Below, in pieces: positions 1 through 64,000 of a DNA stretch of 64,000 nt (positions are counted from its first letter, which is position 1; each line of letters opens with the position of its first letter). Below the pieces are notes generated by a model. The model saw nothing but the letters and a program-made list of their open reading frames with translations. It had not been told where the DNA came from and did no database searches. The DNA comes from Chiloscyllium plagiosum (lineage: Eukaryota), in assembly GCF_004010195.1 (NCBI RefSeq), contig NC_057753.1, forward strand, positions 14,297,937-14,361,936. Direction: 5' to 3'. The position numbers were made by a program, and so were the translations under genes.

Positions 1-95
1 AACTCAGCAACTTATAGAGTAGGCCTGTGGACATGAACCTTTCAGCAGTGATGTGTTAAAAGTAGTTATATATTAGGAAATAGTTCATCTTGTCA

Positions 96-1430
96 TAAGA
101 TATAAACGCAGGATTAGCCCGTTTGGCCCATTGAGTCTGCTCCACGATTCAATCATGACTGATCTGCTCGTCATCTCCATTTTCATGCCTTCTCGTCATA
201 ACTCTTCAAAACATTACCAATTAAAAATCTATCTAACTCCTCCTTAAATTTACTCACCATTCCAACATCCACAGCACTTTGTGGTAACAAGTTCCACAGG
301 TTCACAACTCTTTCACAGAAGTCGTTTCTCCTCAACTCTGTTTTCTCCTCAACTAGAGTTGCAACAAAATGAAACATCCAATCCACGTCAATTTTATCGG
401 TACCTTTTATCATCTTGAATACGTCAATTTGATCTTCTAAATGTAATGGAGTTTTGATCTCAACCATTCAAGCTCTCTTCATACAACATGCCCCTCATCT
501 CTTGGATCAATCTAGTGGACCTCCTCGTGAATACCTCTATTTTTATCTTTCCTCAAATAAAATACTCCAGTGTGGTCTCACTGATGTGTTGTATACAACT
601 ATACTATGTGTTGTATACAACTATACAACATAAATCCTGCTTTTGTGTTGTATAGTTGCAGCAAGACTACTTGCTTTATATTCTATTCCGTTTGCAATAA
701 AAACCAATGTTCCATTTGCTTTCTTTATTATTTGCTGGACCAGTATGCTAGTTTTCTGTGACTCATGAACAAGGACACTCAGATACCTCTGCACTAGAGG
801 ATTCCAAAGTCTCTCCTAATTTAGATTATATTTCCCATTCCATTTCTTCGATAACAATGCATGACCGCGCATTTATCCATGTTAATCTCTATCTGCAACA
901 TTTGGCCCACTGTCCAAACACCCTTACATCCCTTTGTAAGGTTCTTATTTCCTTAATGAAATATACAGTCTTACCTATTTTTGTATCATCCACAAATTTG
1001 GCATTAGAACCATGTATCCCTGTATTTAAGGCGTTAATGTTGATTGTAAATAGCAGGGGTACAAGGACCGATCCCAGTGGCACACCAGTAGTTACATCTT
1101 ACCACTCAGAAAAGTATATATATCCCAACTCTGTGTACATCAGACGGTCAACTGACCAGGATAACAAATTACCCCAATCCCATATGATCCAACCTTTTGT
1201 GTTGCATCTTATCAAACGCCTTCTAGAGGTACAGTATATTATATTTGCAGGATATCCATTATTCAAATTACTTGTTACATCGTTGAAGAACACTCCCGCA
1301 AATTAGTCAAGAATGATTATAAAAGCATCATTCATAAAGCCAAGTGACTAATGGAATGCGTTTTGACTTTCCAAATTAACTCAAATTGCTTCGTTGATAA
1401 TTGATTCTAACACTTTCCCAACAACGGAAT
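96..1430 (-). mobile_element. CR1-type LINE, degenerate RT and 3' end
   Basis: PLGSVLVPLLFTININ...KFVDDTKIG and RRNDFCERVVNLWNLLPQSAV...KFKEELDRFL motifs. Confidence 0.85.
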
Positions 1431-3104
1431 CCTGCAAGAGTGAAGAAAGCAATGCTATCCGTTTGTAAACATATAAATATCCGGATATGTAAACGTGCAA
1501 ATTACCAGCGCGCAGATGTAATTTTGGAGAAGATATTATCGAACAATAATTCGAGCAGAAGGTGGAGATCTGAAAGAAAGCATTTTTTTTTATCTTTGTC
1601 GTAATTTCACTATATGTGACCAGTGATGGGTGTATTGGTGCATTGTGAATAGAGGGATTTCCGACATTTTACCTTGTAGATTTTTGAAAAGGTCAGGTTC
1701 TCACCTGATTCATTATATCCCCTCGTACAATAGCATCTCAAGCGGTCTGAAAACGTCAATGTTGTGATATCAAAAACGAAGATGCTCTTAGAATGCTCTT
1801 CGAAAGCAATAGCTCACTGTTCAAAGCTTTGTTCAAAACCTATGATTCAGTCATCGTAGAAGCAAACTACCAAATGAAGGCTCGATATATTGAGATCAAA
1901 GACAACGGCATGGTATTATTAGTTGCTACATTATGGCGTCTCCAATGAAAGGGAGGCTGACTTCTCTGACAGAAAGAACCCAAAAGAAGTAGAGTTTGAA
2001 GGTGAAACCAAGGATATGGAGAAGATGGCAGACGAGATAAAGTTGGCACCAAGTGATAAATAATGAGTGAACAGAGTAGATCGATGGCAGTGATACCGCG
2101 AAACATCCGGAGAGGGAGAATGTTCGAGAGGTATACATTAATTTCACTGTTACTGTGAGTCTACACACACACTCACACGCACGCGCGGGCCGTGGCTGCC
2201 ATGCCGTGTTTGAATCGGAGAGACGCAAACTATGTGTTGGCAATGATGATGGGAGGATTGATTTAGCATTCTCTCCATGCACTCGAATCAACATCGGCAA
2301 TCACACTCATTCCGAAGTACAGCCATCAATAAAGTTCTGTTGCGTTTCCAGAGGCTTCCACCTCATTCATTCGTTTCAGGAATTGTTTATGAAACGCAGA
2401 CATGGGGAACAGTCTCCCAGATTACTGCATACAATTCACACGACAGCACATTGTTTGGGGTGAGGTTCTGTTCTGTCTCTGCGCACGCTCAATCTGCACT
2501 TAGTTTTCCCAGCAGTTTAGGGACACAATTTAGTGACAATTTTACACGAGCTAACTTTGGTTTTCTCTCAAGAATTCTCATGGAATAACTTCCATCCATG
2601 ATGATTAGTTCTTTATATTCACAGAAACTTTATACCGAAGACTCAGCTCATCCTTTTTCCCAAATTTCTTAACTGGGGAAATTTCGTGTCGTTAACGAGT
2701 TCAGAGGTTCCCCAAATTACCAGCGCCATTCCCAAAATGTCCACCACACTTGTAATCCCTATCCCCTCACAAAGTATACTCTCTCAAATTACAATCCCTC
2801 AAAACCTATCTCCCACCCCACTGAACCCATTTGCAAACATATTCAGTGGGATCTCTCATATCACCTTTACACTTCTTTATGCTGGCCCTCTGTTGCTGTT
2901 TCTCTGTACTCAGCTGAAAATTATCTGTCACCCCTTTTTGGATCCTCTCAAAATTCTTCACCAAGTTTTCACATTGGTTTCGCTTTCTCGGGGGTCTAAA
3001 TTGCCTTTACACTGAGCACAGAGCTCTCAAAAACATAACCCGTTGAATATATGAATGATGTCACAATAACTGATTAGGTTGCAGCACCCTCAGTGGGTGG
3101 GGAT

Positions 3105-3157
3105 GTGTGTTTGTGTGTGTGTATGTCTAAATGTATGTTTATTTTGTATATTCTTCA

Positions 3158-3188
<31 letters not shown>

Positions 3189-3220
3189 TGTGTGAATGAC
3201 TGTGTTTGTGTGTGTGTAGC
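3105..3220. repeat. Compound (TG)n/(GA)n microsatellite
   Basis: Directly visible. Confidence 0.8.
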
Positions 3221-3689
3221 TGTGCATTCCAATCTAAGTCTTAATGTGTGCATCTGTATGTCTGCATGAATATTCAGGTAACCATTGTTGGTATTTGCAT
3301 GTGTGCTCTGCCATGTTCTGGCAGCTTAATGCAGAAAATTGTTTTTCCATGTGCGCGGGTGTAGAATCGAATTTCGTTATGTTGTCACGTGATCTAACGG
3401 CAAGAAGTGCAAGAATACATTGACAGGTTTGCAAAGTTGCTGTGAACCAGCGTCATCTCTGATACAAGCCCTTAATTTTTAAACAAACAAGCACCAAAGA
3501 TACAAACACTATTTTTTAAATATAAATAATAAAAGCAGAAATACAACAGAAAAGAGAGTCAAGAAGGAAGTGGGAAGTGTCAATATCTAAAAGTCTTCCC
3601 TTCATAAAAGTGACCTGACCTCCGTAAGGTAATTGGGACTTCCTCCCTGAAGCAGAGATTTTCCTGAACATCCAAACATCTCATCTACT

Positions 3690-4165
3690 GTGCCCGTTGC
3701 TCCCGATGTGGTCTCTTCAGTATTAGTGACACAGGACGCCAAATGTGAAACATATCAGGGAACATCTCTGGAACACACGCACCAAACAATCTCACCACCC
3801 TATAGCTGACTACTTCAACTCACCCTCCCGCTCTGCCAAGGACATGCAAGTCCTTGGCCTCCTCCACCGCCAAATCCAAGTCAGTTGACGACTGGAGGAA
3901 GGACACCTTATCTTGAAACTTGGGACCCTACAACCACATGGCATCAACGTCGATTTCAACAATTTCCTTATCTCCACTCTAACCACCGTATTGCAGATCC
4001 AACTCAGTAATGCCGCACAATCCTCTTGAAATGTCCTTTTAGTCCATCTTCGCTTTACCACCTGTCCACTCCATCTTCCTTCAACCTTCAACCCCCCACC
4101 TGCATCTACCTATCCTCTTCCCAGCTACATTTCCATATCCCCACCCTCTGATTTACCTCTCAGAC
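3690..4165 (+). mobile_element. Penelope-like element fragment (GIY-YIG 3' region)
   Basis: CSRCGL..I.DTGR, YFNSPSRSAKDMQVLGLL and RLEEGHLILKLGTLQPHGINVDF motifs. Confidence 0.75.
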
Positions 4166-4194
4166 CCTGTTAAAATATGTTCAGGCTTTGATCA

Positions 4195-4530
4195 ATCCAG
4201 CCATTGCAGGCCAGTCCCCGAACTTTGTCGGTCCCAGTATATGTAGTGGCTGCCCCAGATCGAACCCACTGGTTTTATAGGTCAGTCTCAATGCTTTTCT
4301 GGTTCTCCCCATCTTTGCCTTCCGCTTGGTCAACACTACTCAGAATGAACATCTGGTGAAGTAAGCCAGCATTCATTACATTGCGGTGAGACCAGGTTGT
4401 GTAACTCGACCAAGCCTGCCCACTCAACAAACTGAAAACACGTTAAAATTGGGGTAAAATAGAAATAATTGAACCCTACACACTGGAGAGGAATGCAAGA
4501 AGGACAGGAAGAGGCCTCAGTGACACCATG
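4195..4530 (-). pseudogene. Old, truncated Ig-like V relic (leader + FR1-FR2)
   Basis: Minus strand, with frameshifts, reads ...LRLTYKTSGFDLG(S)HYIYWDRQSSGTGLQWL. Leader-like MVSLRPLPVLLAFLS ends near 4483. The 3' half is replaced by PLE sequence. Confidence 0.7.
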
Positions 4531-5010
4531 CTTCCTGATGCTGTATTAACTGAGACAGTCCACCCTGCAGTCGGTCATTGACAAAACAGTTTGGCATATA
4601 TCTGGACTCTGATCTTCAGTCATGAATAGGCAGAAGAAGACATTAGGTATCCGTTTCCTCAGATTGATGTCTAATATAAATATGCAGGGTTATTCCCATA
4701 CCCAGTAGCCTGCGCGTCAGTACCATCTCATTGTCAATGTTGGAGAATTGACAAATGCTGTGACTCAGCATAACTACTTTACTCGTTACATCCTGAACAA
4801 AAATACAGATTGTCAAGCCTGGTTTGTCTGCTATAAAACAATGTCGGTTTTATCAAATCCCATTAATTCTTCCCAAATGTTCTGTTATCCATGTCTCTCT
4901 GTTTTCCTCTCTATCCTTTCTTTTATGTTAGACTTTCGCTCTGTTTTGGACAATGATTTTACACGGTGTCCTAGACAAGACAGGATATTCTTGTCTCTCA
5001 CATTCAGACA

Positions 5011-5355
5011 GGTTTACGTATGCATCTTTTCATTTAATGCAGCACTGTGAGACTGATCATGATCCAGAAGCATTTCCCGGGTTCCTCACCCTACAGCTCT
5101 TAGATTGTTAAACTAAAAACTAAAACGTTTTGGGCAGAGAAACCATGAAGCGATTTCTGGCAAGTGCAGCACTATCACTGAAGACATCCACAATGCAGAT
5201 AAGAATATCCTGGTGGCCACGTGTGAGACGTACCCAGTGCCACGGTAGGCAGGCACTCATATCCGATGTGTAGAAGCAGGTGAGGGTTACACTGTCTCCA
5301 ATCCGAGCAGTCATCTCATGCTCCAGCTGGTGACTGAGCGATTCAGACAGGCTCA
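5011..5355 (-). pseudogene. TCR alpha/delta-type V pseudogene (family B) with 23-RSS at 5011-5049
   Basis: SLSESLSHQLEHEMTARIGDSVTLTCFYTSDMSACLPWH...SDSAALARNRF, with frameshift and stops in FR3. RSS is CACAGTG-23-ACGTAAACC. Confidence 0.78.
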
Positions 5356-7112
5356 CTGAAGGACATGGATAATAAGGCAGTTTGTTTGGAAGAGCTTAAT
5401 GAAACTGACACTGTTCTTGTAATGCAGAGGAGAGACGGAGAAAATGAGCTTATTGTTTTAATGTTTTACCTTTATATTGTTTTGAAGTTGACTTTCGAAC
5501 TGATTGTCAGGATCAGTCGACCATATGAAGAGGTTACAGTTGAAAGTCAGTGGGTATTTAAGGGCATCTTCCACAATTGAACAAGACATGATGTTACTCT
5601 CAAACCTACCTCACTGCACATTCATAACAACCTTGCATCCTCTTGGTCATCGAGAAAGTATTTAGCTCTGCCTGAAAAATATTATAACATTTTGCATTGA
5701 ATGCCTCTTCAGAAAAGACATTGCAAATATTCAGCGCTCTAAACATTCAAAACGTTTCCTTCTCTCTAAATGTAATGGGTTCTCCCTTAATTTTAACGCC
5801 TGAAAATTAGTCTATATGATTCAAAACATCCACGTCTGAATTTTCTATTCTCCACAGGATATCTCTAAAGGCTTTCTCGACTTTTTATGTCTTTCTCAAC
5901 TTTGAACCGACAGCACAGACAGCAAATTATTCCAAAGTTTCATTTTCGTCTGATGAAGAAATGCCTTCTCAAAACTACCTTGAATGCGTACCTCCTTATA
6001 TTAAGATTATGTGTTCCACTCCCAGACTGTTCCAAAGGGGGAAACAGCATTTCTGCATTTACACTGTTCAATTTTCATTGCAACTCTCTCGACTACGTGG
6101 GACATGAAGGTGGGCCTCTTTGAAGAAAGGGAGTGAAACAACCACAGTGTCCCAAGATCCCTCCACGCAGCTTGCTCCTAGACTGAAGAGTTATTATTAT
6201 GAGAAATGCAAAGCATGTTTGATCTTATTCATTTATCATGATGCTTGCAAACACCGAACAACTTAACGTAATGTTCTGTTGTTTTCCTGGTGTTCTACTG
6301 TGATTGGTTCCGCACTCAGCGTCCAGGGATGGAGACCAATGACTTAGCTGTTAGATGCTGCGAACAAGTAGAGGAATTAAGCACGTTTTCTGGCATTAGG
6401 GAGACAGTTAAATTAACGTTGAGTATAATCGAGTTTTGATTCCATTTCCTGGATTAGGCTCATGACATTGTGAGGTCTATCCATTGTGTGTGAGTCTTTC
6501 TTAACCCACAAATTCACACTTCGTGCATACATCCTCTTGTCAACCTGTGGACAATATTTCCGGTGGACAAACATAGGAGAAGGTTTAAGCAATGTCCAAA
6601 ATGACAGGCAACTGAACATAGAAAACCAAAGCACAAAATAAACATTAAAGCATGAGAAACGAATTTATGACTGTTGGCTGGTTATGCGAGTTAAGGGAAA
6701 CAAATACTGCACACTGTGCTGGGCGTGCCTACTGTCGATTTGAATGATGCTGTGTACTGCCGCACTCCCTCTGATTGTATCCCTCTTTCATTTCACCTTG
6801 CTTGTGTGCAGTAACAGAGAACGACCAGGAATGGGTGCAGTTGTATCACGTGAAACTGAAGGGATTGAATAAGGGAAAGAGTCTGTGATTTTTTTTTAAT
6901 GCATCCACTTTCATCTTTTAGTCATTTTTTTCCCCCAAGTGATGCACAGCCGTTTCTGAACTGACATTGGACAGCTAAGTCAACGTTCTTAACCGTTTGT
7001 AAATGTTTCCAATAAGTCACCAAAAATGGCAGAACAATACAAAGCAGAAAGTGCACACACATTGAAACACAAGGGCAGAGATCAAAAAGCAAATATGTAC
7101 AACGAAAGATTC

Positions 7113-7113
<1 letters not shown>

Positions 7114-7184
<71 letters not shown>
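7114..7184. repeat. (CA)n microsatellite, ~35 units
   Basis: Uninterrupted AC repeat; not expanded at the paralogous sites (17130, 24545, 31235). Confidence 0.95.
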
Positions 7185-7188
<4 letters not shown>

Positions 7189-8070
7189 TATTAGCATTAA
7201 CATTGCAATGAGTATTTGGAAACCATCGGTGATCCAGGCATTTGCCCTTTTGGTTAGTGTCTGGGTGATTTACAAGAACAGCACTTCCTGCACTGGCGAT
7301 TGTGTAATATAAAATGTTCAGAAACTGTTTATTTCTGTGTTATATTCCTATGACTAAGAGATGACGATAGAGTAGCGATTAGTATTGATTATCTTCAATC
7401 TGAATGCCATGACCCCAGATGAGTTGCATTTTAGAATTTCGGCACAAATCATTCTGTCAACTTGCATGTTGCCATTCTTAGACAACTATATTACTCGGTT
7501 TATAAAACATTCGCTTTATTGTTGAATGTTGCGTGGTAACCAAATAAAAGATCGGAACCACCTTCCAAACCGACGACAACACACATCGAGAAGGCCAACA
7601 GCAACAGATAAATGGGGGCAACCTCCGCTGCAAGTTCCCTGCCAAGTCACCTATCATTCTTAATCAGAAATTTATCTTCGCACCTTCTGTATCATTTGGT
7701 CAAAATCCTGCCAATCTCTCTCAAACAGTTCCATGTGTCTACATAGACAGCACGTACTAAAGCAACGTCACAATTCAGCTCACCACTATCCTCTCAAACT
7801 ATATTGGGGTGAACAACTTAGCCAGCCAGCGCTGCCCCATCTCCACAGGGAACAACTCGCCAAGTAGTCAACGCAATCATTAGGGAATTGAGTTGAGACA
7901 TTTTCTCAAAGTAAATGTTGAGAATCTGACACTCTGTCAAATGGCAAGTAATGTCTGTGTGAAAAGGCTTTTCTTTTTTTTCTATTGCCACAGAGGCAAG
8001 CACGAGGGTGTGATGAGAATGTTTTTTCGTTTGAGGATACTTTGACAAAAATCAGGATGAGTGAAAATAA

Positions 8071-8260
8071 GGAGAAAGTGAGCTCTGCAGATGCTGGAGA
8101 TCAGAGCTTAAAATGTGTTGCTGGAAAAGCGCAGCAGGTCAGGCAGCATCCAGGGAACAGGAGAATCGACGTTTCGGGCATAAGCCCTTCTTCAGGAATC
8201 AGGTTTCCTGAAGAAGGGCTTATGCTCGAAACGTCGATTCTCCTGTTCCCTGGATGCTGC
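8071..8260. mobile_element. Short fold-back PLE-derived element with two inverted hammerhead cores; 14-bp TSD ATGAGTGAAAATAA
   Basis: TSD at 8057-8070 and 8261-8274. Near-perfect inverted arms of ~55 bp. CTGAAGA-AGGGC-TTAT-GC(C/T)C-GAAACGTC on both strands. Absent from paralogous sites (e.g. 18005, 25430). Confidence 0.8.
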
Positions 8261-8392
8261 ATGAGTGAAAATAAACCAAGGTACATTTATGAGAATAAAT
8301 GTCTAGTTCTTTCGTTGGGAAATACAATGCGTTTCCAGGGAGCAGGATGCTTGTACCTATGACTTCTCTGATCACTTCATTCCACGTTGCAG

Positions 8393-8698
8393 AACTCGTG
8401 GCCAAAGAACTGATCACTTGTCTTCTCTGGCAGTGGAGGCTGTGAAGGCATGAAGGTGACAATAACTGCAAAACCACACCTTCCTCAGCTTCTTGCAGAA
8501 GATCTGTTGTCGCGACGGAGGTGCGCCACAACATCTCAGCATCGTCTAAGGCAGCGTGGCCTGAGCAGCGAGAATCGGGCCCCTCTTCACTGCAAGCAGA
8601 AACACAGCGTTCTTACTGTCAGCAAAATCAGAACAGATGCCGCCATGTACCTCTGAGCTGTGATGACTGTCAACTCAGTTGGCAGCCAGTCCGGAAAC
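8393..8698 (+). pseudogene. TCR-type V pseudogene in opposite orientation (family C)
   Basis: TTGCAG acceptor; FR3 KHSVLTVSKIRTDAAMYL*AV with TGA at the Cys104 position; degraded RSS; leader-like sequence at ~8290-8340. Confidence 0.62.
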
Positions 8699-9069
8699 AA
8701 TGGGCAGACAGGATATATATCGGTGGCCTCGCCATCTGAACATCAACAACTGTACAGCAGAGAAACAATCTCTGAGAGAAAGTGAATTTTGTGGATTTTC
8801 CACGTACAATGTGGAAATATTCCATGCTTCATAATCGGTGAGAATCTAGTCCATAATTCATTTTCTAAACAAAGTGTTCAGAGATTTTATAACACACTTT
8901 TAGAATTGGTGAGTCTCGAGTCTGAATCCATTTGAACCAAATATGGGGACACTGCCTTTGCACATCAGTAACCCCTCAGAATTTCAAGTGTGACTCAGAA
9001 GGATTGATTCGATTAAGGATTATGAGAATATTCAATGTTAATTAAGCAACTATCTTTATCTTTACGTCT

Positions 9070-9415
9070 TTAAAATCTGCTTTATTCTCGCCTCCTTCTG
9101 AATATCTTCTCACTATATACTCGGGTTGAGTTATTAAGCACTGTCAGTACCATTCCAATGAATAATAGTTCTCTGTAAAATCACAAATTAGAATCACTGC
9201 CTCTCCTTTTGTCAGAGCATCTGAGGAGAGCAACTGAGCGACTGAATATCCATGACTTAAATCTGAAATTGTAAACAGGCATTAATTACAAAATGTCACG
9301 CTGGCATCAAGTAAAATTATGATTTGAAAAAATGAATTTCAATTGAATTTCCTCCGCATTTATCTTTCAGAATTATTCCTCACACAAAAAAAAACAAATG
9401 CTGAGAAAACATATA
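9070..9415 (-). pseudogene. 3'-truncated TCR delta-type V (leader + FR1 to start of FR3; no RSS)
   Basis: Homologous to ~34085-34426 up to GGENKADF, then fused to flank. A second copy of the leader and promoter lies at ~9740-9930. Confidence 0.7.
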
Positions 9416-9942
9416 GTTTCTACCATTGGTCTTACTGATGTTATGAAGATGTGGGCGCACCTTTAAGAGAGTGAAGGACTTGGCAAGTACACCGAGGGTT
9501 GGAGAATGTACAAAGTAACATTTGTTCCAGAACAAACCGCACGACCTGTTGAAATTGGCCACTTAAGCCACCGGCGTGATATGAGCCACATGTAAAACTT
9601 GGGGATCCACAATACACGCTCTATCAAAATACAGTCTCTGAAATCCAATCTCCTGCATTTTTGAATTCAATTTCAATCTTTATGCAGCAGAATCTCTGAA
9701 ATCTTTTGTGTACCGTTGAGAAATGAACCGAAATTGTATTTCCTCTGCATTTACCTGTCCAAATTGATCCCCAAACAAAAAAAATGTTGAGAAACCATAT
9801 AGTTTTCATCCTCAGTATTACTGGTGTTATGAAGATGTGGGTGCACCTTTAGGAGGGTGAAGGAGTTGGCAAGTACACCGAGTGCTGGAGAATTTACAAA
9901 GTAACATTCGATTTAGAACAAACAGCACTCGTTGAGTTGCTA

Positions 9943-10532
9943 TGTGACAAGAATGGAAATTCGAATTCGGCCAATCTGTTTAATTTATACTCCAAAAACA
10001 TTCAAACTCCAATCCGATTTGAATTGAGTATATTGACAATTTTAATTGCTAATGACAGAATCCAATGCTTTGAGAGGTACAAGACTGGAGAAAATTGAAC
10101 AGTTGACAGGAGAGCAGCTGAATCCAGCATGTAAACAGACTGCTTGAAAAATAGCTGTCCTAAAATTAAATTTTCGATTAGTGACATGTGACGCAGAAAT
10201 TCCTAAGAAGAAGAAAAGAAGACGCAGGACGATCCGAATAGAAGCAGGAAATCTGAATGGTTTTGCAACAGGAAGTGTGGTTTTGTAAATCTTAATTAGG
10301 AGTTTTATCGACCGAGTGTTATAGAAGGGAAAGTAAAAGATAGGTTAGAGGAAGAAATTGTAAATTTTGGTTCGTTAACTATTCTCTGTTATACTTTGCT
10401 AAGTTAACTTTTCATTTTTTTACTTTAAATTGTTCTTAGCCACTCGAAGTTTTACAGATTACTGCACAGTATAAATGTTTTCTGTGTTGCTAGTTTTAAG
10501 TTAAGCAAGAGAGTTTACCCAATGTTACAACA
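9943..10532. mobile_element. Possible solo LTR or unclassified insertion
   Basis: Cassette-specific ~590-bp insert bounded by TGTGAC...TTACAACA; no TSD found. Confidence 0.3.
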
Positions 10533-11554
10533 TTGGGCTGTCAGATGTTTGAGGACACCCCATTCTAAAATTCCGCCCTCAAAGTACTGCTGCACTGACA
10601 CTGATTGATCCGACATTATTGCCAATTTTCATTCATAAAAGTGAGATCGTGGGAGGAAGAGAGCTGACTCTCAATGAATTGACTCTCCTCAAGCTGGGTT
10701 AAGGTCATTGCTTTTAGCACAGGGCACTGAGCATTCTAAAATGAACACTTTCATACATGCTAAGCAATTCCCCAGATTCCCAGTGTGCTGTGTCTCGAGA
10801 TCCTTGTTGTTATAAACCATTCATTGAAATTGGCCGTGTATGCCATGTCAGGCTCACGTAAACCTTGTGGACCAAGAATCCACACGCTCTCAAAATACAA
10901 CCCCACAATCCAATCCTCTGTATTAAGGAACTCAGTCTTAACATTTATCTAGCATTATAAAAGTCCCCTTTATTCTGGTCCTCCAGTAATATTTCTCTGT
11001 ATGCATGCTCAGGATCATCAAGATTTCCTGTTTTCGTTCATTTCAGACATATTTAGTGAGCTGTGTCTCACCTTCTTCCTCCATCTCCCTGTGTTTTATT
11101 TTTCTCTGTATAACTGAACACAGAGGCCTGACAGAACAGGACCAGTCTTATATGTGAATGAAGACACAGTTGCTGCCTCAGAATCCAGTACGTCAAGGAT
11201 CTGTGTCTCTGTGTCTGCAAGTTATTTACGTGAGAGTCTGTTTTATTTTGTGTTTGTGTCTTCATAACTGCTTGTGTGTGCATGTATTTGGTGTGTTTGT
11301 GTTCCTAGGTCATTCTGTTTGCTAGCTGGTGCCCAAGTGTGCTTGATTGTGGACGTGGTTGAGTGTTTGCATCTGCATTTGTACCTCTGGGAATGTGTGC
11401 ATTTTTGTAGTGGATGTGCGTTTTGAGTATGTGTTTTACGGCTGTGCACTGCATTGTATGTGTTCATTTGTATGTGACTACATGAATGTTTATTTGTGTT
11501 GATTGTCTTTCACGTGTTTGTCGCTGTGTTTCGGTGTGTTTACAGTTTCTGATA

Positions 11555-11785
11555 TTAGATTAGATTAGATTTAGATTAGATTACAGTGTGGAAACAGGCC
11601 CTTCGGCCCAACAAGTCCCGGAGCACCCGGAGGAAACCCACGCAGACACGGGGAGAATGTGCAAACTCCACACAGTCAGTCGCCTGAGGCAGGAATTGAA
11701 CCCAGGTCTCAGGCGCTGTGAGGCAGCAGTGCTAACCACTGTACCACCGTGCCGCCCACTGCCACCGTGCCGCCCACCGTGCCGT
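11555..11785 (-). mobile_element. tRNA-derived SINE (shark HE1-type), internally deleted, with (ATTAG)n tail
   Basis: A/B-box-like head (GTGGTTAGCACTGCTGCCTCACAGCGCC...GGTTCAATTCC on the minus strand) and CR1-like tail. Confidence 0.8.
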
Positions 11786-12774
11786 TTCGCTGCGTGGTGT
11801 CCTGCCTATCACAGTGCCTGATTTTAAAGTTGTTTAAAATAGTTACAATACTCATCTGCAGCGTTGCTTCACATGTCTAATGTCAATGCAGAAGTAGCTG
11901 TTCGTTGCTTGCAGTCACGCATTGTCCAGAGGGGTGGTAATGAATGAACGAGCAGAAAAATCTCACACTCTTTTTCCCGGTTTCCCTGCAAATTGTTCAA
12001 CATGACATAATGCCACCCTCTGTTGCTAGATGTCTGTTCCGTTACAAGACAAAGATGATGACCTTCTGGGATTCAGTCAGAGGGAGGACAGGAGCATATA
12101 GCCCCATTCAAACCCAAAGTAGATTAACTCACACGGAGATTCAGCGTGCCGTCTTGGCAGATCTCCACTCACATTCTTTGTTAAAGTTCACTAATTTGCT
12201 GGGTTTTTATTGTATGCTTCTCTTTGCTTGAATGCCTGGTTTTCTGAAAAGTTTTTTCCACATCTCCCATGACTAATTTCGAGGAGTCATAATTTTTTTC
12301 AGCCGGTGTTTTGGGGACTCAAAGTGAGTTTCTGGATCAGCATTGGTATGTACACACTCAACAGATCTCACAACACTAAAATGTTAATCCTTAAACCAGA
12401 CTCGTAAAATTAGTCTGTCTCGCTCATTCTCTTAAAACTCACACATTACTTGATTTATTCATAATGATTAAGAGGCAGACATGCATCTCCAAACAAGGAA
12501 TCTAAACTGTGCAGCCACTTCCGGGAAAACAGCACTAACATGACACAAAATCTAATGAGGTTATTAGAGGGCAGGAGTTCTGAAGAGAAATGAGGGAAAG
12601 TAAACATGCTTTATGTTTAACACCGTCAGAGTCATGTTTCCATTTGTAGGCAGGATGAGTTGGCAGGGAGACATTTCAGTAGTTTGCTTACCTTTGTGTC
12701 AAGAGATCGAACATCCCCTATAGGGTTGAAATGAAGACTTGGCACTGCAGAAGCGGAAGTGTTGCTACCTTGAA

Positions 12775-13090
12775 TGGGGATGTATCGGAATAGTAGGGAT
12801 AAAATCTGAAGAATTACTCCCACTCTTTTGATGGAGATAAGGAGGAATGTCTTTTATTGAAAGGCAAAAAAAATCTGGGGAATTATTCACTACAGTTGTT
12901 GGGTTGCAATGTGTAATCTGGGCTGCGATACAGGTGTTTTCATGAGTAAGGGAATCAAGATTTCTGGAGAATACAGAAATGTGGAGCTCAAAATTATCAG
13001 ATCAGCTATGATATCTCAGATGTTTGTAACCAACCCGATGGACTGAATGCATTGTTTTTCTCTTCCATGCCTTCAGTACTGAAGGCCTTA
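12775..13090 (+). mobile_element. Ancient CR1 3'-end relic co-duplicated with the cassette (also ~40030-40340, 44260-44590, 52890-53210, 59210-59510)
   Basis: RRNFFSQ-like segment and GGGAATCAAG...TTATCAGATCAG...GATGGACTGAATG tail. Confidence 0.6.
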
Positions 13091-13349
13091 TGGCTGCGGC
13101 CAAATGACAATGCAGCCTCATGCATATGCCCTTCAGACAATTAGTTACTAAGATATGGCATACTCGAGCAAATTCCTGGAAGAAAGAGAAGTAAAGCAAT
13201 GTCTAATGCAAGTAAATAGATAAACATATACATACACATGATGTTGAAAGTACTAGTTCTTTGAAGGTAGCCGTGAAGAGCACATTATTCAGGAGTAACA
13301 CAATTAGCCAGTAGAGATATAAAGTGCAAAATGGCTCCCTTTTTCAGTT

Positions 13350-13454
13350 GAAAATGTGTTGCTGGAAAAGCGACATCAGATGCTGCCTGACCTGCTGCGC
13401 TTTTCCAGCAACACATTTTCAGCTCTGATCTCCAGCATCTGCAGTCCTCACTTT
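13350..13454. mobile_element. Short fold-back PLE-derived insertion; TSD CTCCCTTTTTCAGTT
   Basis: Same family as 8071-8260. TSD at 13335-13349 and 13455-13469. Absent before Ig-like V copies 2-4. Confidence 0.75.
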
Positions 13455-13557
13455 CTCCCTTTTTCAGTTTACAGTGTTCTGAATCGCTGAGCTGTAGTCA
13501 ATAATGGGCTTATTCGTGCTTCGCGGAACAGTGGAAAATATTTCATTTCCCCTTGTG

Positions 13558-13596
13558 GGTTTTTGCACAGGTCTGCATGAGGCTTCTTTCACTGTG
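13558..13596 (-). other. 23-RSS of Ig-like V copy 1
   Basis: CACAGTG + 23-bp spacer AAAGAAGCCTCATGCAGACCTGT + GCAAAAACC. Confidence 0.95.
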
Positions 13597-14067
13597 TCAC
13601 TGCACAATAATATTTCGCGCTGTCTGACATTTTCAATGACTTGATATTTAAAACGAATATGTTGTTAGATACATCTTTGGAAGCAGTAACTTGTCCTGTA
13701 ACCCGTGGATTATAATCGCTGGAGCTATCACTGTAGTGCCGAACGAGCCACTGCAGACCATTTCCGGGGCGTTCACTGAACCAGAGCATATTGTAGCTAC
13801 CCAGATCGAACCCGCTGGTTGCACAGGTCAGTCTCAGAGATTGCCCAGGTATCCCTGACACTTCCTCTGGCTGAGTCAACGTCACCTCCGAATCGGCACC
13901 TAGTAATGTAAAATAGCATTCATTAAACGGGTGAGACTAGGAGTGTGTAATTGTCCTTAGAGACTAAATTAAAGGAGGAAATTATGTTTTTAAGTTTGAA
14001 GAAAGGGGAATTGGAAGTACGCACTGGCTAAAAAAGCAAAAAACAGAACTATAGACATCAGCGACAT
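13597..14067 (-). CDS. Intact Ig heavy-chain-like V gene segment (shark VH/TAILV-type), copy 1: leader exon 14025-14067, V exon 13597-13899
   Basis: Leader MSLMSIVLFFAFLA(S) with GTGCGT donor and CTAG acceptor. V exon SADSEVTLTQPEEVSGIPGQSLRLTCATSGFDLGSYNMLWFSERPGNGLQWLVRHYSDSSSDYNPRVTGQVTASKDVSNNIFVLNIKSLKMSDSAKYYCAV has Cys23, Trp41 and DxAxYYC, and no stops. TSGFDLGSY and TASKD..NNIF are typical shark VH motifs. Directly followed by a 23-RSS. Confidence 0.92.
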
Positions 14068-14164
14068 TGTCTTTCTTGAAGCTATGTTAAAGGAGATGAT
14101 CTGCACTCCAGTCACACATAGACAACGCAGTTTGGCGAATTGCTGGATTCTGAACCTCCCTCAC

Positions 14165-14250
14165 ACTAGTTTATGAATAAGCAGAACGGGGGCGGGGCGG
14201 TTTTGATAGCACGGTTATTGGTCGCCTGATGTCGACGTCTGATATAAATA
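14165..14250 (-). promoter_or_regulatory. Putative promoter of Ig-like V copy 1
   Basis: Block conserved before all copies; sense strand order is octamer-like site, CCAAT, decamer/CRE-like site (degenerate here), GC box (CCGCCC, doubled here) and TATA-like TTCATAAA, about 100-180 bp upstream of the ATG. Confidence 0.5.
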
Positions 14251-14902
14251 ATACAAGGCTCTTCCTATCGGTAGGGGGCTGTGCAGTAGCACCGTCTCAT
14301 TGTCAACGCTGTTTCAAGAATTATGCTCACTATTTCCATTCAGAAAAAAAAGATTCTGTCTCAACGCACACATAGGGTCAGTTTGGGAACTACTGATTGC
14401 TTCAGTGTGAGGGCAAGTAAACGAATACCTATGGGGGTTTCATAGGTGTTCCAAGCTGAGATGACAAAATGTGTCAATATGGGGATCACAAACATAATTA
14501 GTGAGGGGTTTGCAGCGGCACTTTTTATTCTAAATACAGAGCCAGTCTGTGTGGGAATTTTAGCGTGGGGAAGACAAATATTCAGAGTAGGAAGAGGTAT
14601 TCAGTGTCTGGATTGCACAGGCATTAGTGTGGGAATGACAGACTTGGTCAACGTGGGCGTTTTAGAGGGAGTCAGCGTGGAGATAAGATTTGATTTGAAT
14701 TGATTTATTGTCGTACATACTTCAGTGAACTGAAAAGCTTTGCGAGTAGTACAGACAGATGTTGTAAGCAAGGGCATATAGAGTGTATGGTGAAGAAAGT
14801 CGTGAACTGGGTAAGGCATACAGGTTACACCGCATATGACATGTGCGAGTCAAGATCAACATTAACAAGATCAGCATTATTTGAATTTAGACAGTCCATT
14901 CA

Positions 14903-15062
14903 TTTCTGGCAAACGCAGCCATTCGCAAAGCAGATGAGAACACCCTGGTGGCCAAGGAAGAGAGGTAGTCAGTGCAAAACCAGGTGAGGTTTACACTCTC
15001 TCCAATCCGAGCAGTCATCTCACCCTCCAGCTGGCGATGGAACGATTTAGACACGACCACTG
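14903..15062 (-). pseudogene. 5' half of family-B V, fused to a Rex1-type LINE 3' tail
   Basis: Homologous to 5153-5355 with internal deletions. FR3 and RSS lost at the junction gtccattcatttctggcaa. Confidence 0.65.
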
Positions 15063-15497
15063 AAGGGCATGTATACTAAGGCATTTTGTTTGGAAAAGGT
15101 AATAAAACTGAAACTCTCACGTAATGGAAAGGAGAGGCAGAGAAAATGACATTATTTTAATATCAATACGTTTATATTGTTTAGAAACTAACTGTCGAAT
15201 TGATTGTTAATATCATTCGAACACATGAAGGTCAGTGAGGCCTTAAGCCCATCTTCTGCCACTGAATACGATCCGATGTTAATCTCAACTCTGCATTACT
15301 GCACATTCTTAACAATCTTGCATCCTTTTGAGACTCCAGAAACTATATAGCTCTGCGTTCACAATATTTTTAAGATTCTGCATCGAATGACTCTTCAGAA
15401 AAGTCATTGGAAATACTCACAAACTTCTAAACATCAAAAGGTTTCCTTCTGTATGAATGCAATCGATTGGCCCTTACTTTTTAATTCTTAACATGAT

Positions 15498-15808
15498 TTT
15501 TGAGAAGATATGTAGCTCAGGTTGAGGATCTGGATGTGGGTATACTCGCTGAGATGGAGGGTTCATTTTCAAACGTTTCGTCACACTACTAGGTAACATC
15601 TTAACCCCCTGAGGAAAAGCACAGGAAGTGACTTCAACTCAGGAAATGATATCATCGCAGAAAATGACTTAATCAACCCAAAGAAACCCAAACACATACA
15701 GAGAAAGCAGGAATTATCAGCAAGGCCCTGAGGCCCACTGAAAATATTACTTAGTAAAGTGATGGAACGTCTGAAAATGAATCCCCCAACTCAGCGAACA
15801 AACCTACA
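15498..15808. mobile_element. Inverted-arm PLE-derived insertion with degenerate hammerhead cores; ~12-bp TSD TCT(T/G)AACATGAT
   Basis: Arms at ~15530-15600 and ~15740-15810 are inverted. Empty site at ~23130 (CCTCTGAACAAGATCTT). Confidence 0.65.
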
Positions 15809-18134
15809 TCTGAACATGATCTGAACTGTCTCAGCACATTCACGTCTGTCTCTTTCAATCTCTGCAGGACATAAGTAAAGGTTATCTAGATTTTATATAT
15901 CTATCTCAGCTTTGAACTGACAGCACAAGCAAATACTTCCACAGTTTCATTTTCGTCTGATGAAGAAATGTTTCCTCCGAACTATATTGAATTTGTGCCT
16001 CCTAATTCTGGGATTATGTGTTCCACTCCCAGATTCTCCCAAAGGGGGAAACAACAATTCCCAGTTTATAATGTTTAACATTCATTGCACCTCTCTCGAC
16101 CATGTGGAACTTGAAGGTGGGCCTCTTTAAAGAAAGGGAGTGATACAATCAGAGCGCCACAAGATCCCTCCACGCAGCTTGCTCCTGGACTCAAGAGTTA
16201 TGCTCGTGAGAAACACAAAGAATGTTTGATAACATTCACTTATTGATCAGATTCCAAACATTGAATAGCTTAATGTAATTTTCTGTTGCTTTCCGGTGTT
16301 CTATTATGATTGGTTCCACACTCCGAGTACCGCGATGAAGGCTAATGGCTGATATGTTCACTGCTGTGAACAAGTGAAGGAATTACACATGCTATCCAGC
16401 ATTGGGGAGACAGTTAAAGAGACGTTGAGGAGAATCCAACTTTGATGCCGTTTTCAGGATTAGGCTCATTTCATTGTAAGATCTATCCATTGCATGTGAA
16501 CCAATCTCGACCCACAAACTCACACTTCGCAAACACACCCTCTTGACAAACTGTGGGTAGTATTTCCGGTAAACTGACATAGGAGAAGGGATAAGAGACT
16601 TTCAGAATGACAGGCAGCTGAACAAAGAAAACCAGAGCACAAAATAAGCATGGAAACATCAACAAATGAATTTATGAACGTCAGCTTGTTATGCGGGTTG
16701 AGGGAAACAAATACTGCACACTGTCCCTGGGAATGCCTATTGTGGTGTTGAGTGGTACTGTGTACTGCCACACACTCCCTCAAATTAAAACCCATCTTTT
16801 TTTTCAACTTGCTCTTGAGCAGTAACGGAGACTGACCAGGAGAGGATTCACGTTGAAGAAGGGACTGAATCAGGGAAATAGACTGGGATTTTTTTTTTTT
16901 ATTCGCGCATTTACTGTCATCTTTGAACTTTTTCGCATAAAGCGACGGACAGCTGCTTCTAAATTGATATTAGACACCTGAAGCAATTCTCTAGATGAAC
17001 GTTTGCAATCTTTTGCAAATGTTTTGCAATAAGTCACCGAGAGGTGCTGATCAATATACAGCAGAAAGCTATACACACATTGAAAAACAAGGGCAGAAGC
17101 CAGAAATAAATATGTACTACTAAAGATTCAACGAACATGGAGGCGCAAACATATTAACTTTTTGCACTGGAATGCACATCTGGGAACCATCGGTGATCCA
17201 GGCCTTTGCCCTTTTGGTTAGTGTCTCGGTTAGGTAAAAGAACAGCACTTCCGGTTCTGTCCTGTTGTGCAACATAAAACGTTCTGACACTGTTTATTTC
17301 AGTGCGATATTCCTATCATTAGGACATCACGATAGAAGTGCGATCAATATTGATTATCCTCACTCTGAATGCCATCATCCCAGATGCGTTGCACTTTAGA
17401 TTCTCGGTTCAAAACATCTCGTCATCTTTCAAGTTTCCTATCTGAGACAACGTTATTGCTTGATTTGTAAACTATGCAGTTTGTCATTGATAGTTGGGTA
17501 ATAAGCAAATAAAAGATTAGTGTCACATTTCAAACCAATAACGACATGCATCGATAAGGCCGACAGCAATAGAGAAATGAGGACACCCTCAGCTGCAAGT
17601 TCCCTGCCAAGTCACTCACCATTCTGAATTCGAACTATATCGTCGTTCCTTCAGTGTCATTTGTTGAAAATCCAGCCATTCTCTCTCAAAACGTCCCATG
17701 TGTTTACATACACCGCAAGTACTAAAGCAGTTTCAAAAGATAACTAACCACAATAGACACTACACCAACCAGGGATGTCCATATCACCTCAGGGAACAAA
17801 TCACCCAGGAACTAAACGCATCATTATGTAATCAAGCTGAGACATTTTCTCAAAGTTAGCGTTGAGAATCTGAGGCACTCTCAAATGAAGGGTGGTCACG
17901 TCAGTGTGCAAATGTATTTTTCTCGTTTTTTAACTGCCACAGAGGCAAGCGCAGGGGTGAGAAGAGGATAATTGTTTCAAAGGGTAATTTGCCAAGAATC
18001 AGGATAAGTAAAAATATTCCAAGATGCATTCATGAGAATGAATGGCTCGCTTCCCCATTGGGCAGTACAATGTGTTTCCAGGGAGCAGGATGCTTGTACC
18101 CGCGACTTCTCCCATCATTTTGGCCACTTTGCAG

Positions 18135-18454
18135 AGCTCATGGCAGAAGAGCGGGTCACATAGACCTCCCTGGCACTGTTGACTGTGGAAGGTATCTCGG
18201 TGACAATGACTACAGAACTGCACCTGCCTCAGCTTCTTGCATACGGGCTGTTGTCAAGATGGACGGGAGCCACAACATCTGAGCATCGCCTATGGAAGCA
18301 TTGCCAGAGCAAGGAGGAATTGGACAACGCTTCACTACAAGCAAAAACATAACGTTTTTCCTGTCAGAGAAATTAGGAGAACAGATGCCACCACGTAACT
18401 CTGAGCTGTGATGATTGTCATGTTGCAACTCAGTTGGCAGCCAGTACAGACACT
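18135..18454 (+). pseudogene. Family-C V pseudogene
   Basis: Paralog with TGA at Cys104. Degenerate heptamer + 23-bp TTGCAACTCAGTTGGCAGCCAGT + ACAGACACT. Confidence 0.62.
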
Positions 18455-19544
18455 CCGGGCAGACAGCAGCTACATAGAAGGCCTCGTGCCTCAACATCAA
18501 CAACTGTACAGAGGAGAAACAATCACTGAGAGAAAGTGAATTTTGAGCAGGACCCATTTCAATGAAGAAATATTCCATGTTTCATAATCGGTGAGAATCT
18601 ACATCGTACCCATTTTTTAAACAATTTGTTCAGAGATTGTACAACATGCTTTTTAGCGTTGGTGAGTCTGGAACCCTGAATCTATTTGAACCAGATATAG
18701 GGACACTGCCTTTGCACAAGTGTAACACCTCAAAATTTCAATTGTAACTCAACTGAATTGATTCCACTCAGGATAGCGAGGATAATCAATGTTTATTACA
18801 TCTTTATCTTCATCCCTTCTTGACAGGAGTGCAGCACTGAAGTAAGCAACAACACACTTCCTGATCATGCATTACCACACCAGCACAGAAAATAATACTG
18901 GTACGCTCCCACTCACAATCTGAACAGGAGCAAATGACCGAAATCACTTAGACAACACTTTCGTTAAACCAAGAGCGCAATGGTCGGAGCAGTAATGAGA
19001 GCTATCAACCGAAAATACGGCTGAAAAGAACAGTCCTTTAACTGACATTATAAAAACCGCCTTGTGACTGTTCTTTATTCATTATGGGAACTCCAATTAA
19101 AATAACGTTGATCATTATACCGAGAGAAACTAAATGAAGGGCAGAACGAAGGTGAAAATCAGACGAAAAATAGTGAGAGGCCAACAGAGGAGCCCAAAAG
19201 GTAACACATGGGTGACGTTTATATGAAGCACTGCGTGGGATTAGTACTGAACATTTAACTGTTACATTGAATCTCCACATTTTCACTCATATGTCATCAC
19301 GCACATACACACACACCCACACACTCACATGCAAACACATTCATACGCACAGAGAGCCTGGTGCCATGCCGTGTCCTAAACTGATAAACAGAGTTCTATA
19401 TGATCAGATCGATGATGAAAGAATTCATTCAGCATTTCCTCAATGCACACGAATCACCAACTTCAGTGAAACCCATTTTAAATCCTGCCCATTTGTAAAC
19501 TGCCAGCGTATTTCTGGATGTTCCCATCTCACTCTTGTGTGACA

Positions 19545-19735
19545 CAGGTGTGAATGTGAATGTCAGAGAAGGAGAGCTTTCTGCCAGTTCACTGTCTACA
19601 TCTCACACAATAACAGATTGTTGACGGTGTCGATTAGGATGGATGCGTCCACATCTGATTGTGTTCTGTGTCTGTGTGTGAGCTGGGATTCTGTGATGTA
19701 TTTTCTCAGCAGTTCCAGGAAACAGTTAGTTGACA
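19545..19735 (+). pseudogene. Possible internally deleted V relic (family D); paralogs at ~2380-2535, 33620-33810 and 49655-49820
   Basis: FR1-like VNVREGE, then FR3-like VSIRMDASTSDCVL...DSVMYFLSSSR (DPAVYLLSSSR at 49770), followed by AACAGTT/CACAATT at the heptamer position. No clear nonamer. Confidence 0.4.
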
Positions 19736-19854
19736 GTTTGATGCAATGATCGTTTGGTTTCCTGTCAGTGTGTTGTTATGCTCTTGAAAGCACATAGTAA
19801 TTTCAAAGATTCTGCAAAGACTTCAAAATGACGATCAATCTGTGATACAAAGGA

Positions 19855-20343
19855 ACTTTTTGTGCAGGGGAGAGGCTGTGATTATCACAGGTTCCTGAAA
19901 GCGCATTAATGCATAACAGCGTCAGTCAGCTGTAGCCCGTTGATCGTCAAACTGGTGAATTTGTTTGAGGCCTGAAATTCTACAGAAAAGAATTCTTCTG
20001 CAAAATCTGGTTTATTCTCGTCTCCTTCAGAATATATCCTCAGCATATACTCCGTCTGGGTGCCTGAGTGCAGTCAATATCAGTATATTGAATAATAGCT
20101 CTCTGCAGTATCATAGCTGCAACTTAGGGTCTTTGCCTCTCCTTCTGTTCGAGCATCTGATGACAGTAATGAGCGACTGAATCTCCATGACTTGGGTCTG
20201 AAATTTAAAATAGATATTAATTGCCAAATGTCAAGCTGGCATCAACTAAAATTATGATTTTATAAAGGAATTTGAATTATACATCTTCCATATTTACCTG
20301 TCAGAATTGATCTTCACACAACCCAGATGCTGAGTAACCACAT
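19855..20343 (-). pseudogene. TCR delta-type V pseudogene: leader 20298-20343, V exon from 20197
   Basis: Paralog of 33933-34426. Leader MWLLSIWVV*RSILT. FR3 deletion and 4-bp heptamer deletion; nonamer ACAAAAAGT retained. Confidence 0.82.
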
Positions 20344-21307
20344 TGTTTCTATTCCTAGTATTACAGAGCTGTCGGATATTTGAGGGCACCCATTCTAAAC
20401 CTCCGCCCTCGATGTGCTGCTTCACTGACCTGGGATGATCCCACATCAATTTCATTTTTCAGTCGTGATGCTGACAGCGTGGGAGGTAGAGAGCCGTTTC
20501 TCAAAGAACTGATGATCCCCAGGCTCCGTTAGGTCTTTGTTATTGGGATAGGTCACTGAGCATCCTGAGACGAAGGCTTTCATCTATAAAAAACAATTTC
20601 CCAGATTCCTAGACCTCTTAATCTAGAGGTTATTTTTGTGATAAACCAGCTAATGCAGGCATTGAAATTAATCGCATTTGCCACCAATGTGATATAAGCC
20701 CCTCGCATAAATCTTGTAGACTCACAAAACCACGTGCTCACAAAATGAAATGCCTGAAATCCAATCTAATGCATTACTGAACTCAATCTCATCCTTTATC
20801 CAGCAGTGTCTCTGAAATCATTTTTATAAGATTCCCCTGTATTCTGGTCCTCCAAAGCTATTTCTCTGTATGCATGCTCAAGATCGTTAAGCTTTTCCTT
20901 TTTGGTTTATGTCTCACATCTTTAGTGAGCTGTGTCTCACCTTCTTCCACCAAATCTTCTGGGTGTTTCTTTTCTGTCTCACTGAACACAGAGGCCTTAT
21001 GGAACAGGACCAGTTTTACATGTGAATATCGTCACAGTTGCTGTCTTAGATACCAGCACACTCAGTATCTTCGTCTGCGTGTCTGTAAGTTATTTACTTC
21101 AGGGTCTGTTTTATTTTGTGTGTGTGTCTGTATGTGTGTTTGTGTGCAGGTGTTTTGCATGTTTCTGTGCCCAGACACTTGTGTTTGTGTACTTGTGTGT
21201 TTGATTTTGAGCGTATTTCTTTGTATGCATCTGCATTTGTATCTCTGGGTTTGTGTGTATTTTTGTATGTGTATGTGTGCTTTGTCCATGTGTTTTGCGT
21301 CGGTGCT

Positions 21308-21671
21308 ATAATTGTTGCTGTTTTCTCTGTAGTCAAAAACAAGCCATTATAGACCATTCCCGGAGCATTCAAAGTACCAGAATATATCGTACCTACTCAG
21401 ATCGGTCCCGCTGTTTGCACAGTTCAGTGTCCAAGACTGCCCAGGAATCCCTGATTCTGCCTCTGGCTGAGTCAACATCACCTCCGACTCAGCACCTAGC
21501 AAAGCAAAATGGTATTCATTAAACCGATGTGACTCGGAGTTGCGTACTTCTTCCTGGCGAGTGAATTAACAGAGGAAACGAGAAAGTGTTAAAATTTAGC
21601 AGGAAAGGAAAATGGAAGTACGCACTGGGTAAGAACACAAGAATCAGAACAATAGACATCAGCAACGCCAT
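21308..21671 (-). pseudogene. 3'-truncated Ig-like V pseudogene: leader 21626-21671, V exon 21495 to ~21308
   Basis: Leader MALLMSIVLILVFLP. Exon reads EVMLTQPEAESGIPGQSWTLNCANSGTDLSRYDIFWYFECSGNGL*WLVFDYRENSNNY, then fuses to the TG-rich tract. FR3, RSS and ~2 kb present in sister cassettes are deleted. Confidence 0.88.
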
Positions 21672-22506
21672 CTTCCTGAAGCTATGTTAAATGAAGTACT
21701 CTGTATTCCAGTCACACGTAGACAACTCAGTTTAGTGGATTGTTGGATTCTGATCCTCCCTCACAGGCTTTTATGAACAGGCAGAAGGAAGGGCGGGTTT
21801 GATGACACAATTACAGTATTGGTGGCCGAATGGCGATGTCTGATGTAAAAATACAAGGTTCTTCCCATCAGGAAGGGGGCTGTGCAGCAGAACCACCTCA
21901 TTGTTAATTTGTGTGAAGGATTGAGCTCACTGTTTGCCAAAAAGAAAAAGCTTTCCATCACAGCGCACACACAGGGTCAGCTTGGGCCCTACAGATTGCC
22001 TCAATATGAGGACAAATCAGCGAATATCTATGGGGATACAGAGGTGTTCTATACTGAGATGACAGAGTTTGGTAACATGGGAATCACGAAGGTGATCCGT
22101 TTGGAGTTTACAGCGGCATTCTTTATTTGATTGACAGAGCTGGTATGTGTGGGAATATTAGAATGGGACTGCGTGGGAACAAATGTTCAGAGCATAGAGA
22201 GGTATTCAGTGTTTGGATTGCGCAGACATTAGTGTGGGAATGACAGAGTTGTTCAACGTGGGGATTTTAGAGGGAGTCAGAGGGGAGATAAGATTTGATT
22301 TGATTTGATTTGAATTATTGTCATAGTACTCAAGTGAAGTGAAAAACATTGTTTGCGATCAGGACAGACAGACATTGTCGGCAAGAGCATATGGTGAAAA
22401 AGGTCTTGAACAGGGTAAGGCATACAGGTTTCATCGCATGTGACATGCGCTTGTCAAGATCAATACTAACAAGACAAGCATTATTTCAATTTAGAGAGTC
22501 CATTCA

Positions 22507-22697
22507 TTTCTGGCAAATGCAGCCATTCGCAAAGCAGATGAGAACACCTCGGTGGCCAAGGGAGAGAGGTACCCAGTGCCAGGATAGGCAGGCACTTATA
22601 TCCACTGTGTCGAAGCAGGTTTGGGTTACACTCTCTCCACTCCTAGCGGTCATTTCATCCTTTACCTAGCGACTAAGCGATTCACGCAGGCTCGCTG
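22507..22697 (-). pseudogene. 5' half of family-B V
   Basis: Same truncation junction as the 14903 copy. Confidence 0.68.
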
Positions 22698-23803
22698 AAG
22701 GAAATAGATAATAGTGCATTTTGTTTGTAAGAGCTTAATAAAACTGACACTGTTCACGTAATGGAGAGGAGAGGCGGAGAAAATGAGCTTATTGTGTTAA
22801 TATCAATACATTTACGTTGTTCAGAAATTGACTGTCGAATTGATAATTATGATCCTTCGAACACATGCAGTTGAAGGTCAGTGGACACTTAAGCGCATCT
22901 TCTGCCACTGAATAAGATCGTATGTTAACCTCAACAGTACATCACTTCACATTCTTTACAATCCCCGTTCATCCTGTTGGTCATCGAGAAACCATTGCTC
23001 TGCTTTCAAAATATTTTAAGATTCTGCATCGAAAGCCTCTTCAGAAAAGTCATTGCAAATACTCACAGCCCTCTGAACATAAAAGAAAGTTTCTGTTTCC
23101 CTGAACGTAATGGGTTCTCCCTTGCTTTTAACCTCTGAACAAGATCTTACATGTCTCAGTACACTCACGTCTGACTCTTCTATGCTACAGAGGATATAAC
23201 TAAAGGCTGTCTAGATTTTCCATATCTATCTCAGCTTTGAACAGACAGCACAGCCACGGTGGCAAATAATTACACAGCTTCATTTCCGTCCGATGAAGAA
23301 ATGTATCCTCAAAACTCTCTTAAATGTGTCCCTTTTTATTCTGAGATTGTGTTCCACTCTCAGACCCTCGCAAAGGGGGAAACAACGTTTCTGAAAGTAT
23401 AATGTTAAATTTTCATTGCACCTCTCTCGACCATGTGGGCCTTGAAGGTGGGTCTCTTTACTGAAAGGGCAGGATACAATCACAGAACCACAGACGCCTC
23501 CACCTAGACTGAAGAGTTATTCTTATGAGAAACGCAAAGAATGTTCGATCACATTCTTTTATTGATCACATTCCAAACATTGAATAGCTTAATGTAATTT
23601 TCTGTTGCTTTCCTGGTGTTCTATTGTGAATGTTTGCACACTCAGAGTCCAGCGATGGAGGCCAATGGCTGATCTATTAATTGCTGCGAAAAGGTAGAGG
23701 TATTAAGCATGTTCCCAGATTAAGCAGAGAATTAAAGAGACGCTGAGGAGAATCGAACTTTGATGCCGTTTTCAGGATTAGGCTCACTACACTGCGTGTG
23801 AGC

Positions 23804-23894
23804 TGAAAAATGTGTTGCTGAAAAAGCGCAGCAGGTCAGGCAGCATCCAAGGAGGAGGGGAATCGACGTTTCGGGCATAAGCCCTTCTTCAGCC
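23804..23894 (-). mobile_element. Short PLE-derived insertion with hammerhead core; 12-bp TSD CTGCGTGTGAGC
   Basis: TSD at 23792-23803 and 23895-23906. Minus strand begins GG-CTGAAGAAGGGCTTATGCCCGAAACGTCGATTC. Confidence 0.78.
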
Positions 23895-25559
23895 CTGCGT
23901 GTGAGCCAATCTGAACGCACAAACTCACACTTCGAAAGTACACCCTCCTGGTAAACTGTGGGCTGTATTTCCGGTAACTGACATAGGAGAAGGGATTAAA
24001 AAATGTTCAGAATCACAGGCAGCTGTACAAAGAAAACTAAGTACAAAATAAGCATTAAAACTTCAAAAATGAATGTATGAATGTCAGCTGGTAAGGCGAG
24101 TTGGGGGACAAAAATACTGGACACAGTCCCTGGGTGTGCCTATTATCGATTTGAATAGTGCTGTGTACTGCCGCACTCCCTCTAATTAAAACCCATCTTC
24201 TTTTCGCCTTGTTCTTGTGCAGGAACAGAGAACGACTAGGAGAGGGTGCAATTCGATCACGTTGAAGAAGCGACTGAAGCAATGTAAGAAACTGAGATTT
24301 TTTTTATTAGTATATTCACTGTCATCTTCCAGTCATTTTGTCTTTCTCACACAGCGACAAGCTGCCACTTCTGAACTGATATTAGACACCTGAGGCAACG
24401 CTCCAGATGAACGTTTACAATCTTTTTGTAGATGTTTGCAATAAGTCACCAAAAGGGGCAGAACGACACACAGCAGAAAGTGTACACACATGTTGAGAAA
24501 CAAGGGCAGAGGCCAATAAGTAAATATGTACAACTCAAGATTCAATGAACATGGAGGCATATGCATATCAGCTTTTACACTGGAATGAACATCTGGAAAC
24601 CATAGGTCATCCAGGCCTTTGTCCTTTTGGTTTGTGTCTGGATTAGGTGAGAAAACCGCACTTCCTGCTCTGGCCTGTTGCGTCATATAAAATGTTCAGA
24701 CACTGTTTATTTCAGTGTTATATTCCTATTATTAGGACATGGAGATAGAGATGCGATTAATATTAATTATCTTCAATCTGAACGCCTTCATCCCAGATGT
24801 GTTGCACTTCAGATTCTCGGACAAAAACATTTTGTAATTTTTCAAGTTTTGCCATTTTTAGACAACATTATTACTTGATTAGTAAGCTATGTAGCTTATC
24901 ATGAAATGTTGGATGGTAAGCAAATAAAAGGTTGGTACCACGTTCCAAACCAACGACGACATACATCGAGAAGGTCAACAGCTATAGACAAATGGGGACA
25001 CCCTCAGCGGCACCTTCCCTGCCAAGTAACTCATCACTTTTAATTGGAAATATATCGTCTTTCCTTCAGTGTCATTTGGTGAAAATCCTGCCATTCTCTC
25101 TCAAAACGTCCCATGTATCTACATACACAGCAAGTACGAAAGCAGCTTCAAAAGGCAGCTCACCACAGCCTTCTCCAGATATATTAGAGGTGAGCAAAAA
25201 ACACGACCCATATCCCCTCAGGGAACAAATCAACCAGTAGCTAATGGCATCATTAGGTAATCAAGTTGAGACATTTTCTCAAAATAAATGTTGAGAATCT
25301 GAGACACTGTCAAGTGGCGTGGGGTAATGTCAGGGTGCAAATGCATTTTTCTGTTTTTTACTGCCATAGAGGCAAGCACAGGGGTGTGAAGAGAAGGATT
25401 TTTAAAGGATATTTTGAGAAGAATCAGGATTAGTAAATATATACCAAGATGCCTTCATGAAAATGAATGGCTAGCTTCCTCTTTGGGAAATACAATGTAT
25501 TTCCAGGGAGCAGGATGCTTGTACCTGTGACTTCTCCCATTATTTCATCCACGTTGCAG

Positions 25560-25873
25560 AGCTCATGACAAAGAGCTGATCACTTGTCTTCTCTGGCTGT
25601 GGTAGCTGTGGAAGGCATCTCGAAAATAATGACTGCAGAACCACACGTTTCTCAGCTTCTTGCAGAGGGACCGTTATCGCAACAGATGGGCGCCACAACA
25701 TCTGAGAATCGCCGATGTCAGTGTGGCCAGAGCAGGGAGGAATCAGGCCAGCCTTCACTGCAGAAACACAGAGTTCTTACTGTCAGAGAAATCAGAGCAA
25801 CAGGTGCCACCACGTACTTCTGAGCTTAGATGAACGTCGTGTTGCAACTCAGTTGGCAACCAGTCCAGGAACT
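25560..25873 (+). pseudogene. Family-C V pseudogene
   Basis: SSLAVVAVEGISKIMT...QKHRVLTVREIRATGATTYF*, then CGTCGTG-23-CCAGGAACT. Confidence 0.65.
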
Positions 25874-26249
25874 AAGGGCAGAGAGGATGTATAGAGACAA
25901 ACTCATCATCTCAACATCAACAACTGTACAGAGGAGAAACAATCACTCAGGGAAAGTGAATGTTGTGAAGCTTCCATGTACAATGTGGAAATATTCCATG
26001 CTCCATAATCAGTGAGAATCTAGTCCATAATCCATTTTCTAAATAACGTGTTCAGAGATTTTTTTTTTCAGATAGTCTCAGACTTGGTGGAGTCCGGAAT
26101 CTTTATCTATTTGAACGAGATACAACGACAATGTATTTGCACATCAGTAACACCTCAGAATTTCGAGTGCAACTCACATGGATTAATTCCATTCAGGATA
26201 ATGAGGATAATCAATGTTAATTAAACGACTATCTTTATATTTACATTTT

Positions 26250-26570
26250 TAAAATATGCTTTATTCCCGCCTCCTTCTGAATATCTCCTCAGTTTATTCT
26301 TATGCATTGTCGGTACAATCCAATGAGTAAAAGTTCTCTGTAAAATCATAGGTACAAATTAGAGTCACTGCCTCTCCTTCAGTCAGAGCATCTGAGCAGA
26401 GCAACTGAGTATCTGAATCCCAATGACTCTGGTCCGAAATTGAAAGCAGATATTAATTGCGAAGTATCAGGCTGACATCAAGTAAACTTATCATTTGAAA
26501 AATTACTTTAAATTGTATTTCCTGTCAGAATTGATCCCTACACAAAACAAAAAATGCTATGAAACGATAT
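26250..26570 (-). pseudogene. 3'-truncated TCR delta-type V with the same breakpoint as the 9070 copy
   Basis: Same junction (ctttat..tttac..tttaaaat.tgctttattc.cgcctccttctgaatatct) as 9055-9110. Confidence 0.7.
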
Positions 26571-27029
26571 GGATCCCATCCTCAGTATTACTGGTGTTAC
26601 GAAGATGTGAGTACATCTTTAAAATAGTGAAGGACTTGGCAAATACACCGAGTGCAAAAGAATTAACAAAGTAACATTTGATTCGGAACAAACAGCACTA
26701 GCTGTTGAAATTGGCCACCAATGCAACCTGCATGATCTAGGCCTCACATAAACCTGGTGGACCCATAATCCACGTGCTCTAAAAATACAATCCCACAAAT
26801 CCAACCTACTGCATTGCTGAATTCAATCTCAAGCTTCATCCAGCAGTATCTCTGAACTCATTTTTGAAAGAATCAATTTTACTCTTCTCCTCCAGTGCTA
26901 TTTCACTGCATGCATGCACAAGATCATCAAGCTTTCCTGTTCTGGTTAATTTCAGGCATCTTTAGTGAGTTGTGTCTCATCTTCCTCCACCTCCCTTTTT
27001 TCAGTATGAATGAATACATGTAGACAGGC

Positions 27030-28862
27030 AGACGAGGGGAGAAGCTATTTTGTGTTTTTTGCTCGGCAATGAGTCAGGAAAAGTGTCAGATCACGCAGTG
27101 GGAGAAAAGTTTCTTGACAGTGAGTACAACTGCCTCACATTTATGTTAGCCTTGGAGAGGGAAAGGAGCAGTTACCAAAGGAAGATACTTAATTGGTGAA
27201 AAGGAAATTATAACGCCATCAGGCAGGATTTGGGAAATACAGATTGGGAGCAATTGTTCCACAGAAAGGGCGCAATCGAATGTGGAGAATGTTTCACGGC
27301 CAATTGTTGCGAGTGATGCACACATTTTATCCTCTGAGACAGGCAAGAAGGGTAATATTAAGGATCCTTGGATGACAAGAACAGAGGAGCTTCTCGTCAA
27401 AAGGAAGAAGGCAGCTTACGTAAGGTGGAGGAAGAAAAGATCTAGCACAGATTTACACGATTACAGGTTTACTGGAAAGGAGCTCAGAAATCGACTGTGG
27501 AGAGCCAGAAAGGAGCACGAAAAAGGCTCGCAGGAAGGATTAGGAGAACCCAAAGTCATTTTACTCATACGTGAAGAATAAGAGAATTATCAGGAAGAAG
27601 ATAGGGCTGGTCAGGGATAGCGTAAAGAACATGTACGTGGAGTCTGAGCAGATAGGGGAAACCCTAAATGAGTTTGTTGCTTCGGTTTTCACTTAGGAAA
27701 TTGATCTTGTTGCGAATGAGATATTTGAGGAGCTGGAAACAGGCTTGAACAGATCAAGATTGATGCAGTTGATGTGCTGGAAAATTTGGCAAACATTGAC
27801 ATTGATCTATCCCCAGGGCCATGACCAGATTTATCCTAGGTTGCTCTGGGAAGTTAGAAAATAGGTTATGACACCGCTGACAAAGGAATTTGCTTCCTCT
27901 CTGTCCACAGGAGTTCAACCAGAGGATTGGAGGGAGGCGAATTCTTTTCCTCTTTTCAAGAAGGGGAATAGGGAAATTCCTGGCAATTACATACCAGTCA
28001 GTCTTACGTCTGTGGTCAACAAGGTTTTGGAAAGAATTCTGAGGGATAGGTTTTATGGCGGTTTAGAATAGCATAAAGCGATTAAAGGCAGTCAGGATGG
28101 TTATGTAAGTGGCAGGTCGTGCCTCATAAATCTTATTGAGTGCTTTCTGGAGGTGATGAGACAGATCAATGAAGGTCGAGCAGTGGATGTACTGTATATG
28201 GACTTCAGTAAGGCAATTGATAAGGTTTCCCATGGTAGGCTCATTCATAATGTCATGAAGTATGGGGTACAGGGATATTTGGCTGTCTTGGTTCAGAATT
28301 GGTTGGCTGACAGAAGGCAGAGTGTGGTTGTAGATAGAAGGTATTCTGCCTGGAGGTCAGTGGTGAGTGGTGTCCCGCAGGGCTCTGTTCTTGCGGCTCT
28401 GTTCTTTGTATATTTTATAACTGACTTTGATGAGGAGATTGAGGGGTGGGTTAGTAAAATTATCGATGACACAAAGTTTGGATATTCCGTTGAAGGGCTG
28501 TTGCAGGCTGCATCGTGACGTAAATAGAATGCAGGCCTGGGCTAAGAAATGGCAGATGGAGTTCAACCTGGATAAATGCAAAGTAATGCACTTTAGAAGG
28601 TCGAACTGGAATGCTGAATATCCGATTAAAGACAGGATTATTGGCGTGTGGAGGAACAGAGGGATCTTGGTGTTCAAGTGCATAGACTCCTCAAAGTTGC
28701 CACCCAAGTGGATAGGGCTGCTAATAAAGCACATGGTGTTTTGGCTTTCACTAACAGTGGGTTCAAATTTAAGAGCTGTGAGGTTTTGCTGCAGCTCTAC
28801 GAGACCCCAGTAAGACCACGATTGGAATATTGCGCCCAGTCCTGGACGTTCTATTGTAGGAA
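27030..28862 (+). mobile_element. CR1-type LINE (RT region, frameshifted)
   Basis: PEDWREAN..PLFKKG..PGNY.PVSLTSVV.K.LE, VDVLYMDFSKA.DKV.HGRL, SGVPQGSVL and RPRLEYCAQ.W. Confidence 0.92.
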
Positions 28863-29299
28863 TGCGTGTCAATATGTGGATCACAATGTAAGGGGTTTAC
28901 AGCGGCCCCTTTTATTCGAACTACAAATCTGGTCTGTGTGGGAGTTTTAAAATGGGACAGCGTGGGGATGACAAATATTCAGAGTAGGGAGAGGTTGAGT
29001 GTCTGGCTTACACAGTCATTAGTGTGGGAATGACAGAGTTGGTCAACGTGGGGGTTTTAAAGGGAGTCAGCATGAAGATAAGATTTCATTTGAATTGATT
29101 TATTGTCGTACGTACTTAAGTGAAGTGAAACACTTTGCAAGCAGTACAGGCAGATATTGTAAGCAACGACAGATAGAGCACATAGTGAAGAAAGTCTTGA
29201 ACTGGGTAAGGCAGACAGGTTGCACTGCCAATGACATGTGCGAGTCAAGAAGCTCATTAACAAGATCAGCATTATTTGAATTTAGAGAGTCCATTCATT

Positions 29300-29470
29300 T
29301 CTGACAAATGCAGCACCGTCACTGAAGCCATCCTCAAAGCAGATGAAAACACTTTGGTGGCCAATGGAGAGAGGTAGCCAGTGCAAACCCAGGTGAGGGT
29401 TACGCTGTCTCCAATCCTAACAGTCATCTCACCCTCCAGCTGGTGACAGAACTATTCTGGCCGAGACAGT
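29300..29470 (-). pseudogene. 5' half of family-B V
   Basis: Same truncation junction, and shares the deletion after Cys23 with the 14903 copy. Confidence 0.65.
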
Positions 29471-32255
29471 GAAGGGCATGTATAATCAGACATGTTGTTT
29501 GGAAGTGCTTAATGCAATTGAAACTCTCCGCGTAATGGAGAGGAAAGGCAGAGAAAATGAACTTTCTAAAATATCAATACGCTTATATTGTTGAGAAGTT
29601 GACTGTTGAATTGATTGTTCATATCTTTCGAACACATGAAGAGGTTGCAGCTGAAGTTCAGTGAGCCCTTAAGCACATCTTCTGCCACTGAATAAGATCT
29701 GATGCTAACTTCAACTCTGCATCACTGCACATTCCTAACAATCTTCCATCCTCTTGGTACTCGACAAAGTCTTTAGCTCTGCTTTCAAAATATTTTAAGC
29801 TTCTGCATCGAAAGCCCTTTCAGAAAAGTCATTGCAGATACTCACGACTCTCTGGACATAAAAAAAAAATCCTTCTCTCTGAGTGTAATGGGTTCTCCCT
29901 TACTTTTAACCGCTGAACACGATCTTAACTTTCTCAGCACAAGCATTTCTAACTCTTTTTTTTCTCAGCAGGATATACGTAAAGGTTATCTAGACTTTCT
30001 ATGTATATCTCAGCTTTGAACAGACAGCACAGCCACAGTGGCAAATACTTACACTGTTTTCATTTTCGTCTGATGAAGAAATGTCTCCTCAGACATATAT
30101 TAAAAGCATACCTCATAATTCTGAGATTAGTTGTTCCACTCCCAGACTCTCCCAAAGGAAGAAACAACATTTCCAAATTTACAATGTTAAATTTTCATTG
30201 CACTTCTCTATACCATGTGGAAATCGAAGAAGGGCCTCATTAGAGAAAGGGAGGGATGCGTCCCAAGCTCCCTCCACGCCCCTTGCTCCTGGACTCAAGA
30301 TTTATGCTCATGAGAAACACAAAGAATGTTTGATCACAATCATTTATTGATCACATTCCAAACATTGAATAGCTAATGCAATTTTGTGTTGCTTTTGTGG
30401 TTATGAATGGTTCCATACTCAGAGTCCAGGGATGAAGGCCAATGGCTGATCCGTTAATTGCTGTTAACAAGTAGATGAATTAAGCAAGTTTTCCAGCTTT
30501 AGGGAGATAGTTAAAGAGACGTTAAGGAGAATACAGCTTTTATTCCGTTTCCAGATTAAGCTCACTACATTGTGAGAAGTACACATTGCGTATGAGCCAA
30601 TTTTAACCCACAAACTCACACTTCGCAAACACACCCTCTTCACAAACTCTGGGCAGTCTTTTTTTCCTGTAAGCTGACAGAGGAGAAGGGATACACGAAA
30701 TATTCAGAATGACAGGCAGCTGAACATAGAAAAGCATAGCACAAAGTGAACATTAAACCATCAAAAACGAATGTATGAATGTCAGCTAGTTATGCGAGTT
30801 GAGGGAATCGAATACTGCACACTGTGCCTATTGTCGATTTGAATGGTGTTACGTATTGCCGCACTCCCTCTGATTGAATACCTCTTTCGTTTCACCTTGC
30901 TCTCGAGCAGTAACGGAGAATGACCAGGAGAGGATGCAATTATATAACGTTGAAGAAGGGACTGAAGAAGGGAAAGAGTCTGGGAATTCTTTTTAATGGT
31001 ATATTCACTGTCATCTTTGAATCTTTTTCCCTCCTCACAAAGCAAGGGATAGCTCCTTCTGAACTGATATTAGACAGCTGAGGCAACTCTCCAGATGAAC
31101 GTTTCCAATCTTTTGTAAATGCTTCCAGTAAGTCTCCGAAAGGGGCAGAACAATACACAACAGAAAGTGTGCACATAAAATTGAAACACAAGGGCACAGA
31201 CCAAAGACCAAATATGTACAACTAAAGATTCAACAGACCTACACACGCATAAAAGATAACATTCATACTAAAATGCACATCTGTAGACCATTGTTGATCC
31301 AAGCTTTTGGTCTTTTGCTTATCGTCTGGATGAGGGAAAAGAATTGCACTTCCTGCTCTGGCATTTTGTGCAATATTAAAAAAAAAACGTTCAGGCGCTG
31401 TTAATCTCAGTGTAATATTCCTATCAGTGGGACATCACGGTAGAGGTGCGATTAATATTGGTTATCTTCAATCTTAATGTCATCATCCCAGGTGAGTTTC
31501 CTTTCAAATTCTTGGCACAAAACATCTTGTCATCTTCCAAGTTTCCATTCTTAGACAACATTATTACTTGAATTGTAAAATATACAGTTTATCATTGAAT
31601 GTTGGATCTTAAGCAAATACCACTTTCCACGTAGTACCACGTTCCAAACCAACGACGACATACATCAAGAAGGACAACAGCAACAGGCAAGTGGGGAAAA
31701 TCTCACTATTCTGAATTCGAAAGATATCGTCGTTTCTTCAGTGTCATTTGGTGAAAATCCTGTCATTCTCTCTCAAACTGTACCATGTGCCTATATACAC
31801 AACAAGTGCTAAAGCATCTTCAAAAGGCAGTTCATGACTACCTTCTCCAGGTTAATTAGGGGTGAGTAACAAACACTGCACTAGCCAGCGATGCCCACAT
31901 CCCCTCAGGGAATAAATCACCCAATAGCTAGTGGTATCATTAGGGAATCAAGTTGAGGCATTTTCTCAAAGTAAATGTTGAGAATCTGAGAGTCTGTCAA
32001 ATGTCAGGGGGTAATGTCAGTGTGAAAACGTATTGTTTGTTTGTTTTTACTGCCACGGAGGCAAGCACAGGAATGTGAAGAGAATAGTTTTTTTTTTACA
32101 AAAGCATACTTTGAGAAGAATCAGGATGAGTAAATATGTATCAAGATGCACTCGTGAGAATGAATGGCTAGCTTCCCCTTTGGGAAATACAATGTGTTTC
32201 CACGGAGCAGATACTTGTACCCGTAACTTTTCACATGACTTCTTCCACGTTGCAG

Positions 32256-32562
32256 AGCTCATGGCAGAAGAGCGGATCACATATACGTCTCTGGCACTGT
32301 TGACAGTGGAAGGCATTTCGGTGACAATGACTGCAGAAACACATATATCTACCTCAGCTTCTTGCATACGGGCCGTTGTCAAGACGAACAGAAGCCAGAC
32401 GAACAGAGTGGCCAGAGCGAAGAGGAATTGGGTCACGCTTCACTGCAACCAAGAACACAGCATTGTTCCTGTCAGATTAATCAGGAGAATAGATGCCGCC
32501 ACGTAACTCTGAGCTATGATGATTGTCATGTTGAAACTCATTTGGAAGCTGGGCCAGAAACT
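32256..32562 (+). pseudogene. Family-C V pseudogene
   Basis: ELMAEERITYTSLALLTVEGISVTMT...QEHSIVPVRLIRRIDAAT*, then 23-bp spacer + CCAGAAACT. Confidence 0.62.
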
Positions 32563-33932
32563 CCAGGCAGACAGGAGCTATGTGGATTGCCTCGCATTTC
32601 AACATCAGCAAATGTACAGAGGAGAAACAATCACTGATAGAAAGTGAATTTTTTGGAGCTTCCATGTTCAATGAGGAAATATTCCATGTTTCATAATCGG
32701 TGAGAATCTAGACGGTATACATTTTCTAAACAGCTTTTATCACATGCTTCATAGAGTTGATGAGTCTGGAACCTGAATCTATTTGAACTAATAAAGGGAA
32801 CAGTGCCTTTGCACATCAGTATTCCCTCAGAATTTCAATTGTAACTCACCTGGATTGATTCCACTCAGGATAGCGAGGACAGTCAATGTTTATTGCACCT
32901 TTATCTTTATCCCCTATTGACAGGAGTGCAGCAATGAAATAAGCAACAAACCACCTCCTTATCATGTATGAGCAGGCCAGCACGGAAAATGAAACAGGTA
33001 CGCTCCCACTCATACTCGGATCAAAAGCAAAGATCTGAAGTCACTTAGGCAACAGTTTAGTTAAACCCAGACAACAATAGTTGGATCAGTAATGCGAGCT
33101 ATCAATTGAAAGTACAGCTGAAAAGAACATTCCTTAAATTGACATTACACGAACTGTTATGTCACTGTTCTTTTTTTTCATTATAGGACCTCCAATTAAA
33201 GTAACATTGTCTACTTTACCGAGAGAAGCTAAATGAAACTCGAATGAACAATAATGAGAGGCTAACACATGGGCCGAGAAAATAACACATGGGTGAGATT
33301 TATATGAAGTACTGCTTGTGAGTAGTACTGAAAAATTAACTGCTACATTGAATCTCCACATATTTACGCATATGTCATCACGCACATAAACACACACACA
33401 TTCTCACACTTAAAGACATTCATACACACAGAGCCAGGTGCCAGGCTGTGTTCTAAACATATAAACACAGTTCAGTGCGATCAGATCGATGACGAAAGGA
33501 TTAATTCAACATTTCCACAATGCACTCGAATCACCAACTCCTGTGAAACCTATTATAAAACACTTCAATTTGTAAACTGTTGTCGTATTTCCGGATGTTC
33601 CCACCTCATTTCTCTGTGATGGAGGTGTGGATGTGACTGTCAGAGAAGGAGAGTTTTCTGCCAGCTCACTGTCTACAATTCACACAATAACAGATTGTTG
33701 AGAGTGTCGATTAGAATGGATGCATTTATATCTGATTCTGTTCTGTCTCTGTGCACGAGCTGGGAAACTGTGATGTATTTTCTCAGCAGCTCCAGGAAGC
33801 AGTTGGTTGACCGTTTGATGCATCGATCGTTTGGCTTCCTGTCAGTGTATTATTCAGCTCCTGAAAGCACATATTAACTTCACAAGACTCTGCAAAGAAC
33901 TCAAAATGACGATCAATCTATGATACAAAGGC

Positions 33933-34426
33933 AATTTCTGTTCATGGGACAGACTGTTATTATTACTGTGAGGTTTCTGAGAGTGTAGAAATACACGAAA
34001 GGGTCAGTCAGCTGCAGTCCATTGATCGTCAAACTGGTGAACTTGTTTGAGGTCTGAAGTACTGCAGAAATGCGATCTTTTACAAAGTCTGCTTTATTCT
34101 CGCCTCCTTCAGTATATCTCCTCAGCAAATTCTCAGACAGTGTTCCTGAGTGCAATCGATACGAGTATATTGAATAATAGCTCTCTGTAGAATCATTGCT
34201 ACAATGTAGAGTCACTGTCCCTCCTTCTGTTCGAGCATCTGATTACAGTAACTGAGCGACTGAATCTCCATGCCGCAGGTCTGAAATTAAAAATAGATAT
34301 TAATTGCAAATTGTCAGGGTGGCATCAACTAAAATTATGGTTTAATAAAGGAATTTGAATTGTATTTCTTCCATATCTTCCGGACAGACTTGATGTTCAC
34401 ACAGCCCAGATGCTGAGTAACCACAT
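33933..34426 (-). pseudogene. TCR delta-type V pseudogene: leader 34381-34426, V exon 33971-34280, RSS 33933-33970
   Basis: DLRHGDSVAQLL*SDARTEGGTVTLHCSNDSTESYYSIYSYR...GGENKADFVKDRISAVLQTSNKFTSLTINGLQLTDPFVYFYTLR resembles shark Vdelta FR3. Stop in FR1, Trp41>Ser, Cys104>Tyr, TGA in leader. RSS is CACAGTA-22-ACAGAAATT. Confidence 0.85.
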
Positions 34427-35469
34427 TGTTTCTATCCTTGGTATTACAAAGCTGTCGGATATTTGAGGACACCCATCTGAACCTCCGTCCTCAACGTGGT
34501 GCTCACTGACTCAGGATGATCCCACATCACTTCAATTTTTCAGTCGTGATGTTAAGGGCATGGGAGATAGAGAGCTGTCTCTCAATGAGTTGACTCTCTC
34601 CAATCTGAGTTGCAGCCACTGTTATTATAATAGGTCACTGAGTAATCTGAGACGAAGACTTTCTTCTATAAAAAGTAATTTCCCAGATTCCCAGAGCTCT
34701 TAATCACAAGGATATTTTGTGATAATCCAGCTAATGCATACATTGAAATTAATCGCATTTTCCACCCATGTGATATCAGCCCCTCACGTAAAACTTGTGG
34801 ACCCACAAACCACCTGCTCTCAAAATGAAATCCCTCAAATCCAATCTACTGCATTAATGAACTCAATCTCATCCTTTATCCAGCAGAATAACTGAAATCG
34901 TTTTTATAAGATTCCCCTGTATTCTGGTCCTCCACTGCTATGTCTCTGTATTCGTGCTCAAGATCATGAAGCTTTTCCTTTTTGTTTTATTTCTCACATC
35001 TTTCCTGAGCTGTGCCTCTCCTTCTTCCTCCAACTCTCCGGGTGTATTTTGCTTTATCTCACTGAACGCAGAGGCCTTATGGGGCAAAACTAGTTTTACA
35101 TTTTAATACTGTCACCAGTGCTGTCTTCGAAAGCAACACACCCAGTATTTGCGTCTGTGTGTCTGTAATTAACTTACGTCAGGGTCTTGTTTATTTGTGT
35201 GTGTTTGTATATGACTGTTTGTGTGTGTCTGTGTTTTGCGTGCTTGTATTCCCAGATGTCTGTGCTTCTATGCTTGTGCCCATGTGGGTTTGATTTTGAA
35301 TGTGTTTCCATGTATGCATCTGCATTTGTACCTTTGGGTATGTGTGCACTTTTGTCTGTGTATGTGCATTTTGTTTATGCGTTTTGCATCTGTGCATTCC
35401 GGTGTAAGTGATCGTGTGTATGTGACTGCATGAATGTTTATTTGTGTTTATTAGCTTTCACATATTTAC

Positions 35470-37418
35470 AAAGTTAAAAATCACACAACACCAGGTTATA
35501 GTCCAACAGGATGAATTGGAAGCACACCAGCTTTCGGAGCGACGCTCCTTCATCAGCTAATTGTGTAGGACTCGATCGTAACACACAGAATTTATAGCAA
35601 AAATTTACAGTGTGATGCAACTGAAATTATACATTAAAAAGTTGATTGTCTGTTAAGCCTTTCATCTGTTAGAATACAATGATAGTTTCACTTCTTTCAT
35701 GTGTAAATCACAAAACCTTTTTATTAAGTTGTATTCTCGGGTTAGCTGTTAACAATGGTGATAGCTAGACAATATGTTGAAGCTGTTAGCCCCCTGTGTT
35801 CTCTGTCTATGACCTGATGTTTAGATTGATTCTAATCTAAAATGTGAGATAACAGAGTGATACATGAATGCATGCAGTTTTTGAGCAAAGTACAATGTAA
35901 CTCTGCAAGTACAAATTCACCCCACAAAATATATGTGTGCATGTGGGTCTTTGTTTGTGTGTGTGTGTCTGTCTGGGGTGGTGGTTGTGAGTGTGAGAAA
36001 GTCTGTGTGTGTGCAGTGAGTGCAGAGTGTCTTAAATCTGTGAGGGTGTGCATGTGTGAGTGTGGGAGTGTGTGTGTGTGTCTAGGGTGGGGGGTTGTGA
36101 GTGTCTGTGAGAGAGTGTATATGTGTGTGCATGAGTTGTCCGTGTGTATGTGAGAGTGTGTGTGTGTGTGTAGGAAAATCTGCGTGTGTGTGTAGTGCAA
36201 TGGTGATCACCTGTAATGTGACATGGACCCACGGTCCCGGTTGAGGCCCTCCCTATGAGTACCGAACTTAGCTATCAGCCTCTGCTCAGCCACTTTTCTC
36301 TGCTGCCTGTCCGGAAGTCCACATTGGAGGAATGTCACCCGAAAGTCCGAGGCTGAATGTCCTGGACCACTGAAGTGTTCTCCAACTGTGAGGGAAGCGG
36401 ATGAATGGGCACCGGACATCAATCAACAGACAGTAGGGTTTCCTCCCAGTTGGGGAACACTTCCGTGGTCCAGGACATTCAGCCTCGGACCTTCGGGTGA
36501 CCATCCTCCAAGGTGGACTTCGGGACAGGCAGCAGAGAAAAGTGGCCGAGCAGAGGCTAATAGCTAAGTTTAGTACTCATAGGGAGGGCCTCAACCGGGA
36601 CCTTGGGTCCATGTCACATTACAGGTGATCACCATTGCACTACACACACCCAGATATTCCTACACACACACACTTAAACATACACAGGGACACAGGTACA
36701 CACAGACGCGCACACAGACACCCATACACACCCTTATAGACACACATATCCCACACTCACACATGCACCCCCTCACAGACTTAAGACACTCTGCATTCAC
36801 TACACACACACACTTTCTCACACTCACAACCCCACCCCAGACAGACACACACATACACAGAGAGACAAAAACCCACATGCACACATATATGTTTGTGGGG
36901 TGAATTTGTACTTGCAGAGTTACATTGTACTTTGCTCAAAAACTGCATGCATTCAATTAGAACTCTGAGCTCAAAAACTGCATGAATTTATGTAAAGCTC
37001 TGTTATCTCACTTTTTAGATTAGAATCAATCTAAACATCTGGTCATAGACAGAGAACACAGGGGGCTAACACCTTCAACATATTGTCTAGCTATTACCAT
37101 TGTTAACTGCTAACCAGAGAATGCAACTTAAAAAAAAGGTTTTGTGATTTACACATGAAAGAAGTGAAACTATCACTGTATTCTAACGGATGAAAGGCTT
37201 AACAGACAATCAATTTTTCAATGTATAATTTCAGTTACATCACACTGTAAATTTTTGCTATAAATTCTGTGTTACGATCGAGCCCTCCACTATCACCTGA
37301 TAAAGGAGCGTCGCTCCGAAAGCTAGTGTGCTTCCAATTCAACCTGTTGGACTATAACCTGGTGTTGTGTGATTTTTAACTTTGCACACCCCAGTCCAAC
37401 ACCGGCATCTCCAAATCA
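35470..37418. mobile_element. Penelope-like element as a head-to-head inverted pair (~930-bp arms); 12-bp TSD TCACATATTTAC
   Basis: GIY-YIG C-terminus EHFSGPGHSASD.RVT.LQ.GL.DRQQRKVAEQRLIAKF.THREGLNRD on both strands. TSD at 35458-35469 and 37419-37430. Hammerhead cores at 35525-35558 (-) and 37294-37328 (+). Confidence 0.88.
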
Positions 37419-37826
37419 TCACATATTTACGTCTGTGTTTCTGTGTGTTCGCAGTTTTGCTGTCTGTCCTGTCGGATTTTTAAGATGTTTAGAATAATTA
37501 AAAGTGTCATCCACAGCGTTGCTTCACATTTCTAATGTCAATTCAGAATAAAACTGTCGTTGGTTGCAGATATGCATTGTCCAGAGGGATGATAATGAAT
37601 GAGAAAACGAAAAAAGCTATCAGTCTCTTTCCTTGTTTCTCCCCGATGTGTTCAATGTGACACAATGCCACCCTCTGTTGGTAGATATCTATTCGTTTAC
37701 AAGCAGAAGATATTAACCGTTTGGAATTCAGTCAGAGGGAGGAAGGCTACACACAACCCTATTCAAACCCAAAGTACATCTAATTACACGGACAGTCGAT
37801 GTGTGGTATTAGCTGCTCTCCACTCA

Positions 37827-39428
37827 TGGAGTCATAGCGTCATAGAGATGTACAGCATGGAATCAGATCCTTCGGACCAACCCTTCCATGCCGACCAGAT
37901 ATCACGATCCAATCCAATCCCACCTGCCAGGACCCGGCCCATATCCCTCCAAACCATTCTTATTCATGTACCCATCCAAATGCCTTGTAAATGTTGCAAT
38001 TGTACCAGTCTCCTTTACTTCCTCTGACAGCTCATTCCATACATGTACCACCTTCTACGTGAAAACATTGGCCCTTAGGTCTCTTTTATATCTGTCCCCT
38101 CTCACCCTAAACCTATGCCCTCTAAGTTCTGGACTCCAGACCCCAGGGAAAAGACTTTGTCTATTCATCCTATCCATGCCCCTCATAATTTTGTAAAACT
38201 CTATAAGGTCACCCCTCAACCTCCGACGCTCCAGGGAAAAAAGCCCCAGCCTGTTCAGGCAATCCCTATAGCTCAGATCCTCCAACTCCTGCAACATCCT
38301 TGTAAATCTTTTCTGAATCCTTTCAAGTTTCACAACATCTTTCCAATAGGAAGGAGACCAGAATTGCACGCAATATTTCAACAGTGGCCTAACCAATATC
38401 CTGTACAGCCGCAACATGACTCCCAACTCCTGTATGCAATACTCTGACCAATAAAGGGAAGCATAACAAACGCCTTCTTCATTATCCTATCTACCTGCGA
38501 CTCCACTTTCAAGGAGCTATGAACCTGCACTCCAAGGTCTCTTTGTTCAGGAACACTCCCTGGGACCTTACCATTAAGTGTATAAGTCCTGCTAAGATTT
38601 ACTTTCCCAAAATGCAACACCTCGCATTTATCTGAATTAAACTCCATCTGCCACTCCTCAGCCCTTTGGCCCATCTGGTCCAGATCCTGTTGTAATCTAA
38701 GGTAACCCTCTTCGCTGTCCACTACACATCCAATTTTGCTGTCATTTGCAAACTTACTAACTGTATCTCTTATTCTTGCACCCAAATCATTTGTGTAAAT
38801 GACAAAAAGTAGAGGGCCCAGCACCGATCCTTGTGGCACTCCACTGGTCACAGGCCTCCAGTCTGAAAAACAATCCTCCACCACCACCCTCTGTATTCTA
38901 CCTTTGAGCCAGTTCTGTATCCAAATGGCTAGTTCTCCCAGTATTCCATGAGATCTAACCTTGCTAGTCAGTCTCCCATGGGGTCGAACACCTTACTGAA
39001 GTACATATACATCACATCTACTGCTCTGGCCTCATCAATCATCTTTGTTACTTAATAAAAAATCTCAATCAAGTTTGTGAGACATGATTTCCCACGCACA
39101 AAGCCATATTGAGTATGCCGAATAGTCCTTGCCTTTCCAAATACATGTACATCCTGTCCCTTAAGATTCCCTCCAACAATTTTCCCACAACTGAGGTCAG
39201 GCTCACTGGTCTATAGTTCACTGGCTTGTCTTTACCGTACTTCTTGTGACACCGCGTTTGCCAACCTCCAGTCTTCCGGCACCTCACCTGTGACTATTGC
39301 TGATACAAATATCTCAGCAAGAGGCCCAGCAATCACTTCTCTAGCTTCCCACAGAGTTCTCTGGTACACGTGATCAGGTCCTGGGGATTTATCCACACGT
39401 ACACGTTTCAAGACATCCAGCACTTCGT
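37827..39428 (-). mobile_element. Young CR1-type LINE, 5'-truncated; 10-bp TSD TCTCCACTCA
   Basis: SGVPQGSVLGPLLF, KFANDSKIG, YCVQFWSP and LERRRLRGDLIE. TSD at 37817-37826 and 39429-39438; empty site at ~52268. Confidence 0.93.
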
Positions 39429-40686
39429 TCTCCACTCACATGTCAGGTTGAAGTTAATAAATTTGCTCGTCATATTTTTTCTCTGTTTCTTTATGCTTGA
39501 ATGCCTGCAGTTCTGAAACGTGTTTTCCACATCTCCCATGCCTTTAGCCAGGAGAGAGTTTTTTTGAGCGGGTGTTTCTGGATCAGCAATGGTATGCACA
39601 CGCTCTACAGATCTCACAACGTTAATGAGATGTGTCCTGAACACAGACTAAAGTTTAGATACTCGGAAACTTCAACTATCTCGCTCCGGCTGTTAAACAT
39701 CATTCATTTCTTGATTTATTCCTAACGATTAGCAGGTCAGCAGTACGTCTCAAAATATGTACTCTAATGTGTGCAGCCCGTCCCAGGAAAACAGCACTAA
39801 TGTGAAACAAAATCAAATGAGGTTATTCGAAGGCGGGAGTTCTGAAGATAACTGAGGGAAAAGTAAACATATTTTGTGTTCACAACGATCAGAATCATTC
39901 TTCCATCTGCAGGCGGGATGAATTGGCAAGGAGACAGTCTGGTAGTTGTCTTACTTTTGAGTCTGGAGACCCAACATGCTCTGAGGGCTTGAAGTGAAGA
40001 CTTGGCAGCGCAGAGGTAGAAATTTTGCTCTCTCCAATGGGGATGTGTCTGTATCGAAAGCATAATCTCTGAATATGGACCCACATATTTCAGAAACATA
40101 TCAAGAGGAATATCTTTTCTCAGATGGCAAAAAATCTGTGTAATTATTTGCCACAGTCGTCAGTTTGTCCCACGTAATGGATGCTGCAATACAGTGTTTT
40201 TCTGAGGAAGACAATCAAGGCTTCTGCAAAATAGGCAGAAATGTGGAGTTCAAAATTACCAGCTGTGATGTCTTCGAAATTTGGATTCATCTCGATGGAC
40301 TGAATGGCCTATTTCTTGTTCTATGTCTTCGATTCTGAAGGTCTTGCGACTGCAGCCAGAAGACAATGGAGGCTCATGTTTCTGCCCTTCATATAATTAG
40401 TTGTTAAGATCTGGCATACACGAGCAAATTACTGTTAGAAGGGTAAGTTAAGCAGTGCTTAATAAAAGTAAACAGATGAGCATGTACTTATACGTGATTT
40501 AGATACTTCTGTGAAAGCAGGTGTGGGCAGGGTATTCTTGAGCGGGAACAGAATAAGTCATCAGAGATATGAAAGGAAACATGGCTCTCTTTTTCACTTT
40601 AAAGTGTTCTGAATCGCTTTTCTAAAGTCAATGATGGGTTTATTTGTGCTCTGAGAATCGGCAGAGATACTTCATTTCCTCTCGTG

Positions 40687-40725
40687 GGTTTTTGTACAGG
40701 GACGGATTTGATCTATATCACGGTG
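40687..40725 (-). other. 23-RSS of Ig-like V copy 2
   Basis: CACCGTG + 23 bp + consensus nonamer ACAAAAACC. Confidence 0.93.
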
Positions 40726-41198
40726 CAACTGCACAATAATATATCGCGCTGTCTGATATTCTCAATGTCTTGACAGTCAAAGCGAAGATGTTGTTTGATG
40801 AATCTTTGGAAGCAGTAACTCGTCCTGCCACCTCTGGATTATACTTATTGTTGCTTTCACTGTAGTAATATACAAGCCATTGCAGACCGTTCCCGCGGCG
40901 TTCAACGTACCAGAACATACTGTAGCTACTCAGATCGAACCCGCTGGTTGCACAGGTCAGTGTCAGAGATTGCCCAGGGATACCTGACTCTGCCTGTTGC
41001 TGAGTCAACGTTACCACCGACTCGGCACCTAGTAAAGAAAAATGACATTCATTAAACCAGTGTGACTTGGCGTTATGTACTTTTCCCCGGCGAGTGAATG
41101 AACAGAGGAAACGAAAATACTTAAAAGTTTGGAGAGAAGGGAATGGGGTACGCACTGCATAAGAACACAAGAATCAGAACCACAGATATCAGTGACAT
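40726..41198 (-). CDS. Intact Ig heavy-chain-like V gene segment (VH/TAILV-type), copy 2: leader 41156-41198, V exon 40726-41028
   Basis: Leader MSLISVVLILVFLC(S), GT/AG intact. V exon AESVVTLTQQQAESGIPGQSLTLTCATSGFDLSSYSMFWYVERRGNGLQWLVYYYSESNNKYNPEVAGRVTASKDSSNNIFALTVKTLRISDSAIYYCAV is open. Confidence 0.92.
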
Positions 41199-41294
41199 CC
41201 TCCTTCCTGAAGCTATGTTAAAGGAGATAGTCTGTCCTCCAGTCACGCATAGACACCGCAGTTTGGCAGATTGTAGGCTTCACAGCTTCCCTCA

Positions 41295-41378
41295 CTTGCA
41301 TTTATGAATATGCAGAACTGAGGGCGGGTTTGATGACACAGTCATTGGTCGCCTGATAGGGATGGCTGATGTAAATAA
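41295..41378 (-). promoter_or_regulatory. Putative promoter of Ig-like V copy 2
   Basis: Sense strand: ATTTACAT (41369-41376), CCAAT (41344-41348), TGTGTCATCA (41331-41340), CCCGCCC, TTCATAAA. Confidence 0.55.
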
Positions 41379-41819
41379 TACAAGTTTCTTCCCATCAGTA
41401 GGGGGCTCTGCAACATCAATGTCTCAGTGTCAACTCTGTGTGAAGAATTGAGCACACTATTTATCAAAAACAGAAAGGGATTCTGTCTCAACCCACACAT
41501 TGGGCCAATTTGGGGACTACAGATTGCCTCAGTATGAGGATAAATGTGCGAGTATGTAATGGGATTACAGAGGTGTTCCACACTGAGATGATAGAGTATT
41601 TCAACATGGGAATTATGAAGATGACCAGATAGGGGTTCACAGCGGCACTCTTTATTTGACTTACAGAGCTTGTCTGTGCTGGAATTTTAGATAGGGAAGT
41701 GTGAGCATGACAGGTTGTCAGAGTGGGGAGAGCATTCAATGTCTGGCTTACACAGTCATTAGCTTGGGAATGACAGAGTTGGTCAATGTGGGGATTTTCG
41801 AAGGAGTCAGTGTGGAGAT

Positions 41820-43295
41820 TTGATTTCTTGTCATATCCACCTCAGAACAGTCAAAACTGTTGTTTGTGAGCAGTACAGGCAAACATTGTAAGCAAGGGCA
41901 TTGAGAGCATACGATGAAAGAAAGGATTGAACAGCGTAAGGCACGCAGGTAACAAGGCATATGACATGCGCTAGTCAAGATCAGCGTGAACAAGATCAGC
42001 ATTTTTTGTATGTAGAGAGTCCATTCATCTGTCTAATAACGGCAGGGAAACAGCTGTTCTTGATCCTGCTGGTGTGTGTGTTCAAGCTTCTGTATCATCA
42101 GTCTGACGGTTGAGGTTGTAGGAGAGCGTCAACCGGGTGGATGCATCTTTGATGCTGTTGGCAGCTTTTCTGCGGCTACGAGATGTGTGCATGAAGTCCA
42201 TGGGTAGTCCATTGGCTTCCATGTTGGTCTTGTGATTTTTATGATCGTCTGCAAAGCAGTTATTGGGTCGGGCTGTTATGAAAACCAGATGGTATGGTTT
42301 GTACGGTGCATCTGCAAAAGTTGGTGAGAGTCTTTATGGAGACGCCAGATTTCCTGACCTGCCTGAGTAAGAAGAGCCTTTGTTGTTGTGTTTTCTCAAA
42401 GGTCGCATTCTACGTGACAAGTCCAGGATACGTTGTCGGTTATCATCATCCTAGGAACGTGACACTCTCTACTCTCTCTACCTCCTCTCCATTGATGTAA
42501 ATAGGGGCGTGTTCTCCTCCTTTCCTCCTGAAGTTAAGGATCATTTCTTAGGCTTCGCGGAGATTGGGACATAGGTTATTATCAATTCAACATGTTACCA
42601 AACTATCTTACCCCTTTCTGAAATCAGACTGTGGTTGTTTGGTATCTGTCCTACCGTAGAGTCGACAGCAAACCTGTCAGTGACGTTTGTTCAGAATTTG
42701 GCTGCACAGTCGTGTGTGTACAGGGATTACATTAGGAGGCAGAAAATGCATCCTTCGGGTGGAGGGGTTCCAGTGTTGAGCATCATCCTGGAGGTGGTGT
42801 AGTTGTCTATCTTCACGAATTCTGTTCTGTGGGCCAGCTAAGCGTCCAGTTGCAGTGTGTGTAGCTAAGACCTGAGTCGAGGAGTGTTGAGGGTCTGGGG
42901 GGGAGAATGATGTTGAAGATGGAACTGTAATAAAGAAGCAGGAGTCTAATGTCGATGTCCTTGATGTCCAAGTTTCTCAGGGATGAGTGCAGAGCTATGA
43001 AAATGGCGTTCGCTGTAGACCTTTACATCAGTAGGTAAATTACGGGGGATCAAGGCAGGTTTGGAGACTGGAGTTGATGTGGGCCATGACCAGCCTCTCG
43101 AAGCACTTCATGAATGTGGAGGGTTGAGTCACTGGGTGGCAGTCATTAAAGCAATTGCATGGGCTTTCTTAGGTACTGGGATGATGGTAGTCTGCTTGAA
43201 GCAGTTGGGACTTTAACTTATAAGAGGGAGAGCTTGAAGATGTCACTGAATATCTCTACATACTAGTCCGCACAAGATTAAGTCCATGGCGGGGG
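41820..43295 (-). mobile_element. Rex1/Babar-like LINE, degenerate
   Basis: Homologous to 54670-56345. Its 3' tail alone also survives at ~14685-14900, 22290-22505, 29080-29300 and 46025-46243. Confidence 0.7.
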
Positions 43296-43314
43296 AATCA
43301 GACTGTTTGCTTTC

Positions 43315-43640
43315 TTTGGGTTGAGTCGCAGAATGACTGTTCTGCTGTCAGCAGCAGTGACAGAGGGAGCAGATGTGTCTGTGGCTGTCGGAGCAGGTGA
43401 CACCACGACGCTGGTATTCTGCTTGTACTGAGGATAGTAAGCAGTGAGTGCATCACCAGAGATGTGTTTTTTTCTGCTAACTGGTTCTGCTTCATTTTGT
43501 ATCCCGTTACATTGATTAGGGCTGCCACAGGTATTAGGATTCCTCTAACTGTGTCTGGTATTGTCTTTTGGCATCTGCTATGGTTTTGCCGAGAGCACAC
43601 CTCACAGACTACAGAGTTCATTGGTGGGGCATTACTGAGT
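43315..43640 (+). pseudogene. Possible very degenerate TCR alpha-type V relic (family E); 5' part repeated at ~56350-56440
   Basis: AVTEGADVSV(GC)...RWY...IPLTVSG...SAM.FC followed by CACAGAC; requires frameshifts. Confidence 0.3.
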
Positions 43641-44875
43641 TGGTCAGTGTGGAGATTGTGGAGTTAGTTGGTATGCGATTACTGAGGTAGACAGTGTGGG
43701 AATTCGCTTTGCTTGAATGCCTTGGGTTCTGAAACGTGCTTTCCAGATCTCCCAAGCCAGTATCCAGGAGAGACTTTTTTTAGCAGGTGTTTTCACACAA
43801 CGTGTGTTTCTGGATCAGCATTGGTATGTACGCACTCAACAGATTTCATAACGTAAATGAGGTTTGTCCTGAAAACAGACGACAGTTTAGATTCTCGTCA
43901 ACTTCCACTGTCTCACTCATGCTGTTAAACATCATTCATTTCTTAATTTATTCGTAACGATTAACAGGTCACCGATACATCTTGATGTATGTACTCTGTG
44001 TCCAGCCATTTCCAGGAAAACACCACTAACGTGACCCAAAATCAAATGAGGTTATTCAAGGGCATGATATCGGAAGAGAAATGAGGGAAAGTAAGCATGT
44101 TTTGTGTTTATGACCGTCAGAATCATTCTTCCAACTGCAGGTGGGGTGAATTGGCATGGAGGCATTCTGGTAGCTCCCATACTTTTGAGTCAGGAGACAC
44201 AACATGCTATAAAGGTTTTAAATGAAGACTTGGCAGTGCAGAGGCTGAGATTTTGCTACTTCCCAATGGGGATGTGTCTGTATCAAAGGTACAATCTCTG
44301 AATATGAGCCCACATACTTCAGAAGCAGATCAGGAGGAATATCTTTTCTCAGACGGCAAAGAAAGTCTGTGGAATTATTTACCACAGATGCCGAGTTGCA
44401 ATGTGTAATCAAGCCTGCAATACACATGTTTTCATGAGGAAGAGAATCAAGTCTTCTGAAAAAATAGGCAGAAATGTGGAGTTCAAAATTATCAGATTAG
44501 ATGAGATGTCTTCAAAATTTGGAACCATTTCGATGGACTGACGGGTCTATTTCTTCTTCCATGGCTGACGTTCTGATGGCCTTATGACTGCGGCCAAAAG
44601 GCAATGTCGGCTCATGTATACGCCTTTTATGCAATCAGTTGTTAATATCTGGCATACATGAGCACATTACTGCTCGAAAGGGAAATAAAGCCATGTTCTG
44701 TGAATGCAGGAGTGGGCAGGGCATTCTTGAGCAGTAACAGAATTTGTCATCAGAAATATGAAGGGTAAAATTGTCCCCTTTGTCATTTTAAAGTGTTCTG
44801 AATCGATTTTCTGAAGTCAATGATAGATTTATTCGTGCTTTGAGAATCAACAGAAATACTTCATTTCCTCTCGTG

Positions 44876-45405
44876 GGTTTTTGCACAGGTATGGATTTGA
44901 TCTCTTTCATTGTGCCACTGCACAATAATATATCGCACTGTCTGATATTCTCAATGTCTTAATAGTCAAGGTGAAGATGTTGTTTGGTAAATCTTTGGAA
45001 GCAGTAACTCGTCCTCTAACCTAGGGATTATACTTGTTGTGGTTTTCACTGTAGTAATAAACAAGCCATTGTAGACAATTCCCGAAGTGTTCAATGTACC
45101 AGAACAGACCGTAACTACGCAGATAGAACCCGCTGGTTGCACAGGTCAGTCTCAGAGCTTGCCCAGGGATACCTGACTCTGCCTCTGGCTGTGTCAACAT
45201 CACCTCTGACTCGACACCCAGAAAATCAAAATGGCATTCATTAAAATGGCATTTATTGAACCAGTGTGACTCGGAGTTGTGTACTTTTCTCTGGCGAGTG
45301 AATTAACAGAGAAAACGAAAATGATTAAAATTTTGAAGAAAATGGGATTTGGAACTATGCACTGGCGAAGAAAGCAAGAAACAGAACCATAGATATCAGC
45401 GACAT
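44876..45405 (-). pseudogene. Ig-like V pseudogene, copy 3: leader 45363-45405, V exon 44915-45217, RSS 44876-44914
   Basis: Full-length 303-nt exon, but in-frame TAG at 45021-45023 (GAG in copies 2 and 4) and splice acceptor changed CTAG>CTGG. RSS is CACAATG-23-GCAAAAACC. Confidence 0.9.
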
Positions 45406-45504
45406 CGTCCTTGTTGATGCTGCGTTAAAGGAGATAGTCTGTACTCCAGTCACACATAGACAACGCAGTTTGGTGGATTGTTGGATTCTGATCTTACGTC
45501 ACGA

Positions 45505-45583
45505 GTATTTATGAATTGGCAGAAGGGAGGGCGGGTTTTATAACACAGTTATTGGCCGCCTGATTTCGACGTCTGATGCAAAT
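45505..45583 (-). promoter_or_regulatory. Putative promoter of Ig-like V copy 3 with a perfect octamer
   Basis: ATGCAAAT on + strand at 45576-45583 (ATTTGCAT in gene sense), plus CCAAT, GC box and TTCATAAA. Confidence 0.55.
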
Positions 45584-46242
45584 TATACAAGGTTCTTTCT
45601 ATCAGTCGGAGGCCTTGCATATCACCGCCTCATTGTCACCGCTGTGTAAAGAACTGAGCTCACTATTTGCCAAAAACAAAAACGATTCCATTTCAACGCA
45701 CACATCGGGTCTGTTTGGGGACTACAGATTTTCTTAGTATGAGGACAAATCAGCAAATATCTATAGAGATTACAGAGGTGTTCCAAGCTGAGATGACAGA
45801 GTATATCAACATGGGAATCACGAAGATGGTCAATTAGGAGTTCACAGCAGCACTCTTTATTTGAACTACAGAGCTGGTCTGTTTGGAAATTTTAGAATGG
45901 GACAGCTTGGGAATGACAAATATTCACAGTATAGAGAGATATTCAGAGTCTGGATTGCAGTCATTAGTGTGGGAATGTTAGAGTTGTTCAACGTGGGGAT
46001 TTTAGACAGAGTCAGCGTGGAGAAAAGATTTCATTTGAGTTGATTTATCCTCATACTTACCTAAGTGACGTGAAAACCTTTGCGAGCAGTAAAGACAGAC
46101 GTTGTAGGCAAGAGCATGCAGAGCGTATGGTGGAAAATTTCTTCAACAGAGGAAGGCATAGAGGTTACCCCGCATGTCACATGCGCTAGTCAACATCAAC
46201 ATTAACAAAATCAGCATTATTTGAATATAGAGACTCCATTCA

Positions 46243-46447
46243 CTTCTGGCAAATGCAGCACTGTCACTGAAGCCACCCCCAACGCAGATGAGAACACCGT
46301 GATGGCCAAGTGAGAGAGGTAGACAATGCCAGGATAAGCGGGCACTCATATCCGTGGTATAGAAACAGGTAAGGCTTTCAGTCTCGCCAGTGCTAGCGGT
46401 CATCTCACCCTCCAGCTGATGATGGAGCGATTCAAACAGGCTGGTTG
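46243..46447 (-). pseudogene. 5' half of family-B V
   Basis: ORF ESLHHQLEGEMTASTGETESLTCFYTTDMSARLSWHCL...GGGFSDSAAFAR, then runs into the LINE tail. Confidence 0.72.
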
Positions 46448-48288
46448 AAGGAAATGGATAATAAGGCATTTTGTTTGGAAGAGCTTAATAAAACTGACGC
46501 TATTCACGTAATAGAAAGGAGAGGCGGAGAGAATGAGCTTATTGTTTAAATATCAATAACTTTATATTGTTTAGAAGTTGACTGTAGAATTATTCGTTAT
46601 GATCATTCAAACGCATGAAGAGGTTACACCTGAAGGTCAGTGGGCACTTAAGTGCATCCTCTGCTACTGAATAATATCTGATTGTAACCTCAAATCTACA
46701 TCACTGCACGTTCCTTACAACCTTTCATCCTCTTGGTTATCGAAAAACTATTTAACTCTGCTTTCAAAATATTTTAAGATTCAGCATCGAATGCCTCTTC
46801 AGAAAAGTCACTAAAAATACTCACAACCCTCTGAACATAAAAAAAGTTTCCTTCTGTCTGAGTGTAATGGGTTCTCCCTTGCTCTTAACCTCTGAACAGG
46901 ATCTTATATATCTCGTCACATTCACGTCTGACTCTTCTATCCTTCAGAGGATATATACTAAAGGCTGTCTAGACTTTCTATGTCTATCTCAGCTTTGAAC
47001 TGACAGCACAGCCACAGTGACAAATAATTCCACCGTTTCATTTTCGTCTGATGAAGACATGTCTCCTCAAATCTATTTTAAATGAGTCTGGCCTTATTCT
47101 GCGTTTGTGTTCAACTCCCAGACTCACCCAAAGGGGGAAGCAACATTTCCGCATTTACAATGTTAATTTCTCATTTCACCTCTCTAGACCACGTTGGACT
47201 TGAAGGTGGGCCACTTTAATAAAAGGGAGGGATTCAATCAGAGCGCCCCAACATGCCTCCACGTAGCTGATGCCTAGACTGAAGAGTTATTCTCATGAGA
47301 AGCGCAAAGAATGTTTAATCACATTCATTTCTGGATCCCAATATTGAATTGCTTAATGCAATTTTCTGTTGATTTCCTGGTGTTCTATTGTGAATGATTC
47401 CATACTCAGAGTCGAGAGTTGGAGGCCAATGGCTGATCTGTTATTTGCTTTGAACAAGTAGAGGAACTAAGCATATTTTCCAGCTTTACGGAGACAGTTA
47501 AAGAGACAGCTAAATTGAGGGGAATGAAACTTTGATTACGTTTTCAGGGTTAGGCTCACTACATTGTGAGATCTACCCATTGCATGTGAGTCAATCTTAA
47601 CCCACAAACGCAGACTTCACAAACCCACCCTCTTGACAAAGTGTGGACAGCATTTCCGGTACACTTACATAGGAGAAGGGACGAGCGATATTCAGAATAA
47701 CAGGCAACTGAACAAAGAAAACCAAAGTACAAAATAAACATTAAAGCATCAAAAATGAATATTGTGAATGTCAGATGGTTATGCGAGTTGAGGAAAACAA
47801 ATACTGCACACTTTCCTTGTGTGTGCCTATTATCGATTTGAATGGTGCTGTGTACTGCCGCATTCCCTCTGATTGTATCCCTCTTTTGTTTCGCCTTTCT
47901 CTTGTGCAGTAATGGAGAATGAGCAGGAATGGGTGCAGTTGTATCACGTCAAACTGAAGGGACTGAATAAGAGAAAGAGGCTGGGTTTTTATTAGTACAT
48001 TCACTGCCATCTTTCAATCATTTTTTTTGTCCCATAGCGACAGACAGCCGCTTCTGAACTTAGATTAGACACCTGAGGCAACGCTCTAGATGAAGGTTTC
48101 CAATATTTTGTAATTTTTTCCATTAGGCCACCGAAAGGGGAGAACAATACACAGCAGAAAGTGTACGCAAGCATTGAAACACAATCGTAGAGACCAAACC
48201 ACCAATATGTACAACTAAAGATTCAATGTTTCTAGGGAGCGGGATGCTTGTATCGTGGACTTCTCCCATCATTTCTTCCATGTTGCAG

Positions 48289-48586
48289 AGTTTATGGCCA
48301 AAGAGCAGATCAATTGTCTTCTCTGGCAGTGGTGGCTGTGGAAGGCATCTCGGTGACAATGACTGCAGAACCACACTTTCATCAGCTTCTTGCATACAGG
48401 CCGTTGTCACGATGAAGGGGAGCCAAAAGATCTCAGCATCGCCTATGGCAAGGAGGAATCGGGCTACTCTTCACTGCAAGCAAAAACCCAGCCTTTTTAC
48501 TGTCAGAGAAATCAGAAGAACAGATGCCGCCATCTACCTCTGAGCTGTGTCATGTTGCAACTCAGTTGGCAGCCAATCCAAAAACT
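48289..48586 (+). pseudogene. Family-C V pseudogene (leader region deleted)
   Basis: KQKPSLFTVREIRRTDAAIYL*AV, then 23-bp spacer + CCAAAAACT. About 1 kb upstream is deleted at ~48225. Confidence 0.62.
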
Positions 48587-49942
48587 CCCGCTGAACAGGA
48601 GCGAAATAGATTGCCTCACATCTCAACACCAACAACTGTACAATGGAGAAACGATCACTGAGAGAAAGTGAATTTTGTGGAGCTTCCATGTTCAATGTGT
48701 AAATATTCCTTTCTTCATAATCGGTGAGAATCTAGACCGTATCCATTTTCTAAACAGCATGTTCAGTGATTTCTTAAGATTCTTTTAGAATTGGTGAATC
48801 TGGATCCTGAATCTATTTGAACCGGATGTAGGGACATTGACATTGCATATCAGTAACCCCGAAGAATTTCAAGTGTATTCCACCCGGATTGATTCCATTC
48901 AGGATAACGAGGATAATCAATGTTAATTACACCTCTACATTTATCCCCTCTTACCAGGAGTACAACACCGAAATAAGCAACAACCCACCTCCATTAGCAG
49001 AACAGAGCAGAAAACGAAACTAGTACACTCCCGCTCACACTTTGAACAAAAGCAAAGATCGGAAATCACTCAGACAACATCTTAGTAAAACCCAGAGAAC
49101 ACCAGTGGGATCAATAATGAGTGCTATCAAACGAAAATACAGCCGCAAAGAACACTCCTTCAATTCACATTTCAGGAACCGCCAAGCCATTGTTCTTTAT
49201 TCATTACGCCACCACCAATTAAAGTAATGTTGTCATTATACCGAGAGAACCTAAGTGAAGGACAGAATGAAGGTGAAACTCAGACGAACGATAGTGAGAG
49301 CCCAACCGAGGGGGCGAAACGATAATGGACGGGTGAGATTGAGATGAAATACTGCGTGGGAGTAGTAACTGTTACAATGAATCTCCACATATTCACGCAT
49401 ATGCCATCCCACGCATTCACACACCCACGCACTCAGATGCAAGCACATTCATACATAAACAGAGCCCAGTGCAATGCTGTGCTCTAAACAGATAAACACA
49501 GTTATATGCGATCAGATCGATGACAAAAGGATTAATTCAGCATTTCCTCAATGCACTCGAATCACCAACTTCAGTGAAACCCATTTAAACCCTGCCCATT
49601 TGTAAACTACTATCGTATTTCTGGACGCTCCCACCTCATTCCTTTGTGATTAAGGTGTGGATGTGAATGTCAGAGAAGGAGAGCACACTGTCTACAACTC
49701 ACAGATTGTTGAGGATGTCGATTAGAATGAATGCATTCACATCTGATTTTGTTCTGTGTCTGTGTGCGAGCTGGGACCCTGCGGTCTATTTACTGAGCAG
49801 CTCCAGAAAACCGTTGGTTGTCAGTTTGATGCGAGGTTTGTTTGGTTTCCTCTTAGTGTGATGTTAAGCTCCTGAAAGACATAGTAACTTCACAAGACTC
49901 TGCAAAGACCTCAAAATGACGATCAATCTGTGATACAAAGCC

Positions 49943-50416
49943 AATTTGTGTACATGGGACAGACTGTTATTGTGGATGTGAGGTTCCTGAAAGCGTAGAA
50001 ATACACGGAACCGTCAGTTAGCTGTAGTCGGTTGATCGCCAAACTGGTGAATTACTTTGAGGTCTGAAGTTCTGTGGAAATTCGATCTTCTGCAAAATCT
50101 GCTTCATTCTCGCCTCCTTCAGAAAATACTCAGCATACACTCAGTCTGTACTAGCATATTGAATAACAGATTTCTGTAGTATCACAACTACAACTTAGAG
50201 TTACTGCCCCGCCTTCTGTTCGAGCATCTGATGATTGTAACTGAGTGATTGAATCTCCATGACTCAGGTCTGAAATTAAAAATAGATATTCATTTTTAAA
50301 ATGTCAGGCTAGCATCAACTAAAATTATGATCTGATAAAGGAATTTGAATTGTATTTCTTCCATATTTTCCTGTCAGAATTGATCCTCACACAACCCAGA
50401 TGCTGAGTAGCTACAT
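49943..50416 (-). pseudogene. TCR delta-type V pseudogene
   Basis: Paralog of 33933-34426. Leader starts ATG TAG, deletion around Trp41, heptamer degraded to CACATCC. Confidence 0.82.
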
Positions 50417-50436
50417 GTTTTCTGTCCCTGGTATTG

Positions 50437-50750
50437 CAGCATGGTGACACAGTGGCACAGTGGTTAGCACTGTTGCCTCACAGTGCCAGAGACAGTTCAA
50501 TTCCCGCGTCAGGCGACTGACTGTGTGGAGTTTGCACATTCTCCCCGTGTCTGTGTGGGTTTCCTCCGGGTGCTCCGGTTTCCTCCCACAGTCACAAAGA
50601 TGTGCAGGTTAGGTGAATTGGCCATGCTAAATTGCCCCTAGTGTTAGGTATAGGGGTAAATGTAGGGGTATGGGTGGGTTGCGCTTCGGCGGGTCGGTGT
50701 GGACTTGTTGGGCCGAAGGGCCTGTTTCCCCACTGTAATGTAATCTAATC
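50437..50750 (+). mobile_element. tRNA-derived SINE (HE1-type), near full length
   Basis: GTGGTTAGCACTGTTGCCTCACAGTGCC...GTTCAATTCC...GGGCCGAAGGGCCTGTTTCC; inserted in the Vdelta promoter and absent from paralogs. Confidence 0.85.
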
Positions 50751-53543
50751 ATTACAAAACTGTCGGATATTTGAGGGCACCCAATCTAAACCTCCGCCTT
50801 CAACGTGCTGCTTCATTGACTCGGGATGATCCCACATCACTTCCCTTTATCGTGAGTGTGTACATACCATTGCTGATCCAAAAACACAATTTGAGTGAAA
50901 ACACCCGCTAAAATAAAACCTCTCCTGGATACTGGCATGGGAGATGTGGATAGCACGTTTCCGAACGGATATTTGAGGGCACCCAATCTAAACCTCCGCC
51001 TTCAACGTGCTGCTTCATTGACTCGGAATGATCCTACATCACTTCCCTTTTTCAGTCGTGATGTTGAGAGCGTGGGAGGTAGACAGCCGACTCTCCCCAA
51101 GCTGAGTTATGGCCATTGTTATTAGGATAGGACACTGAGCATTCTGAGAGGAAAGCTTTATTGTATAAAAAGCAATTTCCCAGATTCCCAGAGTTATTAA
51201 TCTCGAGGTCATTTTGCGATAATTCAGCTAATGCATGCAATTAAATTAATCGCATTTGCCACCCGTGTGATATAAGCCCCACGTGTAAAACTTGTGGATC
51301 ACAAACCACGTGCTCTCAAAACGAAATCCCTCAACTCCAATCTATTGCATTACTGAACTCAATCTCATCCTTTATCCAGCAGTATCTCTGGAATCATTTT
51401 TATAAGATTCCTTTGTATTCTAGTCCTCCACTCCTATATCTCTGTATTCGTGCTCAAGGTCATCAAGCTTTTCCTTTTTGTTTTAGTTCTCACAACTTTC
51501 GTGAATTGTGTCTCTCATTCTTCCTCCACCTGTCCGGGTGTTTTTTTTTCTGTCTCACTGTACACAGAGGCCTTATGGAGAAAAACTAGTTTCACATTTC
51601 AATAACGTCACCGTTGCTGTCTTTGATACCAGCAAACTCAGTATCTGTGTGTCTGTAAGTTACTTATATCAGGGTCTATTTTATTTGTGTGTGTGTGTGT
51701 GTGTATGACTGTTTGTGCGTGTATGTGTTTTCCGTTTTTGTATTCCCAGATGTCTGTGTTTGTATGCTTGTGCCCATGTGTGTTTGATTTTAAACGTGTT
51801 TCTGTGTATGATTGTGCATTTGTACTTCTGGGTATGTTTGCACTTTTGTCTGTGTATGGGCATTTTGTTTATGCGTTTTGCATCTGCGCGTTCCAGTGTA
51901 AGGAATCGTGTGTATGTGACTGTATGAATGTTTATTTGTGTTTATCGGCTTTAACATATTTGTGGCTGTGTTTCAGCGTGTTCGCAGTTTCGCTCTTTGG
52001 TGTCCTGCATACCAGAGTGTCTGATTTTAAAGATGTTTAGAATAATTAAAAGTATCACCTGCAGCGTTGATGCACATTTCTAATGTCAATTCAGAAGAAG
52101 CTGGTCGTTGCTTGCAGACATACATTGTTCAGAGGGATGGTGATGAATGGAAAAACGAAAAAAGCTAACATTCTTTATCCCTTTTTCTCCCCCATGTGTT
52201 CAGTGTGACACAATGCCACCCTCTGCGGATCTGCTTACACAGACAGTCAATGTGTGGTCTTAGCTGAACTCCACTCACATGTCAGGTTGAAGCTCATTAC
52301 TTTGCTCATCGTATTTTGTTTCTCTGTTTCACTATGCTTGGTGCCTGGAGTTCGGAAACGTGCTATCCACATCTCCCATGCCAGTATCCAGGAGAGGTTT
52401 TATTTTAGCGGGTGTTTTCGCTCAAATTGTGTTTCTGGATCAGCAATAGTATGTACACACTCAACAGATCTCATAACATTAATGAGGTTTGTCCTGAAAA
52501 CAGACGAAAGTTCAGATTCTCGTCAACTTCAACTATCTCGCTCCTGCTGTTAAACATCAATCATTTCTTGATTTATTCATAATGATTATCAGGTCAACGA
52601 TACGTCTTGAAATATGGACTCTAATGTGTACAGCTGTTTCCAAGAAAACGCCATTAGCGTCACACAAAATCAAATGAGGTTATTCGAAGGCGGGAGATCT
52701 GAAGAGAAATGAGGGAAAGGTAAACATGTCTTGTGTTCAAGACCATCAGAATCATTCTTCCATTAGCAGGCGGGATGAATTGGCAACGAGACAGTCTGGT
52801 AGTTCTCTTACTTTTGAGACTGTAGACCCAACATGCTCTAAAGGTTTGAAATGAAGACTTGGCAGCGCAGAGGCAGAAATTTTGCTACCTCCAATGGGGA
52901 TTTGTCTGTATCGAAGTCATAATCTCTGAATATGGACCCACATATATCTGAAACAGATCAGGAGGAATGTCTTTTCTCGGACAGCAAAAAAAATCGGTGG
53001 AATTATTTACCACAGATGTCAGGCCATAATACGTAATCTATGCTGCAATATAGCATTTTTATGAGGAAGACAATCAAGACTTCTGAAAAATAGGCAGAAA
53101 TGTGGAGTTCAAAATTATCAGATCAGTGTGATGTCTTCGAAATTTGGAATCATCTCGTTGGATCGAATGGCCTATTTCTTCGGTTTTGAAGGTCTTATGA
53201 CTGTGGCCAGAAGACAATGTAGGTTCATATTTCTGCCCTTCATGCAATTAGTTGTTAAGATCTGGCATACACGAGGAAATTACTGTTAGAAGGGCAAGTT
53301 AAGCAGTGTTTAATCAAAGTAAACAGATGAACATGTACGTGTACATGATGTAGAAACTACCAGTTCTGTGAAAGTAGATGTGGGCAGGATATTCTTGAGC
53401 AGTACCAGCATAAGCCAGCAGAGAAATGAAGGGTAAAATGCCCCCCTTTTTCACTTAAAAGTGTTCTGAATCGCTGATCTGACGTCAATGATGGGTTTAT
53501 TCGTGCTTTGAGAATCAGCAGAAATACTTCATTTCCTCTCCTG

Positions 53544-53582
53544 GGTTTTTGTACAGGTATGGATTTGATCTGTTTCACTGTG
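53544..53582 (-). other. Consensus 23-RSS of Ig-like V copy 4
   Basis: CACAGTG + 23 bp + ACAAAAACC, both elements perfect consensus. Confidence 0.96.
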
Positions 53583-54056
53583 CCCCGGCACAATAATATA
53601 TCGCGCTGTCTGATATTCTCAATGTCTTGATAGTCAAAGAGAAGGTGTTATTTGATAAATCTTTGGCAGCAGTAACTCGTCCTGTCACCTCTGGATTATA
53701 ATTCTTGCTGTTTTCACTGTAGTAATAAACAAGCCATTGCAGACCATTCCCAGGGCGTTCAACGTACCAGAACATACTGTAGCTACTCAGATCGAACCCG
53801 CTGGTTGCACAGGTCAGTCTCAAAGATTGCCCAGGGATCCCTGACCCTGACTCTGACTGAGTCAACATCACCTCCGACTCGGCACCTAGTGAAGGAAAAT
53901 GGCATTCATTAAACCAATGTGACCCGGATTATGTGATTTTCCCCGGCGAGTGAATTAACAGAGGAAACGAAAACGGTTAAAATTTTAAAGAGAAGGGAAT
54001 GGGAAGTACGTACTGGATAAGAACACAACAATCAAAACCATAGGTATGAGCGACAT
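53583..54056 (-). CDS. Intact Ig heavy-chain-like V gene segment (VH/TAILV-type), copy 4: leader 54014-54056, V exon 53583-53885
   Basis: Leader MSLIPMVLIVVFLS(S) with GTACGT donor and CTAG acceptor. V exon AESEVMLTQSESGSGIPGQSLRLTCATSGFDLSSYSMFWYVERPGNGLQWLVYYYSENSKNYNPEVTGRVTAAKDLSNNTFSLTIKTLRISDSAIYYCAG is open. Confidence 0.92.
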
Positions 54057-54149
54057 CGTCCTTCCTGAGTCTATGTTAAAGGAGTCTGTCCTCCAGTCAC
54101 GCATCGACAACGCAATTTGGCGGATTGTTGGTTTCTTATCCTCCCTCAC

Positions 54150-54230
54150 AGGCGTTTACGAATGAACAGAAGGGAGGGCGGGTTTGATGACACAGTATTG
54201 GTCGCCTGACATCAACATCTGATGTAAATA
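54150..54230 (-). promoter_or_regulatory. Putative promoter of Ig-like V copy 4
   Basis: ATTTACAT (54222-54229), CRE-like TGACATCA, CCAAT, TGTGTCATCA and GC box. Confidence 0.55.
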
Positions 54231-54669
54231 ATACAAGTTTCTTCCCGTCAGTAGGGGGCTCTGCAACAGCATCGTCTCAGTGTCAATGCTGTGTGAAGAA
54301 TTGAGCACATTATTTGTCAAAAACAGAAAGGGATTCTGTCTCAACCCACACGTGGGGCCAGTTTGGGGACTACAGATTGCCTCAGTATGAGGACAAATCA
54401 GCATATGTCTATGGGGATTACAGAGGTGTCCAACATTGAGATGACAGAGTGTGTCAACATAGGAATCACGAAGATGATCAGTTAGGGGTTTACAGCGTCA
54501 CTCTTTATTTGAATTACAGAGCTGGAGGTGTGGGAACTTTAGATGTGGCAGTGTGAGGGTGACAGATTATCAGAGTGGGGAGAGGTATTCAGTGTCTGAT
54601 TTGCACAGTCATTATCGTGAGAATGACAGATTTAGTCAATGTGGGGATTTTAGGAGTCAGTGTGGAGAT

Positions 54670-56345
54670 TTAATTTGATATGTTTCGATTTATTGTCATA
54701 TGTACCTATGTACAGTCAACAACGTTGTCGGTGAACAGTACAGGCAGACATTGTAAGCAAGGACATACAGAGCATATGGTGAAAAAAAGACTTGGACAGA
54801 GTAAGGCATTCAGGTAACAAGGCGTATAGCATACGCTCGTCAAGATCACCGTGAACAAGGATCAGCATTATTTGAATGTAGAAAGTCCGTTTACCTGTCT
54901 AATAGCGGCAGGGAAGAAGCTGTTCTTGAACCTGCTGGTGGCTGTGTTCAATCTTCTGTATCTTCAGTCTGACGGTTGAGGTTGCAGGAGACCATTACCG
55001 GGGTGGATGCAACTTTGATACTGTTGGCAGCCTTTCTGCGGCTACGAGATGTATACATGAATTCCATGGATAGGACGTTGGCTTCCATGCTGGTCTAGGT
55101 TGTGCACACGACCTTGTGATTGTAACGGGCGTCAGCAGAACAGTTACTGGGTCAGACTGTTATGCAAACCAGACGGTATGGCTTGCATGGTGCATCTGTA
55201 AAAGTTGGCGAGAGCCCTTATGGAGACGCCAGATTTCCTGAGCTGCCTGAGGAAGAAGAGGCTTTGTTGTGTTTTGCCAATTGTCGCATCTACATGAGAA
55301 GTCCAGGATAGATTTCCGTTTATTGTCACTACTCGGAAATTGACACTCTCAAGTCTCTCAACTTCCTTTCCATTAATGTAGATAGGGGCGTGTTCTCCTT
55401 CTTTCCTCCTGAAATCAATGGTCATTTCTTTAGTTTTGTGGATATTGAGACAAAGGCTGTTATCATTTCACCACGTCACCAAGCCCTCTTTCCCCTTTGT
55501 GAAGTCTGATACACAGTTGTTTGACATCAGTCCTACCCGTGGTGACGTCAGCAAATCTGTCGATGGTATTTGTTCAGGATTTGGCAACACATTCGTAGGT
55601 GCACAGGGATTACAGCAGGAGGCTGAAAATGCATTCATCGGGGGATAGGGGCTCCAATGTTAAGTATCACCTTAGAGGTGGTGCAGTTGTCTATCTTCTA
55701 CCTAATTGTGTTCTATGGACCGGCTAAGGATCCACTTGCAGTGTGTGGAGCTGAGACCTGAGACTCTGAGTTTTTAGATCGGTCTAGAGGGGATAATGGT
55801 GTTGAAGGCGGAGTGTAATCAAGAAGCAATATTTTGGATTAGTGGTGCTGGAAGAGCACAGCAGTTCAGGCAGCATCCGGGCTGCTCCTCGGATGCTGCC
55901 TGAACTGCTGTGCTCTTCCAGTACCACTAATCCAAAATCTGGTTTCCAGCATCTGCAGTCATTGTTTTTACCATCAAGAAGCAGTAGTCTGATGTTGGTG
56001 CCCTTGATGTCCAGGAATCTCAGGGATAGGCATAGGGCTGTGAAAATGGTGTTCGCTGTGGACCTGTTACATTGGTAGGTAAATTACGAGGAATAAAGGC
56101 AGGCTTGGAGACTGGAGTTGATTGAGGCCATGACCAGCCTCGCGAAGCACTTCATGAATGTGGAGGTTTGAGAGAGAAATGGTGGCAGTCATGAAGGCAC
56201 ATTGCATGCGCTTTCATAGGTACTGGGTTGATGGTCGTCTTCGTGAAGCAGCTGGGACTTTGGCTTATCGGAGCGAGCGTTTAAGATGGAAGTGAATACC
56301 CCTGCGTGCAAGTCCGCGCAGGGGCTAAGTGCATGGCTTGGGAAT
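54670..56345 (-). mobile_element. Rex1/Babar-like LINE, degenerate
   Basis: IDFRRK..HAPIYING.EVERLESV.F..VTI..NLSWTSHVDATI.K.QQ.LFFLRQLRK motif. Confidence 0.75.
55829..55972. mobile_element. Short fold-back PLE-derived insertion nested in the LINE; 11-bp TSD ATCAAGAAGCA
   Basis: Near-perfect ~48-bp inverted arms. TSD at 55818-55828 and 55973-55983; empty sites at ~42930 and ~56527. Confidence 0.75.
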
Positions 56346-56702
56346 CAGTCTGTTTGCTTTCTTTGTGTTGAGTCCCTGAATGACTGTTCTCATGTCTGCA
56401 CCATTGACAGAGGGAGCAGGTGCATCTTTGGCTATCGGAGCAGTTGCAGTGTGTGGAGCTGACACCTGAGACTCGGAATTTTGAGATCAGTCTGGAGGGG
56501 ATAATAGCATTGAAGGCGGAGCTGTAATCAAGAAGCAGTAGTCTGATATGTGGTCGCTTTTATGTATTTGTCTGTCAAAACTGCTTCAGCCTATCTATGT
56601 CTTTATTTATAACAGACTTGTTCCTAGTTCCACACAGTGAGGATGCACAATGTTTTGTACAATAACAGGGGCTCCTCTCTCACACACAGGCCGTAATAAA
56701 TC

Positions 56703-57050
56703 AATTTATGTTGAGGTTGTTGCATTAAATGCAGCACAGTGATCTTCGTTCTGATACAGATTTATTTCCTGGAATCCTCATCCAACAGTTGTGAGGCTGT
56801 GAAACTGACAGCTTTGTAGGTTTTGGCCAGAGATGATAGCAAACACTTTCTGTGAAATGCAGTACTGTCACTGAAGCCGTCCGTTCACCAGATCACAATA
56901 GACTGGGAACCCATGGACACAGGCTGCCATCCGGTACCAGGACAGACAGGTATTCTCCCTCGCTCCATCGGATGCGGTGAGTATGACACTCTCTCCACTC
57001 ATAATGCCACCTCAACCTTCAGCTGGCGAGCGAGAGAATCAGGCAGAATT
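56703..57050 (-). pseudogene. Family-B TCR-type V pseudogene with 23-RSS at 56703-56741
   Basis: Paralog of 5011-5355 (GESVILT...CLSWYR...GFSDSTAF). RSS is CACTGTG-23-ACATAAATT. Confidence 0.7.
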
Positions 57051-57449
57051 CTCGAAGGGCCCAAATAATAATGTATGGTGAAAGGATATGGTTAATTCAC
57101 AGGAGGTTTTGCAATTAGAACTCACACCCTCTAGACAACGCAGAGAAGAGACAAAGAAGAAAAAGGAGAGATGATTTAACAATTAACAAGTGATTTTATA
57201 AAATCCTTCAGATGACTGTTCTAAACGTGCAAACATACTCATGAGATAGAAGGATTGGCATTCGACCCTTTAGATCCTCTTCCACCGTTCAGTAAGTTCA
57301 CAACGGGTCTGAATTTAACCTCAACGCTTCCTGGACATCTCTGATGATGCTTTCATTCCCTTTATGATCAATATGTTTTCTAACGCTGCCTTTAACTCTG
57401 CATTTTGCATCCAATGCATTTTGAAAAATTTAACCCCAAAGTGTCAAGA

Positions 57450-57731
57450 ACTAATGTGTCTGGCCGGTTTTGATACCAGGATAACATATAGCTGTTCGAT
57501 GTATAACCATAGGTACAACTACAGTCACGGTTCCTCCTTTGCCCCGAAGATCTGAGAACAGTGATAGAATCCCTCCGTGCCAGACCTGAAATGAAGAACA
57601 AGTATCAATTACAAAATGGTTGACTGGCATCGGTTATACTTGTAATCTTTCAAAGGAACCTGGCATGTTATTCCTCCACATTTATCTGTTAGAATTGATC
57701 CCAACAAAACGCAGATACTGATTAGCCACAT
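57450..57731 (-). pseudogene. Divergent TCR delta-type V relic: leader 57686-57731, 5' half of V exon
   Basis: Leader MWLISICVLLGSILT (donor GT>AT), TTTCAG acceptor, then DSITVL...CTYGYTSNSYMLSWYQNRPD. The 3' half is missing. Confidence 0.65.
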
Positions 57732-59864
57732 TATCGCTGCCCTTTGTGTGACAGGGCAGTCAGATAATTAAAGGCATCTGCTCTAAATCCCGGTCCTGCA
57801 CATGATGCTATCTCTAGCTCGTTGTAAATCCCGGCCCTCTGCATGATGTTCCACCCCCCGCAGTTGGTGGTGGAGGAAGACTGACTTTCAGGAAATTGTC
57901 ACATTCTGAGCTGGTCAATCTTCATAAAATGGAGAAAAGATAATTCTGTCACATTGGCCTCCATTCAACAGAATCCCAGTACCCTTACTCAAAGGGCTTT
58001 GTTCGATTCTGTTTCACTTCCCAATTGATGTCCCTTATTGCTATTAATCCAGTTAATGGCTGCCCCGACAGTATCACACAAATCGCCACTTTTCTACCAT
58101 ACAGGTAATAGTTGTAGCGCCACAAACTTCCTGTTATCAAAACCCTTCTCTCAGATCACCGCGCTGACATCCATGAAATCAATCTGAGGTTTATACAGCA
58201 GCATCCCTGATATCACAGCCACCTGATTCAGATTCCCTTTGTTTTCCAGATTTCTTTTGCTTTTTTTTTTGACGTAGGACTCGGGATTGTAGCTCTCCAC
58301 CGTTTGGATCCTCTGGGTATTCTTCATTGAGCGCTCAATGTCACTTTAATTCCATCCCCTCTGGGCATTTTTTTTATGTCTGTCTCAATGGACACAGAGG
58401 CCTCACAGAACGAGGCGAAACGTATATTTGAAAAAGGTCATAATTGTTGTCATCGGTCGTATCACCGTCAGTATCTGTCTGTGTTCATCCATGAATTCAC
58501 TTTATTTGTGTGTGCGTGTGTGTGTGTATGTACACGTACGTGCCACGCGTGCAATTGTGAACTTTGCAGTTCCAATCTGAATACGTTTTGGTGTGTGCTT
58601 GCTGTGTTTCTTTCTGTATGTGTTTTTGTGCATTTCTGCATTCCCGTGGATGTGCTTTAGTCAACGTGTCTGTGGGTAAATAGGAATATTTAGATATACA
58701 TATCTGCTTTCATGTAAATGCGTCTGTGTTTCAGTATGTGTAGAGTTCTCCTGTTTGTGTTTTATTTGCCTCTAACAGTGTCCGACAGAAACTTGTTCAA
58801 AACCTCATAAATGATCAGTCTATTTCCTGATTTTCCTCCATGTGTTGAACGTGATAAAATGCCACATCTGCCGGTACATCTCTGTTCCCGGATCACAGAA
58901 AGGTCATACTCCTCGGGGATGCACCCAAAGGCTGGATGCTAAAATGTGCAACTACTCTTCATCGATCACGTCTAATGTTACGCTATTTCAGGGCTGGGTG
59001 CCTGTAGAAAAATGATGGTGAAGAAACACGCTTTGTGTTTATCAGAATGAGAACATTTCTTCATTGTATAACCGTGCAGAGTGGAGGGCTCTTGTGACGC
59101 CATGGATAATGTCCCGACTTCTGAGTTAGGAGGACTGCGTTCAAGTCGCAACTGCTCCAGATATGTGCATTGAAAACTTGGCAGCTTAGGTGGAAAAGTT
59201 ATTTCATCAGTTGGAGAGTCTAGGGAACCGGGGACGTATTTTGATAATAAGGAGTCATATATGCAAGACAGACACGAGGAGAAATTTCTTCTCTCAGATG
59301 GAAATTCTAAATAATCCTTTACCATTGAGACTAGGTTGCCGACTATGTTCACGGCTGAATAGAAACATGTATCAGCAGTAAGGGAATCATGGCTTCTACG
59401 GAAAAAGCAAGAAAGTTAAATTGATGGTCTCAATATTATCCATAATGTCATTGAGTGTTGGTAATGGAATCAATGCCGCATTTCTGCTTCCGTGTCGCAG
59501 GGTCTCAAGATCTTGAGATTTCAGTCAAATAAGTGAGTCGACTTGTGGTTAGGAATCTTTATGCATGAGCTGTTGAAAGCTGGGATACACGAGTAAGATC
59601 TTGCAAGAAAGGGAGAAAAGTAATGCTTTTAGAATGTAACCAGATTAATGTACAGATAAGTGGGAGTTCAAAACTGCCAGTTATGTAGAAATGCTGGCGT
59701 GGAATGAATCGTTGAGCAGTAACTTGAAAGTGCAGAGAGAGATATGAAGTGCCCAATTATCACATTTTGTTCCTTGCGATGATCTGATTCTGTGAGCTGC
59801 TAGCAATGATAGCTGCGTTGTTGCTTTAAGTGATAATTGGGGGAAATGCTGCATTTCCACTTGT

Positions 59865-60120
59865 GGGTTTTGTACAGGAGTGAAACTGACCTGTTTCAGT
59901 TTGTTGTTGTGCAAAATAACATGCCACACCATTTGAAATATTCATTGGCCTGTAAAGGAATCACACTGTTTCTAAAGTCTTTGGTAGCAACAATTCACTT
60001 TTCAATATCTGGCCTATTCTTCGTACAATAGAACAAACTGTGGCAGTAACTGCCAAGATTGAAGTTGCTGATGTTACAGGTCTGTCACGGAGACTGCCAG
60101 AGTACCTCCATTACTGCCTC
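59865..60120 (-). pseudogene. Highly degenerate Ig-like V relic with 23-RSS
   Basis: QTCNISNFNLGSY...VATKDFRNS...LFCTT followed by CAAACTG-23-ACAAAACCC. Downstream flank is homologous to that of the intact copies. The 5' end is interrupted by a PLE. Confidence 0.65.
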
Positions 60121-60124
60121 TCAT

Positions 60125-61060
60125 TGAGATTTCAATACTCCTTCAAAAGGCCATCAACTCCCATAGCTACATGGACTACACCTCCTTCCATCCTGTCTCC
60201 CGTAAAAACGCTATCCCTCATTCCCAATTCGTCTGCCTCCACTGCATCTGGCCCAAGAAGACCAGCTCCTCCACGGAACACACCAAATGACCTCCTTCTT
60301 CAAAAACTGCAATTTCCCCTCACACATGGTGGATGATGCTTTCCAGCACATCTCATCCACTTCCCGCAACTCCGCCCTCAAACCCCAACCCTCCAACCGC
60401 AGAAGGACAGAACCCCCAGAACTCATCTTCCATCCCACCAATTTCCGAATATATTGCATCATCCTCCGCCAGTTCTACCGCCTACAAACAGACACCACCA
60501 CGGGAGACATGTTTCCCTCCCCACCCCTATCTGTGTTCCACAAAGACCATTCCCTCCACGACGTCCTTGTCAGGTCCATGCCCCCAACCTACGCGCCCTT
60601 CCCTTCCGGCACCTTTCCCTGCCAACGCAAGAATTACAAACTTTTGTGAACACACCCCACCTCACCTCAGGCCAAGGCCCCAGAGAAGCATTCCACACCC
60701 ATCACAAATTTATCTGTATCCGTTCCTCCCAATGTGGTCTCCTCCACATTGGGGAGAGACGACGCCTACTTGCAGAGTAGTTCAGAGAACATCGCTGGGA
60801 CACCCGCACCAACTAACCAACCCCACTGCCCCGTGGCCGAACACTTCAACTGCCCCTTCCACAGCGCCAAAGACATGCAGGTCCAGGGACTCCACCATCA
60901 CTACACCCTAACCACCCGACGGCAGGAGAAAGAACGCCTCATCCTCAGCCCTGGGACCCTCCAACGACACAGCATCAATGAGGACTTCACTGGTTTCTTC
61001 ATTTGCCCTTCCCCAACTATATCCCAGTTCCAAACTTCCAACTCAGCACTGCCTTCAGCA
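60125..61060 (+). mobile_element. Penelope-like element (RT C-terminus and GIY-YIG), degenerate
   Basis: MTSFFKNCNFPSHMVDDA, CIRSSQCGLLHIGE and PVAEHFNCPFHSAKDMQVQGL...RRQEKERLI..GTLQ..SINEDF. Confidence 0.85.
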
Positions 61061-61419
61061 CGGACGAGTTAGACCAAAGGGTTTGTTTCTGTGCTGTCTA
61101 TCTGTACGATTCTATGATTCAATGATGTGACCAAGATGGAGCGACACACCACTGCCCATCAGTAACCCCTAATAATCTCACGTGTAACTCATTTGTGTAG
61201 ATTCTATTGACGATAATGAGTGTAATCCATTGTAATCTTGCCACTACCTTCATGTTCAATTGACAGGAGTATAGCACCGAAATAAGCAACCGGTCTCCTA
61301 GAGGAAGATGTAGACGACATTATGTATGCAAAGAGCTACATGGAGTTTTATAAATGCGAGATACTTGGCATTGATAGAGGAGAAACAGCAGGAGGTCAAG
61401 GTTGATATGAAGCAAGTTT

Positions 61420-64000
61420 TTTTTTTTAAATTGACCCATGTTGTTGGATGTGGGCATCGCTGGCTCAGCAGTATTTATTGCCCATCCATAGATGCCCTGG
61501 AGAAGCTGGTGATGAACTGCCTTCTTAAACTGCTGCAGTCCACCACTGTGGATTGACCCACACTGCAGTAGGGAGGGAATTCCATGATTTTGACCAGAGG
61601 CAGTGAAGGAAAGGCGATACATTTCCAAGTCAGGATAGTGAGTGACTTGGAGTGGAACTTGAAGCTGGCGGTGACCCCACCTATCTGCTGCCTTTGTCTT
61701 TCTAGATGGAAGCGGTCATGAGTTTGGAAGATGCTGTCTGAGAATCCTTTTTTAATCATGCAGTCCATCTTGCAGATAGTGCACACTACTGCTACTGAGC
61801 GACTGAGTGGTGGAGGGAATGGATGTTTGTGGATGCACTGCCTATCAAACAGGCTGCTTTGCCCTGGGTGGTGTCAAGCTTCTTGAATATAGTTGGCGCT
61901 GCACCCGTCCAGGAAAGTAAAGAGTGTTCCATCACACTCTTGACTTGTGCTTTGTCTATGCTGGACGGCATTAGGGGTGTCAGGAAGTGACTTACTCACC
62001 GGAATATTCGTAGCCTCTGACCTGATTTTGCAGCCACTGGCTTCATGTGGCGAGTACAGTTGAGCTTCTGGTCAATGGGAATACTCAGGCTGTTTGTATT
62101 GGGCGAGTAAGTGATCACAACACTATTAAATATATGGGGTAGTGGTTGGATTGTCTCTTACTGGTGATGGTCATAGCCTGTGGTCTGTGGCGCGAATGTT
62201 ACTTGCTATATATCTAACAAAGATTGCATATGAGCCTGACCTTGGTGCGTTTGGACACGGACTGCTTCAGCATCTGAGGAGTCACAAGTGGTGCTAAAAT
62301 GTCTGAATTCGTCCCCAGTTCTGACCTTATGATGGAGGGATGGTCATTGATGAAACAGCTGAGGATGGTTGGTCCGGGGACTCAACCCTGAGGAACTCCT
62401 ACCAATATGCCCTTGAGACGAGATGACTAAGCTCCAACAACCACAACCATCCTCCTATGCATCAGATATGAATCTAATCACCAGAGAGTTTGCCCATTGA
62501 TACCTGGGCAGCACGGTGGCTCAGTGGCTAGCATTGCTGCCTCAAAGCCCCAGGGGCACGAATTCGATTCTAGGCTCGGGCGAGCCTCTGTGTGGAGTTT
62601 TTACATTCTCCCCGTGTCTATGTTGGCTAAATTGCCCATAGTGTTCAGGCATGTGCAGGTGAGGTGCACTGGCAAGGCCGAATGAGTTTGGGTGGGATAC
62701 TCGTCGGAGTGACAATGTGGACTTATTGGACTGAAGGGTCTGTTTCCATACTGTAGGGATTCTATGGCCCAATGCCTCCAACTTTGATAGGCCCCTTGAT
62801 GCCACACTCGGTCGAATGAAATCCTGACGTCAAGGGCTGTCACTCTCACTTCATCTCTGCAATTCAATTTTTTTTTCTCCATGTTTGACGCAAGGCTGTG
62901 ATGAGAACAGGAGTTGAGTGTCGCTGGACGAACCAAATCTGGGCTTCAGTGAGCAAGTCATTGCTGAGCAGGTGCTGCTTGATAGGACTGGGGATGATAA
63001 CTTCCATCACTTTACTGAGGATCGAAAGTTGACTGATGAGGCGGTAATCGGCCAGTTCTTGATTTGTCTTTTTTTTTATGTACAGGGCATATTTTGGCAA
63101 TGTTCCACATTGTCGAATAAAGGCCAGTGTTGTAACTGTACTGGGGCAGCTTGCCTGGGGGAGTGACACCTTCTGGAGTACAAGTCTTCAGTCCTATTCT
63201 TAGCATATTCTAAGGGCCAATATCCATTGCAGCATCCAGTGACTCCAGCTGTTTCTTGATTTCACGTGGAGTGAATCGAATTGGCTGAAGACTAGCATCT
63301 GTAATGCTGGGAGCCACTGGAATACAAGATGTATCATTAACTTGGCAATTCTGGCTGAAGACTGATGCGAAGGCTTTAGCCTTACTTTTTGCACTGATGT
63401 GCTGAGTTCCTCCATCATTGAGGACGGGGATTTTGCAGAACCACCTCGTACAGTGTCTTATTTAATTGTCCAGCACCTTTCACGAATGGTTCTCACAGCA
63501 AGCCAGAGATTAGATCTGATGCATTGCTTGTAGGATCACTTAGCTCTGTCTGTCACTTTCTTCTTACGTTGCTTGGTACGCTGTGTGGTAGCTTCAGAGG
63601 TTTGGCACATCTGCTTCATGTATGCCTGTTGTCGCTCCTGACATGTCCTCCTACACTCTCCATTGAACCAGAATTGATCCCTTGGTTTGATGGGATTGCT
63701 TTAAGTGACGGATTTGCTGGCCCATCAGGTTACAGATTGCGCTGGAGGAAAGTTCTGCTATGGCCCATAGCGCCTCATGGATGCCCTTCCTTGAGTTGGT
63801 AGTTCTGTTCAAAGTCTGTTCAAATTAGCATTGGGATAGTGCTACACAAAACGATGGAGGCTATTCTCAATGTGAAGGCGGCACTTCATCTCGACAAAGA
63901 CTGTGAATTGGTTGCTCTTACCGATACTGTCATGGACAGATGCATTCGCAGTTGGAGACTGGCAAGGATAATGCATGATTTTCCTTCTTGTTTATTCTAT
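61420..64000 (-). mobile_element. CR1/L2-clade LINE, degenerate, running off the window
   Basis: WNIAKICPVHKK, ADYRLISQLSILSKVME and VRVTALDVRISFDRVWHQG. Confidence 0.8.
62505..62767 (+). mobile_element. tRNA-derived SINE nested in a LINE
   Basis: GGGCAGCACGGTGGCTCAGTGGCTAGC head and CR1-like tail. Confidence 0.75.

What the first reader, a model, noticed from the sequence alone, without database searches (positions are those of the whole stretch)
5011..57731. Only the Ig-like V survives in each cassette; TCR-type Vs appear to have died before amplification
Seen: all five family-C Vs share TGA at the Cys104 codon. Four family-B Vs share one truncation junction. The full-length Vdelta leaders share GTG-TGA, and the two truncated Vdelta share one breakpoint. 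In contrast, 3 of the 5 recent Ig-like Vs keep ORF, splice sites and near-consensus RSS. Inference: the cassette was multiplied while carrying dead TCR V passengers, so selection on copy number and integrity acted on the Ig-like V.
Basis: partly seen in the sequence, partly recalled or inferred. Interest (0 to 1): 0.7.

Follow-up and report, generated by a model that had tools for sequence, protein, structure and literature searches.

The report
Antibody-type V outlives dead cassette neighbours
In a shark T-cell receptor locus, an old block of variable-gene segments was copied about five times in tandem; three antibody-type segments stayed intact, which selection likely explains, while the T-cell-type neighbours are all broken, a pattern already described in cattle and involving a gene class already known in sharks.

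Summary
The lesions are real, but the reading needs correcting. The window is part of a shark TCR alpha/delta V array, about 200 kb from D-delta, J-delta and C-delta. A four-V unit was tandem-copied about five times; a sixth copy lies about 95 kb away. Flanks differ by 0.15-0.32 substitutions per site, so the copies are old.

Two TCR-type passengers evolve neutrally (omega 0.97, 0.92); one shares its stop with the outside copy. The four-copy 'truncation' is likely a duplication junction. The V-delta likely died separately after the first split.

Three of five Ig-like Vs are intact. Neutral simulation gives this in 12 of 20,000 runs without indels and none with. Constraint is modest: framework omega 0.62 against flanks, about 0.9 with free branch lengths, and no CDR selection shown. 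Not every unit keeps a live Ig-like V. Selection on copy number and expression were not shown.

The Vs are TAILV-type, and 'collateral' expansion of dead passengers is published for cattle. The scan has noted similar Ig-like V cassettes in other shark and ray genomes.

The parts
13558..14067 (-). I13: intact IgH-like (TAILV-type) V with leader, intron, V exon and 23-RSS
40687..41198 (-). I40: intact IgH-like V (heptamer CACCGTG); sister of I53, on a segment that carries no TCR-type passengers
53544..54056 (-). I53: intact IgH-like V with consensus 23-RSS
44876..45405 (-). I45: IgH-like V pseudogene (TAG at 45023-45021, acceptor AG>GG); likely died late (omega about 0 at conserved sites)
21307..21671 (-). 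I21: IgH-like V pseudogene (TAA, 3' half deleted); evolves neutrally, likely died early
28890..29295 (-). 5' flank of a deleted Ig-like V, closest to the I13 flank (K2P 0.139)
8300..8720 (+). C8: family-C TCR V pseudogene, TGA at Cys104 (8654)
18058..18466 (+). C18: family-C pseudogene, TGA at 18402
25480..25893 (+). C25: family-C pseudogene, TGA at 25821
32180..32576 (+). C32: family-C pseudogene, TGA at 32510
48228..48585 (+). C48: family-C pseudogene, TGA at 48541, 5' part deleted
9062..9430 (-). B9: truncated V-delta-family pseudogene (ATG lost, 3' deletion shared with B26)
26245..26570 (-). B26: truncated V-delta-family pseudogene, same breakpoint as B9
19823..20352 (-). B20: full-length V-delta-family pseudogene, leader TGA
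33900..34440 (-). B34: full-length V-delta-family pseudogene, leader TGA
49910..50430 (-). B50: full-length V-delta-family pseudogene, leader TGA
5011..5520 (-).
14902..15220 (-). D15: 5' half of the D-type V joined to a LINE tail (junction at 14902)
22506..22860 (-). D22: same junction
29297..29618 (-). D29: same junction
46242..46608 (-). D46: same junction
54700..56446 (-). LINE-like retroelement remnant at the right edge of the array; its 3' tail forms the junctions
56700..57731 (-). D57 and B57: older, diverged TCR V pseudogenes outside the repeated unit
4150..4560 (-). I4: old, degenerate Ig-like V; paralogue of a copy about 104 kb to the left

Best explanation
This is an old tandem array of a four-V block inside a shark TCR alpha/delta locus, in which three antibody-type V segments were likely kept intact by purifying selection and would be joined by inversion to the delta D-J-C about 200 kb away, while the broken TCR-type neighbours were likely copied along as passengers.

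Shown: the anatomy and lesions, the locus position, neutral evolution of families C and D, non-chance ORF survival, and constraint at conserved residues.

Inferred steps: (1) a non-homologous join between a D-type V exon and a LINE tail founded the repeat; (2) unequal crossing-over and deletions produced hybrid and partial units; (3) C and D were already dead, while the V-delta died separately in each early lineage, perhaps because it has at least 15 intact relatives nearby; (4) the Ig-like Vs follow ordinary birth-and-death, with 3 alive, 3 dead and 1 deleted among 7 copies.

Untested: expression, and selection for more copies.
For: Locus: a 12-D-23 segment about 190 kb right of the window, about 10 J, a C exon similar to shark TCR-delta models (36/95 and 39/103 identical), then over 60 J. 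The Ig-like Vs form one clade (99/98) with catshark and basking-shark Vs that gene models attach to a TCR C, apart from IgM VH. None of the 8 Ig-like Vs tested has a D segment or IgM-cluster homology downstream, whereas 3 of 3 IgM controls show a D. No indels in the 5 window Ig-like exons, against 0.04-0.09 indels per substitution in flanks and pseudogenes; substitution density is 0.30 against 0.40-0.41. Neutral simulation gives at least 3 of 5 intact in 12 of 20,000 runs without indels and 0 of 20,000 with. With flank-fixed rates, framework omega is 0.62 (p 4e-5); at 37 sites conserved in outside Ig-like Vs omega is 0.48 (p 8e-5), and 0.24 on intact terminal branches. Families C and D: omega 0.97 and 0.92.
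Against: With branch lengths estimated from the exons alone, cassette Ig-like V omega is 0.92 (p 0.67 against 1) and 1.02 on intact terminal branches. It is higher than in other Ig-like Vs of the locus (0.89 against 0.44, p 0.012), so constraint looks relaxed. All cassette copies have lost the conserved Arg43 and carry Glu for Gln44 (numbering recalled). The simulation ignores CpG effects and assumes an intact root. V-delta omega values do not differ significantly from 1 or from live genes, so its time of death is uncertain.
Confidence: 0.78

Rival explanations
1. One reading: all TCR-type passengers were dead before amplification, and positive selection for more Ig-like V copies drove the amplification.
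For: C and D are neutral. The Ig-like V is the only live gene in the unit today. The array supplies 3 of the 5 intact Ig-like Vs found in 454 kb. The closest pair, I40/I53, copied the Ig-like V without passengers. V-delta copies: 0 of 6 intact in cassettes against at least 15 of 30 outside.
Against: The V-delta has no lesion shared by all copies, and its leader stop is equally parsimonious as independent events. 4 of 7 Ig-like copies were lost again. No positive selection in CDRs (omega 1.14, p 0.55; 2.5, p 0.12). Tandem duplication with dead passengers also occurs beside TCR V-deltas in the same locus.
Confidence: 0.25
2. The Ig-like Vs were once functional but are now under relaxed selection and decaying; the three ORFs are late survivors.
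For: Free omega about 0.9-1.0; loss of Arg43 and Gln44; I45 shows that copies die late.
Against: Omega is 0.24 at conserved sites on intact branches; RSS, splice sites and start codons are all intact despite an expected 3-8 lesions per copy.
Confidence: 0.15
3. Shared lesions and open frames come from gene conversion, or the repeats are an assembly artefact.
For: Segment trees are discordant, showing recombination between units.
Against: Copies are 70-84% identical, and the synonymous rate in the exons is not below the flank rate (best scale 0.8-0.9, lnL gain under 1). The C stop is shared with a copy about 95 kb away. Contigs of two other runs match unique parts of 39.4-50.4 kb at about 98-100%.
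Confidence: 0.04

Closest known systems
TAILV / 'Ig-TCRd V' of elasmobranchs (named in PMC12227049: section 6, passages and Table S1 read; Deiss et al. 2019 not held, recalled)
   Same: IgH-like V in the TCR alpha/delta V array with a 23-RSS and no Ig D-J-C of its own. Table S1 lists 7 'Ig-TCRd V' rows before TCR-alpha C in stingray, TAILV plus IgWVTCRD in catshark, and 2 Ig-TCRV in epaulette shark. A catshark V falls in the same clade.
   Different: Here a subfamily with W-Y/F-x-E in framework 2 was multiplied inside a four-V unit and lies inverted to D-J-C. Expression is not shown, and no direct comparison with nurse-shark TAILV sequences was possible.
'Collateral' expansion by homology-unit replication in bovine TRA/TRD (Connelley et al. 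2014, PMC4289303; abstract and passages read)
   Same: Multi-V units were replicated, high-pseudogene subgroups sit beside low-pseudogene ones, and selection on the live gene was proposed as the driver.
   Different: There the driver is TRDV1, with transcript support. Here the survivor is an antibody-type V, the unit is about 7-9 kb, the copies are old, and there is no transcript support.
Birth-and-death evolution of V genes (Nei et al. 1997, cited in PMC4289303; not read)
   Same: Duplication followed by retention, pseudogenisation or deletion.
   Different: Nothing essential.

Membership tests
TAILV / Ig-TCR-delta V | V sequence of IgH type | tested here: met
   55-61% identity to IgM VH against 20-22% to V-delta; inside the IgH clade 97/98
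TAILV / Ig-TCR-delta V | Lies in the TCR alpha/delta locus | tested here: met
   Among TCR Vs, with D, J, C-delta-like exon and many J on the same contig 190-300 kb to the right
TAILV / Ig-TCR-delta V | No Ig D-J-C cluster of its own (recalled from Deiss 2019) | tested here: met
   No D in 8 of 8 flanks tested, D found in 3 of 3 IgM controls; no J within the V array
TAILV / Ig-TCR-delta V | 23-RSS compatible with the 12-RSS of D-delta | tested here: met
   RSS with 0-1 mismatch at 13596, 40725, 53582; 12-D-23 segment found
TAILV / Ig-TCR-delta V | Found rearranged to TCR-delta D-J-C in transcripts | tested here: inconclusive
   No RNA holder listed; 2-6% samples of two single-cell runs gave no usable reads
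TAILV / Ig-TCR-delta V | Orthology to the published nurse-shark TAILV sequences | not testable with these tools
   Papers not held; no protein named TAILV among the hits
Collateral expansion in homology units | Repeated multi-V units | tested here: met
Collateral expansion in homology units | Mostly dead subgroups beside a mostly live one | tested here: met
   B, C and D each 0 of 6 intact; Ig-like 3 of 7. Copies are not independent and numbers are small.
Collateral expansion in homology units | Surviving subgroup over-represented in the expressed repertoire | tested here: inconclusive
IgM minicluster VH | V followed within about 1 kb by D segments, then J and C | tested here: not met

The most novel reading that the evidence does not exclude
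A derived subfamily of antibody-type TCR-delta Vs with a rebuilt pairing face (Arg43 lost, Gln44 replaced by Glu in every copy) was favoured over the ordinary V-delta in the same unit and amplified by selection, so that it now supplies most of the antibody-like binding sites of this shark's gamma-delta T cells and pairs with gamma chains in its own way.
Probability: 0.15. Interest if true: 0.55.

Novelty: new member of a known kind. Interest (0 to 1): 0.3.

Why it matters
It gives sequence-level evidence, from a natural side-by-side control, that antibody-type Vs in a shark TCR locus are kept by selection and are not stray fossils. In one unit the Ig-like V survived in 3 copies while a conventional V-delta died in all 6. 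It names three germline Vs whose use in the delta repertoire can be tested directly. Both ingredients, Ig-like Vs in shark TCR-delta and dead passengers in replicated V units, are already published, so the gain is incremental.

Tried and rejected
Expression: no RNA holder was listed. Laying two single-cell RNA runs (about 2% and 6% read) on 39.4-50.4 kb gave 31 and 0 reads, all partial and 95% alike or less, mostly on the LINE tail. This is no test either way. I13 and I53 were not in the laid stretch. Whether the I45 stop is fixed could not be read, because 116 variant rows were not shown.

Positive selection in CDRs: not significant; 15 codons give little power.

NG86 ratios of 0.5-0.75 were set aside because they ignore transition bias.

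Fossil D behind the Ig-like Vs: none found.

A charge-complementary partner for Glu44: the only gamma-like V family seen (2 identical copies; identification as gamma is my inference) has Gln there, and one TCR V nearby also has Glu. Dropped; no complex was predicted.

Dating in years: the passages read gave no usable rate, so no age is stated.

Orthologues of the cassette Vs in other sharks: none among the hits, which is weak evidence.

Literature searches listed no paper on this array. Deiss 2019 and Ott 2021, which may describe the orthologous region, were not held.
Full report
Names used. Numbers give the kb position in the window; 'm' marks positions left of the window.

Context. The window is G000:C44:14297937-14361936. 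I fetched 200 kb to the left and 300 kb to the right. A 12-D-23 segment lies at window coordinate about 254,270, followed by about 10 J segments, a C exon near 271 kb and over 60 more J, all on the + strand. The C exon matches shark gene models that carry a TCR-type C (36/95 and 39/103 identical). The window is therefore in the V array of a shark TCR alpha/delta locus. A minimal pattern found 28 Vs with an open exon 2 and an RSS in 454 kb (a lower bound). Most lie on the minus strand, including the window's Ig-like Vs, and would rearrange by inversion (established V(D)J logic).

Observation. Two framing words are wrong. The copies are not recent: self-BLAST identities are 70-84% and flank K2P distances are 0.14-0.33, with I40/I53 at 0.15-0.18. 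The Ig-like V does not survive in each unit. Left to right the array reads D5-C8-B9-I13, D15-C18-B20-I21 (dead), D22-C25-B26 (Ig-like V deleted), D29-C32-B34, I40, I45 (dead), D46-C48-B50-I53.

An outgroup. A sixth unit lies at about -98.4 to -87.5 kb. Its C copy has the same TGA. More distant C-like copies to the right have TGT/TGC or TGG there but are broken in other ways, some sharing a gap with the window copies relative to the one intact relative at +225 kb. Its D copy runs on past the junction, like D5. Its B copy has an intact leader and private frameshifts, and its Ig-like V has a 1-bp frameshift and a CAG heptamer.

How the array grew (inferred). In D15, D22, D29 and D46 the V exon is joined to the 3' tail of the LINE that follows I53, I40 and the outside Ig-like V, at a 2-bp AT microhomology. 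Self-similarity starts at about 5153 and ends in that LINE. The junction is best read as the breakpoint of the founding tandem duplication, or of a deletion just after it. Segment trees disagree: the C/B part groups units 1 and 3 (98.7/98), while the D side groups unit 3 with units 2, 4 and 5 (96.8/92). The orphan 5' flank at 28.9 kb is closest to I13. Unit 3 is thus likely a crossover hybrid that then lost its Ig-like V. I40 sits on a segment copied with the long LINE and without passengers.

Were the passengers dead first? C: omega 0.97 (p 0.86 against 1). D: 0.92 (p 0.71). Five intact V-delta controls: 0.52 (p 4e-5). D has no intact relative among the 6 genome matches. C and D were passengers. 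B is different: omega 0.71 (p 0.053), no exon-2 lesion shared by all six, all five, or the three full-length copies, and the outside copy groups with B9/B26 (86/90). The leader stop then maps to the B20/B34/B50 ancestor, and the start loss and deletion to the B9/B26 ancestor. B likely died separately after the first split and before the later ones. Branch-class omegas are too noisy to prove this.

Was the Ig-like V selected? For: no indels in the five window exons, against 0.04-0.09 per substitution elsewhere. Substitution density is 0.30 against 0.40-0.41 in flanks, while the pseudogene exons match spacer DNA (0.47-0.49 against 0.485). On the flank tree, neutral evolution leaves at least 3 of 5 intact in 12 of 20,000 runs without indels and 0 of 20,000 with; 3-8 lesions per copy are expected, against 0, 0, 0, 2 and at least 2 seen. 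With flank-fixed branch lengths, framework omega is 0.62 (p 4e-5), CDR 1.14 (not significant) and intact terminal branches 0.68 (p 0.01). At 37 sites conserved in three outside Ig-like Vs, omega is 0.24 on intact branches against 0.93 at the other 58. Against: with free branch lengths omega is 0.92 and indistinguishable from 1, and it is higher than in outside Ig-like Vs (0.89 against 0.44, p 0.012). So the reading frame, RSS and core residues are protected and the rest drifts near neutrally. The synonymous rate is not significantly below the flank rate, which argues against conversion.

Copy number. Not shown. The array provides 3 of the 5 intact Ig-like Vs found, and B is 0 of 6 intact in units against at least 15 of 30 outside (the pattern misses some intact genes). 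But 4 of 7 Ig-like copies were lost again, and C-type dead passengers recur about 10 times further right among live V-deltas, so passenger duplication is routine here.

What the Ig-like V is. It has IgH-type sequence. It is in one clade (99/98) with the locus's other Ig-like Vs and with catshark and basking-shark Vs, apart from IgM VH. Those database entries are automatic gene models, not transcripts. It has no D or IgM-cluster flank. This fits TAILV as named in PMC12227049 (section 6, passages and Table S1 read). The defining papers were not held. All six cassette copies read W-Y/F-x-E where relatives read W-Y/V-R-Q/H; the meaning is unknown. Expression could not be tested.

Prior art. PMC4289303 (abstract and passages) proposes the same 'collateral' expansion for cattle TRA/TRD. 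PMC6795676 and PMC5931798 (passages) describe IgH V use by shark TCR-delta. PMC11372145 (one reference passage) and 10.1101/2022.10.17.512540 (passages) added nothing used here. The scan's notes had nothing at this place and similar cases in other genomes (unchecked).

Verdict. A real and well-supported case of a known gene class evolving by a known process. Interest 0.3.

Noticed in passing
G000:C44 about 14,199,500-14,210,400 (window coordinates -98.4 to -87.5 kb): A sixth copy of the D-C-B-I unit in which all four Vs are broken, including the Ig-like V.
   Followed up: yes
window 13558-14067, 40687-41198, 53544-54056 and the dead copies: All cassette Ig-like Vs lost the conserved framework-2 Arg and carry Glu for the V-V interface Gln.
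   Followed up: partly
L002:6730-7011 (-): An Ig-like V with open frame but Ser for Cys104; a database protein from a congeneric-looking shark (P0007) has the same Ser, so the odd residue is shared across species.
   Followed up: no
L005:8480-8761 (+) and L006:8025-8306 (+): Two further intact Ig-like Vs with consensus 23-RSS, in the same orientation as D-J-C delta.
   Followed up: partly
window coordinates about +70 to +225 kb (L021-L037): About 10 C-like Vs on the + strand interleaved with V-delta-family genes; only the most D-proximal one looked intact. An older array of dead passengers beside live TCR Vs.
   Followed up: partly
L078, L079 (G000:C9, 3.2-3.8 Mb) and L088 (C34): V domains running straight into a G-x-G-T/S J-like motif with no RSS, that is germline-joined VJ-type genes, in what looks like a large array on C9.
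   Followed up: no
L070 (G000:C44:12,316,000-12,319,000): A TCR-type V followed by two 23-RSS-like sites 60 bp apart.
   Followed up: no
L087 (G000:C4:102,612,000-102,621,999): Two V exons identical in protein and RSS, 1.6 kb apart; a very recent duplication or an assembly duplicate.
   Followed up: no
window 44261-48093: Contigs of two other runs differ from the window by about 1-2% around I45 and D46 but by under 0.2% in several pieces near I40.
   Followed up: no
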